DNA of 64,000 bases from an uncultured Gemmatimonadaceae bacterium (GCA_963781585.1 CAWAGQ010000004.1:960001-1024000), one strand, 5' to 3'; counted from the stretch's first letter, positions 1 to 64,000 are shown. Numbers and translations: made by a program. Notes: generated by a model from the sequence alone, not told the origin.

Positions 1-1195
1 GCGTGCGGAAGCGCGGGTGCACGCGCGCCATCACCGGCGGGAGCAGGCCATCGCGCGCCATGGAGAAGAAGATGCGTGGCTGCCCGAGCTGGAAGACCAG
101 GAGCACGCTGCCCATCGCGATCACCGCGCCCAGCGCGATGATGAACCGCGACGCATTGAGCAGGGCCGGCGGACCGTTGGCGAACTGCAGTGCGGTGATC
201 ATCGGCTCCGGCGTCCCCAGCTGGCGCCACGGTGCGATTCCCGTCAGTACCGCCGCCAGCGCGATGTACAGGACGGTGCAGACGATCAGACTCATTACGA
301 TGCCGAACGGCATGTCCTTCGCCGGATTCTTCGTCTCCTCGGCCGCGGTCGACACCGCATCGAATCCGATGTAGGCGAAGAAGATGATCGCGGCGGCCGC
401 GCTGACGCCGGCCGCGCCGTTAGGAGCGAATCCGCCAGTGGCGGGATTGGTCCAGTTCCCCGGGTGGATCAGGAAGGCACCGACCGCCAGGAAGAACAGG
501 ATGATCCCCACCTTCAGGACCACCATCGCGGTGTTGGTGTTTGCCGATTCCTTGATCCCGATGACCAGCAGGATCGTGATCAGGAAAACGACCGCCGCCG
601 CGGGCAGGTTGACGATGAACGGGATGCCCAGGAGGTGTGGGGCGGTGGTCCACGCCGACCCGAGAAACTGCATACTCGCGTCGGCGCCGCCGGCGGTCAC
701 GGCGTTGAAGGCGTCGTGGGCAGAGCGGTAGTCGGTGACCAGCCAGGCCGGAAGGCTGAGGCCGAAGTGGCTGATCAGCTCGAGGAAATGCCCCGACCAC
801 CCGATCGCCACGCCGATATTGCCGACCGCGTACTCGATGATCAGGTCCCAGCCGATGATCCACGCCACCAGCTCGCCCAGCGATGCATACGAATACGTGT
901 ACGCCGAGCCGGAGACCGGCACCATCGCCGCGAACTCGGCGTAGCAGAGCGCGGCGAACCCGCAGGCCACCGCGGTGAGCAGGAACGACAGCACGATCGC
1001 CGGGCCGGCACCAGGCCGCGCAGCGTCACCGACGATCGCAGTCCCGGTGGTGGCGAAGATCCCCGCCCCGATGGTCGCGCCGACACCCAGCGCGGTGAGC
1101 TGCCACTTGCCCAACGTCCGTTTCAGCCCGCCGCTGTGCGCTATGTCGGCCTCGAAATCGGCAACCGACTTGCGCGCGAAGAGATCGTTGGCCAC
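1..1195 (-). CDS. APC-family amino acid permease (3' end lies outside the window)
   Basis: Manual translation from GTG at 1195: MANDLFARKSVADFEADIAHSGGLKRTLGKWQLTALGVGATIGAGIFATTG...GPAIVLSF...CYAEFAAMVPVSGSAYTYSY; GGAGGG RBS upstream; missing from the ORF track because no stop lies in the window. Confidence 0.9.
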   Translation of the reverse strand, partial: MANDLFARKSVADFEADIAHSGGLKRTLGKWQLTALGVGATIGAGIFATTGTAIVGDAARPGAGPAIVLSFLLTAVACGFAALCYAEFAAMVPVSGSAYTYSYASLGELVAWIIGWDLIIEYAVGNIGVAIGWSGHFLELISHFGLSLPAWLVTDYRSAHDAFNAVTAGGADASMQFLGSAWTTAPHLLGIPFIVNLPAAAVVFLITILLVIGIKESANTNTAMVVLKVGIILFFLAVGAFLIHPGNWTNPATGGFAPNGAAGVSAAAAIIFFAYIGFDAVSTAAEETKNPAKDMPFGIVMSLIVCTVLYIALAAVLTGIAPWRQLGTPEPMITALQFANGPPALLNASRFIIALGAVIAMGSVLLVFQLGQPRIFFSMARDGLLPPVMARVHPRFRT

Positions 1196-1215
1196 CGATC
1201 ACCCTCCCCGGTGCA

Positions 1216-3780
1216 TCACGCCGTCACCCGCCCCGACCCCGCCGCAACGCCGCCCGGCGCGGGCTCGGCCTCGATGCGCATTCCGTAGAACGAGCGGACG
1301 ACGAACCCGATGGATATGGCGAAGAAGACCAGCGCCAGCGCATGGCTCAACACGTGTCCCCGCTCAGCCGCCAGATACACGCCCAGCTCCACGGCAAGCA
1401 GGCCGAACAGCGTGGTGAACTTGATTACCGGATTCATGGCGACCGACGAGGTGTCCTTGAACGGATCACCAACCGTGTCGCCGACCACCGTCGCGTCGTG
1501 GAGGTCGGTGCCCTTCAGCTTCAACTCGGTCTCGACGACCTTCTTGGCGTTGTCCCAGGCGCCCCCGGCGTTCGCCATGAAGATCGCCTGGAACAGGCCG
1601 AACAGCGCGATCGAAATCAGGTAACCGATGAAGAAGAACGGCTCGGCGAACGCAAACGCGAGCGTGGCGAAGAAGACGGCCAGGAAGATGTTGAACATCC
1701 CCTTTTGCGCGTACTGGGTGCAGATCTCCACCACCTTTCGCGAATCTTCCACCGACGCCTTGGTCACCCCTTCCAGGCGGATGTTGCGCTTGATGAATGA
1801 CACGGCCCGGTAGGCCCCGGTCGTCACCGCCTGGATCGACGCGCCGGTGAACCAGTAGATCATCGCGCCCCCGGTGATGAGTCCCAGCAGGAAAGGCGGG
1901 TGGAGGATGGACAGATTCGCCATCCCCTCGGTGAGGCCCTTGGTGAGCGCCATGATGATCGAGAAGATCATGGTGGTGGCGCCCACGACCGCTGTACCGA
2001 TGAGCACCGGCTTGGCCGTTGCCTTGAAGGTGTTGCCGGCGCCGTCGTTCTCCTCGAGCATCTCCTTGGCGACGGTGAAATCCGGGGTGAAATGGAAGTC
2101 GCGTCTGATCTCTTCGGCCACGCCCGGAATCGCCTCGATGGTGGACAACTCGTAGATCGACTGCGCGTTGTCCGTCACCGGCCCGTAGCTGTCCACCGCG
2201 ATCGTCACCGGTCCCATACCGAGAAAGCCGAACGCGACCAGGCCGAACGCGAACACCGCCGGCGCTTTCATGATGCCGCTGCTCAGGTCTCCTGTACTGA
2301 CGAAATACGCGATCGCCATCAGCCCCATGATCGCCATTCCCAGCCAGTAGGCAGAGAAGTTGCCCGCCACCAGTCCGGACAGGATGTTGAGCGACGCCCC
2401 GCCCTCCCGCGACGAGGTCACCACTTCACGCACGTGACGCGACTTCATGGACGTGAAGACCTTCACCATCTCCGGGATGATCGCCCCGGCCAGCGTGCCG
2501 CAGGTGATGACCAGCGACAGCTGCCACCAGAGCGCGCTGTTACCACCGAGGGTAGGGAGCGCGAACTTCGAGACCACGAACGTGAGCAGTACCGACACGA
2601 TCGAGGTGAGCCAGACGAGCTGCGTGAGCGGCGCCTCGAAATTCATCTTCCCCATGGAGCCGCCGTAGCGTGCCTTCGCGAGGCTGTCGTTGATCACGTA
2701 CGACAGGCCCGACGCGAGGATCATCATGATTCGCATCAGGAAGATCCACACCAGCAGCTGCGCCTGTACCGTGGTGTCCGGCACCGCCAGCACGATGAAG
2801 GAGATCAGCGCCACCCCGGTGACGCCGTAGGTCTCGAAACCGTCGGCCGTCGGGCCCACCGAGTCGCCGGCGTTGTCGCCGGTGCAATCCGCGATCACCC
2901 CCGGATTGCGGGCGTCGTCCTCCTTGATCTTGAAGACGACCTTCATGAGATCCGACCCGATGTCCGCGATCTTGGTGAAGATCCCGCCCGCAATACGGAG
3001 CGCGGAGGCGCCGAGCGATTCTCCTATCGCAAATCCGAGGAAGCAGGCCCCCGCCACCGACGTGGGAATGAACAGGAGGATGCCAAGCATGAACAGCAGC
3101 TCGACCGAGATGAGCATCATCCCGACGCTCATTCCGGCGCGCAACGGGATTGCGTAAACCGGGAAGGCCTTCCCTTCCAGGCTGGCGAAGGCGGTGCGTG
3201 AATTGGCAAGGGTATTGATCCGGATGCCGTACCAGGCAACCGAATAGCTGCCGAGCATCCCGATGAGACTGAAGAGGAGAATGATCAGGATCTTGGGAAG
3301 CGCGAGCCCGGTCACCTCGAAGTAGACGACGATGATCGCGCCAATGAAGGCGAAGAGGATCAGCAAAAACTTCCCCTGCTGCAGCAGATACGTCTTGCAG
3401 GTCTGGAAGATCAGCTCCGAGACTTCGGCCATGGAGCCGTGCACCGGCAGGTGCTTCACGCCGGAATAGGTGAAGGCGCCGAACAGCAGTCCGAGCACGC
3501 ACACGATCAGCCCGTAGAGCAGGATCCCGTGTCCCGTCATCCCGAGGAAGTTGCCTTGCCTGAGGTCGGGGAGCACGAGGTTGACCTCTCCCCCTGGCCG
3601 CTCCGCCTGAGCCGCGGCGGACGGTTGCTGCAGCACCGCCGCTGTCGCGGCCGCAACCGGGGTGGTCGTCCCCTGCTGTGCATGCGCATTCGGCACGAAG
3701 AGCGAAGCGGTCGCGCCCACGAACGTCACGGCCACAAGACACGGAACGACCCGTCGAAACCACCGATTCATCGTCATCAT
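1216..3780 (-). CDS. hppA: Membrane-bound H+-translocating pyrophosphatase, K+-independent/divergent type
   Basis: Motifs GGIFTKIADIGSDL, EDDARNPGVIADCTGDNAGD, DSYGPVTDNA, GNTFKA, GGAWDNAKK, GDTVGDPFKDTS; many TM segments; start may be 3777 or 3771. Confidence 0.95.
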   Translation of the reverse strand: MMTMNRWFRRVVPCLVAVTFVGATASLFVPNAHAQQGTTTPVAAATAAVLQQPSAAAQAERPGGEVNLVLPDLRQGNFLGMTGHGILLYGLIVCVLGLLFGAFTYSGVKHLPVHGSMAEVSELIFQTCKTYLLQQGKFLLILFAFIGAIIVVYFEVTGLALPKILIILLFSLIGMLGSYSVAWYGIRINTLANSRTAFASLEGKAFPVYAIPLRAGMSVGMMLISVELLFMLGILLFIPTSVAGACFLGFAIGESLGASALRIAGGIFTKIADIGSDLMKVVFKIKEDDARNPGVIADCTGDNAGDSVGPTADGFETYGVTGVALISFIVLAVPDTTVQAQLLVWIFLMRIMMILASGLSYVINDSLAKARYGGSMGKMNFEAPLTQLVWLTSIVSVLLTFVVSKFALPTLGGNSALWWQLSLVITCGTLAGAIIPEMVKVFTSMKSRHVREVVTSSREGGASLNILSGLVAGNFSAYWLGMAIMGLMAIAYFVSTGDLSSGIMKAPAVFAFGLVAFGFLGMGPVTIAVDSYGPVTDNAQSIYELSTIEAIPGVAEEIRRDFHFTPDFTVAKEMLEENDGAGNTFKATAKPVLIGTAVVGATTMIFSIIMALTKGLTEGMANLSILHPPFLLGLITGGAMIYWFTGASIQAVTTGAYRAVSFIKRNIRLEGVTKASVEDSRKVVEICTQYAQKGMFNIFLAVFFATLAFAFAEPFFFIGYLISIALFGLFQAIFMANAGGAWDNAKKVVETELKLKGTDLHDATVVGDTVGDPFKDTSSVAMNPVIKFTTLFGLLAVELGVYLAAERGHVLSHALALVFFAISIGFVVRSFYGMRIEAEPAPGGVAAGSGRVTA

Positions 3781-3952
3781 TCTCCGAGAGATAGAACCAC
3801 GACCCAGCGCGGCGCGCTCGACATCGCCGGCGGGCAGAGGAAGTCAGCACACGGTTGTGGAGCGTCGGTCAGAGCGGCCACGCTGCTGTGAGAAACCGGG
3901 TCGTGCTGGCGAGGGTAGGTCACCGGCGGGCGGGACAGCCGGGACCGGGCAC

Positions 3953-3983
3953 AAAAAATCCGGCGACAAGTTATCCTCGCCGG
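3953..3983 (-). terminator. Rho-independent terminator after the TonB-like gene
   Basis: Minus strand CCGGCGA-N10-TCGCCGG followed by ATTTTTT. Confidence 0.7.
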
Positions 3984-4016
3984 CGCCATCTTGCCAGACC
4001 TTTGCAGCCGTTGGCT

Positions 4017-4850
4017 TTACATCGCCTCAGCCGTCACGATCGCGATCGCCGTAATGGGTCGTCCGTCCAGACGTACCGCCGGGCGAAAACGGATCTCCAG
4101 CAGCATTTCCTTGATCCGGCGATTGTAGCCGGCGTCCCGCGACGGACTGAAGTCCAGCAACTTCGCATTCCCGAGAGTATCCACCTCGAATCGGGCCACC
4201 ATGCGGTACGGGCGCACCTTCGAGGGAATCGGCAGCGGAAGGATCGGCAGTGCCACCACACTCGGTGGATAGATGGTGTCCGATCCACCGCCGGTACCGG
4301 GCCCGTTCCCTGACCCTCGACCCGTTCCCACGCCCGATCCGACCCCTCCACCCCTTCCCGGCCCAGTCCCCGACGTGCCGTCCGTGCCCGTGCCGCCTGT
4401 CGCCGCCCCCGAGATGGAGTCGAGAACAGCCATCGGTGCGGGCACCGAGGGCGGAATGGGAGCCGGCTCGGGTTGCTTCACCTCGGGCGGCAGCTTCTTG
4501 ACCTCGACCGGCTTCTTCACCGGTTCAGGTTCTGGACGCTTTTGCTGGGGGATCGAGAGCTGAAGGTACCGGAGGCGCTCGCGCGCCTTGAGCTCCGGGA
4601 TCCCGCCGCCGCGGTTTCCACCGCCACCGCCCCCCGAGGGTCCGGCCCCTCCGGCGCCCAGGGGCGTCGGGGCGGCGAGGCGCGAGATGACCAGAGTGGG
4701 GGCAAGAACGAGTAGGATGATCAGGACATGGAGCAGCACCGAGGCGACCGTAGCTCGCGCCCGAGGTTCTCCGCGCAGCGGGATCCCGATTGGCGGCCGG
4801 TAGGGTGGCCTCGATAGCGTGCCTGTGTCAGGCGGCTGCGGCTGCGTCAT
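4017..4850 (-). CDS. TonB-like energy transducer (TM anchor, Pro/Gly-rich linker, TonB_C-like end)
   Basis: SVLLHVLIILLVL anchor with SxxxH motif, PEPEPVKKP and Gly-rich linker, C-terminal MVARFEVDTLGNAK...IRFRPAVRLDGRPI; follows exbD genes; start ATG 4850 (track start 4892). Confidence 0.7.
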   Translation of the reverse strand: MTQPQPPDTGTLSRPPYRPPIGIPLRGEPRARATVASVLLHVLIILLVLAPTLVISRLAAPTPLGAGGAGPSGGGGGGNRGGGIPELKARERLRYLQLSIPQQKRPEPEPVKKPVEVKKLPPEVKQPEPAPIPPSVPAPMAVLDSISGAATGGTGTDGTSGTGPGRGGGVGSGVGTGRGSGNGPGTGGGSDTIYPPSVVALPILPLPIPSKVRPYRMVARFEVDTLGNAKLLDFSPSRDAGYNRRIKEMLLEIRFRPAVRLDGRPITAIAIVTAEAM

Positions 4851-4907
4851 GTGGGGGAGTGGGTGCTGGACGAAGACGGTTGGCGTCTTCACGGCGGCAC
4901 ACCACGG

Positions 4908-4948
4908 AAAATAGTACGGCGGGTGAACCCTGAAGGTTCACCCGCCGT
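4908..4948 (-). terminator. Terminator hairpin after tonB-exbB-exbD-exbD
   Basis: Perfect 14-bp inverted repeat ACGGCGGGTGAACC/GGTTCACCCGCCGT (4916-4948), followed on the minus strand by ACTATTTT. Confidence 0.7.
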
Positions 4949-4982
4949 GGATGGGGCGGCAGCTTCGGCGTTCGCCGCGCCG

Positions 4983-5396
4983 CTACTCGGTGGACTTGGG
5001 AGGCACGCCAATCACCTTCACGCCGGCGCCGCGCGCCACGTCCATCGCCCAGATCACGTCCTGATATTTCACCGCCGGATCGCCCTTCACGAACATGATC
5101 TTGTCGGGCCGTGGGTCGTAGATCTCCTTGAGCTTCCCGGGGAGCTCATCCTTCGTGTACGCCGTCTTGTTCACTGCGAACTGGCCGCCGGGCAGCACCT
5201 CGAGCACGATCTGCTGATTGTTTTGCTGATCCTTCTGCTGCGGCGCGTCCGGATCGGGCAACTGCAGATCGATGGCGCGCCGGAGCATGGGCTGGATGAC
5301 CATGAAGATGATCAGCAGCACCAGCAGCACGTCGATCATTGGCACGACATTGGGCTCGTTCTTGAGGCCCTGAGCCCCCATCGACATTCCGGCCAT
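4983..5396 (-). CDS. exbD: Biopolymer transporter ExbD/TolR
   Basis: EPNVVPMIDVLLVLLIIFMV motif; VKGDPAVKYQDVIWAMD. Confidence 0.92.
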   Translation of the reverse strand: MAGMSMGAQGLKNEPNVVPMIDVLLVLLIIFMVIQPMLRRAIDLQLPDPDAPQQKDQQNNQQIVLEVLPGGQFAVNKTAYTKDELPGKLKEIYDPRPDKIMFVKGDPAVKYQDVIWAMDVARGAGVKVIGVPPKSTE

Positions 5397-5414
5397 TTAT
5401 CGAGTTCTCCGTCG

Positions 5415-5888
5415 TTATGGCTTCTTGGTTCCCTTTTCCTTGTCGGCCAGCGGATCGTCACCCACCACCGTCGAGACGGTGCCCGGGATCTGGTCGGCAA
5501 TGGCGCCCACCACCCGCACCCCGTTCTTCGACGCGAGGTCCATCGCATCGATCACCGCCGAGTACGGCAGGTCCTTGTCCGCCTTGACGTACAACACGTG
5601 GTCGTCGCGGTTGGCGTAGATCCGCTTGAGGGTCTCGCCGAGTGTGTCTTCCGCAATCGGCCGCTTGTTCAGGTAGAACTTGCCATCCTTGTCGATGCCG
5701 AGCACCTGGTCCGCGTCTTCCTCCGGATGGCCCTTCAGGTTCTGGCCCTGGGGAGGAATGGCGGTGAAGCCCGCCGCCAGTGCGGGGGTCACGACCATGA
5801 AGATGATCAGGAGCACCAGCATGACGTCGATCATGGGCACGACGTTAGGCTCCGCCTTCACGCCGCCGATTCCGACTGCCATTCCCAT
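5415..5888 (-). CDS. exbD: Biopolymer transporter ExbD/TolR (second paralog)
   Basis: EPNVVPMIDVMLVLLIIFMV; VKADKDLPYSAVIDAMD. Confidence 0.92.
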   Translation of the reverse strand: MGMAVGIGGVKAEPNVVPMIDVMLVLLIIFMVVTPALAAGFTAIPPQGQNLKGHPEEDADQVLGIDKDGKFYLNKRPIAEDTLGETLKRIYANRDDHVLYVKADKDLPYSAVIDAMDLASKNGVRVVGAIADQIPGTVSTVVGDDPLADKEKGTKKP

Positions 5889-5925
5889 GGGAGAAGTCCG
5901 TTAAGAGTGTGCGCTGATGAGTCGG

Positions 5926-6663
5926 TTACGAGGAGATCGGGCCGCCGGCCGAGGCCTGCGTGTTGAACTCGCGGGTGAAGCGCGAGCGGCCGAACTCTCC
6001 GGACACGCCCTTGATGAGATAGTCGATCATTTCCTTGGACGTGTACGTCATCTCGGCCGTCAGGTTGTCGACCTTGGTGGTGAAGTAGTTGTAGAACCAC
6101 ACCGCCGGGATGGCCACGATCAGTCCGAATCCGGTTGCGATCAGGGCCTCGGCGATACCGGCGGCGATGGCGGTGATACCACCGGAGCCGGAACGGGCCA
6201 TGCCGTTGAACGCGTTGATGATGCCGAACACCGTGCCGAGCAGGCCGACGAACGGAGCCGTTGCGCCCACCGTGGCAAGAACGGCAAGGCCGCGTTTCAA
6301 CTGCACCAGTTCCATGAGCATCTCACGTTCCACCGCGCGTTCCGCCGTGTTGATGTCGGACACGGTAATCGAACCGTCCATGATGAGCGGTTTCACCTCG
6401 CCCAGCGCACCGCCCAGCACCCGCGCGACGTGCGACTTCTTGTAGCCCTCGGCGAGCTTGATGGCCTCGGTGAGGTTGTCCTCTTCCAGGAACTGCGAGA
6501 ATTCAGGCGCAAACTTGACCGTTTCCTTCTGCGCCTTGCGGAGGTTCCACCACTTCCCGATGGCCACCGAGAGTGACCACACCGACATGAAGAGAAGGAT
6601 GGCCCACAGGAGTTTTCCGAAGATCGGTGTCTTGGCCCAAATCTCGGCAAGTGAAATGTTCAT
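5926..6663 (-). CDS. exbB: MotA/TolQ/ExbB proton channel
   Basis: LATVGATAPFVGLLGTVFGIINAF...GIAEALIATGFGLIVAIPAV motif. Confidence 0.93.
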   Translation of the reverse strand: MNISLAEIWAKTPIFGKLLWAILLFMSVWSLSVAIGKWWNLRKAQKETVKFAPEFSQFLEEDNLTEAIKLAEGYKKSHVARVLGGALGEVKPLIMDGSITVSDINTAERAVEREMLMELVQLKRGLAVLATVGATAPFVGLLGTVFGIINAFNGMARSGSGGITAIAAGIAEALIATGFGLIVAIPAVWFYNYFTTKVDNLTAEMTYTSKEMIDYLIKGVSGEFGRSRFTREFNTQASAGGPISS

Positions 6664-6705
6664 AACGCGCGGACCCCGGCGATGTGAAGGTGAGAGAGAG
6701 CGCTC

Positions 6706-7407
6706 TTAACGACTGATCGTGAACGTGAACGGCTGCTGCACGAGCTGCTTGACTTTTCTCCCGCCCACTTCGGCCGGGATGAATCGCATGCGCGGGAGCG
6801 CCTGGCGCACCGCGTTGGTGAACTGCTCGTTCGAGCTCCGCAGGACCTTGAACGAGGCCGGCTCGGCCCGCCCCGTCGTGTCGACCACGAAGGTCGCGAG
6901 CACTTCGCCTTCGATGCCGGCCTGGCGCAGAATATCCGGATACTGGGGAGTTCCGGATCCCGGAGCCGTCATGACCGGCTTCTCGACCTGGAACTCGAAG
7001 TAGGTCTGATCCTCGTGGACCTCGACCTTCTTCTCCGTCCCTTTCGCGAAACCGCCCTGCTGACCCTTCCCCGTGAAGTCGGCTTCGTTGGTCACTGCGC
7101 GCGTGAGGTCGATGTCGGGAAGGACGTTCGGAATCTCGACCGGCGCGGTGATCGTCTGGAATCCCTTCGGCGGGGGCGGCACCGCAGCAATCTCGGGCGG
7201 TGGCGGCTCCTTCGGCTTCGGCGGCTCGGCCTTCTTCACCTGCACGAAGTCGACCTTCTCTTCCTTTGGCTTCTCGTCTTCCTGCGCTGCATTCGCAGTG
7301 GCGTAGATCGCCAGCGCAATCAGTCCGTAATGCATCACGAACGAGAAAACCGTGCTGCCAACCTTCCGTTGCCCTTTCCTTCTCGACTCGACCAGGTTGT
7401 TGAACAT
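6706..7407 (-). CDS. tonB: Energy transducer TonB
   Basis: N-terminal TM with SFVMH, Pro-rich linker, YPDILRQAGIEGEVLATFVVDTTG TonB_C motif. Confidence 0.92.
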   Translation of the reverse strand: MFNNLVESRRKGQRKVGSTVFSFVMHYGLIALAIYATANAAQEDEKPKEEKVDFVQVKKAEPPKPKEPPPPEIAAVPPPPKGFQTITAPVEIPNVLPDIDLTRAVTNEADFTGKGQQGGFAKGTEKKVEVHEDQTYFEFQVEKPVMTAPGSGTPQYPDILRQAGIEGEVLATFVVDTTGRAEPASFKVLRSSNEQFTNAVRQALPRMRFIPAEVGGRKVKQLVQQPFTFTISR

Positions 7408-7683
7408 AACCCTCGTCCGGAGCGGTAAGACGTTGGTGTTCGCAGACTCGCCATCATTTTACAGCCGGATCCTGAAGGGGGAATGGCGGGAAGATTAAGA
7501 TTCGATGAAATCCGTAGCGCCCGGGCCCCCTTCAAGGCGCTGCCATTCTGCAACCTGAGCGGAGCCGGCGAAAGGGGGGATCTGCCGAAGCTCAACCGTG
7601 GTGAACCGGGCCGTGGCGGCACCGGATACCCCTATCGAATCCGGTCGGCAAAGCCCGCCGACGAAGCTGAACGCGGGCCGCCC

Positions 7684-7711
7684 ACCGCTGAGAGCTGATC
7701 GCTGACGGCCT
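7684..7711. repeat. Short degenerate heptamer tandem repeat
   Basis: ACCGCTG AGAGCTG ATCGCTG ACGGCCT immediately downstream of the kinase stop codon. Confidence 0.45.
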
Positions 7712-7723
7712 GGTGCGCGCGAC

Positions 7724-9211
7724 CTATCCCGTCGCGCGAAGTTCCGGTGACTCGCCGGCCGCCTCCGCCGCGGCGACCACGTCCGGCGGAGCCACGGGCA
7801 GCGTGACGGTGAACGTGCTGCCCCGGTGCAGCCGGGACTGGACGGTCATCGCGCCGCCGTGTGCCTGGGCGATCCACTGGCCGATGGCCAGCCCAAGGCC
7901 ATAGCCGCCGCGCTCGCCGCTGCGCGAACGGGCTCGATCGGCCCGCCAGAAGCGCTCGAAGACGTGGGGAAGGTCCACCGCCGAAATCCCGATTCCTGTG
8001 TCACGCACGCTGAACTCCACCTCCCCAGCGGTGCGCGTGAGGGAGATCTCCACCTGGCCGCCGGTTGGCGTGTACTTGAGCGCATTGGTAACCAGATTCA
8101 GGAACAGCTGGCGCAGACGGCTCAGATCGCCCATCACCGTCGCATCCTCCAGCACCGGGACCGCTACCCGTACGCCGGCGGCCTCCGCGAGGAGGTGAGC
8201 GGTCTCCACGACGTCGTGCACGAGGGGCTCGAGCCGCAGCGGTTCCCGATGCAGATCGAACCGGCCCTCGTCGGCGCGCGCCAGCATCAGCAGGCTTTCC
8301 ACCAGGTCCGCCATTCTCGCGGTTTCCTGCAGGGCCTCCTCCAGCGCCTCCAGTTGCTCCTCGCCATTGGCGGTGGCGTGCATCGCGTGTTCCACGTCAG
8401 CGCGCAATACCGTGAGCGGCGTCTTGAGCTCGTGGCTCGCATCGGCGGTGAAGCGCCGCAAGGCCGCGAAGGACTTCTCCAGGCGAGCGATCATCGAATT
8501 GAGCTGGAGCGTGAGACGGGTCAACTCGTCGTCTTCCGACACCAGCGGCAGGCGTCGATGCAGGCTGCGCCCGTCCGTAATGGCCGTGACCTCGCTGGTA
8601 ATGGTCTCGAGCGGCCGCAGGGCCCGATCGGCGATGACGTAGGCCCCACCGATCGAGACGCCGAGCAGGAGCGGGAGAACGACCAGCACCGCCCCGAGGA
8701 GCTGCAGTGCCGAGGACACGATTGATGGCGCGTCGGCGCCGGAGATCACACGAAGCTCGCCGTAGAACGCGTTCGGCTGCTTGCTCTCCACCAGCACGTA
8801 GGCGTGGTCCACCAGATTGACGACGGCCGAGGGGGCACCGTCGTGCAGAGCCTGGATCGCGTCGTCCACATCGACGCTGTCGGCATAGGACAAGCCGCCA
8901 GCCTGTGGCGACTCGTAGAGGATGTACCCGTCCTTGTTGAGCACGAGCAGGAAACCGGGCAGCATCTGCAGCAGGTCGGTGGTGTTCCGCTGAAACCCGC
9001 TGCTGAACTCCTGCTTGGGAGTAACCGTGATGGCTGAGACGGTGCGACGCAGGACGCCTACCGCGAGATCGCCGCGCAGCTTGGCTCGCGCCTCGGCATC
9101 GCGGTATTGCGAGGCGTTGTGCGCGGCGAACACGGCGACCCCGAACACCGCCAGCGTCGCGCACATCGCGGTGGCGTATCTGGTGGTAAGCCGGGTTCGA
9201 AGTGAAGCCAT
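7724..9211 (-). CDS. Membrane HAMP-domain sensor histidine kinase (CusS/CzcS-like)
   Basis: Two TM segments, HAMP, H-box FTADASHELKTPL, NLVTNALKY, DTGIGI, GGYGLGLAI; start ATG 9211 chosen over 9316. Confidence 0.93.
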   Translation of the reverse strand: MASLRTRLTTRYATAMCATLAVFGVAVFAAHNASQYRDAEARAKLRGDLAVGVLRRTVSAITVTPKQEFSSGFQRNTTDLLQMLPGFLLVLNKDGYILYESPQAGGLSYADSVDVDDAIQALHDGAPSAVVNLVDHAYVLVESKQPNAFYGELRVISGADAPSIVSSALQLLGAVLVVLPLLLGVSIGGAYVIADRALRPLETITSEVTAITDGRSLHRRLPLVSEDDELTRLTLQLNSMIARLEKSFAALRRFTADASHELKTPLTVLRADVEHAMHATANGEEQLEALEEALQETARMADLVESLLMLARADEGRFDLHREPLRLEPLVHDVVETAHLLAEAAGVRVAVPVLEDATVMGDLSRLRQLFLNLVTNALKYTPTGGQVEISLTRTAGEVEFSVRDTGIGISAVDLPHVFERFWRADRARSRSGERGGYGLGLAIGQWIAQAHGGAMTVQSRLHRGSTFTVTLPVAPPDVVAAAEAAGESPELRATG

Positions 9212-9321
9212 TTGCCAATCCGATGAGTGGGCAGCGCCGGGCTGCGGAGGAAGAAACGGGTTGCCGAAGCTCTGCCACTGATAGAACCAGAGCAGGAGGA
9301 TGCCCGCTTCCGGCACCGGAC

Positions 9322-9990
9322 CTAGCCCCTGATCACGTACCCCGCCCCTCGCACCGTGGTAATCAGCCTCTTCTGGCGCCCCGTGTCGACCTTCTTGCGC
9401 AGGTGATTGATCACGACATCCACAACGTTGGTGCGGGGGTCGAAGTGATACCCCCAGGCGTATTCGGTGATCAGGGTGCGGCTCATGACCCGGCCGGCAT
9501 GCCGCATGAGGTATTCGAGCACCGAGAACTCCTTCGGGGTCAGTTCGATCGGCTCGCCGCTTCGCTGCACGGCGCGCGTATCCCGGTTCAGCTCGAGATC
9601 ACCCACCCGCAGCTCGCGGGTGGCCAATGCGCGTGGCCGCCGAGACAGGGCCTCGACGCGCGCCAGCAGTTCATCGAACGCGAACGGCTTCGTCACGTAA
9701 TCGTCGGCCCCCGCACGAAGCGTCTGTACTTTCGAGTCCACCGCGTCCTGCGCCGTCAGCACCATGACCGGCTTCTCGAACCCCTTGGCGCGAATCGACC
9801 GGAGCACGTCCATTCCCGACTTCTTCGGGAGCCGCATGTCGAGGATCACCAGGTCGAACGTGTCGGTGGCGGCCAGGCGTTCGCCGCTTTCGCCATCAGT
9901 CGACAGCTCGACGCGATACCCCTGCTGCTCCAGACCTCTCTTGACGAAGCTGCCGACCGTTGGATCGTCTTCGATGACGAGGACGTTCAT
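9322..9990 (-). CDS. OmpR-family response regulator
   Basis: REC domain (IEDD, LDMRLP, GADDYVTKPF) plus winged helix (LTPKEFSVLEYL, TVRGAGY). Confidence 0.95.
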   Translation of the reverse strand: MNVLVIEDDPTVGSFVKRGLEQQGYRVELSTDGESGERLAATDTFDLVILDMRLPKKSGMDVLRSIRAKGFEKPVMVLTAQDAVDSKVQTLRAGADDYVTKPFAFDELLARVEALSRRPRALATRELRVGDLELNRDTRAVQRSGEPIELTPKEFSVLEYLMRHAGRVMSRTLITEYAWGYHFDPRTNVVDVVINHLRKKVDTGRQKRLITTVRGAGYVIRG

Positions 9991-10635
9991 TCACTGGGGG
10001 CTGCGTGGAGCCGGCCGCACTAAGCCGAATTCCCGGATCTTCCGGTACAGGGTCTTTGAGGATATCCCGAGAATGCTGGCGGCGCGACCCTGATGCCAGC
10101 CGACGGCCTCCAGCACCCGCCGAATGTGGTCCCGTTCGACGTGTTCGAGCGGGACAAGTGTCGGTTCGCCACCGCCGTTTCCTGCCGACACCGTTGAAGG
10201 GTCCCCCGGCCGGATCCCGTCGTGGTCGGAGTGGTGCGCCGCCTTCGAGCGCATGAGGTGGCGGCGCTCGCCGGCACGACGGACGACCAGTTCCAGTTCA
10301 GCGAGCGGGCAGGGCTTGGACAGGACGTCGTAGGCACCCAGCTGAACCGCGCTGAGTGCCATCGCATGCGTGCGGCTGCCCGTCAGGACGATCACCTCCG
10401 GAGGGTCCGGCTGAGCGCGCACGCGCCGCAGTACCTCCAGCCCATCGACCTCCGGCATGAAAATGTCGAGCACGACCACATCGAACTGCTCTTCGGCCAG
10501 CCGGCCGATTGTTGAGCGCCCGTCGTGCGCCACGCAAACCCGATAGCCGCACGACTCCAGATGGTCGGCCAGAACGCGCGCCAGCGGCGCCTCGTCCTCG
10601 GCGATGAACACCCGAATCCGATCGTCGCCTGTCAT
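9991..10635 (-). CDS. Response regulator: REC domain plus Fis-type HTH, no AAA+ domain
   Basis: AEDE, LDIFMPEVDG, GAYDVLSKP, short linker, LEHVERDHIRRVLEAVGWHQGRAASILGISSKTLYRKI. Confidence 0.88.
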   Translation of the reverse strand: MTGDDRIRVFIAEDEAPLARVLADHLESCGYRVCVAHDGRSTIGRLAEEQFDVVVLDIFMPEVDGLEVLRRVRAQPDPPEVIVLTGSRTHAMALSAVQLGAYDVLSKPCPLAELELVVRRAGERRHLMRSKAAHHSDHDGIRPGDPSTVSAGNGGGEPTLVPLEHVERDHIRRVLEAVGWHQGRAASILGISSKTLYRKIREFGLVRPAPRSPQ

Positions 10636-12179
10636 GCCACTGCCGCGATGCCGGGCAGGATGATCCGGAACGTGCTGCCGGCACCCACCGCACTGTCGAC
10701 TTCGATGCGCCCGCCATGGTCCGCGATGATGCCGTAGCAGATCGACAGACCCAGGCCCGTTCCCCGGCCCGGCGGCTTGGTCGAGTAGAACGGCTCGAAG
10801 ATCTTGGGAAGGTCGATACGCGCGATGCCATGCCCTTCGTCCACAACCTCGGCGATCACGCCCTCGGACTCAGACAGGCCGCGACGCGTACGGATCGTCA
10901 CGTGCCCCGCATCGCTCATCGAATCGACGCCATTGATGAGCAGCGCCATGAACACCTGCACCAGCTGTTCGGCATTCGCGTTCACGTTGTCGATGCCGGC
11001 ATCGAGCAGCATGTGCATCTGGACCTTCTTGAAGCGGGCGTGATGCTTCACCAGGAAGACCGTCTGCTCGATGACCGCGTTCACATCAGTGACCTCCTTC
11101 CTGGCGGACTTCGGGCGCGAGAAGTCGAGCACGCCGTCCACGATGTGCTTGCAGCGGTCCACCTCGTTGTCGATAATGCGAAGGAATTCCGACGTCTGCG
11201 CGGGAACCTCGCACCCCTGCTTGCGCAGATCGTCGAGGCGCAGGGTGAGACTCTCGGCGCAGGCGGCGATCGTCGCCAGCGGATTGTTGATCTCGTGCAT
11301 GATGCCGGCGGCAAGCTGCCCGATTGCCGCGAGCTTCTCGGACTGGGCGAAGCGCTCCTGGGCCGCGGTCCAGTCGGTGATGTCCTCACCGATCGAAATG
11401 ACATGGGTGATGGCCCCGTCGTTCACCCGCATCGGGATCTTCGTGATGCGATAGGTGCGAACCTGGCCGCTCGCTTCCGACTCGATGTTGAACTGCTGGA
11501 TGCGACCCGTGCGGAAGACGTCGTCGAAGTCTTTCCGCAGCGTCTCCCGCGACTGCCGGTACAGGATCTCGAAGATGGTCTTCCCAAGCGCATCGTCGCG
11601 TGCGACCCCCTGGATTCCGGTCTCGCGATTCCGATTCCACGCCTGCACCCGGTACTCGCCGTCGATGACGTAAAGGCCGACCGGGAGCGAGTCGATGATC
11701 TTCTGCGTGAATCGGCGTTCCGAATCGATCTGACGGGTCCGCAGCCCGACCTCTTCGCTCAGCTGGTGAAGTTGTTCAGCGTGAGCGAGCGCGGGCGCGA
11801 GCAGGGTTCCGATGATGCCGAAGAGTTGCCGGGACGCGGGTTCGAACACACCGGACAGACGAAGCACGATCGCGCCAAGGCGCCGGTTGCCGGACTCGAG
11901 GGGGCACAGATGCGCGCCGGCCTGGTCCGTCGCCTCCGAGTCAACGAGAGCCTGCACCGCCGTCGCGTCGATCTGCGCCTCGCCCGACAGCGACGCGCAG
12001 ACCAGGCCCGAGGCGCCGTACAACCACAAGCTGCACTCGTCCGCGGAGAAGGCGCTGCGGGTGACATCGAGGATGCTGCGGGCCTTGTGCACCACATCTT
12101 CGTCGGAGGCGACGTGGGAGGCGATGTCGGCAAGAACCGTGAGGGGAGGCGGCGTCGCCGCCGCGAGAGTGGCATTCAT
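10632..12179 (-). CDS. Cytoplasmic GAF-like/PAS sensor histidine kinase (NtrB-like)
   Basis: PAS (IIDSLPVGLYVID), SEKLAAIGQLAAGIMHEINNPL, FEPFYSTKPPGRGTGLGLS; start 12179 because the longer track ORF overlaps the tRNA. Confidence 0.92.
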   Translation of the reverse strand: MNATLAAATPPPLTVLADIASHVASDEDVVHKARSILDVTRSAFSADECSLWLYGASGLVCASLSGEAQIDATAVQALVDSEATDQAGAHLCPLESGNRRLGAIVLRLSGVFEPASRQLFGIIGTLLAPALAHAEQLHQLSEEVGLRTRQIDSERRFTQKIIDSLPVGLYVIDGEYRVQAWNRNRETGIQGVARDDALGKTIFEILYRQSRETLRKDFDDVFRTGRIQQFNIESEASGQVRTYRITKIPMRVNDGAITHVISIGEDITDWTAAQERFAQSEKLAAIGQLAAGIMHEINNPLATIAACAESLTLRLDDLRKQGCEVPAQTSEFLRIIDNEVDRCKHIVDGVLDFSRPKSARKEVTDVNAVIEQTVFLVKHHARFKKVQMHMLLDAGIDNVNANAEQLVQVFMALLINGVDSMSDAGHVTIRTRRGLSESEGVIAEVVDEGHGIARIDLPKIFEPFYSTKPPGRGTGLGLSICYGIIADHGGRIEVDSAVGAGSTFRIILPGIAAVA

Positions 12180-12349
12180 GTCCGGAGGATTGGAGACCGC
12201 CCCCGAGACGAGGGGGGTTCGGACAGAATGACCGGTCAGGCACCGTCCAAGTAACGCCGGGCGGCGTTCAGCGGCAGGCGGGGTGGAGCCGCCGTCACTG
12301 CGCCCGGGTCGGTGCTCCTGAATACGTGCCAGGTAGGACCGACGGCGAG

Positions 12350-12422
12350 TGGAGCGGACCGGGATCGAACCGGTGACCCCCTGCTTGCAAAGCAGGTGCT
12401 CTCCCAACTGAGCTACCGCCCC
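12350..12422 (-). tRNA. tRNA-Ala (anticodon UGC), CCA not encoded
   Basis: GGGGCGGTAGCTCAGTTGGGAGAGCACCTGCTTTGCAAGCAGGGGGTCACCGGTTCGATCCCGGTCCGCTCCA; cloverleaf, G3:U70 pair, TTCGA T-loop. Confidence 0.97.
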
Positions 12423-12441
12423 GAATGTCTTGCGAATGCCA

Positions 12442-12469
12442 AACTTAGCGACGCACGAGGTCGCATCAA
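12442..12469 (-). promoter_or_regulatory. Putative sigma70 promoter of tRNA-Ala
   Basis: TTGATG-N16-TAAGTT about 20 nt upstream of the tRNA 5' end. Confidence 0.45.
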
Positions 12470-12751
12470 AGCGCGTCGCGCACTTGCGCTGCGCTTGCTC
12501 CGGCTGAGAGTCGGCTCGCTCCGAGCGCGGACCGGACGAGCGCCTCGCCCGCTCTCGCATCGAGCGGTCTCCAGCTCTGATCGCTCTCTTGTCGGCTCTC
12601 CCCCCACCTGCATGAGGTGAGAGGCGCTACTCCGTACTCGCTCGTGCGGCTACCATTCCGATTGCAGGCCATGAGTCATTGGCCATAGGTGCCAAGGGCC
12701 ACGAAAGGCAGGCCAGCGGCCGAAGCGTAGACACCGACGAGCGGAGACAGG

Positions 12752-13210
12752 ATGACGGAATCGGCCATGCACATGACGGTGCGCTGCCAGTTCTGCGACA
12801 CGTGGAATCGCGTGGATGCCGCCCGGGCCCAGGATCGCCCGAAATGCGGCAGCTGCAGCCGCCCGATCCTCCTCGATCGCCCGTGGATCCTGCATGCCGA
12901 CACGTACGAGCGGACACTCCGCGAGACCGAGGTCCCGGTGCTCGTCGACTTCTACGCGGACTGGTGTGGCCCGTGCAAGATGATGGCGCCGTTCGTCGAC
13001 CAGCTTGCGGCGAAGCACCAGGGGAAGGCCCTCATCGCGAAGCTCAACACCGACTACGCCCAGGAGATCTCCAGCGGACTCGGCATCCGCGGGATTCCGA
13101 CCACGATCGTCTTCCGCGGCGGCGCCGAAGCGAGCAGGCACACGGGAGCGGTGCGGCTTCCGGAGCTCGAGGATCTGCTGAGCCGGGCGGCGGCGGGCGC
13201 GGCGGCGTAG
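12752..13210 (+). CDS. trxC: Thioredoxin 2 with N-terminal zinc finger
   Basis: CQFC...CGSC zinc-binding motifs; VDFYADWCGPCK active site; GIRGIPT. Confidence 0.93.
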   Translation: MTESAMHMTVRCQFCDTWNRVDAARAQDRPKCGSCSRPILLDRPWILHADTYERTLRETEVPVLVDFYADWCGPCKMMAPFVDQLAAKHQGKALIAKLNTDYAQEISSGLGIRGIPTTIVFRGGAEASRHTGAVRLPELEDLLSRAAAGAAA

Positions 13211-13220
13211 TCCGCCTCTC

Positions 13221-14552
13221 CTACTCGTGCGCCGGCAGCGGCTCCATGGTCTTCGGGTCCACCGGCACCTGCACTTCGTCGCGATACAGCGATGTCATCA
13301 TGAAGACGCGCATGCGCGGAAAGGCGTCCATGAAGGAGAGGTAGCAGTACCCCCAGATACCGAGATAACCCAGGAAGATCCCGATCTCCCAGACGCCAAT
13401 GGGCACCGTGGGCCGCGTCTGCAGATATAGCGTCGGATAAATCTCCAGGTACCGGTGCAGCCAGTTGCCGACCAGGCTCCCCACCGCGAACAGGGCCATC
13501 GTGGGAGTAAAGATCTTGGGGAACCGGCCCAGCAGCCCGAAAAACGGCAGCACGAACATGAGCAGCCCCACCGCTACGGTCAGGGATGTCCACGGCGCGA
13601 TCAGCAGCTTGTGGAAGAAGTGCGTCTCCTCGCCCGTGTTCCCGTACCAGATCACCAGCAGCTGGCCGAAGCTGATGTAGCCCCAGAACGCCGTGAAGGC
13701 GAACGCAAGCTTGCCGATATCATGGAAGTGGGTCTCGGTGATGATGTGGCCGGCGCCCAGAAAGCGCCGCCAGAGTCGCACCAGGAGGGACAGGACCATG
13801 ATCGCTTCGAGCCAGCCGCCGATGAAGAAGATCCATCCGTACATCGTGCTCTGGAATTGCGGATCCACCGACATCGACAAATCCCACGACAGCACCACCC
13901 AGCCGAGGCCGAAGGCGAGCGTGAGGTAGACGGCGAGCTTGCCCAGGATGGAATGCGTGGAGTGGAGCTCGCGCCGCTCCTCACCGAACCCGGCGCGCAT
14001 GCGCGCACGCAATCCTTTCGCCCAGTTCGCGCCCCATTCCGGCAGGATGCCGACGTCGAGACGAACGGACCGGTACACGAACCAGACGCTCAGGAACGTG
14101 ATGAGTCCGAAGATCACAATGGCGCGGATCGACCAGAACGTGGGATCGAGCCACGTCTGCTTCTCCGGCTGCGGCGGCGGTGCGTGGACCCACGGAAAGA
14201 TGTGGCCCTTCCCGATGAAGATCGTGAGAAGAAGCATCACGAACGCGACCGGCAGAAACGCCACATAGCCTTCCGCGAACCTCACCACCGCGCGGGACCA
14301 CCGGGCGGTCGTGATCCGTTGCACGGCGGCCAGAACCACCCCCGCCGACGAGATCGCGGTGAAGAAGAGCCAGTTCACGTGCCAGGCTTGCCACGCGCGA
14401 TCCTGGCCGGTCGCTGCGCCGATGACGAAGACGAGCATTCCCACGAGCGCCAGCAGAAGACTGATCCGCTTGAGGCGTGGGGAGATCGCCTCGCGCTGGA
14501 TGACTTCGGCGATCTCTTCGCGGGTCGGCGCAACGGCGATGTGATCGCTCAC
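13221..14552 (-). CDS. actF: Alternative complex III membrane subunit ActF
   Basis: About 10 TM; WDLSMSVDPQFQSTMYG, HFHDIGKLAFAFTAFWGYISFGQLLVIWYGN; last gene of the act operon. Confidence 0.85.
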   Translation of the reverse strand: MSDHIAVAPTREEIAEVIQREAISPRLKRISLLLALVGMLVFVIGAATGQDRAWQAWHVNWLFFTAISSAGVVLAAVQRITTARWSRAVVRFAEGYVAFLPVAFVMLLLTIFIGKGHIFPWVHAPPPQPEKQTWLDPTFWSIRAIVIFGLITFLSVWFVYRSVRLDVGILPEWGANWAKGLRARMRAGFGEERRELHSTHSILGKLAVYLTLAFGLGWVVLSWDLSMSVDPQFQSTMYGWIFFIGGWLEAIMVLSLLVRLWRRFLGAGHIITETHFHDIGKLAFAFTAFWGYISFGQLLVIWYGNTGEETHFFHKLLIAPWTSLTVAVGLLMFVLPFFGLLGRFPKIFTPTMALFAVGSLVGNWLHRYLEIYPTLYLQTRPTVPIGVWEIGIFLGYLGIWGYCYLSFMDAFPRMRVFMMTSLYRDEVQVPVDPKTMEPLPAHE

Positions 14553-15259
14553 TGACCACCTCCGGAGCGCGAACGTCCCGCGCTGTCGGTGCGCGTGGTC
14601 GGCGTCCCGGCCGGTACCGGCGGCGACGGCATCGCGAATGGCGCGGGGTGCGTGGGGCCGAGTCGCGTGGGGCCCGGAAGCTTGTCACCCGTCACCCCGG
14701 GCGGCGCCAGCGGCCCGACCTCGAACGGCACACCGGACACCTTCCCCTGCAGCGCGCGGAGGTAGTTGACCACGTCCCAGCGGTCCATCTCCTCAATGCG
14801 GTTGTAGCTCGGCATGAAGACCCCGCCGTTCCGGATCTTCCCGAAGATGTAGCCGTCGGTGCGATTCCTGGTGATGTCGAGCATCAGCGACGGCGCCGGA
14901 TAGCCGTATTTGGTGACGGTACCGGTACCATCTCCCTTTGCCCCGTGACACGGCATGCAGTTGATCGTGAAATACTTCCGCCCGTTGGCGAGCGACTGTT
15001 CGGTGACCGGTGTGGGGTTGGGGATGGCGGCCATGGAGTCGAGGGTGGCCACCGAGATCCCGTAGGAGACGGCAAACGCCGGGACGGCGGTGCCGGTCCT
15101 CGGCACCGAGCCCTGGGGACTTCCCCGCACTACCATGCTGTCCGGGCGAAGGGACTCCCAGGTGACGACGCTGGGTTGCCGCTTGAAGTCGCTGAACCAC
15201 TCGCACGCGCCTAACGGCAGGAGCAGCGCGACCACCAGCACCCGCGGCTCAACTCTCAC
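14549..15259 (-). CDS. actE: Alternative complex III monoheme cytochrome c lipoprotein ActE
   Basis: Lipobox LPLGAC; single CMPCH; distal Met in MPSY; DRWDVVNYLRALQ. Confidence 0.85.
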   Translation of the reverse strand: MRVEPRVLVVALLLPLGACEWFSDFKRQPSVVTWESLRPDSMVVRGSPQGSVPRTGTAVPAFAVSYGISVATLDSMAAIPNPTPVTEQSLANGRKYFTINCMPCHGAKGDGTGTVTKYGYPAPSLMLDITRNRTDGYIFGKIRNGGVFMPSYNRIEEMDRWDVVNYLRALQGKVSGVPFEVGPLAPPGVTGDKLPGPTRLGPTHPAPFAMPSPPVPAGTPTTRTDSAGRSRSGGGQ

Positions 15260-15752
15260 CGCGCACCTCCGCCGCCCCGTGCTCGCGCAGCGTCGATTCC
15301 GCTTCCTTCAACCGTTCGGGCGGCGCCTCGACATAGATCCCGAAGTCGGCGCCCGTGAAGCGCGGATCGAAGCCGATGGTGGTGGTGATCTTCGGAACGC
15401 GCGAGTAGATGAACATCGCGGCCACGGTCGCCAGCGATCCGATCAGCACCATCAACTCGAATCCAATGATTGTGAACGGGATCCACGACACGACCGGCTT
15501 GCCCCCCACGACCAGCGCCCAGTAGTCCGACGTCCAGGCGGCCACCCAGTAGCCGAAGCTGACCCCGAGGAGTCCGCCGACCAGCGTGAAACGCCGCACC
15601 TTGCTGCGCGGTGCCTGCACCGCGTGTTCGATCTCGTGGCGCGGCGTGGGCGTGTAGACCGTGAATCGCCGGAAGTCGCGCTTCTTCAACGCCTCAATGG
15701 CGTCCACCGCCGCGTCGAGTTCGTGGAAGACGGCGACCAGCCCTTGGGTCAT
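15249..15752 (-). CDS. actD: Alternative complex III subunit ActD (DUF3341-like)
   Basis: MTQGLVAVF...YTPTPRHEI...VVGGKPVVSWIPFTIIGFELMVL...FDPRFT; real start ATG 15752 overlaps the actC stop. Confidence 0.85.
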   Translation of the reverse strand: MTQGLVAVFHELDAAVDAIEALKKRDFRRFTVYTPTPRHEIEHAVQAPRSKVRRFTLVGGLLGVSFGYWVAAWTSDYWALVVGGKPVVSWIPFTIIGFELMVLIGSLATVAAMFIYSRVPKITTTIGFDPRFTGADFGIYVEAPPERLKEAESTLREHGAAEVRGES

Positions 15753-17197
15753 CAGTCGCGCTCCCCCGGAGTCTCGGCCGCAAAGTCCAGGTGACGCCCG
15801 GTCACGTCCACCACGTCCGCGCGCGGGGCCCGCATCCGGAGGCGCGGCGGCACCAGCTCCTTCACCTCGGCAATCGCGATCACCGGCAGGTTCCGGATGA
15901 AGAGCAGGAACCACATGAAGAACCAGCCGAAGCTGCCCACCAGGATCGACACATCCACCCAGCTCGGGATGTAGTTGGTCCACTGCCACGGCTCGAATTC
16001 GTGCGACAGCGACGGCACGATGATCACGAACCGCTCGAACCACATGCCGAGGTTGATGAACAGCGACAGGATCCAGAGCCAGCTCGGGTTGCGCCGCAGC
16101 TTCTGCGAAAACAGCGACAGCGGGAAGATCACGTTGCAGGTCAGCATGATCCACGCCGCCCACCACCACTGGCCGAACACCCGGTTCCAGAAGTACGCCT
16201 GCTCGTACTGGCTGCCGCTGTACCAGGCGATGAAGAACTCGATCAGATACGCGCTCCCCACCACCAGCGACGTGAACAGCGTCATCTTGGCGGCGGCGTC
16301 GAGGGCGTTCACGGTCACGATGTGCTGCAGCCGGAAGAACTTCCGGATCGGAATGATGATCGTGAACACCATGCCGAGCCCGGAGAAGATCGCGCCGGCC
16401 ACGAAGTACGGCGGAAAGATCGTGGTGTGCCATCCCGGCACCAGCGCCATCGCGAAGTCGAACGACACCACCGAGTGCACCGACAGGACCAGGGGGGTCG
16501 AGAAGGCGGCCAGGAACAGGTACATCCGCGCGAAGTGCCGCCACTCCGGCTCCGAGTTGCGCCAGCCTAACGAGAGCACCGCCAGGATGCGCTTGCGGAC
16601 CGGATTGGTGGCGCGGTCGCGCAGCACCGCCAGATCGGGCACCAGACCGACGTAGAGGAACGTGGCCGACACCGTCAGGTAGGTCGAGATCGCGAACACG
16701 TCCCACACCAGGGGGCTCTTGAAGTTCGGCCAGATCAGCCGCCAGTGCGGATACGGTACCAGCCAGAAGAACTTCCACGGCCGGCCGATGTGGATGATCG
16801 GAAACAGGCCCGCGGTCATGACCGCGAATACCGTCATCGCTTCCGCGCACCGGTAGATCGTGGTGCGGAAGCCGGCGCGGAACAGGAACAGGATCGCCGA
16901 GATCAGCGTCCCCGCGTGTCCGATACCGATCCAGAATACGAAGCTGATGATGTACACCGCCCACATCACCGGCGGCTCGTAGCCGGCGTTGCCCAGCCCC
17001 CAGTAGATCTGGTACATCCACGCGCCGGCGCCCCAGAGGAAGCAGACCACCGCGACCCCGAGCAGGATGAACCAGCCACCGGTCGGACTGAGGGTCCCCG
17101 CGATCTCGCGGTCGACCTGCTCGTAGTCGCGAACCGCGGGAAGCGGGACGTTCGCGGTGGCGACGTTGGGCCGAATCGGTTCGGCGACCGTGGCCAT
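15752..17197 (-). CDS. actC: Alternative complex III quinol-binding subunit ActC (NrfD family)
   Basis: FVFWIGIGHAGTLISAIL, HIGRPW, NFKSPLVWDVFAISTY, SVHSVVSFDFA, GMWFERFVII; start overlaps the actB stop (TGATG). Confidence 0.93.
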   Translation of the reverse strand: MATVAEPIRPNVATANVPLPAVRDYEQVDREIAGTLSPTGGWFILLGVAVVCFLWGAGAWMYQIYWGLGNAGYEPPVMWAVYIISFVFWIGIGHAGTLISAILFLFRAGFRTTIYRCAEAMTVFAVMTAGLFPIIHIGRPWKFFWLVPYPHWRLIWPNFKSPLVWDVFAISTYLTVSATFLYVGLVPDLAVLRDRATNPVRKRILAVLSLGWRNSEPEWRHFARMYLFLAAFSTPLVLSVHSVVSFDFAMALVPGWHTTIFPPYFVAGAIFSGLGMVFTIIIPIRKFFRLQHIVTVNALDAAAKMTLFTSLVVGSAYLIEFFIAWYSGSQYEQAYFWNRVFGQWWWAAWIMLTCNVIFPLSLFSQKLRRNPSWLWILSLFINLGMWFERFVIIVPSLSHEFEPWQWTNYIPSWVDVSILVGSFGWFFMWFLLFIRNLPVIAIAEVKELVPPRLRMRAPRADVVDVTGRHLDFAAETPGERD

Positions 17198-20100
17198 CAG
17201 CGGGCGCCTCCGGCCGGTTCGGGATGATTCACCTTTCGCAGGTAGACCACCGCGGTGAACGTGTTGAGTTCCTCGAAGACGTGATAGGCGCGCTGGTCCT
17301 CCACCTGCCTGGCCACCGTCCACGTCTCGTCAGCGGCGTCACCGAACACGATCGCGCGCGACGGACAGGCCGCGGCACACGACGTGGTGAACTCGTCAGG
17401 CCGCAGGTCGCGGTTCTCGAGCTTGGCGAGACTCTCGGCTTCCCGGATGCGCTGCACGCAGAACGTGCACTTCTCCATCACGCCCTTGCCGCGCACCGTG
17501 ACGTCGGGATTGAGCTGGAGGTTGAGGGGATACGGGAACGCATACTGGCGGCGCGCCGGTTCCCCATACCCGAACCAGTTGAAGTAGCGCACCTTGTACG
17601 GACAACCGTTCGAGCAGTAGCGCGTGCCCACGCATCGGTTGTAGACCTGGACGTTCAGACCGTCGGGCGAGTGGTACGTCGCATACACGGGACAGACCGG
17701 CTCGCACGGCGCGTTGCCGCACTGCTGGCAGAGCATCGGCACGAATCGTGTCTCGAACTCGGCGCCGCCCTCCTCGCCGCCCTCGAAGTATCGCTCGAGG
17801 CGAATCCAGGTCATCTCGCGACCCTTCAGGATGTTCGCGCCCGGCGTCGCGTCCCAGCCGCTGGCGTCCTCGCTCGTGGTCGGGCGCAGCGCCCTCCCCT
17901 GCCATCGCGCCCCCACGGTCGGGATGTTGTTCTCGGCGGAACACGCCACGAGACAGGCGGAGCAGCCGGTGCACCGGGCGAGGTCGATCGTCATTGCCCA
18001 GCGCCGGCGGGTCATCCCGCTCCAGTGGTCCGGCGCGTACATGCCCTTGTTGTTCGACGACTGGCTCCCGAGGTTGCCTTCGGCGTCGTTGGCGACCGGC
18101 GCCCGCAGACCCGGCAGGAATTCGTGTGACGCGTCTCCCGGGAGCTGCGGCTCCTCACGCCGCGGGATCTGGCCGGACGCGAGTTGCGCCGCGGTCACCG
18201 CCTGGGCGATGCCGCGCCCATGCTGGCGCGCCGATCCCTCGGTGGTGACCAGAGGCGAGTTCCCATCGGCCTTCGCCACCCGCGCCCGTACCTGGGTGAG
18301 CGCCAGCTGGCCGGCCGCGTTCCAGCTCGCGCCTAACGCATCGAGCGGATTGACGCCGATGCCCTGGGCGTATCGGCCGTACGAGGTGTGGCCACGACCG
18401 AGGGCCACTGCGACCGTATCTGCGCGCACGCCAAGATAGACGTAGGCTGGCGCCGTGATGCTGCCGGCCGGGGTGGTGACCGTCAGGTGGTCGCCGTTCT
18501 CGACACCGAGTCGCGCGGCCGCCGACGGATGGATCTCGATCCACGATTGCCACGAGATCTTGGTGACCGGATCGGCCAGCTCCTGCAGCCAGGGCTTGTT
18601 CCCGCCGGCACCGGTGCCCAGCACGGGGGACGGGTAGGCGACCAGGAAGAAGTCGCCGTCGCCGGTAATGGCCGGCGTGGCTGCCGTCGCGAGCGCCGGC
18701 TGATGCGCCGCATCCCGGGCGATCGCACTCCCGTGGCCCAGCCCGCTCTCCAGCGCCTGGGTGAAGCCCCCCATCCCCGTGGGATAGTGCGCCAGCAGCC
18801 ACTCGCGATACGTCTTCCACGGGAATCGCGCCGACTGCGACGGGTCGCCTCCAGCCAACTGGAGCAACACGTCGGCCGCGGCGCGGGTATCGAACACCCG
18901 CTCCATCACCGGCTGTTGGAGTGCCAGCGTCCCGTGCACCGGCTCGGCGTCACCCCACGCTTCCAGCGGGTGATCGTCAGGCAGGATCAGGTCGCACTGC
19001 TCGCTCGTCTCGTCGGGATAGCTCGAGAACGACACCTTGAACGGGACCTGGTCCATCGCGGCCGCGAACTGCAGCGAGCGCGGCGCGTCGAATACCGGAT
19101 TGGCGCCCCGCACGAACAGCAGTTCCACCTGGTTGCCGTTCATCTCGCGGGTGAGCTCGGCCAGCGCCATGCTGCCGCCGACGCCGCCGAACGTCGTGAT
19201 TGCCTCGGCGGGCTTGATCGTGGCGCCCACGTTCCCGGCCGCCTTGTTGATCCGAGCGACGGTCTGTGCGACCAGGTGCGCGTCGGGCGTCGAGACGCCC
19301 GAGACCACCAGGCTCGGTTTGGCAGCGACGAGTTCGCCGGCCAGGCGCTGGAGCTGCGCTTCGGCGACGCCGCTGGCATCGGCGGCATCCTTGAACGAAC
19401 CCCCGCCGCCTAACGAGGCGAGCAGGGCACCGGCGATCGCGCCCTCGCTGCCGGGCTTGCAGGCGAGCCACTCGTCGGCGTTGAGACCGGTGAGCGAACG
19501 CCGGGGACCGATATAAACGAATCGCGGCGCGTTCTGCAGGCGCGCCCGGGCCTGTGCGAAGTCGAGCTGCTGGGGCACATTCGCTCCCCAGGTCTCGAGA
19601 AAGTCCGCGCCGAACGACACGATCAGACGCGCCGCCCCGAAATCGAGCGCCGGCCACAGCGCTCCGTATTCCTGCGCATTCACGGCGCGGGCGACGAGAT
19701 CCGCCTCGCTGTCGACCACCAGATGGCCGCCGAAGCCGAACCCCGCCATCCACTGATCGATGAACGCGGGAAAGCTGCCCGCCTCGTGGCGCGAGAGAAA
19801 TCGAACCGCGCGACGCGACCGGACAGCGCGCAGGCGATCGCCGAGCAGCTGCAGCGCCGCGTCCCACGTGGTCGGTGACAGGCGACCGGCCTGGCGCAGC
19901 ATCGGCCCGCGGAACCGGTCGGGATTGTACAACCCCTGCAGCGCCGCCTGACCCCGCGCGCAGAGCGCGCCGCGATTCACCGGATGCTCGGGATTCCCCT
20001 CGAGCTTGATCGCGCGCCCATCGCGCACCTCGGCCACCACCCCGCACCCGGCCGAACATTCCCGGCACAGCGTGCTGTAGTACGTGGACACGCCCGGCAC

Positions 20101-20229
20101 CGTGTGATCCGGCGACATGAGGTAGGGCACGAGCTTCTCGACCTGCTCCTGATAGCAGCCCACGGCGGTGGTGGCCGCGCCGGCCGCGCCGAGGACTTTG
20201 AGAAACTCGCGTCTCCGCACTCCGCTCAT
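17197..20229 (-). CDS. actB: Alternative complex III subunit ActB (molybdopterin-oxidoreductase-like domain fused to Fe-S domain)
   Basis: Tat signal RRREFLK with lipobox AVGC; KPWLQELADPVTKISW; C-terminal CTGCSACLVAC, CQQCGNAPCEPVC, CVGTRYCSNGC, CTFC...CAAAC. Confidence 0.92.
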   Translation of the reverse strand: MSGVRRREFLKVLGAAGAATTAVGCYQEQVEKLVPYLMSPDHTVPGVSTYYSTLCRECSAGCGVVAEVRDGRAIKLEGNPEHPVNRGALCARGQAALQGLYNPDRFRGPMLRQAGRLSPTTWDAALQLLGDRLRAVRSRRAVRFLSRHEAGSFPAFIDQWMAGFGFGGHLVVDSEADLVARAVNAQEYGALWPALDFGAARLIVSFGADFLETWGANVPQQLDFAQARARLQNAPRFVYIGPRRSLTGLNADEWLACKPGSEGAIAGALLASLGGGGSFKDAADASGVAEAQLQRLAGELVAAKPSLVVSGVSTPDAHLVAQTVARINKAAGNVGATIKPAEAITTFGGVGGSMALAELTREMNGNQVELLFVRGANPVFDAPRSLQFAAAMDQVPFKVSFSSYPDETSEQCDLILPDDHPLEAWGDAEPVHGTLALQQPVMERVFDTRAAADVLLQLAGGDPSQSARFPWKTYREWLLAHYPTGMGGFTQALESGLGHGSAIARDAAHQPALATAATPAITGDGDFFLVAYPSPVLGTGAGGNKPWLQELADPVTKISWQSWIEIHPSAAARLGVENGDHLTVTTPAGSITAPAYVYLGVRADTVAVALGRGHTSYGRYAQGIGVNPLDALGASWNAAGQLALTQVRARVAKADGNSPLVTTEGSARQHGRGIAQAVTAAQLASGQIPRREEPQLPGDASHEFLPGLRAPVANDAEGNLGSQSSNNKGMYAPDHWSGMTRRRWAMTIDLARCTGCSACLVACSAENNIPTVGARWQGRALRPTTSEDASGWDATPGANILKGREMTWIRLERYFEGGEEGGAEFETRFVPMLCQQCGNAPCEPVCPVYATYHSPDGLNVQVYNRCVGTRYCSNGCPYKVRYFNWFGYGEPARRQYAFPYPLNLQLNPDVTVRGKGVMEKCTFCVQRIREAESLAKLENRDLRPDEFTTSCAAACPSRAIVFGDAADETWTVARQVEDQRAYHVFEELNTFTAVVYLRKVNHPEPAGGAR

Positions 20230-20236
20230 GCGCGCC

Positions 20237-20881
20237 TCAGAAGTGACAGACGGAACAGTCGTATCGCGCCTTCTTCACCGGCACCGCTTCATCGGCCGCG
20301 GTCGGTGTCACACCCGCCGCGCGCAGCCCGTCGGCCAGACTGTAGCCATTGACGTGGCACTTGACGCACCAGCCCATGTTCAGCGAGGAGAACTGGTACA
20401 CGCGCATCATGGTCTGGATGGGGCCGTGACAGGTCTGGCACGTCACGCCGGCATTCACGTGCCGCATGTGCGGGAAGTGCACGTACTCGGGCAGCTTGTG
20501 GATCCTGATCCACGGAATGCGCTGCCACTTGTCCGGTTGATTCGCCGGCGCGAAGCGCAACAGCTGCGCCAGCCCGGGGCTGCTCTGCACCGGCGTCCCG
20601 CGCCCCATCTGCAGCTGCGCCGCCGAGTTGACGAGGTTGTGGCAGCCCATGCACGTGCTCACGGCCGGGAGGCCGGGATCGGGCGACTTGTACGCGGCGT
20701 AGTGGCAGTAGATGCAGTTGATGCCCAGCACCTGGACGTGCCGGGGGTGCGGGAAATCAACCGGTTGGAGCGGCGCGAAGCCCTGGGAGGAAGAGGCACC
20801 GCTGTAGGCCGATAGACCTAACGCGGCTATCGCAATCGCGAAGAACGCAGGGACCAGCACCCACGTTCGCCGGCTTCTCAT
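20237..20881 (-). CDS. actA: Alternative complex III pentaheme cytochrome c ActA
   Basis: Five CxxCH motifs (CIYCH, CMGCH, CQTCH, CVKCH, CSVCH); QPVDFPHPRH; N-terminal TM; start ATG 20881. Confidence 0.92.
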   Translation of the reverse strand: MRSRRTWVLVPAFFAIAIAALGLSAYSGASSSQGFAPLQPVDFPHPRHVQVLGINCIYCHYAAYKSPDPGLPAVSTCMGCHNLVNSAAQLQMGRGTPVQSSPGLAQLLRFAPANQPDKWQRIPWIRIHKLPEYVHFPHMRHVNAGVTCQTCHGPIQTMMRVYQFSSLNMGWCVKCHVNGYSLADGLRAAGVTPTAADEAVPVKKARYDCSVCHF

Positions 20882-20927
20882 CGACAGAGCACGATGGAGG
20901 ATGAAGGAGGGAGAGGGTGCTGGCGCC

Positions 20928-20945
20928 TTGTGAACAATTTCACAA
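20928..20945. promoter_or_regulatory. Rex operator upstream of actA
   Basis: TTGTGAACAATTTCACAA, an exact match to the Rex consensus TTGTGAA-N4-TTCACAA. Confidence 0.8.
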
Positions 20946-21110
20946 GTTCGGAATTCAGCGGCGAAAAATGACGGAGTGTCACCTGACACGCAAGAGAGAG
21001 GATCGGTGCCCATTCGCCGCGCCATTCCTCGGGCGGCCACGGTCGCGAAATACGCGCACATCCAGCACGCACGCCGCGATCACGCGCCGCAGAATCAGCG
21101 CACGGCTGCG

Positions 21111-21899
21111 CTAGCTCAGCTCGAGTTGGCCCAGCTGAACCGGGCGCAGCGCATCCGGCAGCAACGCGAGATTCGCCCGCGGCGTCTGCGCCAGTCGGAG
21201 GGGCCATCCGCTGCCGTAGACGAAGTGGCGCGCTCCGACCGAGCGCAGCAAATGGGCGAAGTCGTCTTCGGGCGGTCCCCAGATCCAGCTGATGTCCCAG
21301 CACACCCGGTCGCGCTCCTCAGCGGTGAGGCCCCAGTGCACCTCCTCGATCAGCCCGCGCCCGGCCGCCGTGACAACGAGGCGCGCCCCCGTGCCGGCGC
21401 GTGCCAGTTCGCGAATCGTCGTGCCGGACAGGTCCGGTGCAACATCGATCGCGTGGCGCTGTCGCGCGTCCTCGAACCGCACGGTCAGGAGGACGGCCAA
21501 CCGGTACTGCGCGGCGGCGGCGGCAAGCTCGACCATCGCCGCATGGCCCGGAGCCAGCCCACACGTCTGCGGATATATTCGAATCGCCCGCGCGCCGAGG
21601 TCCACCGCGCGCTGGAGTGCGTCGCGCCATCCCGGCCAGTCGGGACGAATCGCGGGCGCCGCCAGCAGCCGATCGCGGTGGGGAGCAAGCGCCGACACGA
21701 GCGCGGCGTTCCCGGCGGCCGGGTCCCGATAGAACGCGGCCGGGAGGTATCCCACCCAGGCGCGTTGCACGCCCTCCCGATCCAGCACCCTAACGAGCGC
21801 ATCCGGATCGGGGTGCGGGACATGGCGGAACGGATACGGTCCGATGAACGTGTTGACGTCGAGCGGAATGCCGGCGCCTGACGCCGACGCTCCGGTCAC
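21111..21899 (-). CDS. Amidohydrolase-fold (TIM barrel) protein, degenerate metal site
   Basis: LDVNTFIGPYPFR, AIRIYP, RHFVYGSGWPL; GTG start overlaps the upstream TGA. Confidence 0.75.
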   Translation of the reverse strand: MTGASASGAGIPLDVNTFIGPYPFRHVPHPDPDALVRVLDREGVQRAWVGYLPAAFYRDPAAGNAALVSALAPHRDRLLAAPAIRPDWPGWRDALQRAVDLGARAIRIYPQTCGLAPGHAAMVELAAAAAQYRLAVLLTVRFEDARQRHAIDVAPDLSGTTIRELARAGTGARLVVTAAGRGLIEEVHWGLTAEERDRVCWDISWIWGPPEDDFAHLLRSVGARHFVYGSGWPLRLAQTPRANLALLPDALRPVQLGQLELS

Positions 21900-22804
21900 C
21901 TGCCGGCTCCGCTCGCGGCGCCGGCCACTGTCGGTTCGCGCGGATCGGACCGCGCCGCTCCGATCCCCGGGAAGGCCGCCGCCGGAAAGATCCGGAGCGC
22001 GTTCCGCCACCGGATGGCGGCGAGGTCATCCTGCCCAAGCCCGATCTCCGCCAGCGCCCACAGCTTCGCGAGTCCGGTCTCCAGGGTCACGTCGGCGCCC
22101 CACAGCAGGCGGCCGCAGCCCACCGCCTCGATGGCGGCGTCCAGCATCCCACGATCGACCCCGCTGCCGGACAGATCGAGATACACGTTAGGCACGGCGC
22201 GGACCGCGGCCAGTGTGTGCGCATAGTCCCCCCCGCCACCAAGATGAGCCAGGATCAGCGCCGCGCGCGGATGCCTCCGCGCCAGCTCGGCCACCTCGAC
22301 GCCGTCCGAGCAATCCTGTCCGGCCACGCTGGGAAACCGTCGCTGCCACACGTGCTGGAGGATCGGCAGGCCGCGCACCGCGGCGAATTCGGCGATCGGA
22401 TCAACCACCCGATCGTTGGCCCGGCGCGCCGCCGCCAGCTTGATCCCCACCGCGCCTGACGCGAGACACCGCTCCAGCTCGGCGATCGCCGCCGGACCGT
22501 CGTTGGGGTTGACCGCCGCATACGTCCGCACCCGGTCGGGCCACGCCCGCTGGAGAGCCAGCATCTCGTCGTTCCCGCGCACGGTGTCGTCCAGCGACTG
22601 GAAGTACACGGGCGAGGTCGCACCCCAGCTTCCAAGAATCGACGAAACGTGCCAGGTGACGCCGATGCGCTCGCCGGCGCGCAGTCGGGCGTCGTTCAGC
22701 TCGCGCCAGTTGGCGCGCCCGCACCCCGCGTAGTAGAAGTGTGCGTGGACGTCGATGAGCGGGGCCGAGCCGCCCAACGGGGCGCCCGCACCGCGCACCG
22801 TCAC
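21896..22804 (-). CDS. Amidohydrolase_2 family metal-dependent hydrolase
   Basis: IDVHAH, ILQH, ILAHLGGG, YLDLSGS, LLWGAD. Confidence 0.85.
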   Translation of the reverse strand: MTVRGAGAPLGGSAPLIDVHAHFYYAGCGRANWRELNDARLRAGERIGVTWHVSSILGSWGATSPVYFQSLDDTVRGNDEMLALQRAWPDRVRTYAAVNPNDGPAAIAELERCLASGAVGIKLAAARRANDRVVDPIAEFAAVRGLPILQHVWQRRFPSVAGQDCSDGVEVAELARRHPRAALILAHLGGGGDYAHTLAAVRAVPNVYLDLSGSGVDRGMLDAAIEAVGCGRLLWGADVTLETGLAKLWALAEIGLGQDDLAAIRWRNALRIFPAAAFPGIGAARSDPREPTVAGAASGAGR

Positions 22805-24168
22805 GCGCGCTCCTTCATCTCATCCACCAGCGCGACGCAGGCCGAGCTGGCCGCCCGCTCGATCTCCACCAGGATCTCGTCCTCCCCGTGCGCGAGCGCC
22901 GCGTAGTTGTAGGCCCCTCGCTTGAACAGCACGCCCTCCCGCACCGCCAGCTCGAGAAAGCGGCGCTCCCATCGCGAATCGTCGAACCGCAACAGCCACA
23001 TCGGGTCGATGCCGGCCACCTCGACACCGGACAGTCCGCTCGCCTGCACCGCGCCGACCAGGCTCTCCCGCATCCGTGAACCGATCTGCCATAACGAGTC
23101 GCAGACGTCCTGCTGCTCGTACGAATCCAGCACCGCACCGACCGCCGCCAGGGCTATCGCTTCACCGGCCAGGGTGGAGGAGATCCACGTGGACTCCGCT
23201 GCCTCCATGATCGCCGCGCGTCCAACCACCGCGGCAATCGGGTAGCCGTTCGACATCGCTTTGCCGAACGTCGCCAGGTCGGGCTGCACTGAGGCGTACT
23301 CCTGGTAGCCGCCTGGCCGCAGCCGGAATCCCGTCTTCATCTCGTCGAAGACCAGCACCGCGCCCAGTTCGTCGCACAGGCGTCGCGCGGCGGCCACCCA
23401 TTCCCCCGACGGCAGCCGCTCGATGACCGGCTCGAGCACCACCGCCGCCAGCTCGCCGCCCGCCGCCCGGCAGGCCCGGTCGAGCGCGCCGACGTCATCG
23501 AACGGAACGGCGTCGAAATCCGCGTGCGCCGCCGCCGGAATCCCGAGGCCGCTGCTCCACCAGTCGAGCCAGCCGAAATATCCGCAGCCGACGACCTGGG
23601 ACCGCGACGTCGCCGCGCGGGCAAGCCGGACTGCCGCCGCGACCGCTTCGGCGCCGCTCTTCAGGAAGCGCACCTGCTCCGCGCACGGAATCACATCGCA
23701 GAGCCGTTCGGCGATCTCCACTTCGCCCGTGTGCGCCAACCCGCCGACGTGTCCGCTTGCGGCGGCGGTGACCACCGCGCGCGTGATCGTCTCGTCGCCG
23801 TAGCCGATCGCCACCGAACCGAGCGCCATGGTGCAATCGAGCAGGCGGGACTCCGATGGCGTGAGGAGATAACAGCCGTTGGCGCGTACGAAATGTGTCG
23901 GCCCCTCCTCGTTCCCTTCGCCATAGAGGGCCGCGGCGCGCTTGCTCCCGGTGGACGAGCTCCCCGGGATGACGTCGCGCGCACGGTCGCGCCACGAGCG
24001 CTCGACGGCCTCCATGTCGAAGTCCTGCTCGGGAAGCAGCCCGCTCTCATCGATTGCGCTCTCGTCCACGGCGCTCTCGTCGTCGGCGCCCGCGGGTTCG
24101 CTCGTCCCGGGTTCCACATCGGGCGGGCTATCCGGATCGCGCTTGCGGAAGAAGCGGCCGAGGGGCAT
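22801..24168 (-). CDS. Class-III PLP aminotransferase (glutamate-1-semialdehyde aminomutase-like)
   Basis: VRFLKSGAEA, VLVFDEMKTGFR, PDLATFGKAMSNGYPIAAV (PLP Lys). Confidence 0.88.
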   Translation of the reverse strand: MPLGRFFRKRDPDSPPDVEPGTSEPAGADDESAVDESAIDESGLLPEQDFDMEAVERSWRDRARDVIPGSSSTGSKRAAALYGEGNEEGPTHFVRANGCYLLTPSESRLLDCTMALGSVAIGYGDETITRAVVTAAASGHVGGLAHTGEVEIAERLCDVIPCAEQVRFLKSGAEAVAAAVRLARAATSRSQVVGCGYFGWLDWWSSGLGIPAAAHADFDAVPFDDVGALDRACRAAGGELAAVVLEPVIERLPSGEWVAAARRLCDELGAVLVFDEMKTGFRLRPGGYQEYASVQPDLATFGKAMSNGYPIAAVVGRAAIMEAAESTWISSTLAGEAIALAAVGAVLDSYEQQDVCDSLWQIGSRMRESLVGAVQASGLSGVEVAGIDPMWLLRFDDSRWERRFLELAVREGVLFKRGAYNYAALAHGEDEILVEIERAASSACVALVDEMKERA

Positions 24169-24231
24169 GGCGGAAAGTAATGCCCCGCCGCGCAGGCCGC
24201 CGGGCGCCTGCGTCGGCCGGCCGCGCGCCGC

Positions 24232-25011
24232 CTACTCGTCCGCGGCCCGTGGGCCGATGGACCCGCGGGAGCCGCGCAGCCGCCGGATGTACTTCACGAC
24301 CTCGATCGCCATCGCGCGGAGGAGCGAGAGTTCGCGGGCGTTCGGTTCCGCGCGCCAGCCGAGCGACCGGAAAGACCGAAGGACGCGGTCGCGGTTTCGG
24401 GTCTTGAAGAAGTCGATGGCGTCGAGCGCCCGCTCGGCGTCCTGGAAGTAGCGCTCCATTGCCTCGGCGGTGGGGGGCGGGGCGTCCTTGCGCGGGGGGC
24501 GGCGAGGGCGGGTGGCGTCGCCGGCCGCGACGTGGAGTTCGTAGAGCCCGACCATGACCGCCTGCGCCAGATTCAGCGATGCGTGGGCGGTGGTGGGAAT
24601 GACCACGTGGAGCGCCGCCCGGTCGAGCGCTTCGTTAGGCAGACCGCGGTCCTCGCGCCCGAACACGATGGCCACCGGACCGGTGCCGGCCGCCGCGAGC
24701 AATCGCTCGGCGGCCGGGCGCGGGCCGGTCACTGCCCATTTCGCCGCCCGGCGCCGGGCCGTGAACGCCGCCACCAGCACGCAGTCCGCCACCGCCGCCT
24801 GCAGGGTGTCGAAGATCCGCGTGCGACCGACGACATCCAGAGTATCGTGCGCGATGCCCTGAATCCGGCGCACGTCGAACTCGGCGGGGCGAACCAGCCG
24901 GAGTTCCGGCACACCCATGTTCTTCATCGCCCGCATGGTGGCCGCGATGTTGAGCAGGTCCTGCGTTTCGTGCAGCACGACCCGCACGTCCGCCAGCGCC
25001 GAACGGCTCAT
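24232..25011 (-). CDS. trmJ: TrmJ/LasT-family SPOUT RNA methyltransferase
   Basis: VRVVLHETQDLLNIAATMRAMKNMG, IVFGREDRGLPNE, HASLNLAQAV; start ATG 25011. Confidence 0.85.
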   Translation of the reverse strand: MSRSALADVRVVLHETQDLLNIAATMRAMKNMGVPELRLVRPAEFDVRRIQGIAHDTLDVVGRTRIFDTLQAAVADCVLVAAFTARRRAAKWAVTGPRPAAERLLAAAGTGPVAIVFGREDRGLPNEALDRAALHVVIPTTAHASLNLAQAVMVGLYELHVAAGDATRPRRPPRKDAPPPTAEAMERYFQDAERALDAIDFFKTRNRDRVLRSFRSLGWRAEPNARELSLLRAMAIEVVKYIRRLRGSRGSIGPRAADE

Positions 25012-27890
25012 GACGCAACCCGCGCCGCCAGATACCGCGCCGGATCCTGGCGGTCTCCACGCAGGTACACCCACTCCCCCGCCCCGCCGCTCAGAACCAA
25101 CTGGCCGCGCCGTCGCTCGCGGCCGGCGATGGTCTCGTTCACGATCACGTCCACCCCGAATGCCTCGCTGTTGTCGGCGCCGACATCGGCGCGCGCCACC
25201 CGCACCAGCAGATCGAAGCCCAAGGGGGTGGCGCGCCACGAGGCGTCGAGCGGGGCCCGGCCTCCTTCGGCAATTCGTTCGGTGACGCGCACGTGCTCGC
25301 CGCCGGGTTCGGGAACCAGGATCCACGTGTGGTGCGGCACGGCCCCCACGCGCTCCCGGCCACCCAGGTACAACTGGACGCCATCACTGTTGATGTCCGG
25401 GTGCTCGTTGTCGAGCGGATTGTCGGCCCGGGCCGGCCCGAAAGAGGGGACGTGATTGCGCACGCTGACCTCGATGAACAGGTCGGTGGCGGTCGCGCCT
25501 AACGAAAGAAGCGCCTCGGGCGATCCGGCCTCCTCCCAGCTCGCCTCCGACCGCCGGTACGCCTCGCTCGCCAGCCGGATGCGCAGGGGGCTGCCCTGCC
25601 CGGCGGTAGGAGGCCTCTCGGTAAGCTCACCCACCCGCCGTGGTGCCGATGTCAGCCGGGGAATCACGAGAGGGCGCCGGTCGGGCACGGTTCCCTCACC
25701 CGGCACCGTGGTTCCCGGAACCGCGAATGTCCCCGACGGTACCGGCCAACCCTCGAACGCAGGCGACCCCGCCGGCGGCGGCGCGGAGGCGCGTGCCCCG
25801 CCAAGCCAGCGCGTGACCGGGCCGGCGGCCCCGACCATCTCCACCCGCCAGTGGTCGGCCTGACGCTGATGCACGTCCCTCCGCCCGCCGGAGAGGCCCA
25901 CCGTCATGGTATCTCCATCGCGCCGCGCATCGAGCACCGCATCGCGCCAGGCCCACACGCTCCCGATCGTGCCTGACGAGCCGAACGCGCGCACAAGGTG
26001 AAAGCGCCGCGGCGGGCTGCCGGGCGGTCCGGGCGCCGTCGCGCGCCACCACTCGTGCGGCGCGTCCGCGAATACCCAGCCGCGCACACCGTTCGCGGCA
26101 AGCGCGAGACGCGGGCACAACCCGGCACACTCGGCCTCCCGCAGGAGGATGAAACCGTCCTCGACGTCGGCGCCGCCGGGAAGCTCGGCGGCCCGCCAAA
26201 CCACGTCGTCGCCCGGGGACGCAGTGCCGGGCCGGACCGCGCCAACGCCGTCGGCCTCGGTTGCCACATGCCAGGGCAGATCGATCGCCACGTCGCGCAC
26301 CGCCGACCAGGAGACGACGTCAACGAGGTAGTCCGCCATCGCCACCACGCTGCGCCTGACGAGCACTCCGGGCGCGATCTCGGCGCTGGCATCGATCCAT
26401 CCCGCGTCGCCCTTCTCGTCCCATGCCAGCAACGCGCCGTTCACGCGCTCCTGGGAGCGGGCGTCGGCCAGCGGGGCGTTGTGCGCCAGCGTGCTCCGAT
26501 ACCAGTGCAACGATGGATCGACGTAGGATCCCGTTCCTACATCCTCGAGCACCCGCGTACCGCGGTCCACCAGCCACAGATTCAACCGGTCGGGATGGCC
26601 GTGACCGCCGCCACCATGTCCGTAGTCGAGCGCAACGTAGGTCCGCGCGTCGCCGCGACGCAGCACGCCGAACCCCTGGCCCTCGAGCAGCACCGATGCG
26701 GCCGGCGGCGCCGCGCGGCTTCCGACCGTCTCGAGCGCGAACAGGAGCGATTTCCACCCCAGATCGGTCCGGGTCAGGCGTCCCCCAGGAACGTTACGTT
26801 CGGCTTCGGCCGTCGAGCACCACCGTGCTGTCTCGGCTGGTGGCACGCGATCGTCATAGAGCTCCCGCAGCGCCTACTGAAGCCGCGCCTCGTCGGGACG
26901 GCGCGCCAGGCCGAGTTCGCACGATTCGGCGATACGCCATTGGCGGAGCGACACCCGGTAGGGCGAATCGCGCCGCGATGGCAGCGTGAGGTCGGGCAAC
27001 GCCGTCAGAAATGGCGTCACGAACCCTTCGTCGAATCGCCGCACGAGCGCCGGGGCGATGGTGGTACCGCGCGCGGTCGCCATCGTCGCGAGATACCAGA
27101 GGCCGCGATGCGCGAACAGATGATAGTTCTCACCTTCATACCACGTCCCGTCGTCCAGCAACCCGTGGGCCAGCAGCGCGGTCAGCCCGCCCGGTCCGTC
27201 CATCGCGCGGTCCGTGACTCCCGGTCTTCCCAGAAGCGTCCCCGCCGCTGCCAGCGCGGCGCTGTTCCATACCTGGCGATTGGACAGGCCCTCGTTGTAC
27301 GACGCAATCAGGGTTGCGCTCGGTTCGATCACCCGATCGCGTACCACGCCGCCTAACGCCGTCCGCTCTCCCGACACCTCCAGCATGTCCACCGCGACAC
27401 TCACCTGCAGAAGCCAGATCGATTCCAGGTAGGTGCTGAAAAACGGGCGCGTCGGACCCAGCACGTTGTCCCGGTTCGGATACCCGAGGTACCGCTCGGC
27501 CAGGCGCTCGAGGATCTTTTCCGCCAGCGCCCGGTACCGGTCGGCGCCGTTCACCGCCCACAACACCGCCGCCTGCGCACCACGCTCCGCCAGCCAGAGC
27601 TGATAGTTCATGACCCACCAGCGGAAGTGCGTATCGTCTTCGTAGTCCGTGCCGCACTGCGGGCAGCGGTGGCGATGCGGCTGGCCCGGATCGAATGCCA
27701 GGAGCGTTCCGTCCCGTGGGCACCGGCCTCCGCCGCGCGTGAGCCTGGCCTTCTCCGCCGGAACGTAGATTTCGCCACCGGTCGACAGCCGATCCAGGTC
27801 GCCGCCCAGCGATGCAGCGAGCGGGGCGAGCGCGCCGTTCGACACCCCGCGACGACGCTCGACAGCCGAACGACCGAGAAGCATCGTCAC
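25008..27890 (-). pseudogene. Heparinase II/III-like polysaccharide lyase interrupted by an in-frame TAG at 26874-26876
   Basis: ORFs 26874..27890 and 25008..26846 share a frame (RLQ*ALRELYDDRVPPAET); SNRQVW, DGTWYEGENYHLF in the N-half; GGGHGHPDRL, YRSTLAHN in the C-half. Confidence 0.75.
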
Positions 27891-29500
27891 GGCTCAGGCC
27901 GCGTGGTGTCGCTGCGAACGCGCCACTCCGACAGTGTCGGCAGTTCGCCGCGAAGATCCATCCGGATTCCGGCCAGTCGGCGCGTGACGCCCTGCACGCC
28001 GCGCGCGTGGTACACCCACGACACCGGCACATCCCGAGCGAGCTCCCGCTGCACCGCCCGCCAGGCGTCGGCCACCTCCAACTCGCTGACCGCGGTCGCC
28101 GCGCGCTCGAACAAGGAGTCCAGTCTCGGCGTGTGGAACCCGGAGTAGTCGAGCGCGCTGCCAGCGAGTCGCGACGAGAACATCGCCGCCAGGTGGGAGA
28201 GCGTCAGGTCGCCGGGAATCCCGGTAATCAGGGCGTCAAATCGTTTCGGCGTCGCCCGCGCCGCCGCGAGAAAGGCGCCCAGCTCCATCTGCCGGATCTC
28301 CATCGTGATGCCGTGGTCGCGCAGGTCCGCCTGAATGAGTTGCTCGATCGCGTTGTCGCCGGTGCCGACTGTGAGGAGCGTGAACTGCAGCGGCTTGCCG
28401 GCCCGCTCGCGAATACCCGTCCCCGACCGCGTCCATCCGGACGCATCCAGCAGCGAATCCGCCTGCGCGGTCGACGCACGATCGATGGGAATCGCGTAGG
28501 GATGTCCGTTCGGGACCGCGGCAACAGCGGCGGTGGCGAATCCCGCCAGCGCCGCGTCGATCACGCGCTGCCGGTCGATCAGCGCGTCGATCGCCCGGCG
28601 CACGCGGATATCCGTGAACGGGGCGCTCGCGACGTTGAACACGATGGCGGTGGAGACCGTGGACGGATAGGTGATGATGCGCAGCGAAGGATCATCGGCG
28701 ACCAGTGACGCCATGGCCGGCGCGATACCGGCGACGTCGAGATCGCCGCTCACCAGTCCGGCGAACTTGGTAGTCGGCTCGTCCACCACCGCGATAACCA
28801 GACGCTGGACATGCGCCGGCCCGCCGAGCGCGACGGGAAAGTCGGCAACGCGATCGAAGACCCAACGGCGTCCCGCAGCACGCTCCACGAACCGGAACGG
28901 ACCGTTCCCCACCGGCGCGAAACCAAAAGCCGCCCGGCGCAACTCGCCGTGCGGAATGGAATCGAGCAGATGCGCTGGCGCGATCGGCAATTCGCACAGT
29001 ACTTCGGGGAATCCGGGAGGCGCCTGACGGAAGTGCAGTTGCACCATTGAGTCCCCGACCGCCTCCACCTCCGACATTGCCCCCAACTCGGCCGCGCGCG
29101 CAAAGCCGGTTTGCGGGTCCCGCGCGGCCTCGAGCGTGAACGCCACGTCGCGCGCCGTCGTGGGCTCGCCGTCATGCCATCGCAATCCGCGATAGAGATC
29201 GAGGGTCAGCGTGCGCTTGTCCGGGGACCAGGCCCATGCCCGTGCGAAGTACGGTCGGGGCTGGAGCCCGGAGTCCAGTTGGGCGAGAGTGACGAACAGC
29301 GCGTATCGCTGGATCTGGCGCGCCAGAGGGTGAATCGTCACCAGCGGGTTCGCGGACTCGAGATCGGCGCCGGACGCATAGACGACGACGTCCGGTGCGC
29401 GCGCCGGCGTGCACGCGGCGAGCGCGATGCCGCACGCCAGCAGAATCGGTCGTGCGCTCTTCGCGCGCAGCCCCTCGCTCCAAGTGCGACGTCGCGGCAT
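27887..29500 (-). CDS. Peptide/oligosaccharide ABC transporter substrate-binding lipoprotein (family 5, DppA/AppA-like)
   Basis: Lipobox IALAAC; LRWHDGEPTTARDVAFT; PVGNGPFRF; DIRVRRAIDALIDR; start uncertain (ATG 29500 or a slightly later codon). Confidence 0.88.
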   Translation of the reverse strand: MPRRRTWSEGLRAKSARPILLACGIALAACTPARAPDVVVYASGADLESANPLVTIHPLARQIQRYALFVTLAQLDSGLQPRPYFARAWAWSPDKRTLTLDLYRGLRWHDGEPTTARDVAFTLEAARDPQTGFARAAELGAMSEVEAVGDSMVQLHFRQAPPGFPEVLCELPIAPAHLLDSIPHGELRRAAFGFAPVGNGPFRFVERAAGRRWVFDRVADFPVALGGPAHVQRLVIAVVDEPTTKFAGLVSGDLDVAGIAPAMASLVADDPSLRIITYPSTVSTAIVFNVASAPFTDIRVRRAIDALIDRQRVIDAALAGFATAAVAAVPNGHPYAIPIDRASTAQADSLLDASGWTRSGTGIRERAGKPLQFTLLTVGTGDNAIEQLIQADLRDHGITMEIRQMELGAFLAAARATPKRFDALITGIPGDLTLSHLAAMFSSRLAGSALDYSGFHTPRLDSLFERAATAVSELEVADAWRAVQRELARDVPVSWVYHARGVQGVTRRLAGIRMDLRGELPTLSEWRVRSDTTRPEP

Positions 29501-29509
29501 TATCACGCT

Positions 29510-30490
29510 GTGCGCTACGTGGTTCGCCGGGGACTCGCCGCGGTTCTGCTCATCTGGCTCGTCGTCACGCTCACGTTCGTCCTGGTGCGCGCGGCGCCGG
29601 GTGACGCCGCCGATCTGCTCGTACCCCCCGGTGCGTCCCCCGAAGTCGTCGCGCGCACCCGCGCGCAGCTGGGACTCGATCGCCCGGTCGTGGTGCAATA
29701 TGCCAGATGGCTGGGGGATCTTCTCAAGGGCGACCTGGGTGAGAGTTTTGCCCGACACGAGCCGGTAACCGCCGTGCTGCGCCAGGCGCTCCCCGTTTCG
29801 GTCTGGCTTGGCGCGTCGTCGCTGGCGCTGACCTTTCTGGTCGGTGTGGCCGTGGGCGCGGTGCAGGCGTCGCGCCGCGGACGCTGGCTCGATGGCGTGC
29901 TGACCGGTCTGACCACCGCGGTCTACTCGGCGCCGAGCTACTGGCTCGCCCTCGCCGCCGTGGCGGTTTTCACCTACGGCATGGCGAAGCTCGGCGCGCC
30001 ATCGTGGCTCCGCCTGCCGGCGTTCGGCGTCACAAGCCCGGCCGGCGGCGCCCGTGGCGCGGCGGCCGTGGCGGATCTGCTCCGGCACTCCGTGCTTCCG
30101 GTGAGCGTGCTTGCGGCGATCGGCGCCGCCGGCATCGCTCGCTATGCGCGCAGCGCGTTTCTCGACCTGACCCGCGCCGAGTGGGTGCGGACGGCACGAG
30201 CCAAGGGTCTGTCAGAGCAGCGGGTCTTTTCGCGCCACCTCCTCGCCAACGCGCTCCCCCCGCTCCTGATCCTCGTCACGCTGTCGCTGCCGGGCGTGGT
30301 CGCCGGTTCGGTCTTCGTCGAGAGCATCTTCGCATGGCCGGGGATGGGTCGGACCATGATCGTGGCCATTTCGGCCCGCGACATGCCCGTGGTACTGGGG
30401 GTGACGCTCGTGTACGCGACCATCGTCATCGTCGCCAACGGCGCCTCCGATCTGCTGCTCCGGATGGTGGATCCGAGGCGGCGCACGTGA
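29510..30490 (+). CDS. ABC transporter permease (DppB/OppB-like)
   Basis: GLDRPVVVQYARWL, GDLGES, RTARAKGL, VFVESIFAWPGMG; start GTG 29510. Confidence 0.92.
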   Translation: MRYVVRRGLAAVLLIWLVVTLTFVLVRAAPGDAADLLVPPGASPEVVARTRAQLGLDRPVVVQYARWLGDLLKGDLGESFARHEPVTAVLRQALPVSVWLGASSLALTFLVGVAVGAVQASRRGRWLDGVLTGLTTAVYSAPSYWLALAAVAVFTYGMAKLGAPSWLRLPAFGVTSPAGGARGAAAVADLLRHSVLPVSVLAAIGAAGIARYARSAFLDLTRAEWVRTARAKGLSEQRVFSRHLLANALPPLLILVTLSLPGVVAGSVFVESIFAWPGMGRTMIVAISARDMPVVLGVTLVYATIVIVANGASDLLLRMVDPRRRT

Positions 30491-31332
30491 GGTCATCGGC
30501 AAGGTTCTCTCTGCTGGGCCTCCTGGTGCTGGCCAGCGCGGTCGCCGTGGTGCCGCTGTTGGCGCCCCAGGATCCGCTGGCCATCGCCGACGTGCTGAGG
30601 GTGCGCCTCCTGCCACCGGGAAGTACGGACGCCGGCGGCCACTTTCACCTGCTGGGTACCGATGGGCTGGGACGGGACCTCTTCGTGCGCATGATGCTGG
30701 CGGGACGCCTGTCTCTGGCCGTCGGCGTCTTCGGGTCGGTGTTTGCCGGCTGTGCCGGGACAGTGCTCGGCGCGCTCGCGGGTTGGTGGACCGGCCTGTT
30801 CGATCGAATCGCGATGGCGGTCACCGACGCACTGCTGGCGTTGCCGCGGCTGGTGCTGCTCCTGCTCTGCGCCGCGCTGTGGAAGCCCGGCACCGGCACG
30901 GTACTGGTGGTCCTGGCGGCCACCGGGTGGATGGGGGTCGCGCGCCTGGTCCGGGCCGACGTGCAGGGGGCGCGGGTGCGGCCGTACGTCGACGCGGCCC
31001 AGGCCCTTGGCGTCCCGCCCCTGAGGCTCCTCGCGCGCCATATCGTGCCTAACGCACTGGGCGCGGCGATCGTCGCCACCACGCTGGGAGTGGGCAACGC
31101 GATTCTCCTCGAGAGCGGGCTCGCGTTCCTCGGACTCGGGGTCCAGCCGCCGCACCCGAGCTGGGGGAACATGATTGCCGGTGGCCGCGATCTGATCGTC
31201 ACGGCGCCCTGGGTAGCCATCACACCCGGCGTCGCGCTCATCCTCACGGTCCTTGCGTGCACGTTGCTGGGAGACGCCCTGCGCGATCGGCTGGCGGGGG
31301 AAACGTCGGTCTCGCTCCGCGAACGGGCCTGA
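30487..31332 (+). CDS. ABC transporter permease (DppC/OppC-like)
   Basis: HLLGTDGLGRD, RHIVPNAL, LESGLAFLGLGVQPPHPSWGNMI, LGDALRD; GTGA overlap with the upstream permease. Confidence 0.92.
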   Translation: MRSSARFSLLGLLVLASAVAVVPLLAPQDPLAIADVLRVRLLPPGSTDAGGHFHLLGTDGLGRDLFVRMMLAGRLSLAVGVFGSVFAGCAGTVLGALAGWWTGLFDRIAMAVTDALLALPRLVLLLLCAALWKPGTGTVLVVLAATGWMGVARLVRADVQGARVRPYVDAAQALGVPPLRLLARHIVPNALGAAIVATTLGVGNAILLESGLAFLGLGVQPPHPSWGNMIAGGRDLIVTAPWVAITPGVALILTVLACTLLGDALRDRLAGETSVSLRERA

Positions 31333-31457
31333 CTCCGGCCGGCCAATGGAGCGCGCCGCCCGCGGGCCGCCGTTTCCAGACCGGCTCGTCGCTGCACCCC
31401 GCCGTCCGACGATTTCGGCGCAGCGGGACGCCGCACCGATGCCGAAGCGCCGTTCTC

Positions 31458-34130
31458 TCACCGCACGAGAATCGTCACCACGCCGCGCGGGGGCGCCTCG
31501 AACGCGATCACGCCGTTTCGGACGGCCAGTGCGCCTAACGGCGTCTCGTCCAGCCTCGACAGCCGCGCCTCCCGCGCGCCCGGAACCCGCCAGGCACCCG
31601 GTACCGCGTCGTCGAACAGATTCAGGCAGCGCAACACGATCCACTCGCCGTCGTCACTCTCCTTGATGGAACAGCAGGAGAGCCCCCGTCCGACCAATTG
31701 CGCCCCTTCCACGATGCCCGGCGGACTGAGTGCGGTACGCCAGGTATTGCCCGTGAGCGGCAGGAGCACGTCGTCTGCCACGTGGTCGATCTGCGAGATC
31801 ATGCCCGGCCGGCGCGGCCCGTGTGGCATCACGGCAAGCAGGGCCTCGAATCGACCGGGAGCCTGGGCCTCCGGCGTCTCCTCCGGCCAGCCCGCGTGAC
31901 CGGGGCGCTCCGCCAGACTCGCCCGCGACAGGTCGCCCACGGCACGCAGCAGCGTGATGAATGCGTCTCCGGCCAGGGTTGTTTCGTATTCGGCCAATCC
32001 GTCGCTGAAAATGGTGCAGCCGCGCGCGCCGCTGAACAGCGACACGTATCGATGCAATGGCGCAGTCGGGACTGGACGCTCGGCCGCCGCGTCGCTCGCC
32101 GGAACGTCGAGCCGGCGTCGCTCGACGATGCCATACGCAGCGTCGGCGAACACCCGCGGCGCCACCAGCGGAGTTCTGATGCAGGCACGGATCCGCACGT
32201 CGGTGGCCCGATTGTCGCCCGCCACCCGTATCCGGACGAACGGCGCGCCCGCGTCGAGCTCGAACACCGCGCGAATCGGGATTCGTACCCACGGCGCGAC
32301 ACGCGCCGTACCAGCCGCGGTGGTCAGGCGCCGGCCCGCGAGCTCCAGCTCCCAGTTTGCAGTGATCGCGGCGCGCAGCGGTCCTCGCATCGAGACCCTT
32401 GCCCGCACGAACCGGGCGTCGGTGCGCGTGCCCTCGATCTCCGATCGGGTGTAGAGATCGCCCTGCTCCCCTTCGGCCTCGAACGAGAGAAACGACGGCA
32501 TGTCCTGTCCATCGCTGCCGACCAGCGTCAGGTCTTCGCCGTCGATCGCCACCTGCAGCTTGCCATTTTCGATCGTCGTGCGGGTCGCCCGCGCTGCTTC
32601 GGGCGGCTTCACAGGACGCCGGGCGCCCGGACGGATCGGCAGCAGCCGCATGCCGTATGCCGGAACCTGGTCCACCCAGGAGAGGACGCGTCGTCGCTCG
32701 ACGAGACGATTCTGCGGATAGTGTTGCGGCGACTCTTCCCGCGCGAAGGTGCGGCGCCGGCTCAGCGTCTGCACCACAACGGCAGGATCGCCTAACGACA
32801 CTGCCCGCGCGGCCGACGGTGGTGGCCCGGACGCGGCGGACCCCGGGCCCACCGGCACCTCCGCCAGCACGACGTCCAGCTCGAGCTCGGTCACGCCCGA
32901 GCGGCGACGCGCGCTCGGATTCCGCACCACCGCCACCGGCAGCCACTCGCCTGACGCCGAGCGGGCCGCCACCGGATCGTGCCCCGCCAGCACGTCCAGC
33001 GCCGCGTCCCGCACGCCCTCGGCCGCCGCCTCGGCCTCCTCCAGCCGCGATGCCACGGCGCGCGCGACCGCGTCGATGGAGCAGCCGCAGAGCGTGTCGT
33101 GCGGATGACAGAGGAGCACCGACCGCCAGCTCGAGTGGAGCAGCGCGCGCGAGTCCCATCCTTCGCGCAGTCGAGCCAGCGCGGCCCAGGGCTCGGCGTC
33201 CCGTACCAGCAGCCGCTCCACGCCGGCATTCCGGCGCTTGAGTGCGCTCCGCACGCCGAGGGTCCCCTGCAGCGTCCAGGTGTACCCGTAGGATTCACGC
33301 AACTCCCCTTCGATCATCGGCAGCCGCCGGCCCGCCGCACGCTCCACGAGCCGCGCGGCGAATGCCGTGAGCGACGAGCGGACCAGCGTCTCGCTCCCCA
33401 TGGCGCGGCCGAGTGCGGCCACGGCCTCGTCGTCGTCGCGTTGCAGCGCGTGATGGTCGGCGCCGTGCGGAAGCAGCACCACGCCCAGAGACGAGCGTTC
33501 CACGATGTCATGCCGCAGTGCCGCCCAGCGCCCGCGTGCCGCCTCGTCGCTCAATGGCAGGTGCGCGCCGGCCTCGTAGCCGGCCGGCGGGAGATGAAAG
33601 AGCAGCGTGGTGGCCCCATCGGGTCCGCGCCAGCGCACCGTGTCTCCGCGCGGCCAGCGCGCGCCTCCGTATCCACGCCACACGATCGTCACGGGACAAC
33701 CGAATTCCGAGGCGATCGTGGCAAGGCTCGCCGGATGCCCGAAGGAATCCGGGCAGTACAGCACGGGTGGCGGTTGCGCTCGCAGCCGGCGGAGAACGCG
33801 ACGCCCGGCCAGCAGGTTCCGAACCAGCGCTTCACCGCCTGGAATCTGTTCGTCGGGGAGCACGTACCACGGACCCGCTTCCAGCGCACCCTTTCGCAGC
33901 ATCGCCGAGAGATCGGACGCCCGCTCCGGGCGAACGTCCAGGTAGTCGTCCAGCACCACGGCCTGCCCATCGAGCAGGAACGCCGCCGAGGATGGCGCGC
34001 CGAGCAATTCGTCGATCAGCGCCACCAGCCGCTGCCGGAACTGCACGGCAGGACGATACCACTCGCGGTCCCAGTGGGTGTGTGCGAGGAGATGGACTTC
34101 GAGTGGCGGTGCGTTCGGAAGCGATGACAT
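31458..34130 (-). CDS. Glycoside hydrolase family 38 (alpha-mannosidase/MngB-like)
   Basis: HTHWDREWY, FLLDGQ, GPWYVLPDE, YCPDSFGH, HPHDTLCGCSID; start ATG 34130. Confidence 0.92.
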   Translation of the reverse strand: MSSLPNAPPLEVHLLAHTHWDREWYRPAVQFRQRLVALIDELLGAPSSAAFLLDGQAVVLDDYLDVRPERASDLSAMLRKGALEAGPWYVLPDEQIPGGEALVRNLLAGRRVLRRLRAQPPPVLYCPDSFGHPASLATIASEFGCPVTIVWRGYGGARWPRGDTVRWRGPDGATTLLFHLPPAGYEAGAHLPLSDEAARGRWAALRHDIVERSSLGVVLLPHGADHHALQRDDDEAVAALGRAMGSETLVRSSLTAFAARLVERAAGRRLPMIEGELRESYGYTWTLQGTLGVRSALKRRNAGVERLLVRDAEPWAALARLREGWDSRALLHSSWRSVLLCHPHDTLCGCSIDAVARAVASRLEEAEAAAEGVRDAALDVLAGHDPVAARSASGEWLPVAVVRNPSARRRSGVTELELDVVLAEVPVGPGSAASGPPPSAARAVSLGDPAVVVQTLSRRRTFAREESPQHYPQNRLVERRRVLSWVDQVPAYGMRLLPIRPGARRPVKPPEAARATRTTIENGKLQVAIDGEDLTLVGSDGQDMPSFLSFEAEGEQGDLYTRSEIEGTRTDARFVRARVSMRGPLRAAITANWELELAGRRLTTAAGTARVAPWVRIPIRAVFELDAGAPFVRIRVAGDNRATDVRIRACIRTPLVAPRVFADAAYGIVERRRLDVPASDAAAERPVPTAPLHRYVSLFSGARGCTIFSDGLAEYETTLAGDAFITLLRAVGDLSRASLAERPGHAGWPEETPEAQAPGRFEALLAVMPHGPRRPGMISQIDHVADDVLLPLTGNTWRTALSPPGIVEGAQLVGRGLSCCSIKESDDGEWIVLRCLNLFDDAVPGAWRVPGAREARLSRLDETPLGALAVRNGVIAFEAPPRGVVTILVR

Positions 34131-34247
34131 GCGCACGAGAGTCTGTGTTGACCGACCGATCGTCGCAAGACAGCGTGACCGAACAGTTGACCGAGGCGTG
34201 ACCCCCCTCGAGCTTACGGCGTCCGATCGCCCTCTCACTCCTGTGCC

Positions 34248-34883
34248 ATGAGCCACCTGTTCGACCTTTTTCACCGACTCCAGGACCTCCCCGCGCTTGT
34301 GGAGTGGGCTGGCTACATCGGTCTCGCCGTGATCGTGTTCACCGAAACCGGGTTGTTCGTCGGTTTCTTTCTGCCCGGCGACTCGCTCCTGGTGACCGCC
34401 GGGCTGCTGGCTGCCCAGGGCCTGGACCTGAACGTGTACCTGATGGGCGCGTTGATGAACGTGGCGGCCGTGCTCGGTGACAATTCGAACTACTGGATCG
34501 GCCGGCTCTCGGGACCGAAGATCTTCCACCGCGAAGATTCGTTGTTCTTCCGCCGCAAGCACGTGGAGCACGCGCGCACCTTCTACGCCCGACACGGCGC
34601 GAAGACGATCGTCCTGGCGCGCTTCGTCCCCATCGTCCGCACCTTCGCGCCGCTGGTGGCCGGGGTCGCGCTGATGGACTACCGGGTCTTCCTCACCTTC
34701 AGCATACTCGGCGGCACGGCGTGGATATGGAGCATGCTTTTCACGGGGTACTTTCTCGGCCGATACATCCCGGGGATCGACAGGCACATCGAATTGGTTA
34801 TCATCGGAGTGATCTTCCTGTCGATACTCCCTGGAATCATCGGGTATCTGAAGGAACGCCGGCGCACGGTCGCTCAGCCGTAA
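34248..34883 (+). CDS. dedA: DedA/VTT-domain membrane protein
   Basis: [31 protein letters not shown]. Confidence 0.92.
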
Positions 34884-34948
34884 GAGCCGCCAGCTGGAGC
34901 GCGCGCCGGCGCGATGCCGTGGACGACCCTAGCCGGAGAACCGAGCTC

Positions 34949-35560
34949 ATGCCGTACACCCTGCCATCCCTTCCTTACGCCTTCGATGCGCTGGAACCGC
35001 ACGTCGATGCCACCACCATGCAGATCCACCATGGCAAGCATCACCAGGCGTACGTCAACAATCTCAACACCGCGCTGGACAAACAGCCGGAGCTGTACAA
35101 GAAGTCGCTCGAGGATCTGCTCGGTGGGTTGAGCGCGGTGCCGGACACGATTCGGACCGCGGTGCGGAACAATGGCGGTGGCCACTGGAACCACTCGATG
35201 TTCTGGCAGATCATGGGGCCTGACGCCGGGGGCGAGCCGAAGGGCGATCTGGCCAAGGCCATCAGTTCGTCTTTCGGCGACTTCGCAAAATTCAGGGAAC
35301 AGTTTGGCGCAGCCGCTGGTGCGCGATTCGGTTCGGGATGGGCGTGGCTGCTGCGGGAAGGCGGCAAACTGTCGATCACCTCCACGCCTAACCAGGACAA
35401 CCCGTTGATGGACGGCAAGAAGGCCGCCGATATCATCCTCGGACTCGACGTCTGGGAGCACGCCTACTACCTGAAATACCAGAACCGCCGGCCGGAGTAC
35501 GTGGCCGCCTGGTGGAACGTGGTGAACTGGAAGGCAGTGGGAGACCGATTCGCCGCCTAG
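34949..35560 (+). CDS. sodA: Manganese superoxide dismutase
   Basis: [36 protein letters not shown] and QD signatures favour Mn. Confidence 0.95.
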
Positions 35561-35623
35561 CGCCTGCGATCGCAACGGCGGGGCGCGCCACCACGCTGCG
35601 CGCCGCCGCCTGACGCTGCCGCG

Positions 35624-38329
35624 TCACTCGTCGCGCAACGCGACGGTCGGATCCACATGGGCCGCGCGCCAGGCGGGGAGGAAGCTGGCCACGAGGGCGA
35701 CGGCGAGGAGCGAACCGGACGCGACCGCCAGCAGTAACGGGTCGCGTGGCGAGACGTGAAACAGCAGCGGGGCCAGCACACGCCCGAGCGCGAGCGTGAG
35801 TGCGAGTCCCGTGAGTACGCCCAGTAGCGCACTGCGAACCCCGTCACCCACGACGAGCTTCAGGATCTGCTCCATTCGCGCGCCGAGGGCGACGCGTACC
35901 CCGAGCTCCGGGGTGCGCTGCAGTGTGTCGTAGGAGACGACGCTGTAGAGGCCCACCGCCGCCAGCACCAGCGCGGTCGCCCCGAAAATCACGAACAACG
36001 ACGCGCCGAGCCGCCAGGGTCGAACCTGCGGCTCGACGAGGGTCTGCAGCGGATCCACTCTGGCGTAGGGTAATCCACTCTCGATGCCCTGCATCGTCGC
36101 GCGGATCGCGCGCTCTGCTCCCGCAAGGTCCCCACGCGGTCGCACCATTACCACCCGGGACTCCGGTCCCTTCCACACCTCCTGCGGTTCGAGCACGAAA
36201 TACTGCGCCGAGCTGACGTCCTGCACGCTCTGGCGGCGGAAATCATGCACAATCCCGACCACCGTGAGGCACCTGGTATTGTTCCCTTCGATGTAGAGGC
36301 AGGTGCCGAGTGGATCGCGGCCGGGGTATTCGACGCGCGTCATCGTTTCGTTGATGACAGCCACCGGCGGCGCGCCGCGCACGTCGGTGGAGTCGAAGCC
36401 CCTGCCGCGGACGATGTGCATCCCCATGGTCGCGAAGTACTCGGGCCCCACGGCGTTGATGTACGGTCCGCCATCCTGCAGGGGCACCAGTGAGTCGAGT
36501 CCCGCGATCCGGAGGTTGGTGGCCCAGCTGCTGAAGAACGGGGCCGTCACTGCGATGCTGGCGCGCTCGACCTCGGGCAGCGCCGCAATGCGCTCGCGCG
36601 CGGTCCGGAAGAACGCGATTTGCTCGGGCGCCTTCTTCCCGACCGCATCCAGGTTCATGTCGGCGAGCAGGACGCGGTGCGCATCGTAGCCGAGATCGAC
36701 CTGGAGCACATTGCGCAGGCTCGCGACGAACATTGCCGCACCGGCAAGCAGCGTGACCGACAGGCTCCCCTGCACGACGAGAAGCGATCGGCGCAGGCGG
36801 GAACGCCGGTGCAATTCGCCGTGCATGCCCGCGCGCAGCACGCCGGCGACATCGCCCCGCAGCGCGTGTAGCGCCGGGGCGAGGCCACAGAGAAGGCCGC
36901 AGCCGAGCGACACCGCCGCCGCGACGACAAAGACGCGCCCGTCAACCACCGGATCGGCGCGGGAGAAATCCGGAAGCAGGAGGCGGCGCAACATCATTCC
37001 CCCCACCGCGGCGATAAGGAGCGCGGCCGCGCCGGCGCAGAGCGCCAGGGCGACGCTCTCCGTCAGCAGCTGCCCCATCAGGCGTGACCGGCTGATCCCA
37101 ACCGCCAGTCGCACCGCGATCTCCCGCCGTCGCTGCGACGCGCGTGTCACCAGCAGGTTGGCGATGTTCGCGGTGGCTACCAAAAGGAGTACGATCGACG
37201 TCGCCATCAGCAGCAGGGAGAGCCGGCTCGACGCCGTTGCCCCATCACCGGGGGCACGTCCCGGAATGATCGAGCCGAGTATCGCCGTGCCGTTGCGTTC
37301 CCCCTTGTTCTTCGCATGCGCGGCGCGATACACCAACGTTGCGCGTGCCGCCGCCTGCGTCTCCATCACCCCCGGCTTCAGTCGCACAACCACTCTTAGC
37401 CACTGCCAGTTGTACGTCGAGGCCCAGTCGGTAGTGATTGCGCGCGACGCCGCGGCGCTGATCGGAACGAAGACATCCACATCCGCGGTGCCGGTTCCGC
37501 GGAACCCTCTCGGCGCAACGCCGATGATCGTGAAGGGCCGGCCCTGCAGATCCAGCGTCTGGCCGATCACGTTACGTTCGCCGCCGAAGGCACGCTGCCA
37601 GTATCCGTACGACAGCACGACCACGGGCGTCCCGTCGGGAGGACGATCCTCATCCTCGGTGTAGAAACGGCCCAGAAAGGGTCGCGTCTCGAGGGTCGGG
37701 AAATAGCTCGCCGTGGTGAGCAGGGCGCGCACCTGGTCCGCGTCAGCACCGCGTCCCCGGGGCAAAGAGGTTGGATAGGCCGCGGCGGCGACTTCGATGA
37801 CGTCGTGCAGGCCCGCAATGTCGAGATAGTCCGGATACCCCTGGCTCGAATTGGTGAACGACCCCATGACGTCGAACGTCACCCGATGGTAGACAAACCG
37901 CAGGCCATCGGCCTCGCGGATCAGGGGTGCGGGACGCAGCAACAGCCGATCGACGATCCCGAACATCGCCGCGTTCGCCCCGATCCCGATCGCCAGCGTC
38001 CCGATCACGGTCGCGGCGAATCCCGGAGACCGACGCATGGTGCGCAGCGCGTAGGTCGCGTTCTGCGCGGCCGCGTCCAGCCAACTCCGCCATCGCGCGC
38101 GCCTGACGAGCCCCAGATCGATGCGACGCAACTCCGACCGCGCGCGGCCGACATCGCCGAATTCGGTCGCGGCGATCGCACGCGCGTCAGCCGGTGACGC
38201 CCCCTCACGAATCAGCGCATCCATCCGGGTTTCCAGGTGAAACCGGAGCTCGTCGTCGATCTCCCGGTTCACGGTCTCACGGCGGGGACGGACCCGCAAC
38301 AGCCGACGGAACGACCAGCCGCCGCTCAC
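35624..38329 (-). CDS. ADOP-type duplicated MacB/FtsX ABC permease
   Basis: N-terminal REIDDELRFHLE...AATEFG, RRSPGFAATVIGTLAIGIGANAAMF, RRREIAVRLAVG, VDPTVALRDE; GTGA overlap with padR. Confidence 0.9.
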   Translation of the reverse strand: MSGGWSFRRLLRVRPRRETVNREIDDELRFHLETRMDALIREGASPADARAIAATEFGDVGRARSELRRIDLGLVRRARWRSWLDAAAQNATYALRTMRRSPGFAATVIGTLAIGIGANAAMFGIVDRLLLRPAPLIREADGLRFVYHRVTFDVMGSFTNSSQGYPDYLDIAGLHDVIEVAAAAYPTSLPRGRGADADQVRALLTTASYFPTLETRPFLGRFYTEDEDRPPDGTPVVVLSYGYWQRAFGGERNVIGQTLDLQGRPFTIIGVAPRGFRGTGTADVDVFVPISAAASRAITTDWASTYNWQWLRVVVRLKPGVMETQAAARATLVYRAAHAKNKGERNGTAILGSIIPGRAPGDGATASSRLSLLLMATSIVLLLVATANIANLLVTRASQRRREIAVRLAVGISRSRLMGQLLTESVALALCAGAAALLIAAVGGMMLRRLLLPDFSRADPVVDGRVFVVAAAVSLGCGLLCGLAPALHALRGDVAGVLRAGMHGELHRRSRLRRSLLVVQGSLSVTLLAGAAMFVASLRNVLQVDLGYDAHRVLLADMNLDAVGKKAPEQIAFFRTARERIAALPEVERASIAVTAPFFSSWATNLRIAGLDSLVPLQDGGPYINAVGPEYFATMGMHIVRGRGFDSTDVRGAPPVAVINETMTRVEYPGRDPLGTCLYIEGNNTRCLTVVGIVHDFRRQSVQDVSSAQYFVLEPQEVWKGPESRVVMVRPRGDLAGAERAIRATMQGIESGLPYARVDPLQTLVEPQVRPWRLGASLFVIFGATALVLAAVGLYSVVSYDTLQRTPELGVRVALGARMEQILKLVVGDGVRSALLGVLTGLALTLALGRVLAPLLFHVSPRDPLLLAVASGSLLAVALVASFLPAWRAAHVDPTVALRDE

Positions 38330-38673
38330 GTGGACGCCTGCGAGGGGTTCGATCGCAGCACCCCGAACACTGCGTCCACGTATCGCGTCCAGCGCGCCGT
38401 CTCGGAGCGAAGGGCGCGACGCCCTTCCGTCGTCAGCCGGTAGTACTTCGCTTTGCGGTTGTTTTCCGACACGCCCCACTCACTCTCAACGAATCGCCGC
38501 GCCTCGAGCCGGTGCAGCGCGACATAGAGGGCGCGATCCTCAACCGCCAGCGCCTCCTTGCTCGACGTCTTGATCCAGCGGGCGACCGCGTAGCCATGAC
38601 GAGGTCCCCAGGAAAGGGTCTTGAGGACCAGCAGATCGAGCGTCCCCTGCACCAGGTCGAGCTCGGACGTCAT
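38326..38673 (-). CDS. PadR-family transcriptional regulator (ADOP-associated type)
   Basis: DLVQGTLDLLVLKTL, HGYAVARWI, LYVALHRLE, WGVSENNRKAKYYRLT. Confidence 0.93.
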   Translation of the reverse strand: MTSELDLVQGTLDLLVLKTLSWGPRHGYAVARWIKTSSKEALAVEDRALYVALHRLEARRFVESEWGVSENNRKAKYYRLTTEGRRALRSETARWTRYVDAVFGVLRSNPSQAST

Positions 38674-38681
38674 CGGATCGC

Positions 38682-38702
38682 TCCCCGGAAGTGTTCCGGG
38701 GA
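38682..38702. promoter_or_regulatory. Putative PadR operator overlapping the padR RBS
   Basis: Perfect inverted repeat TCCCCGGAA-GTG-TTCCGGGGA, 8 nt upstream of the padR ATG. Confidence 0.6.
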
Positions 38703-38775
38703 ATGATAGGAATCCGGGGTGGCCTCGGCAAGGGTCGGACGGTTCGCGGTGCACAGGCGTGTCGCAGCCCGGGCG

Positions 38776-38852
38776 CACGACCTATGACCTTGGGTTTTCG
38801 GCCTCTGGCCTCTGCCCCCTGACCTTTGCCACGTGGCCTATCGCCTGTGGCC
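38776..38852. repeat. Degenerate heptamer tandem repeat, about 11 units, consensus TNTGGCC
   Basis: CACGACC TATGACC TTGGGTT TTCGGCC TCTGGCC TCTGCCC CCTGACC TTTGCCA CGTGGCC TATCGCC TGTGGCC. Confidence 0.65.
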
Positions 38853-38853
38853 A

Positions 38854-40815
38854 CTATCTCGCCGCTTCCCCTTCGAGATAGGTGTACCCTTCCAGTCCGG
38901 CCACGTACTCCGCAATGAAGCTGTTCGATTCCTGACGCGTCAGCGCCGTCGCCGCGGCCACCTTGCGCCGGAATCGCGCCAGCAGGTCCGCCGCGTTGAA
39001 CTGCACATAATTGAGCACCTCGGTGACCGTGTCCCCTCGCACCAGATCGGTGACCTCGTAGCCCGATTCGCCGAGCCGCACGTGGACGGCATTCGTGTCA
39101 CCAAACAGGTTGTGCAGATCGCCGAGTATTTCCTGATACGCACCCGTCAGGAACACCCCCAGGACGTACTGCTCGCCATCGCGGAATTCGTGGAGCTGCA
39201 CGCTCGGCTGGCCGCCCTTGTTGCCCACGAATCGGTCGATCTTGCCATCGGAATCACAGGTGATGTCCTGCAGCGTGCCGCGGCGCAGGGGGCGCTCGTC
39301 GAGCCGGTGCACCGGCATGATCGGAAACAACTGGTCGATCGCCCACGAATCCGGCAGCGACTGGAAGAGCGAGAAGTTGCAGAAGTAGCGGTCGACCAGC
39401 ACCGCACGGATGTCGGCCGTGATCTCGTCGAATCCGTTCGGATTCTCGTCCACGATGTGGCCGATCCGGTTCATCGTGGCGAAGTAGATCGTCTCCGCCA
39501 TCGCCCGATGGCGGAGCGTAATGACGCCGGTATTGAACAGCTGCTGCGCGCGTTCCTTGTCGAACGACGCATCGTGGCAGATCTCGACGATCTTGCGCTT
39601 CGGGATCCGCTTCCGGGAGACGGTGCGGCAGTCCTCCATCATCTCCTTCAGCAGCGCCGGATCGTCGGCCGTGAGTTCCGGAACCACTGGATCGGCCTGG
39701 GACTCGACGTCGATGACCTTCAGCAGCAGCAGCGCGTGATGGGCGGTGAGGGCCCGCCCCGACTCGCTGATGATGTGCGGCATCGGCAACCCGCGATTGC
39801 GGCATGCCTCGCCGATCGTGTACACGACGTCGTTGGCGTACTCCTGCAGCGTGTAATTCACGCTCGCCTGCGACGTGGAGTTGCTGCCGTCGTAGTCCAC
39901 CCCCAGGCCGCCTCCAACATCGATGTGCGTGATGTCCACGCCCAGCGCGCGCAGCTCGATGTAGAACCGCGTGATCTCCTGCAGCGCGGTCTTGATGTAG
40001 CGGATGTCGGTGATCTGGCTGCCGAGGTGGAAGTGGATGAGCTTGAGAATGTCCAGCTGGCCCAGTTCCCGGAGGCGGTCCACCAGTTTGACCAGCTCGG
40101 GAGCCGTGAGGCCGAACTTCGACTTCTCCCCGCCGCTGGTCGCCCACCGCCCCGACCCCTCGGTCGCGAGCTTGATGCGCACACCGGCCTGCGGTACCGC
40201 GTCCAGGTCGCGCGCCGCATCGAGCAGGACGTCGAGTTCGCTCAGCTGCTCGAGGACGATGAACACGCGGTGACCCAGTTTCTGGCCCATCAGGGCCAGC
40301 CGCATGAACTCTTCGTCCTTGTATCCGTTACAGACGATGACGTGTTGAGTCGACTCCGACAGGCCGAGTACCGCCTGCAGCTCGGGCTTCGAACCGCACT
40401 CCAGTCCAACCTGATGCTTCGTCCCGAACTCGACGATCTCCTCCACCACGTGCCGCTGCTGATTTACCTTGATCGGATACACCGTCGTGTAGCCGCCGGA
40501 ATACTCGAATTCGCGGATCGCCGACGCGAATCGCTCGCAGAGCGATTCGATGCGGGCACGCAGAATGTCGGAGAAGCGGAGCAGGACCGGCAGGGCAATG
40601 CCCTGCTCCTCGAGGTCCATTGCCAACTCGTACAGGTCGAGTGTGCGCTCCGCGCGCTCGGGGTCGGGATGGACGACTACGTGTCCCGCATCGTTGATGT
40701 CGAAGAACCCGATGCCCCAGCCGTCGACGTTGTAGAGTTCCCTGGCATCGTCGACAGTCCAGTCCCTGGACGGCGCCGCCGGAGGAGCCGCCGCCGGAAC
40801 GCGGGTACTTGTCAT
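38854..40815 (-). CDS. speA: Biosynthetic arginine decarboxylase
   Basis: VYPIKVNQ (PLP Lys), GLECGSKPEL, HFHLGSQI, DVGGGLGVDYDG, NFSLFQSLPDSWAIDQLFP, DITCDSDG. Confidence 0.96.
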   Translation of the reverse strand: MTSTRVPAAAPPAAPSRDWTVDDARELYNVDGWGIGFFDINDAGHVVVHPDPERAERTLDLYELAMDLEEQGIALPVLLRFSDILRARIESLCERFASAIREFEYSGGYTTVYPIKVNQQRHVVEEIVEFGTKHQVGLECGSKPELQAVLGLSESTQHVIVCNGYKDEEFMRLALMGQKLGHRVFIVLEQLSELDVLLDAARDLDAVPQAGVRIKLATEGSGRWATSGGEKSKFGLTAPELVKLVDRLRELGQLDILKLIHFHLGSQITDIRYIKTALQEITRFYIELRALGVDITHIDVGGGLGVDYDGSNSTSQASVNYTLQEYANDVVYTIGEACRNRGLPMPHIISESGRALTAHHALLLLKVIDVESQADPVVPELTADDPALLKEMMEDCRTVSRKRIPKRKIVEICHDASFDKERAQQLFNTGVITLRHRAMAETIYFATMNRIGHIVDENPNGFDEITADIRAVLVDRYFCNFSLFQSLPDSWAIDQLFPIMPVHRLDERPLRRGTLQDITCDSDGKIDRFVGNKGGQPSVQLHEFRDGEQYVLGVFLTGAYQEILGDLHNLFGDTNAVHVRLGESGYEVTDLVRGDTVTEVLNYVQFNAADLLARFRRKVAAATALTRQESNSFIAEYVAGLEGYTYLEGEAAR

Positions 40816-40869
40816 GGCGCGAACTATATGTGATCTGCGGCGCTGGAGTCCAGTGGGCGGAGCCGCTCG

Positions 40870-41685
40870 TTACCCCATCGCGCGGCGCATGAAACTGCGC
40901 ACGCCCAGCGAGGCGAATCCGAGCGTCACCACCAGCATGGCCGCCGACGCGACCGGCAATGGCATGTGCGGGATCTCCGGCGTGAGTGCGCCGCGCATCG
41001 CCTCGGCGACGTACACCATCGGATTGACCAGCACGCCGTACTTGAACGCCGGCACCGCATCGAGTCCGCGCCACGGATAATACGCGCAGCCGAACATCAG
41101 CATCGGCGCGATGATGATGCTGAACATCAATCCGATCTGCTGAGGGTTGATGGACGTTCCCATCCACAGCCCGAGCGACGCGAACGCTGCCGATCCGAGC
41201 AACGTGACGCTGAATGCCAGTCCGGCGTGCCCCAACGTCAGTCCGGGAACGGGGCCCATGATCAGGCGGGCCGCCGGCAGCACCACGATCGCCGCGATGA
41301 CTCCCTGCAGCGATCCGGATACCAGCTTCTCCACAGCGATCAGGCGGATCGGCACGGGCGCCAGCAGCCGGTCCTCGATTTCCCGGGTCCACCCGAAGTC
41401 CTGCATCATCGGCAGCGACACCGATTGCACCGACGACATCGTCAGGCTCACCGCCAGGATGCCCGGCAGCAACGCCGTCGTGTACCCTCCGCGGATGAAT
41501 CCCATGCGCGGCAGCAAGAACCCGAAGACCACCAGAAAGAGCACCGGCTGCATGACCGTGCGGATGAGAAAGAACGGCAGCTCACGCCTCGCCACGCGCA
41601 CGTCGCGCAGCAGCAACGCCCCGAAGACCCCCAGGGGACTTGGGGCCGGCCTTCGGAGTTCCGGGAGAACGGCCGCGTCGGTCAA
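40870..41685 (-). CDS. ABC-2 type exporter permease
   Basis: Six TM; REIEDRLLAPV, VNPMVYVAEAMRGAL; TTG start overlaps the ATPase stop. Confidence 0.88.
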   Translation of the reverse strand: MTDAAVLPELRRPAPSPLGVFGALLLRDVRVARRELPFFLIRTVMQPVLFLVVFGFLLPRMGFIRGGYTTALLPGILAVSLTMSSVQSVSLPMMQDFGWTREIEDRLLAPVPIRLIAVEKLVSGSLQGVIAAIVVLPAARLIMGPVPGLTLGHAGLAFSVTLLGSAAFASLGLWMGTSINPQQIGLMFSIIIAPMLMFGCAYYPWRGLDAVPAFKYGVLVNPMVYVAEAMRGALTPEIPHMPLPVASAAMLVVTLGFASLGVRSFMRRAMG

Positions 41686-42704
41686 TCGAGTTTCCGTCCG
41701 GTGAGCGAAATGAACAGGCTCTCGAGGCTCGGGCTCGTCAGGTGGATGTTGCGAACCTGACGGCCGCTCGCTCCGGCGGCGGCGATCAGCGCGGGGATGA
41801 TCTCCCCTCCCCGTTGACTGTAGGCACGGAGCTCGGCGCCGTGCGCTTCGACCCGCCGCACGCCACCCACGTGATCGGCGCGGGCGGCCGTATCGGACGC
41901 ATCGCCATCCAGCATCAGTTCCACGAGCGTGCCTTCCGGGGCCTTCGACTTGAGCGCCGCCGGCGTATCCACAGCGAGCAGCTTCCCTCGATCCATGATG
42001 GCGACGCGCTCGCACAGCTGGTCGGCCTCTTCCATATAGTGCGTCGTCATGACAATCGTCCGACCCTGACGGTGCAGGTCGCGAAGGATTCCCCAGAGAT
42101 CCAGCCGCGCCTGCGGATCGAGCCCCACGGTCGGCTCGTCCAGGAACAGCACCTCGGGCTCGTGAATCAGCGCGCGGGCGATCATCAGGCGCTGTTGCTG
42201 CCCTCCCGAGAGCTGATCGACCTTCGCGCTCTCGCGCCCCTGGAGTTCCAGGCGCGCGAGGAGTCCGCGCGCACGCCGCTCCGCGTCGCTCATGGAAAAC
42301 CCGAAGTACGCCGCGTGAAAGACCAGATTCTCCAGCGCCGTCAGGCTGCGGTCCGGATTGGGACGCTGGGGAACCACGCCAATGCGCTGCCGAACCGCGA
42401 CGGCATGCGTCGCCACATCCGCCCCTGCGACAAGCGCGCGGCCCGAGGTCGCGCGAACCCGCGTCGTGAGGATACCGATCGTGGTGGTCTTGCCGGCGCC
42501 GTTGGGTCCCAGCAAGCCGAAGAACTCGCCCGTGCTCACCGTGAGATCGATGGCGTCGAGGGCGATGATTGCCCCTCCCCCGGACGGCGCCGGTGCCATG
42601 CCAACCGGAGGCGGCAATCGCGACGGCACGGCCGGCATGCGCCGGCGGCCATTCGCCGCCGGATACACCTTGCGCAGCGCTTCCGTGACAATGGCGTCGG
42701 CCAT
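41682..42704 (-). CDS. ABC exporter ATP-binding protein (DrrA/NodI-like)
   Basis: GPNGAGKTT, LSGGQQQR, LFLDEPTVGLDP, TTHYMEEAD; start ATG 42704. Confidence 0.93.
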   Translation of the reverse strand: MADAIVTEALRKVYPAANGRRRMPAVPSRLPPPVGMAPAPSGGGAIIALDAIDLTVSTGEFFGLLGPNGAGKTTTIGILTTRVRATSGRALVAGADVATHAVAVRQRIGVVPQRPNPDRSLTALENLVFHAAYFGFSMSDAERRARGLLARLELQGRESAKVDQLSGGQQQRLMIARALIHEPEVLFLDEPTVGLDPQARLDLWGILRDLHRQGRTIVMTTHYMEEADQLCERVAIMDRGKLLAVDTPAALKSKAPEGTLVELMLDGDASDTAARADHVGGVRRVEAHGAELRAYSQRGGEIIPALIAAAGASGRQVRNIHLTSPSLESLFISLTGRKLD

Positions 42705-42916
42705 GGGCCACAATGTATCGGTGGCGCCGGAAGGTGTCAGCTCGCCTCGACAAGTCGTTGCACAATGCCGGCGACAAGAAAGCAACTCTGGCCTTCACGC
42801 GGAAGCACCACGGGGCCGACCTTCCGGATCAGGACTGGTCCCCGGGGTGTGACCGGGGACAGCTTTCCGTGAAGAAAGTGCGTGCCAAACCGGTCTGACG
42901 ATCGCCTGGAGGCCGA

Positions 42917-44362
42917 TTGCTTCTCAAGCGCTTCTATCACGAGGGACTCGCACACGCCAGTTACCTCGTTGGGTGTCAGCAGACAGGGGACGCGCTGGTG
43001 GTCGACGGCAATCGCGACTTCGACCAGTACGTCCAGGCGGCGTCCGACAACGGCCTGCGTATCACCCACGTGGTGGAGACGCACATCCACGCCGACTTCC
43101 TTTCCGGGTCACGCGAACTCGCGGCACGAGTCGGTGCGCGGCTCTACCTCTCGGGCGAGGGGGGACCGGACTGGCAGTACGCGTTCGCGGACCAGGCGCG
43201 CGCCGACTTGCTGCGTGACGGCAATCGTTTCCACGTCGGCAACGTCCGTCTGGACGTGATCCATACACCGGGGCACACGCCTGAGCACCTGACCTTCGTC
43301 GTGACCGACACCCTCGCATCGGAGCGCCCCGTCGGCGCGCTCACCGGTGACTTCATTTTCGTTGGCGACGTGGGTCGGCCGGACCTGCTCGAGCGCGCCG
43401 CCGGTGTGGAGGGGACGATGCGCGCCGGCGCGAAGCTCTTGTTCGAGTCGCTCCGGCGGTTCACGGAGCACTACCCGGACTACCTGCAACTCTGGCCGGC
43501 GCACGGAGCCGGCTCGGCCTGCGGGAAATCCCTGGGTGCCGTACCGCAGACCACGCTGGGCTATGAAAAGCTCGTCAACTGGGCGTTTCAGATCGACGAT
43601 GAAGCCCAGTTCGCCGAAGCAGTCCTCGAGGGACAGCCCGAGCCACCACGCTACTTCGCCATGATGAAGCGACTGAATCGCGATGGGCCTCCCAGCCTGC
43701 CGCGAACCGCGGCCCTGCGACAGGACGCGGCGTCGATCAGACACGCTGTGCAGCGAGACCTGGTCGTCGATCTCCGACAGCCCGCGGCGTTCGGCGGCGG
43801 CTTCATTCCCGGGACCATCAACATTCCGCTCACGCGCAAGTTCGTCAGCTACGCCGGCTGGCTGCTGCCGTACGACCGCGACATCTACCTCCTCTCGGAC
43901 GATGCCGGCGATGCGTCTTTCCGCGCGGCGGCGAGCGAGCTCTCGATGATTGGAATCGACCGCGTGGCAGGCTGGTTCGACGCCACGGCACTCGCCGCCT
44001 GGCAGGCATCGGGCGCGGCCCTGGCCGACCTTCCTCGCGTGACGCCGGGGGAACTGGCAGCGCTGATCGAGCAGGGAGACGTGACCGTGGTGGACGTGCG
44101 TGCGGAGAGCGAGTTCAGCGAGGGACGGGTACCGGGCTCGATCGTCGTTCCGCTGAGTCATCTGGCAGAACGCGTCCGTGACGTGCCGCGCGAGGCGCGC
44201 ATGGTACTGGTCTGCCAGAGCGGAACGCGATCGGCGATCGGCGCGAGCGTGCTGGCGTCCCTGGGCTTCCGCTCGATCGCGAACATGCCAGGTGGAGTCG
44301 TGGAATGGGCGAGAGCCGGGCTCCCGCTGGAGCGCGACTCCGCCGCTCTCGCCGCATCCTGA
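42917..44362 (+). CDS. MBL-fold persulfide dioxygenase-like hydrolase fused to rhodanese domains (CstB/Blh-like)
   Basis: ETHIHADF, HTPGHTPEH, GDVGRPDL, PAHGAGSACG; C-terminal rhodanese CQSGTRS; TTG start with GGAGG. Confidence 0.9.
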   Translation: MLLKRFYHEGLAHASYLVGCQQTGDALVVDGNRDFDQYVQAASDNGLRITHVVETHIHADFLSGSRELAARVGARLYLSGEGGPDWQYAFADQARADLLRDGNRFHVGNVRLDVIHTPGHTPEHLTFVVTDTLASERPVGALTGDFIFVGDVGRPDLLERAAGVEGTMRAGAKLLFESLRRFTEHYPDYLQLWPAHGAGSACGKSLGAVPQTTLGYEKLVNWAFQIDDEAQFAEAVLEGQPEPPRYFAMMKRLNRDGPPSLPRTAALRQDAASIRHAVQRDLVVDLRQPAAFGGGFIPGTINIPLTRKFVSYAGWLLPYDRDIYLLSDDAGDASFRAAASELSMIGIDRVAGWFDATALAAWQASGAALADLPRVTPGELAALIEQGDVTVVDVRAESEFSEGRVPGSIVVPLSHLAERVRDVPREARMVLVCQSGTRSAIGASVLASLGFRSIANMPGGVVEWARAGLPLERDSAALAAS

Positions 44363-44370
44363 GCCAGGGC

Positions 44371-44964
44371 ATGAACCCGACCCGCCGTCTGCTCCGGTAC
44401 TTCTTTCGCGGCCTGATCTTTCTCGCGCCGGTCGCCATCACCCTCTGGATCTGCGTGTGGCTGTTCCAGGAGATCGACGGGTGGATGGGGATCGGGATTC
44501 CCGGCCTCGGCTTCGTGGCCACGATCGCCTTCATCACGCTGTTCGGCTTCCTCGCCTCCGGGCTCTTCACCCGCGGCGTGATAGCGACCGTCGAGAGGGT
44601 GCTCAATCGCGTTCCCTTCGTACGTCTCGTCTACGCGTCCACCCGCGACCTGGTGAACGCGTTCGTCGGCGAGAAACGGAGCTTCGACAAGCCGGTGCTG
44701 GTCCAGTTGTTCAGCGGCGGACACGCGCGAGCGTTTGGATTCGTCACCAAGCAGTCGCTGGAGCAGCTCGGCCTCCACGAATACGTCACAGTGTACCTGC
44801 CGCAATCGTATCACTTCGCCGGCCAGCTCTACGTTTTCCCGGCATCGGCGGTCGAGCACTTGAATGCCAGCAGCGCCGACGTGATGGCATTCATCGTCTC
44901 GGGCGGCGTCACGGACGTTCCGAGGCCCGCCCCAACCGGAATCGCGACCCCCGCGCCCGACTGA
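44371..44964 (+). CDS. DUF502-family membrane protein
   Basis: YFFRGLIFLAPVAIT, RVPFVRLVY, VYLPQSYHFAG, AFIVSGGV. Confidence 0.85.
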   Translation: MNPTRRLLRYFFRGLIFLAPVAITLWICVWLFQEIDGWMGIGIPGLGFVATIAFITLFGFLASGLFTRGVIATVERVLNRVPFVRLVYASTRDLVNAFVGEKRSFDKPVLVQLFSGGHARAFGFVTKQSLEQLGLHEYVTVYLPQSYHFAGQLYVFPASAVEHLNASSADVMAFIVSGGVTDVPRPAPTGIATPAPD

Positions 44965-45055
44965 GGACCAGCGTCCGGAGAATACCCCGTGACGCGTTCC
45001 GGTTCGGTGCGCGGGCGGTAATATCCGGAAAGAACTCACACCGGATACTCATACA

Positions 45056-46411
45056 ATGCGCGCGACGCACGCGTCCCCCCTGCACTCCGCGTTCCGGCGA
45101 TCCGCTCTTGCCGCACTCGCCGTCTCCTCCCTGGCGCACGCGCAGCCGACGGGCGCGCCCCAGACTCCCGCCCGCAGCATCCTGCTTCGGCCGGCGCACA
45201 TCTTCGACGGCGTCAGCGCGCAACTGCAGAGCGGCTCGGTGGTGTTGGTGCGGGGCGATCAGATCGTGGCGGTCGGAGCGGCATCGCAGATCACCGTGCC
45301 ACCGGGGACGGAGGTCGTGGAGCTGCCGAATCTGACCCTGCTCCCCGGACTCATCGACGCGCACTCCCACGTCCTCCTGCACCCGTACAACGAAGCCACC
45401 TGGGATGACCAGGTCCTCAAGGAACCGTTAGGGATGCGCGTGGCGCGGGCCACCGTGAGTCTGCGCAACACGCTGATGGCCGGTTTCACGTTACTTCGCG
45501 ACCTCGGCACCGAGGGAGCCGGATACGCTGATGTCGGACTCAAGCAGGCGATCGAGCGCGACGTGATCCCCGGTCCACGGATGATCGTCGTGACCCGCGC
45601 CATCGTGATGAAGGGGAGCTATGGCCCCAGGGGTTTCGCCCCGGAAGTGGACGTCCCCCAGGGCGCCGAAGAGGCCGCCGGTCTGGAAGATCTCTCGCGA
45701 ATCGTGCGCGACCAGATTCGGCGCGGCGCGGACTGGATCAAGGTGTACGCCGACTACCGTTGGGGCCCGAACGGCGAGGCGCGCCCGGCGTTCACGCTGG
45801 AAGAGCTCCAGCGCGTCGTCGAAATCGCCAGCAGCAGCGGCCGTCCGGTGGCGGCGCATTCCACCACCGCCGAAGGAATGCGCCGGGCCGCGATGGCCGG
45901 CGTCACCACCATCGAGCACGGTGACAACGGCACTCCCGAGGTATTCAGACTGATGGCCGAGAAGGGAGTGGCGCTCTGTCCCACGCTCGCCGCCGGTGAC
46001 GCCACGCTCTCCTACAGGGGGTGGCGTCGCGGGGTCGATCCGGATCCCCCGTCAATCCAGGCCAAACGGGCAAGCTTCAAGGCGGCTCTGGAGGCGGGAG
46101 TGACCATCTGCAATGGCAGCGACGTCGGCGTGTTTACACATGGTGACAACGCCCGCGAGATCGAGTTGCTCGTGAACTACGGAATGACACCCGCCCAGGC
46201 CCTCATCACCGCCACCAGCGTGACAGCCCGCGTGCTGCGGCTGGAGAATCGACTTGGCGCGGTCAAGCCGGGATTGTGGGCGGATTTGATCGCCGTCGAC
46301 GGCGATCCAACGCACGACATCTCGGCTCTGCACAACGTGAAGTTCGTGATGAAAGGCGGCCGTGTGTATTTCGGGCCGGGGATCGCGCCCGACCAGCGGA
46401 GGGTGCGATAG
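45056..46411 (+). CDS. Secreted metal-dependent amidohydrolase (Xaa-Pro dipeptidase-like)
   Basis: Signal peptide; [46 protein letters not shown]. Confidence 0.88.
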
Positions 46412-46453
46412 CAACGCGCCCTGCGCGCAGTCGGCAGCGCGCAGGGCGTGTTG
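46412..46453. terminator. Long hairpin between convergent genes
   Basis: CAACGCGCCCTGCGCGC-N8-GCGCGCAGGGCGTGTTG; one non-Watson-Crick pair (G:U wobble on the + strand). Confidence 0.55.
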
Positions 46454-46502
46454 GTAGGTGGGGTGTGCTCGGCCGTCGTTGATGCGGCTGCGCGCGACGC
46501 GC

Positions 46503-47069
46503 TTACGGCTGGCCACGCCCGATTGCGTGGGCTCGCTGAATCAACCCGCCGACCGCGGAGCGGATCGATGCCGCGCCATTCCGCCCTGTCGTTGGCCTCC
46601 CTGAGATTACGCGGCCGTAACCGCCGTAGACCGTGCCGACTCGTACCACGCGCCCGGCACGGTCGTACACCCGCCCATCCCTTCCGAGATACCCGATCAG
46701 CCGGCCGTTACGGTCATACACCGCGTTGCGGTTGTTCACAACGGTGCTGCGGCCATTGTAGCGATCGTCGCGGTCATGATCGTTGGCGACACGATCATCC
46801 CGGTTGTTATCGTTCCGGCCCGCAACGCTTCGATCGACGTAGTCGCAACGGCCATTGTGGTTCACGTCGTAACAGACGTTACGGTCGGCGACGCGTGCCT
46901 GGTCGTTGCATCGATTCTGCTTGGCCAGACCGGGGGGACAGCGGTCGTTTCTCGCGATGCCCGGCGGCACGTTTCGACTGCGTCCCTGGGCGCCGGCCGG
47001 AGAGACGACGAGGAGCATTGACGCGCCCACCAGCGAAATCTGCGTCATTTGACGAAGCATGTTGTTCAT
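46503..47069 (-). CDS. Hypothetical secreted Arg/Asn/Asp-rich protein
   Basis: GGAGGA RBS; signal peptide ending AGA-Q; PPGIA/CPPGLAK motif; repeated YDRNG/YDRAG units. Confidence 0.7.
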   Translation of the reverse strand: MNNMLRQMTQISLVGASMLLVVSPAGAQGRSRNVPPGIARNDRCPPGLAKQNRCNDQARVADRNVCYDVNHNGRCDYVDRSVAGRNDNNRDDRVANDHDRDDRYNGRSTVVNNRNAVYDRNGRLIGYLGRDGRVYDRAGRVVRVGTVYGGYGRVISGRPTTGRNGAASIRSAVGGLIQRAHAIGRGQP

Positions 47070-47111
47070 GGGATTCCTCCGGTTGTGCCTTCTGCAGGCA
47101 TCGGCACAAGG

Positions 47112-47127
47112 TTCATGTATGGTGCCA
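47112..47127 (-). promoter_or_regulatory. Possible sigma54 -24/-12 promoter
   Basis: TGGCAC-CATAC-ATGAA (GA instead of GC at -12), about 40 nt upstream of the ATG at 47069. Confidence 0.35.
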
Positions 47128-47450
47128 GAGGAAGCTCCATGAGACACCAGCGCATAAGTGCCTGTGCAACAGCACCTTGCATTTACCACCTTCAAGCGAC
47201 TTCTGGGCGCGTGTCCCGCCGCGGGCACGCGCCCTGTCCGTCCCAGTGTACACCAGCGGCGTCGTGTACCAGCCTCCGGACTGAGCAGGCCTAACGCGCA
47301 TGTCCCCTTCCGGGCGGCGCAGCGCCAGTGTGCCGCGCCTCTCTTGACGCTTCTTCGTGGATCAGATCGTCACCTCCGCACCCCTACCTGGGCGACGTCC
47401 CGATGCGCAACACCGCCATACGGAATACGACGGTCGCTGGGAAGAGGCTG

Positions 47451-49049
47451 CTACGTCACGCCCCTGACACCCCGTCGTTCGCTGGCGACGATCTCGTGTG
47501 CCGCCAGCAGGCCGCACGCGCCCGCATGACTGGCCGGATGCGTACCGGTGCCGCAGAGCCACAGACCGGGGAGCGGCGTGGCATATCGGGCACACTGCGG
47601 CACCGGTCGCATGAACAGCGCCTGGTCCAGTGCCAGTTCGCCATGGGTCAGACTTCCCTCGGCGACGCCGAAGCGCTCCTCGAGGTCCGCCGGGGTGAGG
47701 ATCCAGCGCGCCAGGATGCGGTCCCGGAAGTCCCACGCTACCTGCGCCAGCCTCGCTTCCACCAAATCGCCCAGGGCGGCGCGTTCCCTGTCCCCCCAGC
47801 CTCCGTGCCGTCGGTAGGGTACGTGGTGGACGTCCACCGACAGAACGTGACGCTCCGGCGGAGCGAGCGCCGCATCGAGCAGCGACGGCACGGTAAAGGT
47901 GAGAGCCGGCTCGGCCGGCATCTGACCGAATTTCGCATCATCGTATGCGCGTTCCAATCCCATGACGCCGGGCGACACCACGATGGTTCCACGCGCAAGT
48001 CCGTTCTCCCACGGTTTGCCATCGGTCGAGAACACGGGCAGGCCGTCCAGTGCGAAGTGGACCCGCGCCGTCGCCCCGCGCATGCGGATGTTGTCCACCG
48101 CCCGCAGGAGATCTGCATCGAGCCACATCGGGTCGACCAGACCGAAGGTCCGTCGCGGATCCAATCCGGAGACCACAAGCGGCGATGAAAGCTCCTCTCC
48201 GCTGTGGAGGGCGACGCCTGACACGCGACCGTCCCGAATCGTGATTTGCGCGACGTCGGCGTTCGTCCGGATGCGCGTGCCGGCGGCCTGCGCCGAGGCC
48301 GCGATCGCGTCGGCGAGCGCACCGCGTCCTCCCGCCACGACGTGTCGCATTCCGATGTGGCCGGTTCGCCAGCCCACGTGTCGGTGAAGGAACACGAAAC
48401 CCGTACCGCTCGACTGTGGACCATGCTGGATCCCATGGATACCCAGCGTGGCCAGCGCCCCCGCCAGCGATGGCTCGTCAACCCACTCGCCGACCAGGTC
48501 GGCGACAGGCATCGGAATGGCGCGCGTCACGTCCATCATGCGCCGCCGACCGAGCGCGCGGAGACGCCGTCCCACGCGCAGGATGGAGAGCAGCTCGGCG
48601 GTCGACTCGCTCTGCACGTTGGGCGCGGAGCGCGAATACAGGAGCTCCAGCAGACGTGACGCCGATCCGACGAGATCGCAGAAGCCTCGCCAGCGCGCGG
48701 TGTCCCGTTGCGACAGGCCGGCGACCGAGACCGCACGCGCCGCGCGCTCCGTGACGGCGATCGGCGGCGCCGCCGCACAGACGGCAACGAGACCGACCGG
48801 GGCGTCCGTTACGCGAAGCCCATGACGGGCCAGTCGCAGGTCGCGCGGGAGCTGTCTCGGCATCCATCCGGGATCATCGCCGCAGACGTTGACGCGATAT
48901 CCAGGATGGAACTCTTCGGTGGCGGCGGTCCCACCGATGGTCTCGCGCCGTTCGAGGACCAGCACGGTTTTCCCGCGGCGCGCGAGAAAGGCCGCGGTGG
49001 TGAGGCCGTTCACGCCGGCGCCGACGATGATCGCGTCGAACCGGCTCAC
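47451..49049 (-). CDS. Phytoene-dehydrogenase-superfamily FAD oxidoreductase (divergent paralog)
   Basis: IIVGAGVNG Rossmann motif, LERRETIGG, ERAYDDAKFG, TPLPGLWLCGTGTHP; GTGA overlap. Confidence 0.85.
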   Translation of the reverse strand: MSRFDAIIVGAGVNGLTTAAFLARRGKTVLVLERRETIGGTAATEEFHPGYRVNVCGDDPGWMPRQLPRDLRLARHGLRVTDAPVGLVAVCAAAPPIAVTERAARAVSVAGLSQRDTARWRGFCDLVGSASRLLELLYSRSAPNVQSESTAELLSILRVGRRLRALGRRRMMDVTRAIPMPVADLVGEWVDEPSLAGALATLGIHGIQHGPQSSGTGFVFLHRHVGWRTGHIGMRHVVAGGRGALADAIAASAQAAGTRIRTNADVAQITIRDGRVSGVALHSGEELSSPLVVSGLDPRRTFGLVDPMWLDADLLRAVDNIRMRGATARVHFALDGLPVFSTDGKPWENGLARGTIVVSPGVMGLERAYDDAKFGQMPAEPALTFTVPSLLDAALAPPERHVLSVDVHHVPYRRHGGWGDRERAALGDLVEARLAQVAWDFRDRILARWILTPADLEERFGVAEGSLTHGELALDQALFMRPVPQCARYATPLPGLWLCGTGTHPASHAGACGLLAAHEIVASERRGVRGVT

Positions 49050-50617
49050 GAGCGGAGAATCTCCATCGCCGCGAGCCGTCCGCCCGCGCCCATGATTCCG
49101 CCGCCGGGATGGGTGCCCGATCCGCACTGGAAGAGCCCTCGCACGGGGGTGCGATACTGCGCCCATCCCGGCGCCGGACGCAGGAAGAACAGCTGATGCA
49201 AGGCCAGCTCACCCTGGAAGATGTTGCCATCGGTGAGTCCGGTGATGCGTTCGATATCGGCCGGCGTGAGCACCTGACGACCCAGGATCGCGCGCCGGAT
49301 ATTCGGTGCAAAGCGCTCCAACGCGTCGATCACCGCGTCGCCGAAGGCCTCGCGCCTTGCGTCGTTCCAGCCACCCTGGATGTCGGACGGCGCGTACTGG
49401 ACGAAGATCGACATCACGTGCCGCCCCGGCGGTGCCATGTGTGGATCGATCATCGAGGGAATGATCACGTCCATGTATGGGCGTCGGGAGAAGCCGCCGT
49501 GTTTGGCGTCGTCGTATGCCCGTTCGACATACTCGAGCGTCGGAGAGATCGAGATGGCTCCACGCAGATGCGGACCGAAGCCGGGCAGGCAGGTGAAGTC
49601 CGGCAGCTCCCCCAACGCCAGGTTCACCTTCCCCGAAGATCCGCGGATCTTGTACCGCCGGATGTCTTCGACGAAGTCGTCGGGGAGAGTGTTGGCGTCG
49701 AGCAGTGTGAGAAAGGTGCGCTTGGGGTCGAGCGACGACACGACGATGTCGGCCTGGAGCTCGTCGCCGCCGGCCAGCGCTACGCCGGTGACGCGACCGC
49801 TCTTGGTGGTGATGCGCGCGACCTCTGCGTCGGTGCGAATCGTCGCGCCGAAGCCCTGCGCGGCGCGCGCGATGGCCGAAGAAATCGCGCCTGTGCCTCC
49901 CTTGGCGAATCCCCAGGCACGGAACGCGCCATCGATTTCGCCCATGTAGTGGTGCAGGAGCACATAGGCCGATCCCGGCGTGCGCGGCCCCATGAACGTA
50001 CCGATAATGCCGCTCGCCGATCTGGTTGCCTTGAGCACGTCGCTCTCGAACCACTCATCGAGAAAGTCGGCCGAGCTCATGGTCATCAACTTGTACAGGG
50101 CGTGAAACTGCCGCGGGTTCATTGACCGAAAATGCTTCCCGAGGCGAAGCAGGCCGCGCAGGTCCCGCGGGGAGAGTGAAGCCGGGTCGGGCGGCACCAT
50201 GCCGATGATGGGTTTCACCGCCATCGCCATGAGTCCCATCAGGCGGCCGTATTCGTCATACGCGTCCGCGTCACGCAGCGAATGGCGCGCGATCTCGCGT
50301 CTTGTCAGATCGTGGTCTGGCCACGACGCGAGGTAATCATTGTCTTCCATCGGCGTGACGGTACTCTCCAGCGGCAGGATCTCGAGACCGTAGCGCGGCA
50401 GTTCGAGGTCGCGAATGATCACGGGCCGCAGAAGGCTGACGACATACGAGAACACCGAGAACTTGAATCCCGGGAACAGCTCTTCGGTGACGGCCGCGCC
50501 GCCAACCAGCGGCCGCCGCTCCAGGACCAGCACCCGCTTGCCGCCGCGTGCCAGGTAGGCCGCGTTCACCAGGCCGTTGTGGCCTCCGCCTACCACGATG
50601 ACGTCGTAGCGGCTCAT
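49046..50617 (-). CDS. Phytoene-dehydrogenase-superfamily FAD oxidoreductase (PYROXD2-like)
   Basis: VVGGGHNG, GGAAVTEE, SAYVLLHHYMGE, GNIFQGEL, CGSGTHPGGGIMG; ATGA overlap. Confidence 0.88.
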   Translation of the reverse strand: MSRYDVIVVGGGHNGLVNAAYLARGGKRVLVLERRPLVGGAAVTEELFPGFKFSVFSYVVSLLRPVIIRDLELPRYGLEILPLESTVTPMEDNDYLASWPDHDLTRREIARHSLRDADAYDEYGRLMGLMAMAVKPIIGMVPPDPASLSPRDLRGLLRLGKHFRSMNPRQFHALYKLMTMSSADFLDEWFESDVLKATRSASGIIGTFMGPRTPGSAYVLLHHYMGEIDGAFRAWGFAKGGTGAISSAIARAAQGFGATIRTDAEVARITTKSGRVTGVALAGGDELQADIVVSSLDPKRTFLTLLDANTLPDDFVEDIRRYKIRGSSGKVNLALGELPDFTCLPGFGPHLRGAISISPTLEYVERAYDDAKHGGFSRRPYMDVIIPSMIDPHMAPPGRHVMSIFVQYAPSDIQGGWNDARREAFGDAVIDALERFAPNIRRAILGRQVLTPADIERITGLTDGNIFQGELALHQLFFLRPAPGWAQYRTPVRGLFQCGSGTHPGGGIMGAGGRLAAMEILRS

Positions 50618-51816
50618 GCGCGCTTGCGCTCCGGGTTGAAGAACGGCAGTGAGGTGACGACGGCGGGTGCGCGCTTGCGGTGGTGTTCCACCGTGATCTC
50701 GATCTCCAGCCGCATGCCGGGTGCAGCCTGATCTCGCTCGAGGTGTGCGAGTGCGATGTACCGTTTCAGCAGGGGCGACCAGCACCCACTGGTGGCGTAT
50801 CCAACCTGCGTTCCGTCGGCGCCTCCGTAGAGCGGAACGCTGGTGCGCCATGCCGTGGTGGGGAGCTTTGGCGGGAGCCCGACGTCCGCGTACAGCGACT
50901 CCAGGGCCTCCCAGTCCACGTCGACTCCCATGAGCTTCCACGCCGCCCCGCGCGCCCGTTCGGCCATCAGGGCCGAGCGACCTTCGAACGCCGGTTTGTC
51001 GAACGCCACGGTCCAGTCGAGGGAGAGCTCGAGCGGCGTCGACGTCTGCTGGTCGATTACCGCCTTGCGCGCCGACACGTAGTCGACGTCGAGGAGAATG
51101 AGCCCGGCTTCGGTACGAGCCACGTCGAGCGCCAGAATACCCGCCGGAACCAGGCCGTACGGTCCTCCCGCATCCACGACGGCGTCCCAGACGGGAATGG
51201 CGTGCTCCGCATCCATCCAGATCTCGTAGCCCAGGTCGCCGGTGTACCCTGTCCGCGTGATGTTGACGGGAACGCCGCGAATCAGCGCCGTCGTCAGGCG
51301 GAAGAACTTCACCGCGGTCAGATCGCTCTCGGCCGCGACTTCGAGAATCACCCGCGCGCTCGGGCCTTGCAGGGCGAGCGCCGCGATAGCGTCGGACACA
51401 TCATCCACGTTCACCTCGAGTCCGCGGGCATGGTCCCCGAGCCAGCGGTAGTTCGGATCGGCCGATGTCAGACGGAAGAAGTCCTCGCCCAGTCGTGACA
51501 CGGTGCCGTCATCGAGCACCTTGCCGGCGGGGTCGCACCACGGGGTGTACAGCACCTGCCCCACACGCGAGGCGCCTACATCGCGCGTGACTACGCGGTC
51601 GAGAAGCCGCGCGGCGTCGCGGCCGCGAACGTGGTACTTGTAGAGTGGCGAGATGTCGAACAGGGCCGCCGTGCTCCGCACGGCGTGATACTCGCGGTCG
51701 TGCTGGGGTTCGTACGAGCTCGCGACAAGGTACCCGGCCCACCGGCGCCAGTTGAGCGTACGGCAGAGCGGCGCGGTACGGGCGTGAAACGGCGTCCCGG
51801 GCAGCGACCAGGTCAC
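50614..51816 (-). CDS. GcvT/DmdA-family THF-dependent aminomethyltransferase/demethylase
   Basis: ALFDISPL, GKVLDDG, ALALQGP, TRTGYTGDLGYEI, RTEAG, PFFNPERKR; start GTG 51816. Confidence 0.88.
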   Translation of the reverse strand: MTWSLPGTPFHARTAPLCRTLNWRRWAGYLVASSYEPQHDREYHAVRSTAALFDISPLYKYHVRGRDAARLLDRVVTRDVGASRVGQVLYTPWCDPAGKVLDDGTVSRLGEDFFRLTSADPNYRWLGDHARGLEVNVDDVSDAIAALALQGPSARVILEVAAESDLTAVKFFRLTTALIRGVPVNITRTGYTGDLGYEIWMDAEHAIPVWDAVVDAGGPYGLVPAGILALDVARTEAGLILLDVDYVSARKAVIDQQTSTPLELSLDWTVAFDKPAFEGRSALMAERARGAAWKLMGVDVDWEALESLYADVGLPPKLPTTAWRTSVPLYGGADGTQVGYATSGCWSPLLKRYIALAHLERDQAAPGMRLEIEITVEHHRKRAPAVVTSLPFFNPERKRA

Positions 51817-51826
51817 GAAGGACGTC

Positions 51827-52459
51827 TCACGTGACCGAGAAGAGCTCCGGATGTCGCGGCACCACGCTTCCGAAGAAAGTCTTGAGCTGCACAAGATCGC
51901 CGGCCAAATCGCCCGTTGGCCAGTACGGCGCGCCGATCACCACCGCCTTGCGGCAGTAGTCCAGCCCGACTGGCACGATGGGCGCGTGCGCGCCACTTGC
52001 GAGATGCCAGAACCCCGAGCGCCACTCGCGCACTCGCTTGCGCGTGCCCTCCGGCGCCAGCGCGAGTGCGACCGCGTCCCGACGATCGAATTCCATGACC
52101 CATTGATCGATCACGTGATGTCGCCCTGACCGAACGACCGGAATCCCCCCCAACCATCGCAGCAACCAGCCGAGTGGCGCACGAAAGATCGTGTGCTTGC
52201 CGAACCATCGGGCGTCGAGGTCGATCGCCAGCGCCGCGAACAGCCCGACCAGAAAGTCCCAGTTCGACGTGTGCGGAGCCACGATGATCACCACCTTTGC
52301 CACATCGGGGAAGTTCCCCTCGACCCGCCAATCGAAGAGTGCCATTCCCAGCGCCCCGATCGCCCGCAACGTGCGACTCCCTCGTCGGGGGATCGACGGC
52401 GGAAGGACGGGAACGCGCGCCAGGCCGGTAGAGCGGAGATGGGGGTGGCAATTGTGCAA
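51827..52459 (-). CDS. PlsC-like lysophospholipid acyltransferase
   Basis: APHTSNWD (HxxxxD), LAPEGTR; start uncertain. Confidence 0.88.
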   Translation of the reverse strand: MHNCHPHLRSTGLARVPVLPPSIPRRGSRTLRAIGALGMALFDWRVEGNFPDVAKVVIIVAPHTSNWDFLVGLFAALAIDLDARWFGKHTIFRAPLGWLLRWLGGIPVVRSGRHHVIDQWVMEFDRRDAVALALAPEGTRKRVREWRSGFWHLASGAHAPIVPVGLDYCRKAVVIGAPYWPTGDLAGDLVQLKTFFGSVVPRHPELFSVT

Positions 52460-52610
52460 GATGCGACCCAGAGAAGCCCACCGCCACTCCGCGCCTCTCG
52501 GTCCCTTCCAACATCCACCGCCGTCCGATACTGTCCGAATCCGGGCGCCCTATCTGGCTCGTACGTAGCTACCAGATGTTTGTAGGTCCTCTGCTTCCGT
52601 TGCAGCGACC

Positions 52611-54485
52611 GTGAATCTCTCGATCATGCCGGACCCCGCGGCGAAACACGCGATAGGCGACTACGGCATGATCGGCGACTGTCGCAGCGCCGCGCTGATT
52701 TCGCGCTACGGGAGCCTGGATTGGCTCTGCTGGCCGGCTTTTGACAGCCCGTCGCTCTTTGCCGCGCTGCTCGATCAGGAACGCGGCGGTCACTTTCGGG
52801 TGACGCCGCGCGGCGGCGTGCGCAGTGTGCGGCGACGCTACGTCGGCGACACCGCGGTTCTCGAAACCGAATTCCAGACCGACACCGGCCTTGCACGGGT
52901 GACGGATTTCATGCCCGTCGCCTCCACGGAGGAGCGGCGCAGGCTCCTGACGCCCGACTGCCACGTCCTGCGCGTCCTGGATGGTCTCGACGGTGAAGTC
53001 GAATTCGAGATCGAGTGTCGTCCCCGGCCCGACTTCGCCCGGGTGACACCGCGGCTGATCGATCGAGGCGCCCTCGGTTTCTTCTTCGAGCACGGCGCGC
53101 GCGTCACGATAGTGCGCGCTGACCTGCCGCTGGAGTCGAGCCCCGCGGACGCGGCCGTACGGGGTCGGGTGCGCCTCCGCGCGGGCGAGCGACGCGCGGT
53201 GGCACTCGCCCACAGTGACCGCGAGATCGCGGTGCTACCAGCGCTGGGCACCACGGTCGAGCTTCGGCTTCGACAATCGCTCGCGTGGTGGAATCGCTGG
53301 GCCGCCCGCTGCTCCTACGAGGGAAAGTGGCGCGAGACCGTGATGCGCAGCGCATTGACCCTCAAGCTGATGTGCTTTGCGCCCTCGGGCGCGGTGGTCG
53401 CGGCTCCGACGACGTCGCTGCCCGAGAAGCGTGGCGGTACGCGCAACTGGGACTATCGATACTGCTGGGTGCGCGACGCCTCGCTGACGATGCAGGCGCT
53501 GTTCGACCTCGGCTACTCCCAGGAGGCCGCCGCTTTCGTCTCCTGGCTGATTCACACCACCAAGATCACCAGGCCGGCGCTGCAGATTCTGTACGATGTC
53601 TACGGCGGGGCACATCTCCACGAGCAGGAGCTTGCGCACCTGCGCGGGTTCGACGGAGCGCGTCCGGTTCGCGTGGGGAACGCCGCGTACACCCAGTTGC
53701 AGCTCGATGTCTACGGGGAAGTGATCGACGCGGTGTACGAGTTCCAGAGCCGCGGTGGCGAACTCGACGCCGCGAGCCGCGCGATGCTGCGAGCCTGGGG
53801 CTCGATGGTGACCAGGCACTGGATGGAACCGGACGAAGGGATCTGGGAGGCCCGGGCGGGCCGTCGGCATCACACGCATTCCAAGGTCATGTGCTGGCTG
53901 GCGCTCACGCGCCTGCTGCAACTGGCTGACGCCGGTGAACTGAAGATCGACAGGGACCACTACCGGACCGTGCAGCGCGCCATCCGCGAGGCCGTGGACG
54001 CGCGCGGGTACAATACGGACTTGCAGTCCTACGTGAGCGAGCTTGATGGCGCCGAGGTGGATGCAAGCCTGCTGCTGCTGGCGCGCTTCGGCTACGAGGA
54101 CGCCGCCTCGGAGCGAATGGCCGGTACCTACCGGCTGATCGAACAGCGGCTCGGCCGCAACGGCCTGCTGTACCGGTACTGCTATCCGGACGGCCTTCCC
54201 CCGGGCGACGGCGCGTTCGGGATCTGCAGTTTCTGGCAGGTCGACTACCTGGCGCGCGCCGGCCGGCTCGACGACGCCCAGCGGCTGTTCGAGCAGTTGC
54301 TCGGGTTCGCCAATGATCTGGGTCTCTACGGCGAGGAGATCGATCCCGACGACGGCGAGGCGTTAGGCAATTTTCCCCAGGCCTTCACCCACGTCGGACT
54401 GATCGACGCCGCGCTCACCATCGAGGACCGCGGCGGTGGCAAGGCGCGCGGCAGCCGCCAACCCGGGACCAAAACGCTCCAGTGA
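52611..54485 (+). CDS. Glycoside hydrolase family 15 (trehalase/glucoamylase-like)
   Basis: IGDCRSAALI, AAPTTSLPE, RNWDYRYCWVRD, DEGIWE, LGNFPQAFTH; start may be ATG 52626. Confidence 0.93.
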   Translation: MNLSIMPDPAAKHAIGDYGMIGDCRSAALISRYGSLDWLCWPAFDSPSLFAALLDQERGGHFRVTPRGGVRSVRRRYVGDTAVLETEFQTDTGLARVTDFMPVASTEERRRLLTPDCHVLRVLDGLDGEVEFEIECRPRPDFARVTPRLIDRGALGFFFEHGARVTIVRADLPLESSPADAAVRGRVRLRAGERRAVALAHSDREIAVLPALGTTVELRLRQSLAWWNRWAARCSYEGKWRETVMRSALTLKLMCFAPSGAVVAAPTTSLPEKRGGTRNWDYRYCWVRDASLTMQALFDLGYSQEAAAFVSWLIHTTKITRPALQILYDVYGGAHLHEQELAHLRGFDGARPVRVGNAAYTQLQLDVYGEVIDAVYEFQSRGGELDAASRAMLRAWGSMVTRHWMEPDEGIWEARAGRRHHTHSKVMCWLALTRLLQLADAGELKIDRDHYRTVQRAIREAVDARGYNTDLQSYVSELDGAEVDASLLLLARFGYEDAASERMAGTYRLIEQRLGRNGLLYRYCYPDGLPPGDGAFGICSFWQVDYLARAGRLDDAQRLFEQLLGFANDLGLYGEEIDPDDGEALGNFPQAFTHVGLIDAALTIEDRGGGKARGSRQPGTKTLQ

Positions 54486-54967
54486 ACCTCTCCAGCGCGC
54501 TCCTCTGGGGCCTCGTCGCCACGCTCGTGTTCACCTCGATGATGTCGGCAAGTCAGGCGCTGGGGATCTCGCGCATCGGCATCCCGAGCATGCTCGGCAC
54601 GATGTTTACGGCCGATCGCGATCGGGCCCCGATCGTAGGGTTTGGGGCACACTCGGTCCTTGGGCTCGTGTTCGCTCTGCTGTACGGGGCAATCTTCGAC
54701 AGCCTCGGCCGATCGGGTTGGGCGCTGGGAGCCCTCATGGGCCTGGCGCACGGGTTCGTGATGCTGATCGTCTTCATCCCCATGCTCCCCGGAATCCACC
54801 CACGCATGGCGAGTGAACACGACGGCCCGGACCCCACCCGTGCGCTCGAGCCACCCGGGTTTCTCGCGTTGAACTACGGCAGAACTACGCCCCTGATCGT
54901 GCTGCTCTCGCACGTCGTCTACGGGATCATCCTGGGGGCCTTCTACCACGTCGGCGCGAGCCCATAG
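54482..54967 (+). CDS. Hypothetical four-TM membrane protein
   Basis: Four hydrophobic helices with His residues; GTGA overlap with GH15. Confidence 0.75.
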   Translation: MNLSSALLWGLVATLVFTSMMSASQALGISRIGIPSMLGTMFTADRDRAPIVGFGAHSVLGLVFALLYGAIFDSLGRSGWALGALMGLAHGFVMLIVFIPMLPGIHPRMASEHDGPDPTRALEPPGFLALNYGRTTPLIVLLSHVVYGIILGAFYHVGASP

Positions 54968-54979
54968 GACCGGAGTGCC

Positions 54980-56389
54980 CTAGCGCGGAAGGCGCTCGGG
55001 CATGTCCGCCACCACATACGCCACCACGGCCATCGTTGCCACGCACAGGGCCATCTCCGCCGGATCGAGTTTGTCCACGGTGTCGGCCTCGCTGTGGTGA
55101 TACCAGAAGTACCTGGTGCCGTCGGTGGTGAGTCCCATTCCGGGAACGCCGCGTTGCATGATCGGTCCGATGTCCGCGCCTCCGCCGCCTCGGCTGACGG
55201 TTCCGGCCCCGATGCCACCGAGCAGCGCGGTGATGCGCGACATGATCGCAAAAGCCGAATCGCTTCCCGTGAATCCGAAGCCCAGGGGCTTGAACACCCC
55301 GTCATCGCTCTCGATTGCCAGCACGTGCGCGTCGAGGGCAGCCGCGTGCGCATCGCGATAGGCGTTCCCGCCCCGGGTACCGTTCTCCTCGTTGGTCCAC
55401 GCCACGACCCGGATCGTCCGCCGCGGCCGCAGCCCCAGCTCCTTGAGGAGCCGCAGGGCCTCCCACGCCACCACCACACCTCCGCCATCGTCCATCGCGC
55501 CCCGTCCCACATCCCATGAGTCGATGTGTCCCCCCATCACCACCACCTCGTCAGGCAGTGCCGACCCGCGGAGCTCACCCACGACGTTCCGCGAAGGTGC
55601 GTCAGGAAGTGTCTGCGCGCTCATGGTGAGTTTCACCACCACGCGCTGACCGCGCTCGATCATACGCTGAATCATGTCGGCGTCTTCGGTGGTGATGGCC
55701 GCGTGAGGGATCCGGCGGCCCGTGGAGTCGTAGTACATCACGCCCGTGTGCGGTGTGCGCTGCGAATAGGGCGTGACCGACCGGATCAGCGAAGCCACCG
55801 CACCAGCCTTCGCGGCTTCGATCGCGCCATTGGTGCGGTACTGAACGGTCTCGCCGTAGTTGGTGAATGGCACGTTGAACAGCACGATCCGGCCCCTGGC
55901 CTGATCCGCCCGGCGATGCAATTCGTCGAAGCTGCCGACGACCATCACGTCGGCGGTGATACCGCCTGACGGCGTGGCGATGCTTCCGCCGAGGCCCAAC
56001 ATGGGCAGGTTCTGGTCGCGCGGCTGCAGAAGGCGGGCCGACTCGGCTCCGCGCACCCAGTGGGGGACCATCGCCGCCTCACCGTGCACGTTCTCCAGCC
56101 CGTCCTTTCGCATTTCCGCGAGCACCCAGTCGATCGCCCGCTCAAGCTGCGACGACCCGCTGAGGCGATTGCCGAACGCCTCCGTGAGAACGGCCAGCCG
56201 GTTCCACGCAGCGCTGTCGCTGCGTGCCCGCGCAATGATGCGGTTCGCGGCGTCGCGATAGCGATCAGCTACGTCCTGCGCGTGGAGGCGAGCTGGACCG
56301 ATTGACGCGATCAGCGCCGCCAGCACGAAGGAGCGGGCGACCACGCGCTTCGCGCACGTCGCGCCAGCACGTCGAGACACGGGAGCCAT
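54980..56389 (-). CDS. M28-family peptidase (carboxypeptidase Q-like), secreted
   Basis: FGNRLSGS, GGHIDSWDVGRGAMDDGGG, WTNEENG, AIESD, YHHSEADT. Confidence 0.92.
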   Translation of the reverse strand: MAPVSRRAGATCAKRVVARSFVLAALIASIGPARLHAQDVADRYRDAANRIIARARSDSAAWNRLAVLTEAFGNRLSGSSQLERAIDWVLAEMRKDGLENVHGEAAMVPHWVRGAESARLLQPRDQNLPMLGLGGSIATPSGGITADVMVVGSFDELHRRADQARGRIVLFNVPFTNYGETVQYRTNGAIEAAKAGAVASLIRSVTPYSQRTPHTGVMYYDSTGRRIPHAAITTEDADMIQRMIERGQRVVVKLTMSAQTLPDAPSRNVVGELRGSALPDEVVVMGGHIDSWDVGRGAMDDGGGVVVAWEALRLLKELGLRPRRTIRVVAWTNEENGTRGGNAYRDAHAAALDAHVLAIESDDGVFKPLGFGFTGSDSAFAIMSRITALLGGIGAGTVSRGGGGADIGPIMQRGVPGMGLTTDGTRYFWYHHSEADTVDKLDPAEMALCVATMAVVAYVVADMPERLPR

Positions 56390-56479
56390 GGCAGGGCGGG
56401 TGAAGGCTGACCGGCAGATGTAGCGGTCTGCCGAATCTAGCCGAACCCGCACCCGCCGGGCATCCCGCGGGCGCGTGAC

Positions 56480-56947
56480 CTAGAACGTCACGCCGAGCAC
56501 CGTGACCGTTCGTCCGATCGCGTCGTGGCGCCGCACTTCGCCAAACACGCCGAAGCGGCCGACACCCGCGCGCACACCCGCGCCGAAATCCCACCCGGTC
56601 ACCTTCTGGCCGGGGGCATTGGCGTAGCGCCCGCGTCCGAGGAGGGCATATGGCTGCACGACAGGCAGCCGCATCTGGACCACGCCGTTGACCGAATAGG
56701 AAATGGCGTCCGTGTCGAACTTGGATCCAAACAACATCGCATCGGCGCGGACGGCAACCGGAATTACCGGAAGCCCGAGTTGCACGCCGAGCTGCTTTGC
56801 GTCCTTGCCGAACGTCACGCTCCCATCCTGCGACGCCCCACCCGCGCCGGCCCAGATGGTCAGGCCGGTCTGCGCCGAGGCCGGCGCCGTCGCAACAAGG
56901 AAGCCGACGGTCGCCCCAAGAAGGTACCGCATTGCTGTAGGCATCAT
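56480..56947 (-). CDS. Hypothetical small outer-membrane beta-barrel protein
   Basis: Signal peptide ASA-Q, alternating hydrophobic strands, VQPYALLG, C-terminal LGVTF. Confidence 0.65.
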   Translation of the reverse strand: MMPTAMRYLLGATVGFLVATAPASAQTGLTIWAGAGGASQDGSVTFGKDAKQLGVQLGLPVIPVAVRADAMLFGSKFDTDAISYSVNGVVQMRLPVVQPYALLGRGRYANAPGQKVTGWDFGAGVRAGVGRFGVFGEVRRHDAIGRTVTVLGVTF

Positions 56948-56951
56948 GTCC

Positions 56952-58145
56952 TCACCGGTTGCCAACGTTGTATTTCGCGAGGATTTCACGCACGCGATCG
57001 AGCGGAAGCGCCTGCACCGTCCGGCCGCGGCTGGTGACGGTCGTGGCCATGAACAGCGAGTTGTAGATCGCTTCCTCGGTTGCTTCCACCACGCCCTCGA
57101 ACAACCCCGACATGTCGTCGTTCGACAGATCCTCGAGCTGCCGCCGCAACGGACCGGACGCGGTACGCGTCTGCGCCGGGCGTCGTCGCACCGACTCGGC
57201 TGTCGAAAAGGCGATGACGTAGTCGCCCGATCCGTTCGAGGCCGACGACCCGGTGCGTGCGAGTCCCATGAGGGCCCGCGCCCCCAGACGATCGAGGTTT
57301 CGATCCGAGAGCGGCGCATCGGTGGCCACGACGATCATGATCGATCCGTCTCCGTGGTCGCGCTCCGACTGGTTCCTGAAGGCATACTGTCCGAGCTCCT
57401 TGCCGACGGGCGCTCCCAGCACCTGGAGGATTCCGCCGAAGTTGGTCTGCACCAGCACCCCTACCGTGTATCCGCCTAACGATGCCGGCAGGATGCGGGA
57501 CGAGGTCCCGATGCCGCCTTTCCATCCGAACGCCACCGTGCCCGCCCCCGCCCCGACCGCCCCTTCCGCCACCGGTCCGTTGCTGGCGGACTCGAGCGCC
57601 TGACGGACGTGCTCGGGGCGGATTGGCCGTGACCGAATGGCATTGAGCTGCCCGTCGTTGGTTTCTCCGACCACCGGGTTGATCGACTGCACGCTCTGCA
57701 TCCCCGGCTGGTCCAGTAGCCAGGCCACCATCGCGTCGGCTGCCTGCCACACGCACAGGGTACACGTGAGCAGGATGGGCGTTTCCAGTTCCCCCAGCTC
57801 GGTGACCTGCGTCACGCCGAGCAACTTGCCGAACGCGTTGCCGACGTGAACCGCAGCCGGCACCCGATCGAAGAACAGGTTGCCCTCGTGGGGCAGGACG
57901 GCGGTCACGCCGGTGTGCACCGAGTCGCCCTCAATGACCGTGGCGTGTCCAACGCGCACGCCGGCCACGTCGGTGATAGCGTTGTTCGCCCCCGGTTTGA
58001 ATACGCCCGGGGCGACGCCCAGGTCACGGGCGCGCACGCGCGCGGAGCTGGAAGGGACGGACTGCGCGGTGACCGCGCCGGGATGAAGCATCGACAGGAG
58101 GGCGGTCGCGAGCGCCGCACCGCCCAGAGGGCACAGGTATCGCAT
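56952..58145 (-). CDS. dmpA: P1-family (DmpA) aminopeptidase, secreted
   Basis: NAITDVAGVRVGH, PVVGETND, EGAVGAGAG, GWKGGIGTSSR, DG/SIMIVVATDAP autoprocessing site, SNGSGD. Confidence 0.9.
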   Translation of the reverse strand: MRYLCPLGGAALATALLSMLHPGAVTAQSVPSSSARVRARDLGVAPGVFKPGANNAITDVAGVRVGHATVIEGDSVHTGVTAVLPHEGNLFFDRVPAAVHVGNAFGKLLGVTQVTELGELETPILLTCTLCVWQAADAMVAWLLDQPGMQSVQSINPVVGETNDGQLNAIRSRPIRPEHVRQALESASNGPVAEGAVGAGAGTVAFGWKGGIGTSSRILPASLGGYTVGVLVQTNFGGILQVLGAPVGKELGQYAFRNQSERDHGDGSIMIVVATDAPLSDRNLDRLGARALMGLARTGSSASNGSGDYVIAFSTAESVRRRPAQTRTASGPLRRQLEDLSNDDMSGLFEGVVEATEEAIYNSLFMATTVTSRGRTVQALPLDRVREILAKYNVGNR

Positions 58146-58223
58146 GGACCATCCGCGGCATCGGTTGCCCGCGATATAGTGGACGCCCCGGCGACGGCGC
58201 AAGCCGCGACCGGTCACTGCCGC

Positions 58224-60726
58224 TCAGGTCCGACGGAGTGCAGCCGCCGGTTCCACGCGGGCGGTGCGCCGCGCCGGGAGGTAGCAGGCCACCAGGGCAA
58301 CCGACGTGAACAGCGTCGCCACCGATGAATAGGTCAGGACGTCCACCGGCGTCACGCCCCACAGCAGCCTGGTCAACACCCGGGTCAGCGCGGCGGCCAA
58401 GACCAATCCGGTTCCCACGCCCCACAGCACCAGGCGCGCTCCATCGCGAACTACGAGTGCGACGATAGTCGACGCGTGCGCCCCGAGTGCCATGCGGATC
58501 GCGAGTTCCCGCGAGCGGCGCGCGACGGCATAGGCGCATACTCCGTAGATGCCGATCAGGGCCAGGACGAGCGCGCAGAGGGCGAATGAACCTACCACGC
58601 CTCCGAGCATCCGGACGAGGGAGAGTCCATCCTGTCGTTCCGTCGCCAGCAGGCGGACCCCCGCCGGCGCGAGCTCGGGGTCGACCGAGTGCAGCGCGTC
58701 GACCACCCGAGCCGCAACCGCGTCTGGATCGCCGGCAGGTCCGCACCAGCACGCCGGTATTCCACGCCGTGGCCTGTCGCTCGGAGAGGTACAGGTCCGG
58801 ATCGGGATCGGCGTTCACGATCCCCATGCGGCTGGACAGGCGGCGGACATCGCGCACGACGCCGACCACCGTGAGCGGTGTCCCTAACGCGCCGATCTGC
58901 ACCTGCTGGCCAAGCGGAGACGCGCCGCCCCACACCAGCCGCGCGAGGCGTGCGCTGACCATGACGACTGGTTCGCTCTCGGCACGATCGCCGCGATCAA
59001 AGCTCCGCCCCTGCGTCACCCCCATCCCCATCACGCGAAAGTACTCGTCCGACACCACCAGGAACTGCGGCGACGGCTGAACGCCCGCCGCAACGCTCCG
59101 CGTCACGTCGGCTGGAAGGAAGAGGCGACGGTCCGGCGTGTTCGGTAAGGCACCGGTGCTGTCGGTCCCACGATTGCGCCGCGCGCCGCGCTCGAGGTTC
59201 GTGGAGTCCGCGATGAGCTCATTCAACCCACCCTCGCGCGCCACACCCTGGATTCCCGGTGTGGCCTCGAGCCGCGCGGCGAGCTGCTCCTCAAAGGTCT
59301 GGCGCTGGTTCGCACCGGCGTACCCGGTGGAATCCAGGTTGACGGAGAGCCGGAGGACACGCTCGGGGTGATAGCCCGGGTCGAGCGCCGTCACGTTGTG
59401 GTAGGTACGCGCGAGCAGCGCCGCACCGACAGAGAGCACGATGGTGAGCGCCAGTTCCGCCACGATGACGCTGCGGCCACGGCGGGTGCCGCGCCCGGCG
59501 GTCGCCGACAGATCCCCGCTCTCCTTGAGGGTGTCCGTGAGATCCACTCTGGTGGCCACCAGCGCCGGCAACAGGCCGACGCCCGCCACCGTGAGGAGAG
59601 CGATGGTGAAGGTGAAGGCCAGGACGCGCCAGTCGATCCCCAGCCGGATCCACGATGGAAGATTCCCGTGCGGTACCACGATCCCGACCAGGTGCACCCC
59701 CCAGTCAGCCAGCAGCGCGCCGAGCGCACCGGCGAGGAGAGCCAACAGCAGACTCTCGGTGAGATTCTGGCGAATCAGCCGCGCGCGAGAGGCCCCCAGC
59801 GATGCGCGAATCGCCATCTCCGCACGACGTTCTTCGGCACGCGCGAGAAGCAGGTTGGCCACGTTGGAGCAGGCCACGAGCAGCACCACGAGAGCGGCTC
59901 CGATCACCAACGCAGCGAACGATCCCCACGCTCGGGCTCCACGGTCCACCATGCCGTCCCGCACCGCGAGGGACCAGCCACCATAGTCGGCTGGTCTTGC
60001 GGCCGCGAGCTGCTGTCCAACCAGTCGTATTTCTTCGCGGGCACGGCTCAGCGTAGCGCCGGCGGCCAACCTTGCGATCGCCGAGTAGTTGCGATCGACC
60101 TCGCCAACATTCGATGTGGCAGGTGGAGCCAGCGGAAGCCAGACGTCCGAACGCTCGTCGAACCGAAAACCCGGTGGCATCACCCCCACGATCCGGCGGA
60201 TGCTTCCATTCACCGTGAGGCTCTGTCCTATGACATCGGCGCGCGCCGCGTAGTACTGTCGCCACAGCGAATCGCCGATGAGAACGATGGGCTCGCGATT
60301 GGTAATCTCCTGTGGCGTGAACGGGCGTCCTACGGCCGGCGCCGTCCGCAGCACGGCCAGGAGGTCCCCATCGATCTCCGTACCGGTGACCCCGATCGCC
60401 TGGCCGCCGACCGACAACCGGGAATACGTCTCCCTGAAGACCGCGACGCGTTCGAACGCCGTAACGCTCTGCCGTACGGCCTCGATGCCCGATAGAGAGA
60501 CGCGGCTGAAGGCAATGTAGGCCCGCGGATTCGTCTCGCTCAGCGCCACGATTCTTCGCGAATCCGCATATGGGAGCGGGCGAAGGAGCGCACTGTTCAC
60601 GAAACTGAAGAAGGTGGTCACCACGCCGATTCCCACGGCAAGCGTGGCCACGGTGGTTGCCGCAACGCCCGGACGCGCCACAATCCCGCGCAGTGCGACG
60701 CGAATATCATGACGGGTGGCGTCCAT
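58224..60726 (-). pseudogene. ADOP-type duplicated ABC permease with a one-base frameshift near 58738
   Basis: Frame reads ...NTGVLVRT then goes out of character; removing one base restores AGDPDAVAARVVDALHSVDP...GIYGVCAYAVARRSRELAIRMALGA...VEPAAALRRT (track ORF 58224..58706). Confidence 0.8.
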
Positions 60727-60943
60727 CTGGCCTCCTCGGCGAAGCGGACTCCATGATCATAGCGCCCGTCTCCGGACGCGGGCGAGGTAGGCCATGCTCG
60801 CACTGGTCCGCCGGGAATCGACCCGCGAGACGACCAGGTCGTCGCGTGGCGAATTGGTGGTGGCTCGGGCTCTCCGATGGCCGATCACAGGTCCCAACGG
60901 TGCGCGCATGGTCCGGGTCCCACTGCCCCATTAGCGTTCGCGG

Positions 60944-61666
60944 ATGCCGCCGCGCACCACCAGCCTCCGCGTCGCCCTCATTGGCGACTTCAATCCGGGT
61001 GTGGTCGCGCACCAGGCCGTACCCCGTGCCCTGGCGCGCGCGGGCGTCGATCTCGGTGCCACGGTCGACGCCGTATGGCGCCATACCACGACGCTCGCCA
61101 GTGATGCCGCCGAATCGCTGGCCGGATTCGACGGCGTCTGGTTCGTGCCCGCAACACCGTACGCCAATACGGAAGGGGCACTCGAAGCAATCCGACACGC
61201 GCGGCAATCGGGACTTCCGCTCCTCGGCACCTGCGGCGGTTTCCAGCATGTCATGCTGGAGTACACCCGCCATGTGCTGGGCCTGTCCGATGCGGCGCAT
61301 GCCGAACTCGACCCCGCGGCGGCCGATCCGGTCATTGCGCCCCTGCACTGCTCGCTGGTGGAGCGCTCGGGGACGGTGCGGCTGCTTCCCGGCACGCGCA
61401 TCGCGCGCGCGTACGGCCTGGAGCGCATCCAGGAGGAGTACCACTGTTCCTATGGGTTGGCTCCACGCCTGGTACCGCTCCTTCAGCGCGGGCCGCTGCG
61501 CATCACAGCACGCGATGTCTCTGGGGATGTGAGGGCGGTGGAGCTCGACGACCACCCGTTCTTCATGGCCACGCTCTTTCAATCCGAGCGGCGCGCGTTG
61601 CGCGCCGAAACGCCACCGGTCGTCCACGCCTTCGTCGCCGCGATGATCGGGTTGCGGACCGAATGA
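60944..61666 (+). CDS. Stand-alone CTP-synthase-like glutamine amidotransferase domain protein
   Basis: VALIGD, FDGVWFVP, LGTCGGFQH, EEYHCSYG, HPFFMATLFQSE; no synthetase domain. Confidence 0.85.
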   Translation: MPPRTTSLRVALIGDFNPGVVAHQAVPRALARAGVDLGATVDAVWRHTTTLASDAAESLAGFDGVWFVPATPYANTEGALEAIRHARQSGLPLLGTCGGFQHVMLEYTRHVLGLSDAAHAELDPAAADPVIAPLHCSLVERSGTVRLLPGTRIARAYGLERIQEEYHCSYGLAPRLVPLLQRGPLRITARDVSGDVRAVELDDHPFFMATLFQSERRALRAETPPVVHAFVAAMIGLRTE

Positions 61667-61678
61667 GCTGAAGGAGCG

Positions 61679-62977
61679 TCACGCCGTCGGGCGCGCCGGG
61701 GCGTCCCCCATCCCGCCACGTGGACTCACTCCGGACAGCGCGGCGATCTCTCCCTCCCGATCGGCCGCTCGTCCCTCGAGTCGTGCCACGAGCAGTCCCG
61801 CGCCGGCATAGCTGGTCACGTTGAGTACGGTCTTGAAGATGTCGGGGATGAGATCCACAGCGATGAGAATGCCAAGTCCCTCCGGCGGCAATCCGACCGC
61901 GGTGTAGAGGGGCGCCTGCACGAAGAATCCGCCACTTGGAATGCCCGGGACGGCAAACGACAGCACGATCGTCCCGACGCAGAACACCACCAGCTTCGCC
62001 CCGGAGAACTCGACGCCGTACAGCCGGGCCACCAGGAGCGCGCCGAGGAGCCAGTTCATCGGCGCATTGAGCTTGAAGATCGATGCGCCCAGCGGGAGGA
62101 CGAACCCCGTGACCGATTCGGAGAGGCCCAGCTTGCTCCGGGTATCGCTCATCAGCACGGGCAACGATGCCAGCGACGAGCGCGAGGTGACGGCGACAGT
62201 CTGCGCCGGAATCAGGGCCGCGGCGAACGTACGCAGGGGGACCCGCGCCCCCCGGGCCGTGATAACGTAGAGCATGCCTAACGCAATGATCAACAGGAGG
62301 CACACGGCCACGATGTAGTAGCCGATGGCCCCGACGCCCGCGATGCCCAGATGGGCCCCCACCGCCACCGCCAGACCGAAGACGCCGATCGGAGCCGCCG
62401 CCAGCACCCAGCGAATCACTTGCGACATGGCCTCGGCCACCCCGCGCAGGAACAGCACGTGCGCGCTTCGCACGCCTTCCGACACCCGTGACAGCGCGAG
62501 TCCGTACGCGAGGCTGAAGATCACCAGCGGCAACAGAGCTCCGTCGGCAGCGGCCCCCACCGGATTCGCCGGAATCAGCGTCAGGAACCAGTCCTTCAGC
62601 GACAGCTGCTGGAGCACCGACGGATCGATCTGCGCAGTTCGCCGCAGGGCCTCGGTGCTGGCCGGGTCAAGTCGGAGGTTGGCCATCAACGCCACCGCAG
62701 CCGGACTCATGATGACTTCGAAGAACGTCTGCAGCACCAGGAACACCGCAAGTGTGCGAAAGGCCAGCGATCCCACCGTCCGCACGTCGCGTGCCCCTCC
62801 GATGGCGGTCACGAGAAGGCAGACAATGAGCGGGAGGACAGGCATCCGAATGGCATTCACCCAGATCGTCCCGATCGGCTCGAACACCCGCGGGACGAAG
62901 GTGTCGCGCAAGAGCGCGCCGGCGATGAAACCGGCGAGCAGGGCGATGGCGACATGAGCGGCAGACTTTCGCGACAC
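61679..62977 (-). CDS. Dicarboxylate/amino acid:cation symporter (GltP/DAACS family)
   Basis: IWVNAIRMPVLPL, LIPANPV, TSRSSLASLP, FVLPLGAS, IAVDLIPDIFKTVLNV; start GTG 62977. Confidence 0.9.
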   Translation of the reverse strand: MSRKSAAHVAIALLAGFIAGALLRDTFVPRVFEPIGTIWVNAIRMPVLPLIVCLLVTAIGGARDVRTVGSLAFRTLAVFLVLQTFFEVIMSPAAVALMANLRLDPASTEALRRTAQIDPSVLQQLSLKDWFLTLIPANPVGAAADGALLPLVIFSLAYGLALSRVSEGVRSAHVLFLRGVAEAMSQVIRWVLAAAPIGVFGLAVAVGAHLGIAGVGAIGYYIVAVCLLLIIALGMLYVITARGARVPLRTFAAALIPAQTVAVTSRSSLASLPVLMSDTRSKLGLSESVTGFVLPLGASIFKLNAPMNWLLGALLVARLYGVEFSGAKLVVFCVGTIVLSFAVPGIPSGGFFVQAPLYTAVGLPPEGLGILIAVDLIPDIFKTVLNVTSYAGAGLLVARLEGRAADREGEIAALSGVSPRGGMGDAPARPTA

Positions 62978-62982
62978 TGGTC

Positions 62983-63705
62983 TCAGCTCAGGATCGCGGC
63001 GCTCGCGCTCTGCGGCCCAGCCAGATACTGGCGCGCGAACTGGTGGTCCGCCCGGGCAGCCTGCGGCGACCCGAGTTCGTGCGTGGTGCCATCCGTGCAC
63101 CAGGTAACCTGGTCGGCCGCGGCAAAGAGAACCTCGACCTCATGTCCGGTGATCACCACCGCGCAGCCGGCGCGCGCGAGATCGCGGAATACCTTCGTCA
63201 GCACTTCCGCGTCCAGTGGAGCAATGCCGCGCAGCGGCTCATCCGCCAAGAGCCACCTCGGACGGCGTAGCACGGCGGCGGCCACTTCCGCGCGGCGCCG
63301 CTCGCCACCGGACAACTGGCCGGGACGCTTGTCGAGGAAGGGCTCGAGACGCAACGACTCCACCACCGGCGCGATGTCCTGAACCGACGACATGTGCGCG
63401 ATGACTCCGAGTTGCTGCGCCAGGGTGACGTGGCGGAGGAGGAGGTGGAACTCGGGCAGGTAGAACACACCGCGCTTCGCCATCTGGTGAAGACGCGGCC
63501 GCTCGAGCCGCTCGCTCCCGATCCGCACGGTGCCGCCATCCGCGTGGAGCATGCCGCAGGTGATCTGGAGAAGCGTCGACTTCTCCGCTCCGTTGCGCCC
63601 GACCAGAGCACGCACCTGACCGGGCACCGCGCGCAACGTGGCTGCGCTCAGCACCCACCGCGCGCCGAAGCGCTTTCCCACGCTGTCCGACACCAGGAGT
63701 GCCAT
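62983..63705 (-). CDS. ABC ATP-binding protein (LptB-like) with altered Walker A
   Basis: GRNGAEKST, LSGGERRR, LLADEPLRGIAP, ITGH. Confidence 0.85.
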   Translation of the reverse strand: MALLVSDSVGKRFGARWVLSAATLRAVPGQVRALVGRNGAEKSTLLQITCGMLHADGGTVRIGSERLERPRLHQMAKRGVFYLPEFHLLLRHVTLAQQLGVIAHMSSVQDIAPVVESLRLEPFLDKRPGQLSGGERRRAEVAAAVLRRPRWLLADEPLRGIAPLDAEVLTKVFRDLARAGCAVVITGHEVEVLFAAADQVTWCTDGTTHELGSPQAARADHQFARQYLAGPQSASAAILS

Positions 63706-64000
63706 CTATCCCCCGATAATGGCGCGGAGGAGCAGCTCGGCAATGACCATGGGAACGAGGCCGACCACCAGATACATCGACGTTCCCACTCCGAGGTTGG
63801 CCAGCAGCACCTCTTCCCGGCGCCGTCGCAGGTCGATGACCGACAGCGTCCCGCTCACCACCAGCATCAGGACCGCGCCAAGCGGCGACTGCCGAAGGAT
63901 CGCCAGGCCACCGGCACCGGAGGCGAAGAACTCTGCGTGACTGGTCGTCTGGGCGAACGCGGCGACGACGGCCGCGGTCAGATGTACGCCGCTCCAAATG
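63706..64000 (-). CDS. Hypothetical membrane protein, 3' part (start lies outside the window)
   Basis: Manual translation ...IWSGVHLTAAVVAAF...LGAVLMLVVSGTLSVIDLRRRREEVLLANLGV...AIIGG-TAG; stop directly abuts the ATPase ATG. Confidence 0.65.
   Translation of the reverse strand, partial: IWSGVHLTAAVVAAFAQTTSHAEFFASGAGGLAILRQSPLGAVLMLVVSGTLSVIDLRRRREEVLLANLGVGTSMYLVVGLVPMVIAELLLRAIIGG

Follow-up and report, generated by a model that had tools for sequence, protein, structure and literature searches.

A dispersed octamer in a subclade of Gemmatimonadaceae is over-represented at the DNA level and matches the integron core site

INTRODUCTION

Only a few very abundant short words are known from bacterial genomes (uptake sequences, Chi, KOPS, and HIP1), and each has led to the discovery of machinery that surveys the entire chromosome. 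The locus studied here, a 64,000-nucleotide stretch from an uncultured Gemmatimonadaceae bacterium that we call the window, raises the question of what could maintain a further word of this kind, the nonpalindromic heptamer CCTAACG/CGTTAGG, which is written many times into its genes. A sequence-only reading of the window had proposed a genome-wide signal under selection or mutational drive and had compared it with uptake sequences, HIP1, Chi, KOPS, and methyltransferase or nucleoid-protein sites. The reach of such a signal is documented here over the 64 kb of the window, over roughly 20 kb from each of 79 relatives, and, in the cultured Gemmatirosa kalamazoonensis, over 700 kb of one replicon and 50 kb of a second.

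RESULTS

Copies of the word in the window

A recount of the window returned the same coordinates and strands for all 21 copies that had been found by eye, 15 reading CCTAACG and 6 reading CGTTAGG on the plus strand, and the same frames (14 xCG-TTA-GGx, 5 CCT-AAC-G, and 1 GTT-AGG, with the copy at 47290 between genes). Genes were called with our own codon-usage caller, trained on Pfam-confirmed ORFs, and two were added by hand. Many spurious antisense ORFs terminate at the TAA of the word. The copies are as follows.

418..424 (-): motif copy, CCT-AAC-G, in an amino-acid permease gene, 2-1195 (-)
5843..5849 (-): motif copy, CCT-AAC-G (EPNV), in an exbD paralog, 5415-5888 (-)
15210..15216 (+): motif copy, xCG-TTA-GGx, in a cytochrome c gene, 14549-15241 (-)
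16566..16572 (+): motif copy, xCG-TTA-GGx, in an NrfD-like (ActC-like) gene, 15752-17197 (-)
18332..18338 (+): motif copy, xCG-TTA-GGx, in an ActB-like gene, 17197-20229 (-)
19409..19415 (+): motif copy, xCG-TTA-GGx, in the same ActB-like gene, 17197-20229 (-)
20817..20823 (+): motif copy, xCG-TTA-GGx, close to the start of a multiheme cytochrome gene, 20237-20860 (-)
21789..21795 (+): motif copy, xxC-GTT-AGG, in a gene at 21111-21899 (-)
22186..22192 (-): motif copy, CCT-AAC-G, in an amidohydrolase gene, 21896-22804 (-)
24633..24639 (-): motif copy, CCT-AAC-G, in a SpoU-type methylase gene, 24232-25011 (-)
25498..25504 (+): motif copy, xCG-TTA-GGx, in a gene at 25008-26846 (-)
27352..27358 (+): motif copy, xCG-TTA-GGx, in a gene at 26874-27845 (-)
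31048..31054 (+): motif copy, CCT-AAC-G, in an ABC permease gene, 30526-31332 (+)
31534..31540 (+): motif copy, xCG-TTA-GGx, in a GH38 gene, 31458-34046 (-)
32791..32797 (+): motif copy, xCG-TTA-GGx, in the same GH38 gene, 31458-34046 (-)
35387..35393 (+): near-copy GCCTAACC, differing at the last base, with its CTAA at 35388
45426..45432 (-): motif copy, xCG-TTA-GGx, in an amidohydrolase gene, 45056-46411 (+)
47290..47296 (+): motif copy, the sole intergenic one
54361..54367 (-): motif copy, xCG-TTA-GGx, in a GH15 gene, 52611-54485 (+)
57475..57481 (+): motif copy, xCG-TTA-GGx, in a peptidase S58 gene, 56952-58145 (-)
58883..58889 (+): motif copy, xCG-TTA-GGx, in a MacB/FtsX-type permease gene (-) with limits set by hand
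62277..62283 (+): motif copy, xCG-TTA-GGx, in a dicarboxylate symporter gene, 61679-62977 (-)

A G stands directly before the heptamer in 16 of the 21 window copies, as had been reported, and in 102 of 136 copies overall, within every frame class; the full word is the 8-mer GCCTAACG / CGTTAGGC, with the heptamer at its center. Shuffles that preserve dinucleotides gave 2.57 ± 1.84 copies in the window (maximum, 10), and 0 of 100 attained the observed 21; the earlier rough expectation of about 7 copies by chance was too high. Apart from the CCTAACC variant, CTAA/TTAG tetramers outside the motif occur only at the four positions already remarked upon (10020, 12445, 37396, and 60931), and 21 of the 26 such tetramers in the window lie inside the motif.

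The excess is a property of the DNA

Absence of an excess over a codon-preserving shuffle would have spoken against a DNA-level signal, and we found the opposite. When each protein sequence and the codon usage of each gene were retained, 500 runs on the window gave 1.67 ± 1.18 copies (maximum, 7) versus the 20 genic copies observed. The same type of shuffle gave 6.5 versus 89 observed copies in 15 motif-positive related loci and 16.8 versus 284 in the genes of Gemmatirosa excluding its integron array. In window genes, 14 of the 20 TTA codons lie in a CG-TTA-GG context, and the EPNV shared by the exbD paralogs is, as the sequence-only reading had pointed out, spelled GAG CCT AAC GTC in one and GAG CCC AAT GTC in the other. 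Across the window, the related loci, and Gemmatirosa, the word occupies all four stop-free frames, both strands, and spacers.

One might suspect protein motifs, codon habits, or chance of producing the word as a side effect, given that most copies sit in two frames that code for common tripeptides, but these shuffles refute this idea, the same tripeptides never use the word in equally GC-rich relatives, and the word is also found between genes, leaving this explanation with almost no probability. Frame occupancy is uneven (xCG-TTA-GGC, 24%; CCT-AAC-G, 56%; the remaining two frames, 3 to 4%), which a pure DNA model does not predict; CTG to CTA is a single change. Selection for antisense stops was rejected as a source of the word, as xGC-CTA-ACG also stops the codon-aligned antisense frame yet is rarely used. 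Decay of CGTCAGG by C-to-T change was likewise set aside, the pooled excess of GCCTGACG fitting the common codons CTG-ACG and the change being one that would alter amino acids.

The word marks one subclade

A single high-GC subclade of the Gemmatimonadaceae holds the word at high density, as a signature at the DNA level, and 56 of the 79 related loci are without it. Eleven of these 56 are as GC rich as the window, and they use the word at 0 of 91 [SPTA]-L-G sites and 0 of 26 P-N-x sites. In an ActB tree, all loci with at least 2 copies fall within one 28-tip clade, 10 tips of which are without the word. GCCTAAC is the sole enriched word among the 16 RYYYAAC words: Gemmatirosa has 457 over 600 kb, the window 17, and the motif-positive loci 92, while the counts for motif-negative loci are 1 over 128 kb and 5 over 623 kb. 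A search of the 56 motif-negative loci for a second over-represented word returned only homology-derived repeats and no other RYYYAAC word. No description of the dispersed word came up in literature searches by 7-mer, by 8-mer, or by attC in Gemmatimonadota, within the portions of text that those searches covered, and the excerpted text of one paper merely lists Gemmatimonadota among the phyla with integrons (PMC8618304).

Residue replacement and turnover at motif sites

Motif sites turn over rapidly and frequently replace residues, with ALG standing where most orthologs have ILP or LLP and PNV where most have RGT. The copy at 18332 is common to L011, L016, and L064, whereas the majority of orthologs read ILP/LLP there; the column of the copy at 16566 also carries the motif in L002, L038, and L040, and that of the copy at 22186 carries it in L038, L064, L014, L027, and L009. 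Among the aligned ActB-like orthologs, the copy at 19409 is present in the window only. Two loci that are 87.6% identical in nucleotide sequence, L030 and L032, have 4 sites in common and 6 that differ, and the differing sites often show 2 to 4 changed bases inside the word with flanks about 90% alike; in this comparison, single sites show no more conservation than would neutral sequence. P-N-[VADEG] occurs 1.03 times per 1,000 codons in Gemmatirosa versus 0.46 in motif-negative relatives. Cassette remnants were considered as a source of the copies and rejected, since the sites lie in frame at aligned positions of conserved genes and not at gene ends.

These residue replacements, together with the shuffles, the use of several frames and of intergenic DNA, and the GC-rich relatives without the word, bear out the earlier proposal of selection or drive acting on DNA. 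Copies would arise through directed base substitution within intact genes, both synonymous and amino acid changing, and would be lost about as fast as neutral sequence, their number probably being upheld by a continuing genome-wide bias and not by a function of each site.

The word is the integron core site

The R''/R' consensus of integron attC sites is RYYYAAC/GTTRRRY, and the R'' of the aadB cassette is GCCTAAC, as given in PMC12901181. GCCTAAC matches the inverse core RYYYAAC, and GTTAGGC matches the core GTTRRRY. In sequence terms, the word thus is the integron recombination core site GTTAGGC/GCCTAAC, an identity that the sequence-only reading had missed.

G. kalamazoonensis carries both the dispersed word (6.7 per 10 kb) and a large integron. 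The integrase gene of this integron is on plasmid 1 (TIGR02249, 423 bits against a cutoff of 265), and 67 attC-like repeats lie in the adjoining 50-kb stretch (L091), forming an array of attC-bounded cassettes; this integron is included in the IntegronFinder 2.0 list, according to the excerpted text of PMC9024848. Alignment of 50 repeats gives the consensus GCCTAACG ... CGTTAGGC, in which AACG and CGTT do not vary, and the repeats fold into a hairpin of 23 pairs, 13 of which show compensatory changes. The dispersed word is the commonest R-box variant of this array and includes the same extra flanking C:G pair that is invariant in its attC sites. A further 13 strong matches to the attC covariance model lie at positions 1-6170 of L093. 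L093 also has a small attC group at 29.3-31.8 kb, which might conceivably have been inserted at a dispersed copy of the word.

In the 46-kb array, 71 of 75 word copies are attC ends, and cassette interiors, with a GC3 of 0.84 versus 0.94, are nearly without the word: it is used at 1 of 33 [SPTA]-L-G sites in cassette ORFs versus 160 of 660 elsewhere. Intergenic copies are over-represented in Gemmatirosa (83 of 367, while about 10% of the DNA is noncoding). Genic copies are oriented 189:126 relative to gene sense, intergenic ones 73:90, and spacing is slightly more even than random (coefficient of variation, 0.89; 22 gaps below 150 bp versus 34 expected).

An attC site is an imperfect inverted repeat of about 55 to 140 nt, R''-L''...L'-R', that forms a hairpin with extrahelical bases. 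The window copies, in contrast, are solitary and lie in genes, with no L box, inverted partner, hairpin, or nearby integrase, and the flanks of dispersed copies are not conserved. Scanning the window and the 79 loci with a covariance model made from 50 attC sites of Gemmatirosa yielded no match at an E value of ≤1, and inverted core pairs 45 to 150 nt apart were likewise absent there. With no second binding box and no hairpin, the window copies are lone core sites in duplex DNA, neither attC sites nor cassette remnants. Pfam found no integrase among the 92 ORFs of the window, and tblastn with the Gemmatirosa IntI gave only its self-match across the window, the 79 loci, and the Gemmatirosa DNA examined. 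Since the window and the 79 loci lack an integrase gene and attC, the link to integrons rests on one cultured relative. A protein search of a plasmid collection found no other Gemmatimonadota plasmids. An integrase search matched at least 5,000 records, and the matches listed, besides the Gemmatirosa self-match, were IntI1 type at about 51.6% identity.

The attC sites of Gemmatirosa tolerate GGCT, GTCT, GCCC, GCCG, and GCAT in their outer four bases, whereas the dispersed word has almost only GCCT. A near-invariant dispersed word beside a variable attC suggests that whatever reads the dispersed copies is stricter than attC recombination requires. The dispersed word, which holds the GTT cleavage triplet, may be likened to the secondary attG sites, which are double-stranded genomic sites outside integrons and open to use by an integrase. 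In the excerpted text of a preprint, attG sites defined experimentally in E. coli have a consensus of only GWT with flanking motifs unlike those of attI and attC and are not reported as enriched, and excision at nearby genomic sites was observed experimentally (10.1101/2022.09.11.507474).

DISCUSSION

Our observations lead us to favor, at what we judge to be an even chance, a DNA-level drive tied to the integron system. The putative reader would be the integron integrase or a protein of the same specificity, acting on duplex DNA; word-bearing DNA would gain an advantage in transmission or retention during exchange between relatives, and the word may spread by molecular drive in the fashion of an uptake sequence. 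Several points count against this reading. We know of no integrase reaction that writes a core site into a gene without insertion, and nicking there should wear the word away and not spread it; published attG sites need no more than GWT and flanking motifs of their own; and the strictness of the dispersed word and its uneven use of frames are further difficulties.

A strict DNA uptake sequence is a possibility that we hold at well below even chances. A competence receptor would bind GCCTAACG, and preferential uptake and recombination would let the word accumulate by molecular drive. Uptake sequences (DUS of Neisseriaceae, USS of Pasteurellaceae) are short nonpalindromic words present in hundreds to thousands of copies per genome, in both orientations and several coding frames, and they are lineage specific and scarce in mobile DNA. 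Our 8-mer resembles them in abundance, frames, lineage restriction, and scarcity in mobile DNA: it is strongly over-represented in both orientations, in genes and between them, where it is in excess; it uses all open frames and changes amino acids at variable positions; its spacing is slightly more even than random; its distribution is lineage restricted and patchy; cassette interiors are nearly free of it; and its strictness over 8 bases, beyond the needs of attC, fits a separate reader. Of the analogies offered by the sequence-only reading, the unpolarized DUS/USS type fits this anatomy. Unlike DUS and USS, the word belongs to a site-specific recombinase, and, were the two unrelated, chance agreement with the integron core would have a probability well below 1%, as RYYYAAC fits only 16 of 8,192 heptamer classes, the eighth base agrees as well, and no variant is commoner in the resident array. 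An uptake sequence could accommodate this identity if a big cassette array made the word common and receptor preference followed or if attC sites were drawn toward an uptake word. The window and the 79 loci show no inverted pairs at gene ends, our searches found no literature linking Gemmatimonadota to a DNA uptake sequence, and we know of no report of competence or uptake in this phylum.

The other families of abundant words fare less well. Recognition by a methyltransferase with biased repair (HIP1-like or very-short-patch-like), or by a nucleoid or decoy protein under weak selection per copy, seems to us quite unlikely. Patchy occurrence among relatives is typical of accessory enzymes, and solitary core sites could, as decoys, bind one integrase monomer uncut and so buffer free integrase. 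Like HIP1 of cyanobacteria, the word is an octamer that is very abundant within genes and whose abundance is lineage specific, but HIP1 is a palindrome tied to methylation sites, and the analogy fails because GCCTAACG differs from its own reverse complement. Sites are not conserved beyond neutral expectation, and a benefit of one in thousands per site seems too small to pay for rare codons and amino acid changes. In the published SMRT methylome of G. kalamazoonensis, which covers 6mA and not 5mC, RGATCY, ATGCAC, and CCAGN7TCA are the only motifs given (PMC3974934), so that the suggested methyltransferase site finds no support as a 6mA site in this species. A polar signal of the Chi or KOPS kind, oriented by replication and read by RecBCD/AddAB or FtsK, is in our estimate very unlikely. 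Chi and KOPS are likewise over-represented nonpalindromic 7- to 8-mers, at about 1 per 3 kb the word falls within the density range of Chi sites, the window has a 15:6 strand bias and negative GC skew in 16 of 16 intervals, and Gemmatirosa shows a weak excess on the presumed leading strand (169:130). Yet orientation tracks the sense strand of genes and not the replichore: across the window and 16 loci, genes on the ActB strand show a sense-strand ratio of 62:41, and those on the opposite strand one of 5:2. In Gemmatirosa, where replichores were assigned solely by whether a weak GC skew was positive or negative, the leading strand carries 65% of the CGTTAGG copies of co-oriented genes, 44% of those of head-on genes, and 57% of the intergenic ones, neither of the latter two values being significant. 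The polarity raised by the sequence-only reading was not seen there once gene strand was accounted for; the word lacks the replication polarity of Chi and KOPS, and such a signal would leave its identity with the attC core unexplained.

Returning to the integron-linked drive, we regard it as rather unlikely that the core site, sown across the chromosome every 1.5 to 3 kb, lets the integrase dock, insert cassettes, and excise host segments almost anywhere. Insertion at one dispersed site followed by excision via the next would attach an attC to a host gene, a concrete way in which new cassettes could be born. The origin of new gene cassettes is, to our knowledge, still an unexplained step, and the near absence of the word inside cassettes is what this route predicts.

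Here, a word as strong as an uptake sequence forces rare codons and alters proteins, and G. kalamazoonensis, a harmless soil bacterium in culture that has a finished genome, holds both the dispersed word and an array of at least 67 attC sites. Among gene-capture systems, integrons contribute most to the spread of resistance cassettes, and our findings raise the questions of whether an integrase reads solitary core sites across the chromosome and whether host genes thereby become cassettes. Should the reader instead prove to be a competence receptor, the word would be the first example known to us, outside the Proteobacteria, of a system resembling uptake sequences, and it would point to repeat arrays as a possible seed of uptake words.

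Occurrence and form of the word in the window

The sequence-only reading had claimed that a heptamer, CCTAACG/CGTTAGG, is iterated through the genes of the window, and each of the 21 copies is confirmed at its stated position; the + strand reads CCTAACG at 15 of them and CGTTAGG at 6. When the window (G+C, 64-71%) was shuffled with dinucleotides preserved, 2.57 ± 1.84 copies arose, and 0 of 100 shuffles reached 21. With genes taken from our own caller, here and in the other DNA, 20 copies are genic (14 as xCG-TTA-GGx, 5 as CCT-AAC-G, and 1 as GTT-AGG) and the remaining 1 is intergenic, in agreement with the frame classes described earlier. Shuffles that hold every protein sequence and the codon usage of each gene left 1.67 ± 1.18 genic copies (maximum 7 in 500 shuffles) versus the 20 observed. 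Since rare codons contributed by the motif itself remain in the shuffled pool, the test is a conservative one, and the proposed excess over a codon-preserving expectation holds. The tetramers CTAA/TTAG are indeed scarce outside the motif, which contains 21 of the 26 occurrences in the window; 14 of 20 TTA codons stand in the CG-TTA-GG context, and single-base motif variants at positions 1, 6, and 7 occur 0-1 times. The motif is used to write 14/71 [SPTA]-L-G and 5/17 P-N-[VADEG] tripeptides.

Thirteen motif copies lie at 15.2-32.8 kb, in contrast to the 12.6 kb at 32798-45425, which have none despite 13 unoccupied [SPTA]-L-G sites and ordinary GC3. Pfam domains in the window include an H+-pyrophosphatase, an ExbB/ExbD/TonB set, and MacB/FtsX permeases with PadR, and the following features were located:

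12349-12422, - strand: tRNA-Ala(TGC), the sole tRNA in the window
13221-21061, - strand: alternative-complex-III-like operon (Pfam: multihaem cytochrome, molybdopterin/4Fe-4S, NrfD-like membrane subunit, cytochrome c)
58027-60756, - strand: MacB/FtsX-type permease, an ORF with MacB_PCD and one FtsX domain
58227-58814: second FtsX domain, in an overlapping ORF in the other frame

The two-frame permease suggests a frameshift or sequencing error near 58.7-58.8 kb. The tRNA gene is directly upstream of a histidine kinase call (10632-12179), within a longer ATG ORF (10632-12560).

Among 136 copies pooled from the window and related loci, those distant enough from sequence ends for flank analysis, the base before the heptamer is G in 102. 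This G precedes the heptamer in every class (44/55, 25/36, 10/14, and 9/11 by frame class, and 14/20 intergenic copies, tallied by eye), and the word is therefore GCCTAACG, outside which the flanks display codon periodicity alone. It is found in all four stop-avoiding frames, on both strands, and in intergenic DNA, and no one peptide or codon context accounts for it. In the antisense direction, the motif TAA closes many long ORFs that are spurious (e.g., 15214, 16570, 19413, 21793, 27356, 32795, and 57479).

Distribution and turnover among relatives

Scanning one genome per species with an ActB-like protein gave 79 syntenic loci of ~20 kb apiece, all from genomes other than the window's own, with 57-78% identity to the query. 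The alternative-complex-III-like operon is syntenic in all of them; 78 come from Gemmatimonadaceae, Gemmatimonadales, or Gemmatimonadota MAGs, and the exception, L024, is titled only "bacterium". The motif has 0 copies in 56 of the 79 loci and is dense in others (10 in 7.1 kb of L030, 16 in 23 kb of L038, 13 in 23 kb of L002, and 11 in 15 kb of L032). Under an order-3 Markov model of 17 pooled positive sources, CGTTAGGC, the word on its other strand, was observed 98 times versus 3.5 expected, and no comparably over-represented word was found in motif-negative loci. Eleven motif-free loci match the window in GC; CTAA is almost missing from them, and 0/91 and 0/26 of the candidate tripeptides use the word. 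In a FastTree phylogeny of one protein, ActB (74 tips, rooted at the midpoint, branch supports not inspected, six loci omitted for want of a usable gene call), the loci with at least 2 copies all fall within one 28-tip clade, in which 10 tips lack the motif, four of those with 7 kb or less; the other clade has 46 tips, 4 of them with one copy each. The motif signal is thus lineage-restricted and patchy.

Aligned orthologs have motif sites that are common within subclades (the window with L011, L016, and L064; L030 with L032; L002 with L038; and L003, L008, L009, and L014) and mostly different between them, and a few conserved P-N-x or S-L-G positions bear the word in several subclades. Many sites accompany amino-acid replacement, such as, relative to most orthologs, ALG for ILP or LLP, PNV for RGT, and PNA for GEP or LAR. 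L030 and L032, which are the closest to each other (6,327 bases aligned at 87.6% nucleotide identity), have 4 motif sites in common and 6 not, approximately the neutral-decay expectation for a heptamer, and the unshared sites often carry 2-4 differences inside the word between flanks that are 86-92% alike. In these ortholog and pair comparisons, some sites were entered twice because two window genes are one longer gene in some loci. Thus, although single sites show no conservation, change is concentrated in the direction of the word, which points to a continuing directional process.

The word in Gemmatirosa kalamazoonensis

In the megaplasmids of Gemmatirosa kalamazoonensis, the initial 50 kb of plasmid 1 contain 30 motif copies, with 39 of 45 CTAA/TTAG inside CCTAAC and a G before almost all, and those of plasmid 2 contain 20. 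Outside an integron described below, plasmid 1 has 367 copies in 550 kb (6.67 per 10 kb; of a 53-kb tandem repeat, one copy was omitted). This repeat, already mentioned in the genome paper (PMC3974934), is seen in L080 and L081 (plasmid 1, 1-100 kb) as a ~53-kb repeat offset, and on its account L081 was dropped from density, frame, and polarity counts and kept in the 650-kb orientation tally. Genes hold 284 copies versus 16.8 ± 4.3 in codon-preserving shuffles (maximum 28, 60 shuffles); the motif context accounts for 160/217 TTA codons, and the motif spells 160/660 [SPTA]-L-G and 97/209 P-N-[VADEG] tripeptides. GCCCAACG, which differs from the word by one transition and occurs as an attC variant as well, is slightly elevated: Gemmatirosa has 84 in 600 kb, and motif-negative loci have 0 (128 kb) and 37 (623 kb).

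Frame occupancy of the full 8-mer in Gemmatirosa genes
CCT-AAC-G: 97/172 (56%)
xCG-TTA-GGC: 159/660 (24%)
xxC-GTT-AGG-C: 14/417 (3.4%)
xGC-CTA-ACG: 12/271 (4.4%)

This unevenness is at odds with mutation steps, as CTG to CTA takes one and CTG or CTC to TTA takes two, and CTA is no rarer among non-motif codons (63, versus 57 TTA). A reading-frame-linked cost or benefit overlies the DNA-level signal.

The integron and its core sites

Plasmid 1 carries, at ~810-856 kb, an array of small ORFs with ~100-bp repeats between them that start GCCTAACG and finish CGTTAGGC; 67 units like attC, the recombination site bounding integron cassettes, were counted in L091, a 50-kb stretch of this plasmid. In an alignment of 50 repeats, AACG and CGTT are invariant, and the consensus folds into a 23-pair hairpin with compensatory changes in 13 pairs and unpaired bases within the stem. 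An integron integrase gene adjoins the array (TIGR02249, E 7.8e-127, 423 bits versus a cut-off of 265), and its product shares 51.6% identity with class 1 IntI1. The array extends over 10.3-50 kb of L091 and 1-6170 of L093, another stretch (~810-857 kb of plasmid 1 including the integrase). The integrase gene (L093 6827-7786) and the cassettes share a strand, and the array lies past the 3' end of the gene; integrase and cassettes are usually laid out divergently. Outer bases of the two end boxes, R'' and R', are often mismatched inside one attC, as expected if the last six bases derive from the neighboring cassette. The TAA in the attC inverse core is likewise the stop codon of several cassette ORFs from our gene finder. 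Just beyond the array, a P-type ATPase gene (L091 6804-9557, + strand) has five motif copies in 2.7 kb, in one orientation and frame class. A small attC group apart from the main array (L093 ~29.3-32.2 kb; two full model matches and one half site) adjoins an NYN-domain ORF, with a Cass2/GyrI-like ORF nearby, and a 792-aa ORF there terminates in the TAA of one attC. IntegronFinder 2.0 (PMC9024848) had already listed the element with the largest integrons of replicons labelled as plasmids.

In PMC12901181, attC ends have the consensus 5'-RYYYAAC-3' for R'' and 5'-GTTRRRY-3' for R', and the aadB cassette has GCCTAAC as its R''. From the fit of GCCTAAC to R'', together with the C:G pair invariant in Gemmatirosa attC sites, the dispersed word is the integron core site plus that pair, a link drawn from one cultured genome, Gemmatirosa kalamazoonensis. 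Among the 16 RYYYAAC words, enrichment is limited to GCCTAAC, and we estimate the probability that an unrelated 8-mer matches the core pattern by chance at well under 1%.

Strong matches to a covariance model from 50 attC sites numbered 15 and were confined to L093 (13 in the array continuation and 2 near 31 kb); the model had no match at E ≤ 1 across the window and the 79 loci, where there were also no inverted core pairs 45-150 nt apart and no integrase gene. The window copies are on these grounds not attC sites, nor are they cassette scars, as they lie in frame at aligned positions of conserved genes and not at gene ends. Within the 46-kb array, 71 of 75 word copies are attC ends; cassette ORFs write 1/33 [SPTA]-L-G with the word versus 160/660 elsewhere, and their GC3 is 0.84 versus 0.94. 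Cassette interiors are possibly word-poor because the bias has had no chance to act on cassettes that are too young or too foreign, because internal core sites are harmful where the integrase acts on them, or because cassettes are born between adjacent dispersed sites.

What may drive the word

Intact genes acquire the integron core word by a directional process that is strong, is lineage-specific, and acts at the DNA level; this process is unpolarised, with rapid turnover, and the cultured member of the family has a large integron with an identical core. Several analogies had been offered at the outset. Word orientation in 650 kb of plasmid 1 tracks the sense strand of genes on either strand (sense CGTTAGG:CCTAACG, 189:126; between genes, 73:90), and the window and 16 loci are concordant with this. 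With replichores assigned by GC-skew sign, a weak criterion, the leading-strand share of CGTTAGG is 65% for co-oriented genes and, without significance, 44% for head-on genes and 57% for DNA between genes, which leaves KOPS-like and Chi-like polarity unsupported. A 6mA methyltransferase target likewise finds no support, as the word is absent from the three 6mA motifs of the Gemmatirosa SMRT methylome, a survey that did not cover 5mC (PMC3974934). The likeness to uptake sequences fares better, with both orientations and all open frames in use; as in such systems, the word in Gemmatirosa is spaced slightly more regularly than random (CV 0.89) and in excess between genes (83/367 copies versus ~10% non-coding DNA), and it is scarce in mobile DNA. 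The main rival, a true uptake sequence seeded by or common with attC repeats, we hold to be rather unlikely.

Our results lead us to propose, at about an even chance, that the integron integrase, or a protein of the same specificity, recognizes the word on duplex DNA and that motif-bearing DNA would thereby gain an edge in transmission or retention in exchange among relatives. Against the integrase reading, outer-base variants of attC that the integrase tolerates are missing from the dispersed word, and no integrase reaction is known to us by which a core site would be written in the absence of an insertion. On the boldest form of an integrase reading, the dispersed sites (akin to attG, a secondary genomic integrase site) may possibly be landing pads and boundaries for cutting out new cassettes, since, in experiments described in part of a preprint (10.1101/2022.09.11.507474), class 1-3 integrases insert at double-stranded genomic sites and excise at nearby ones.
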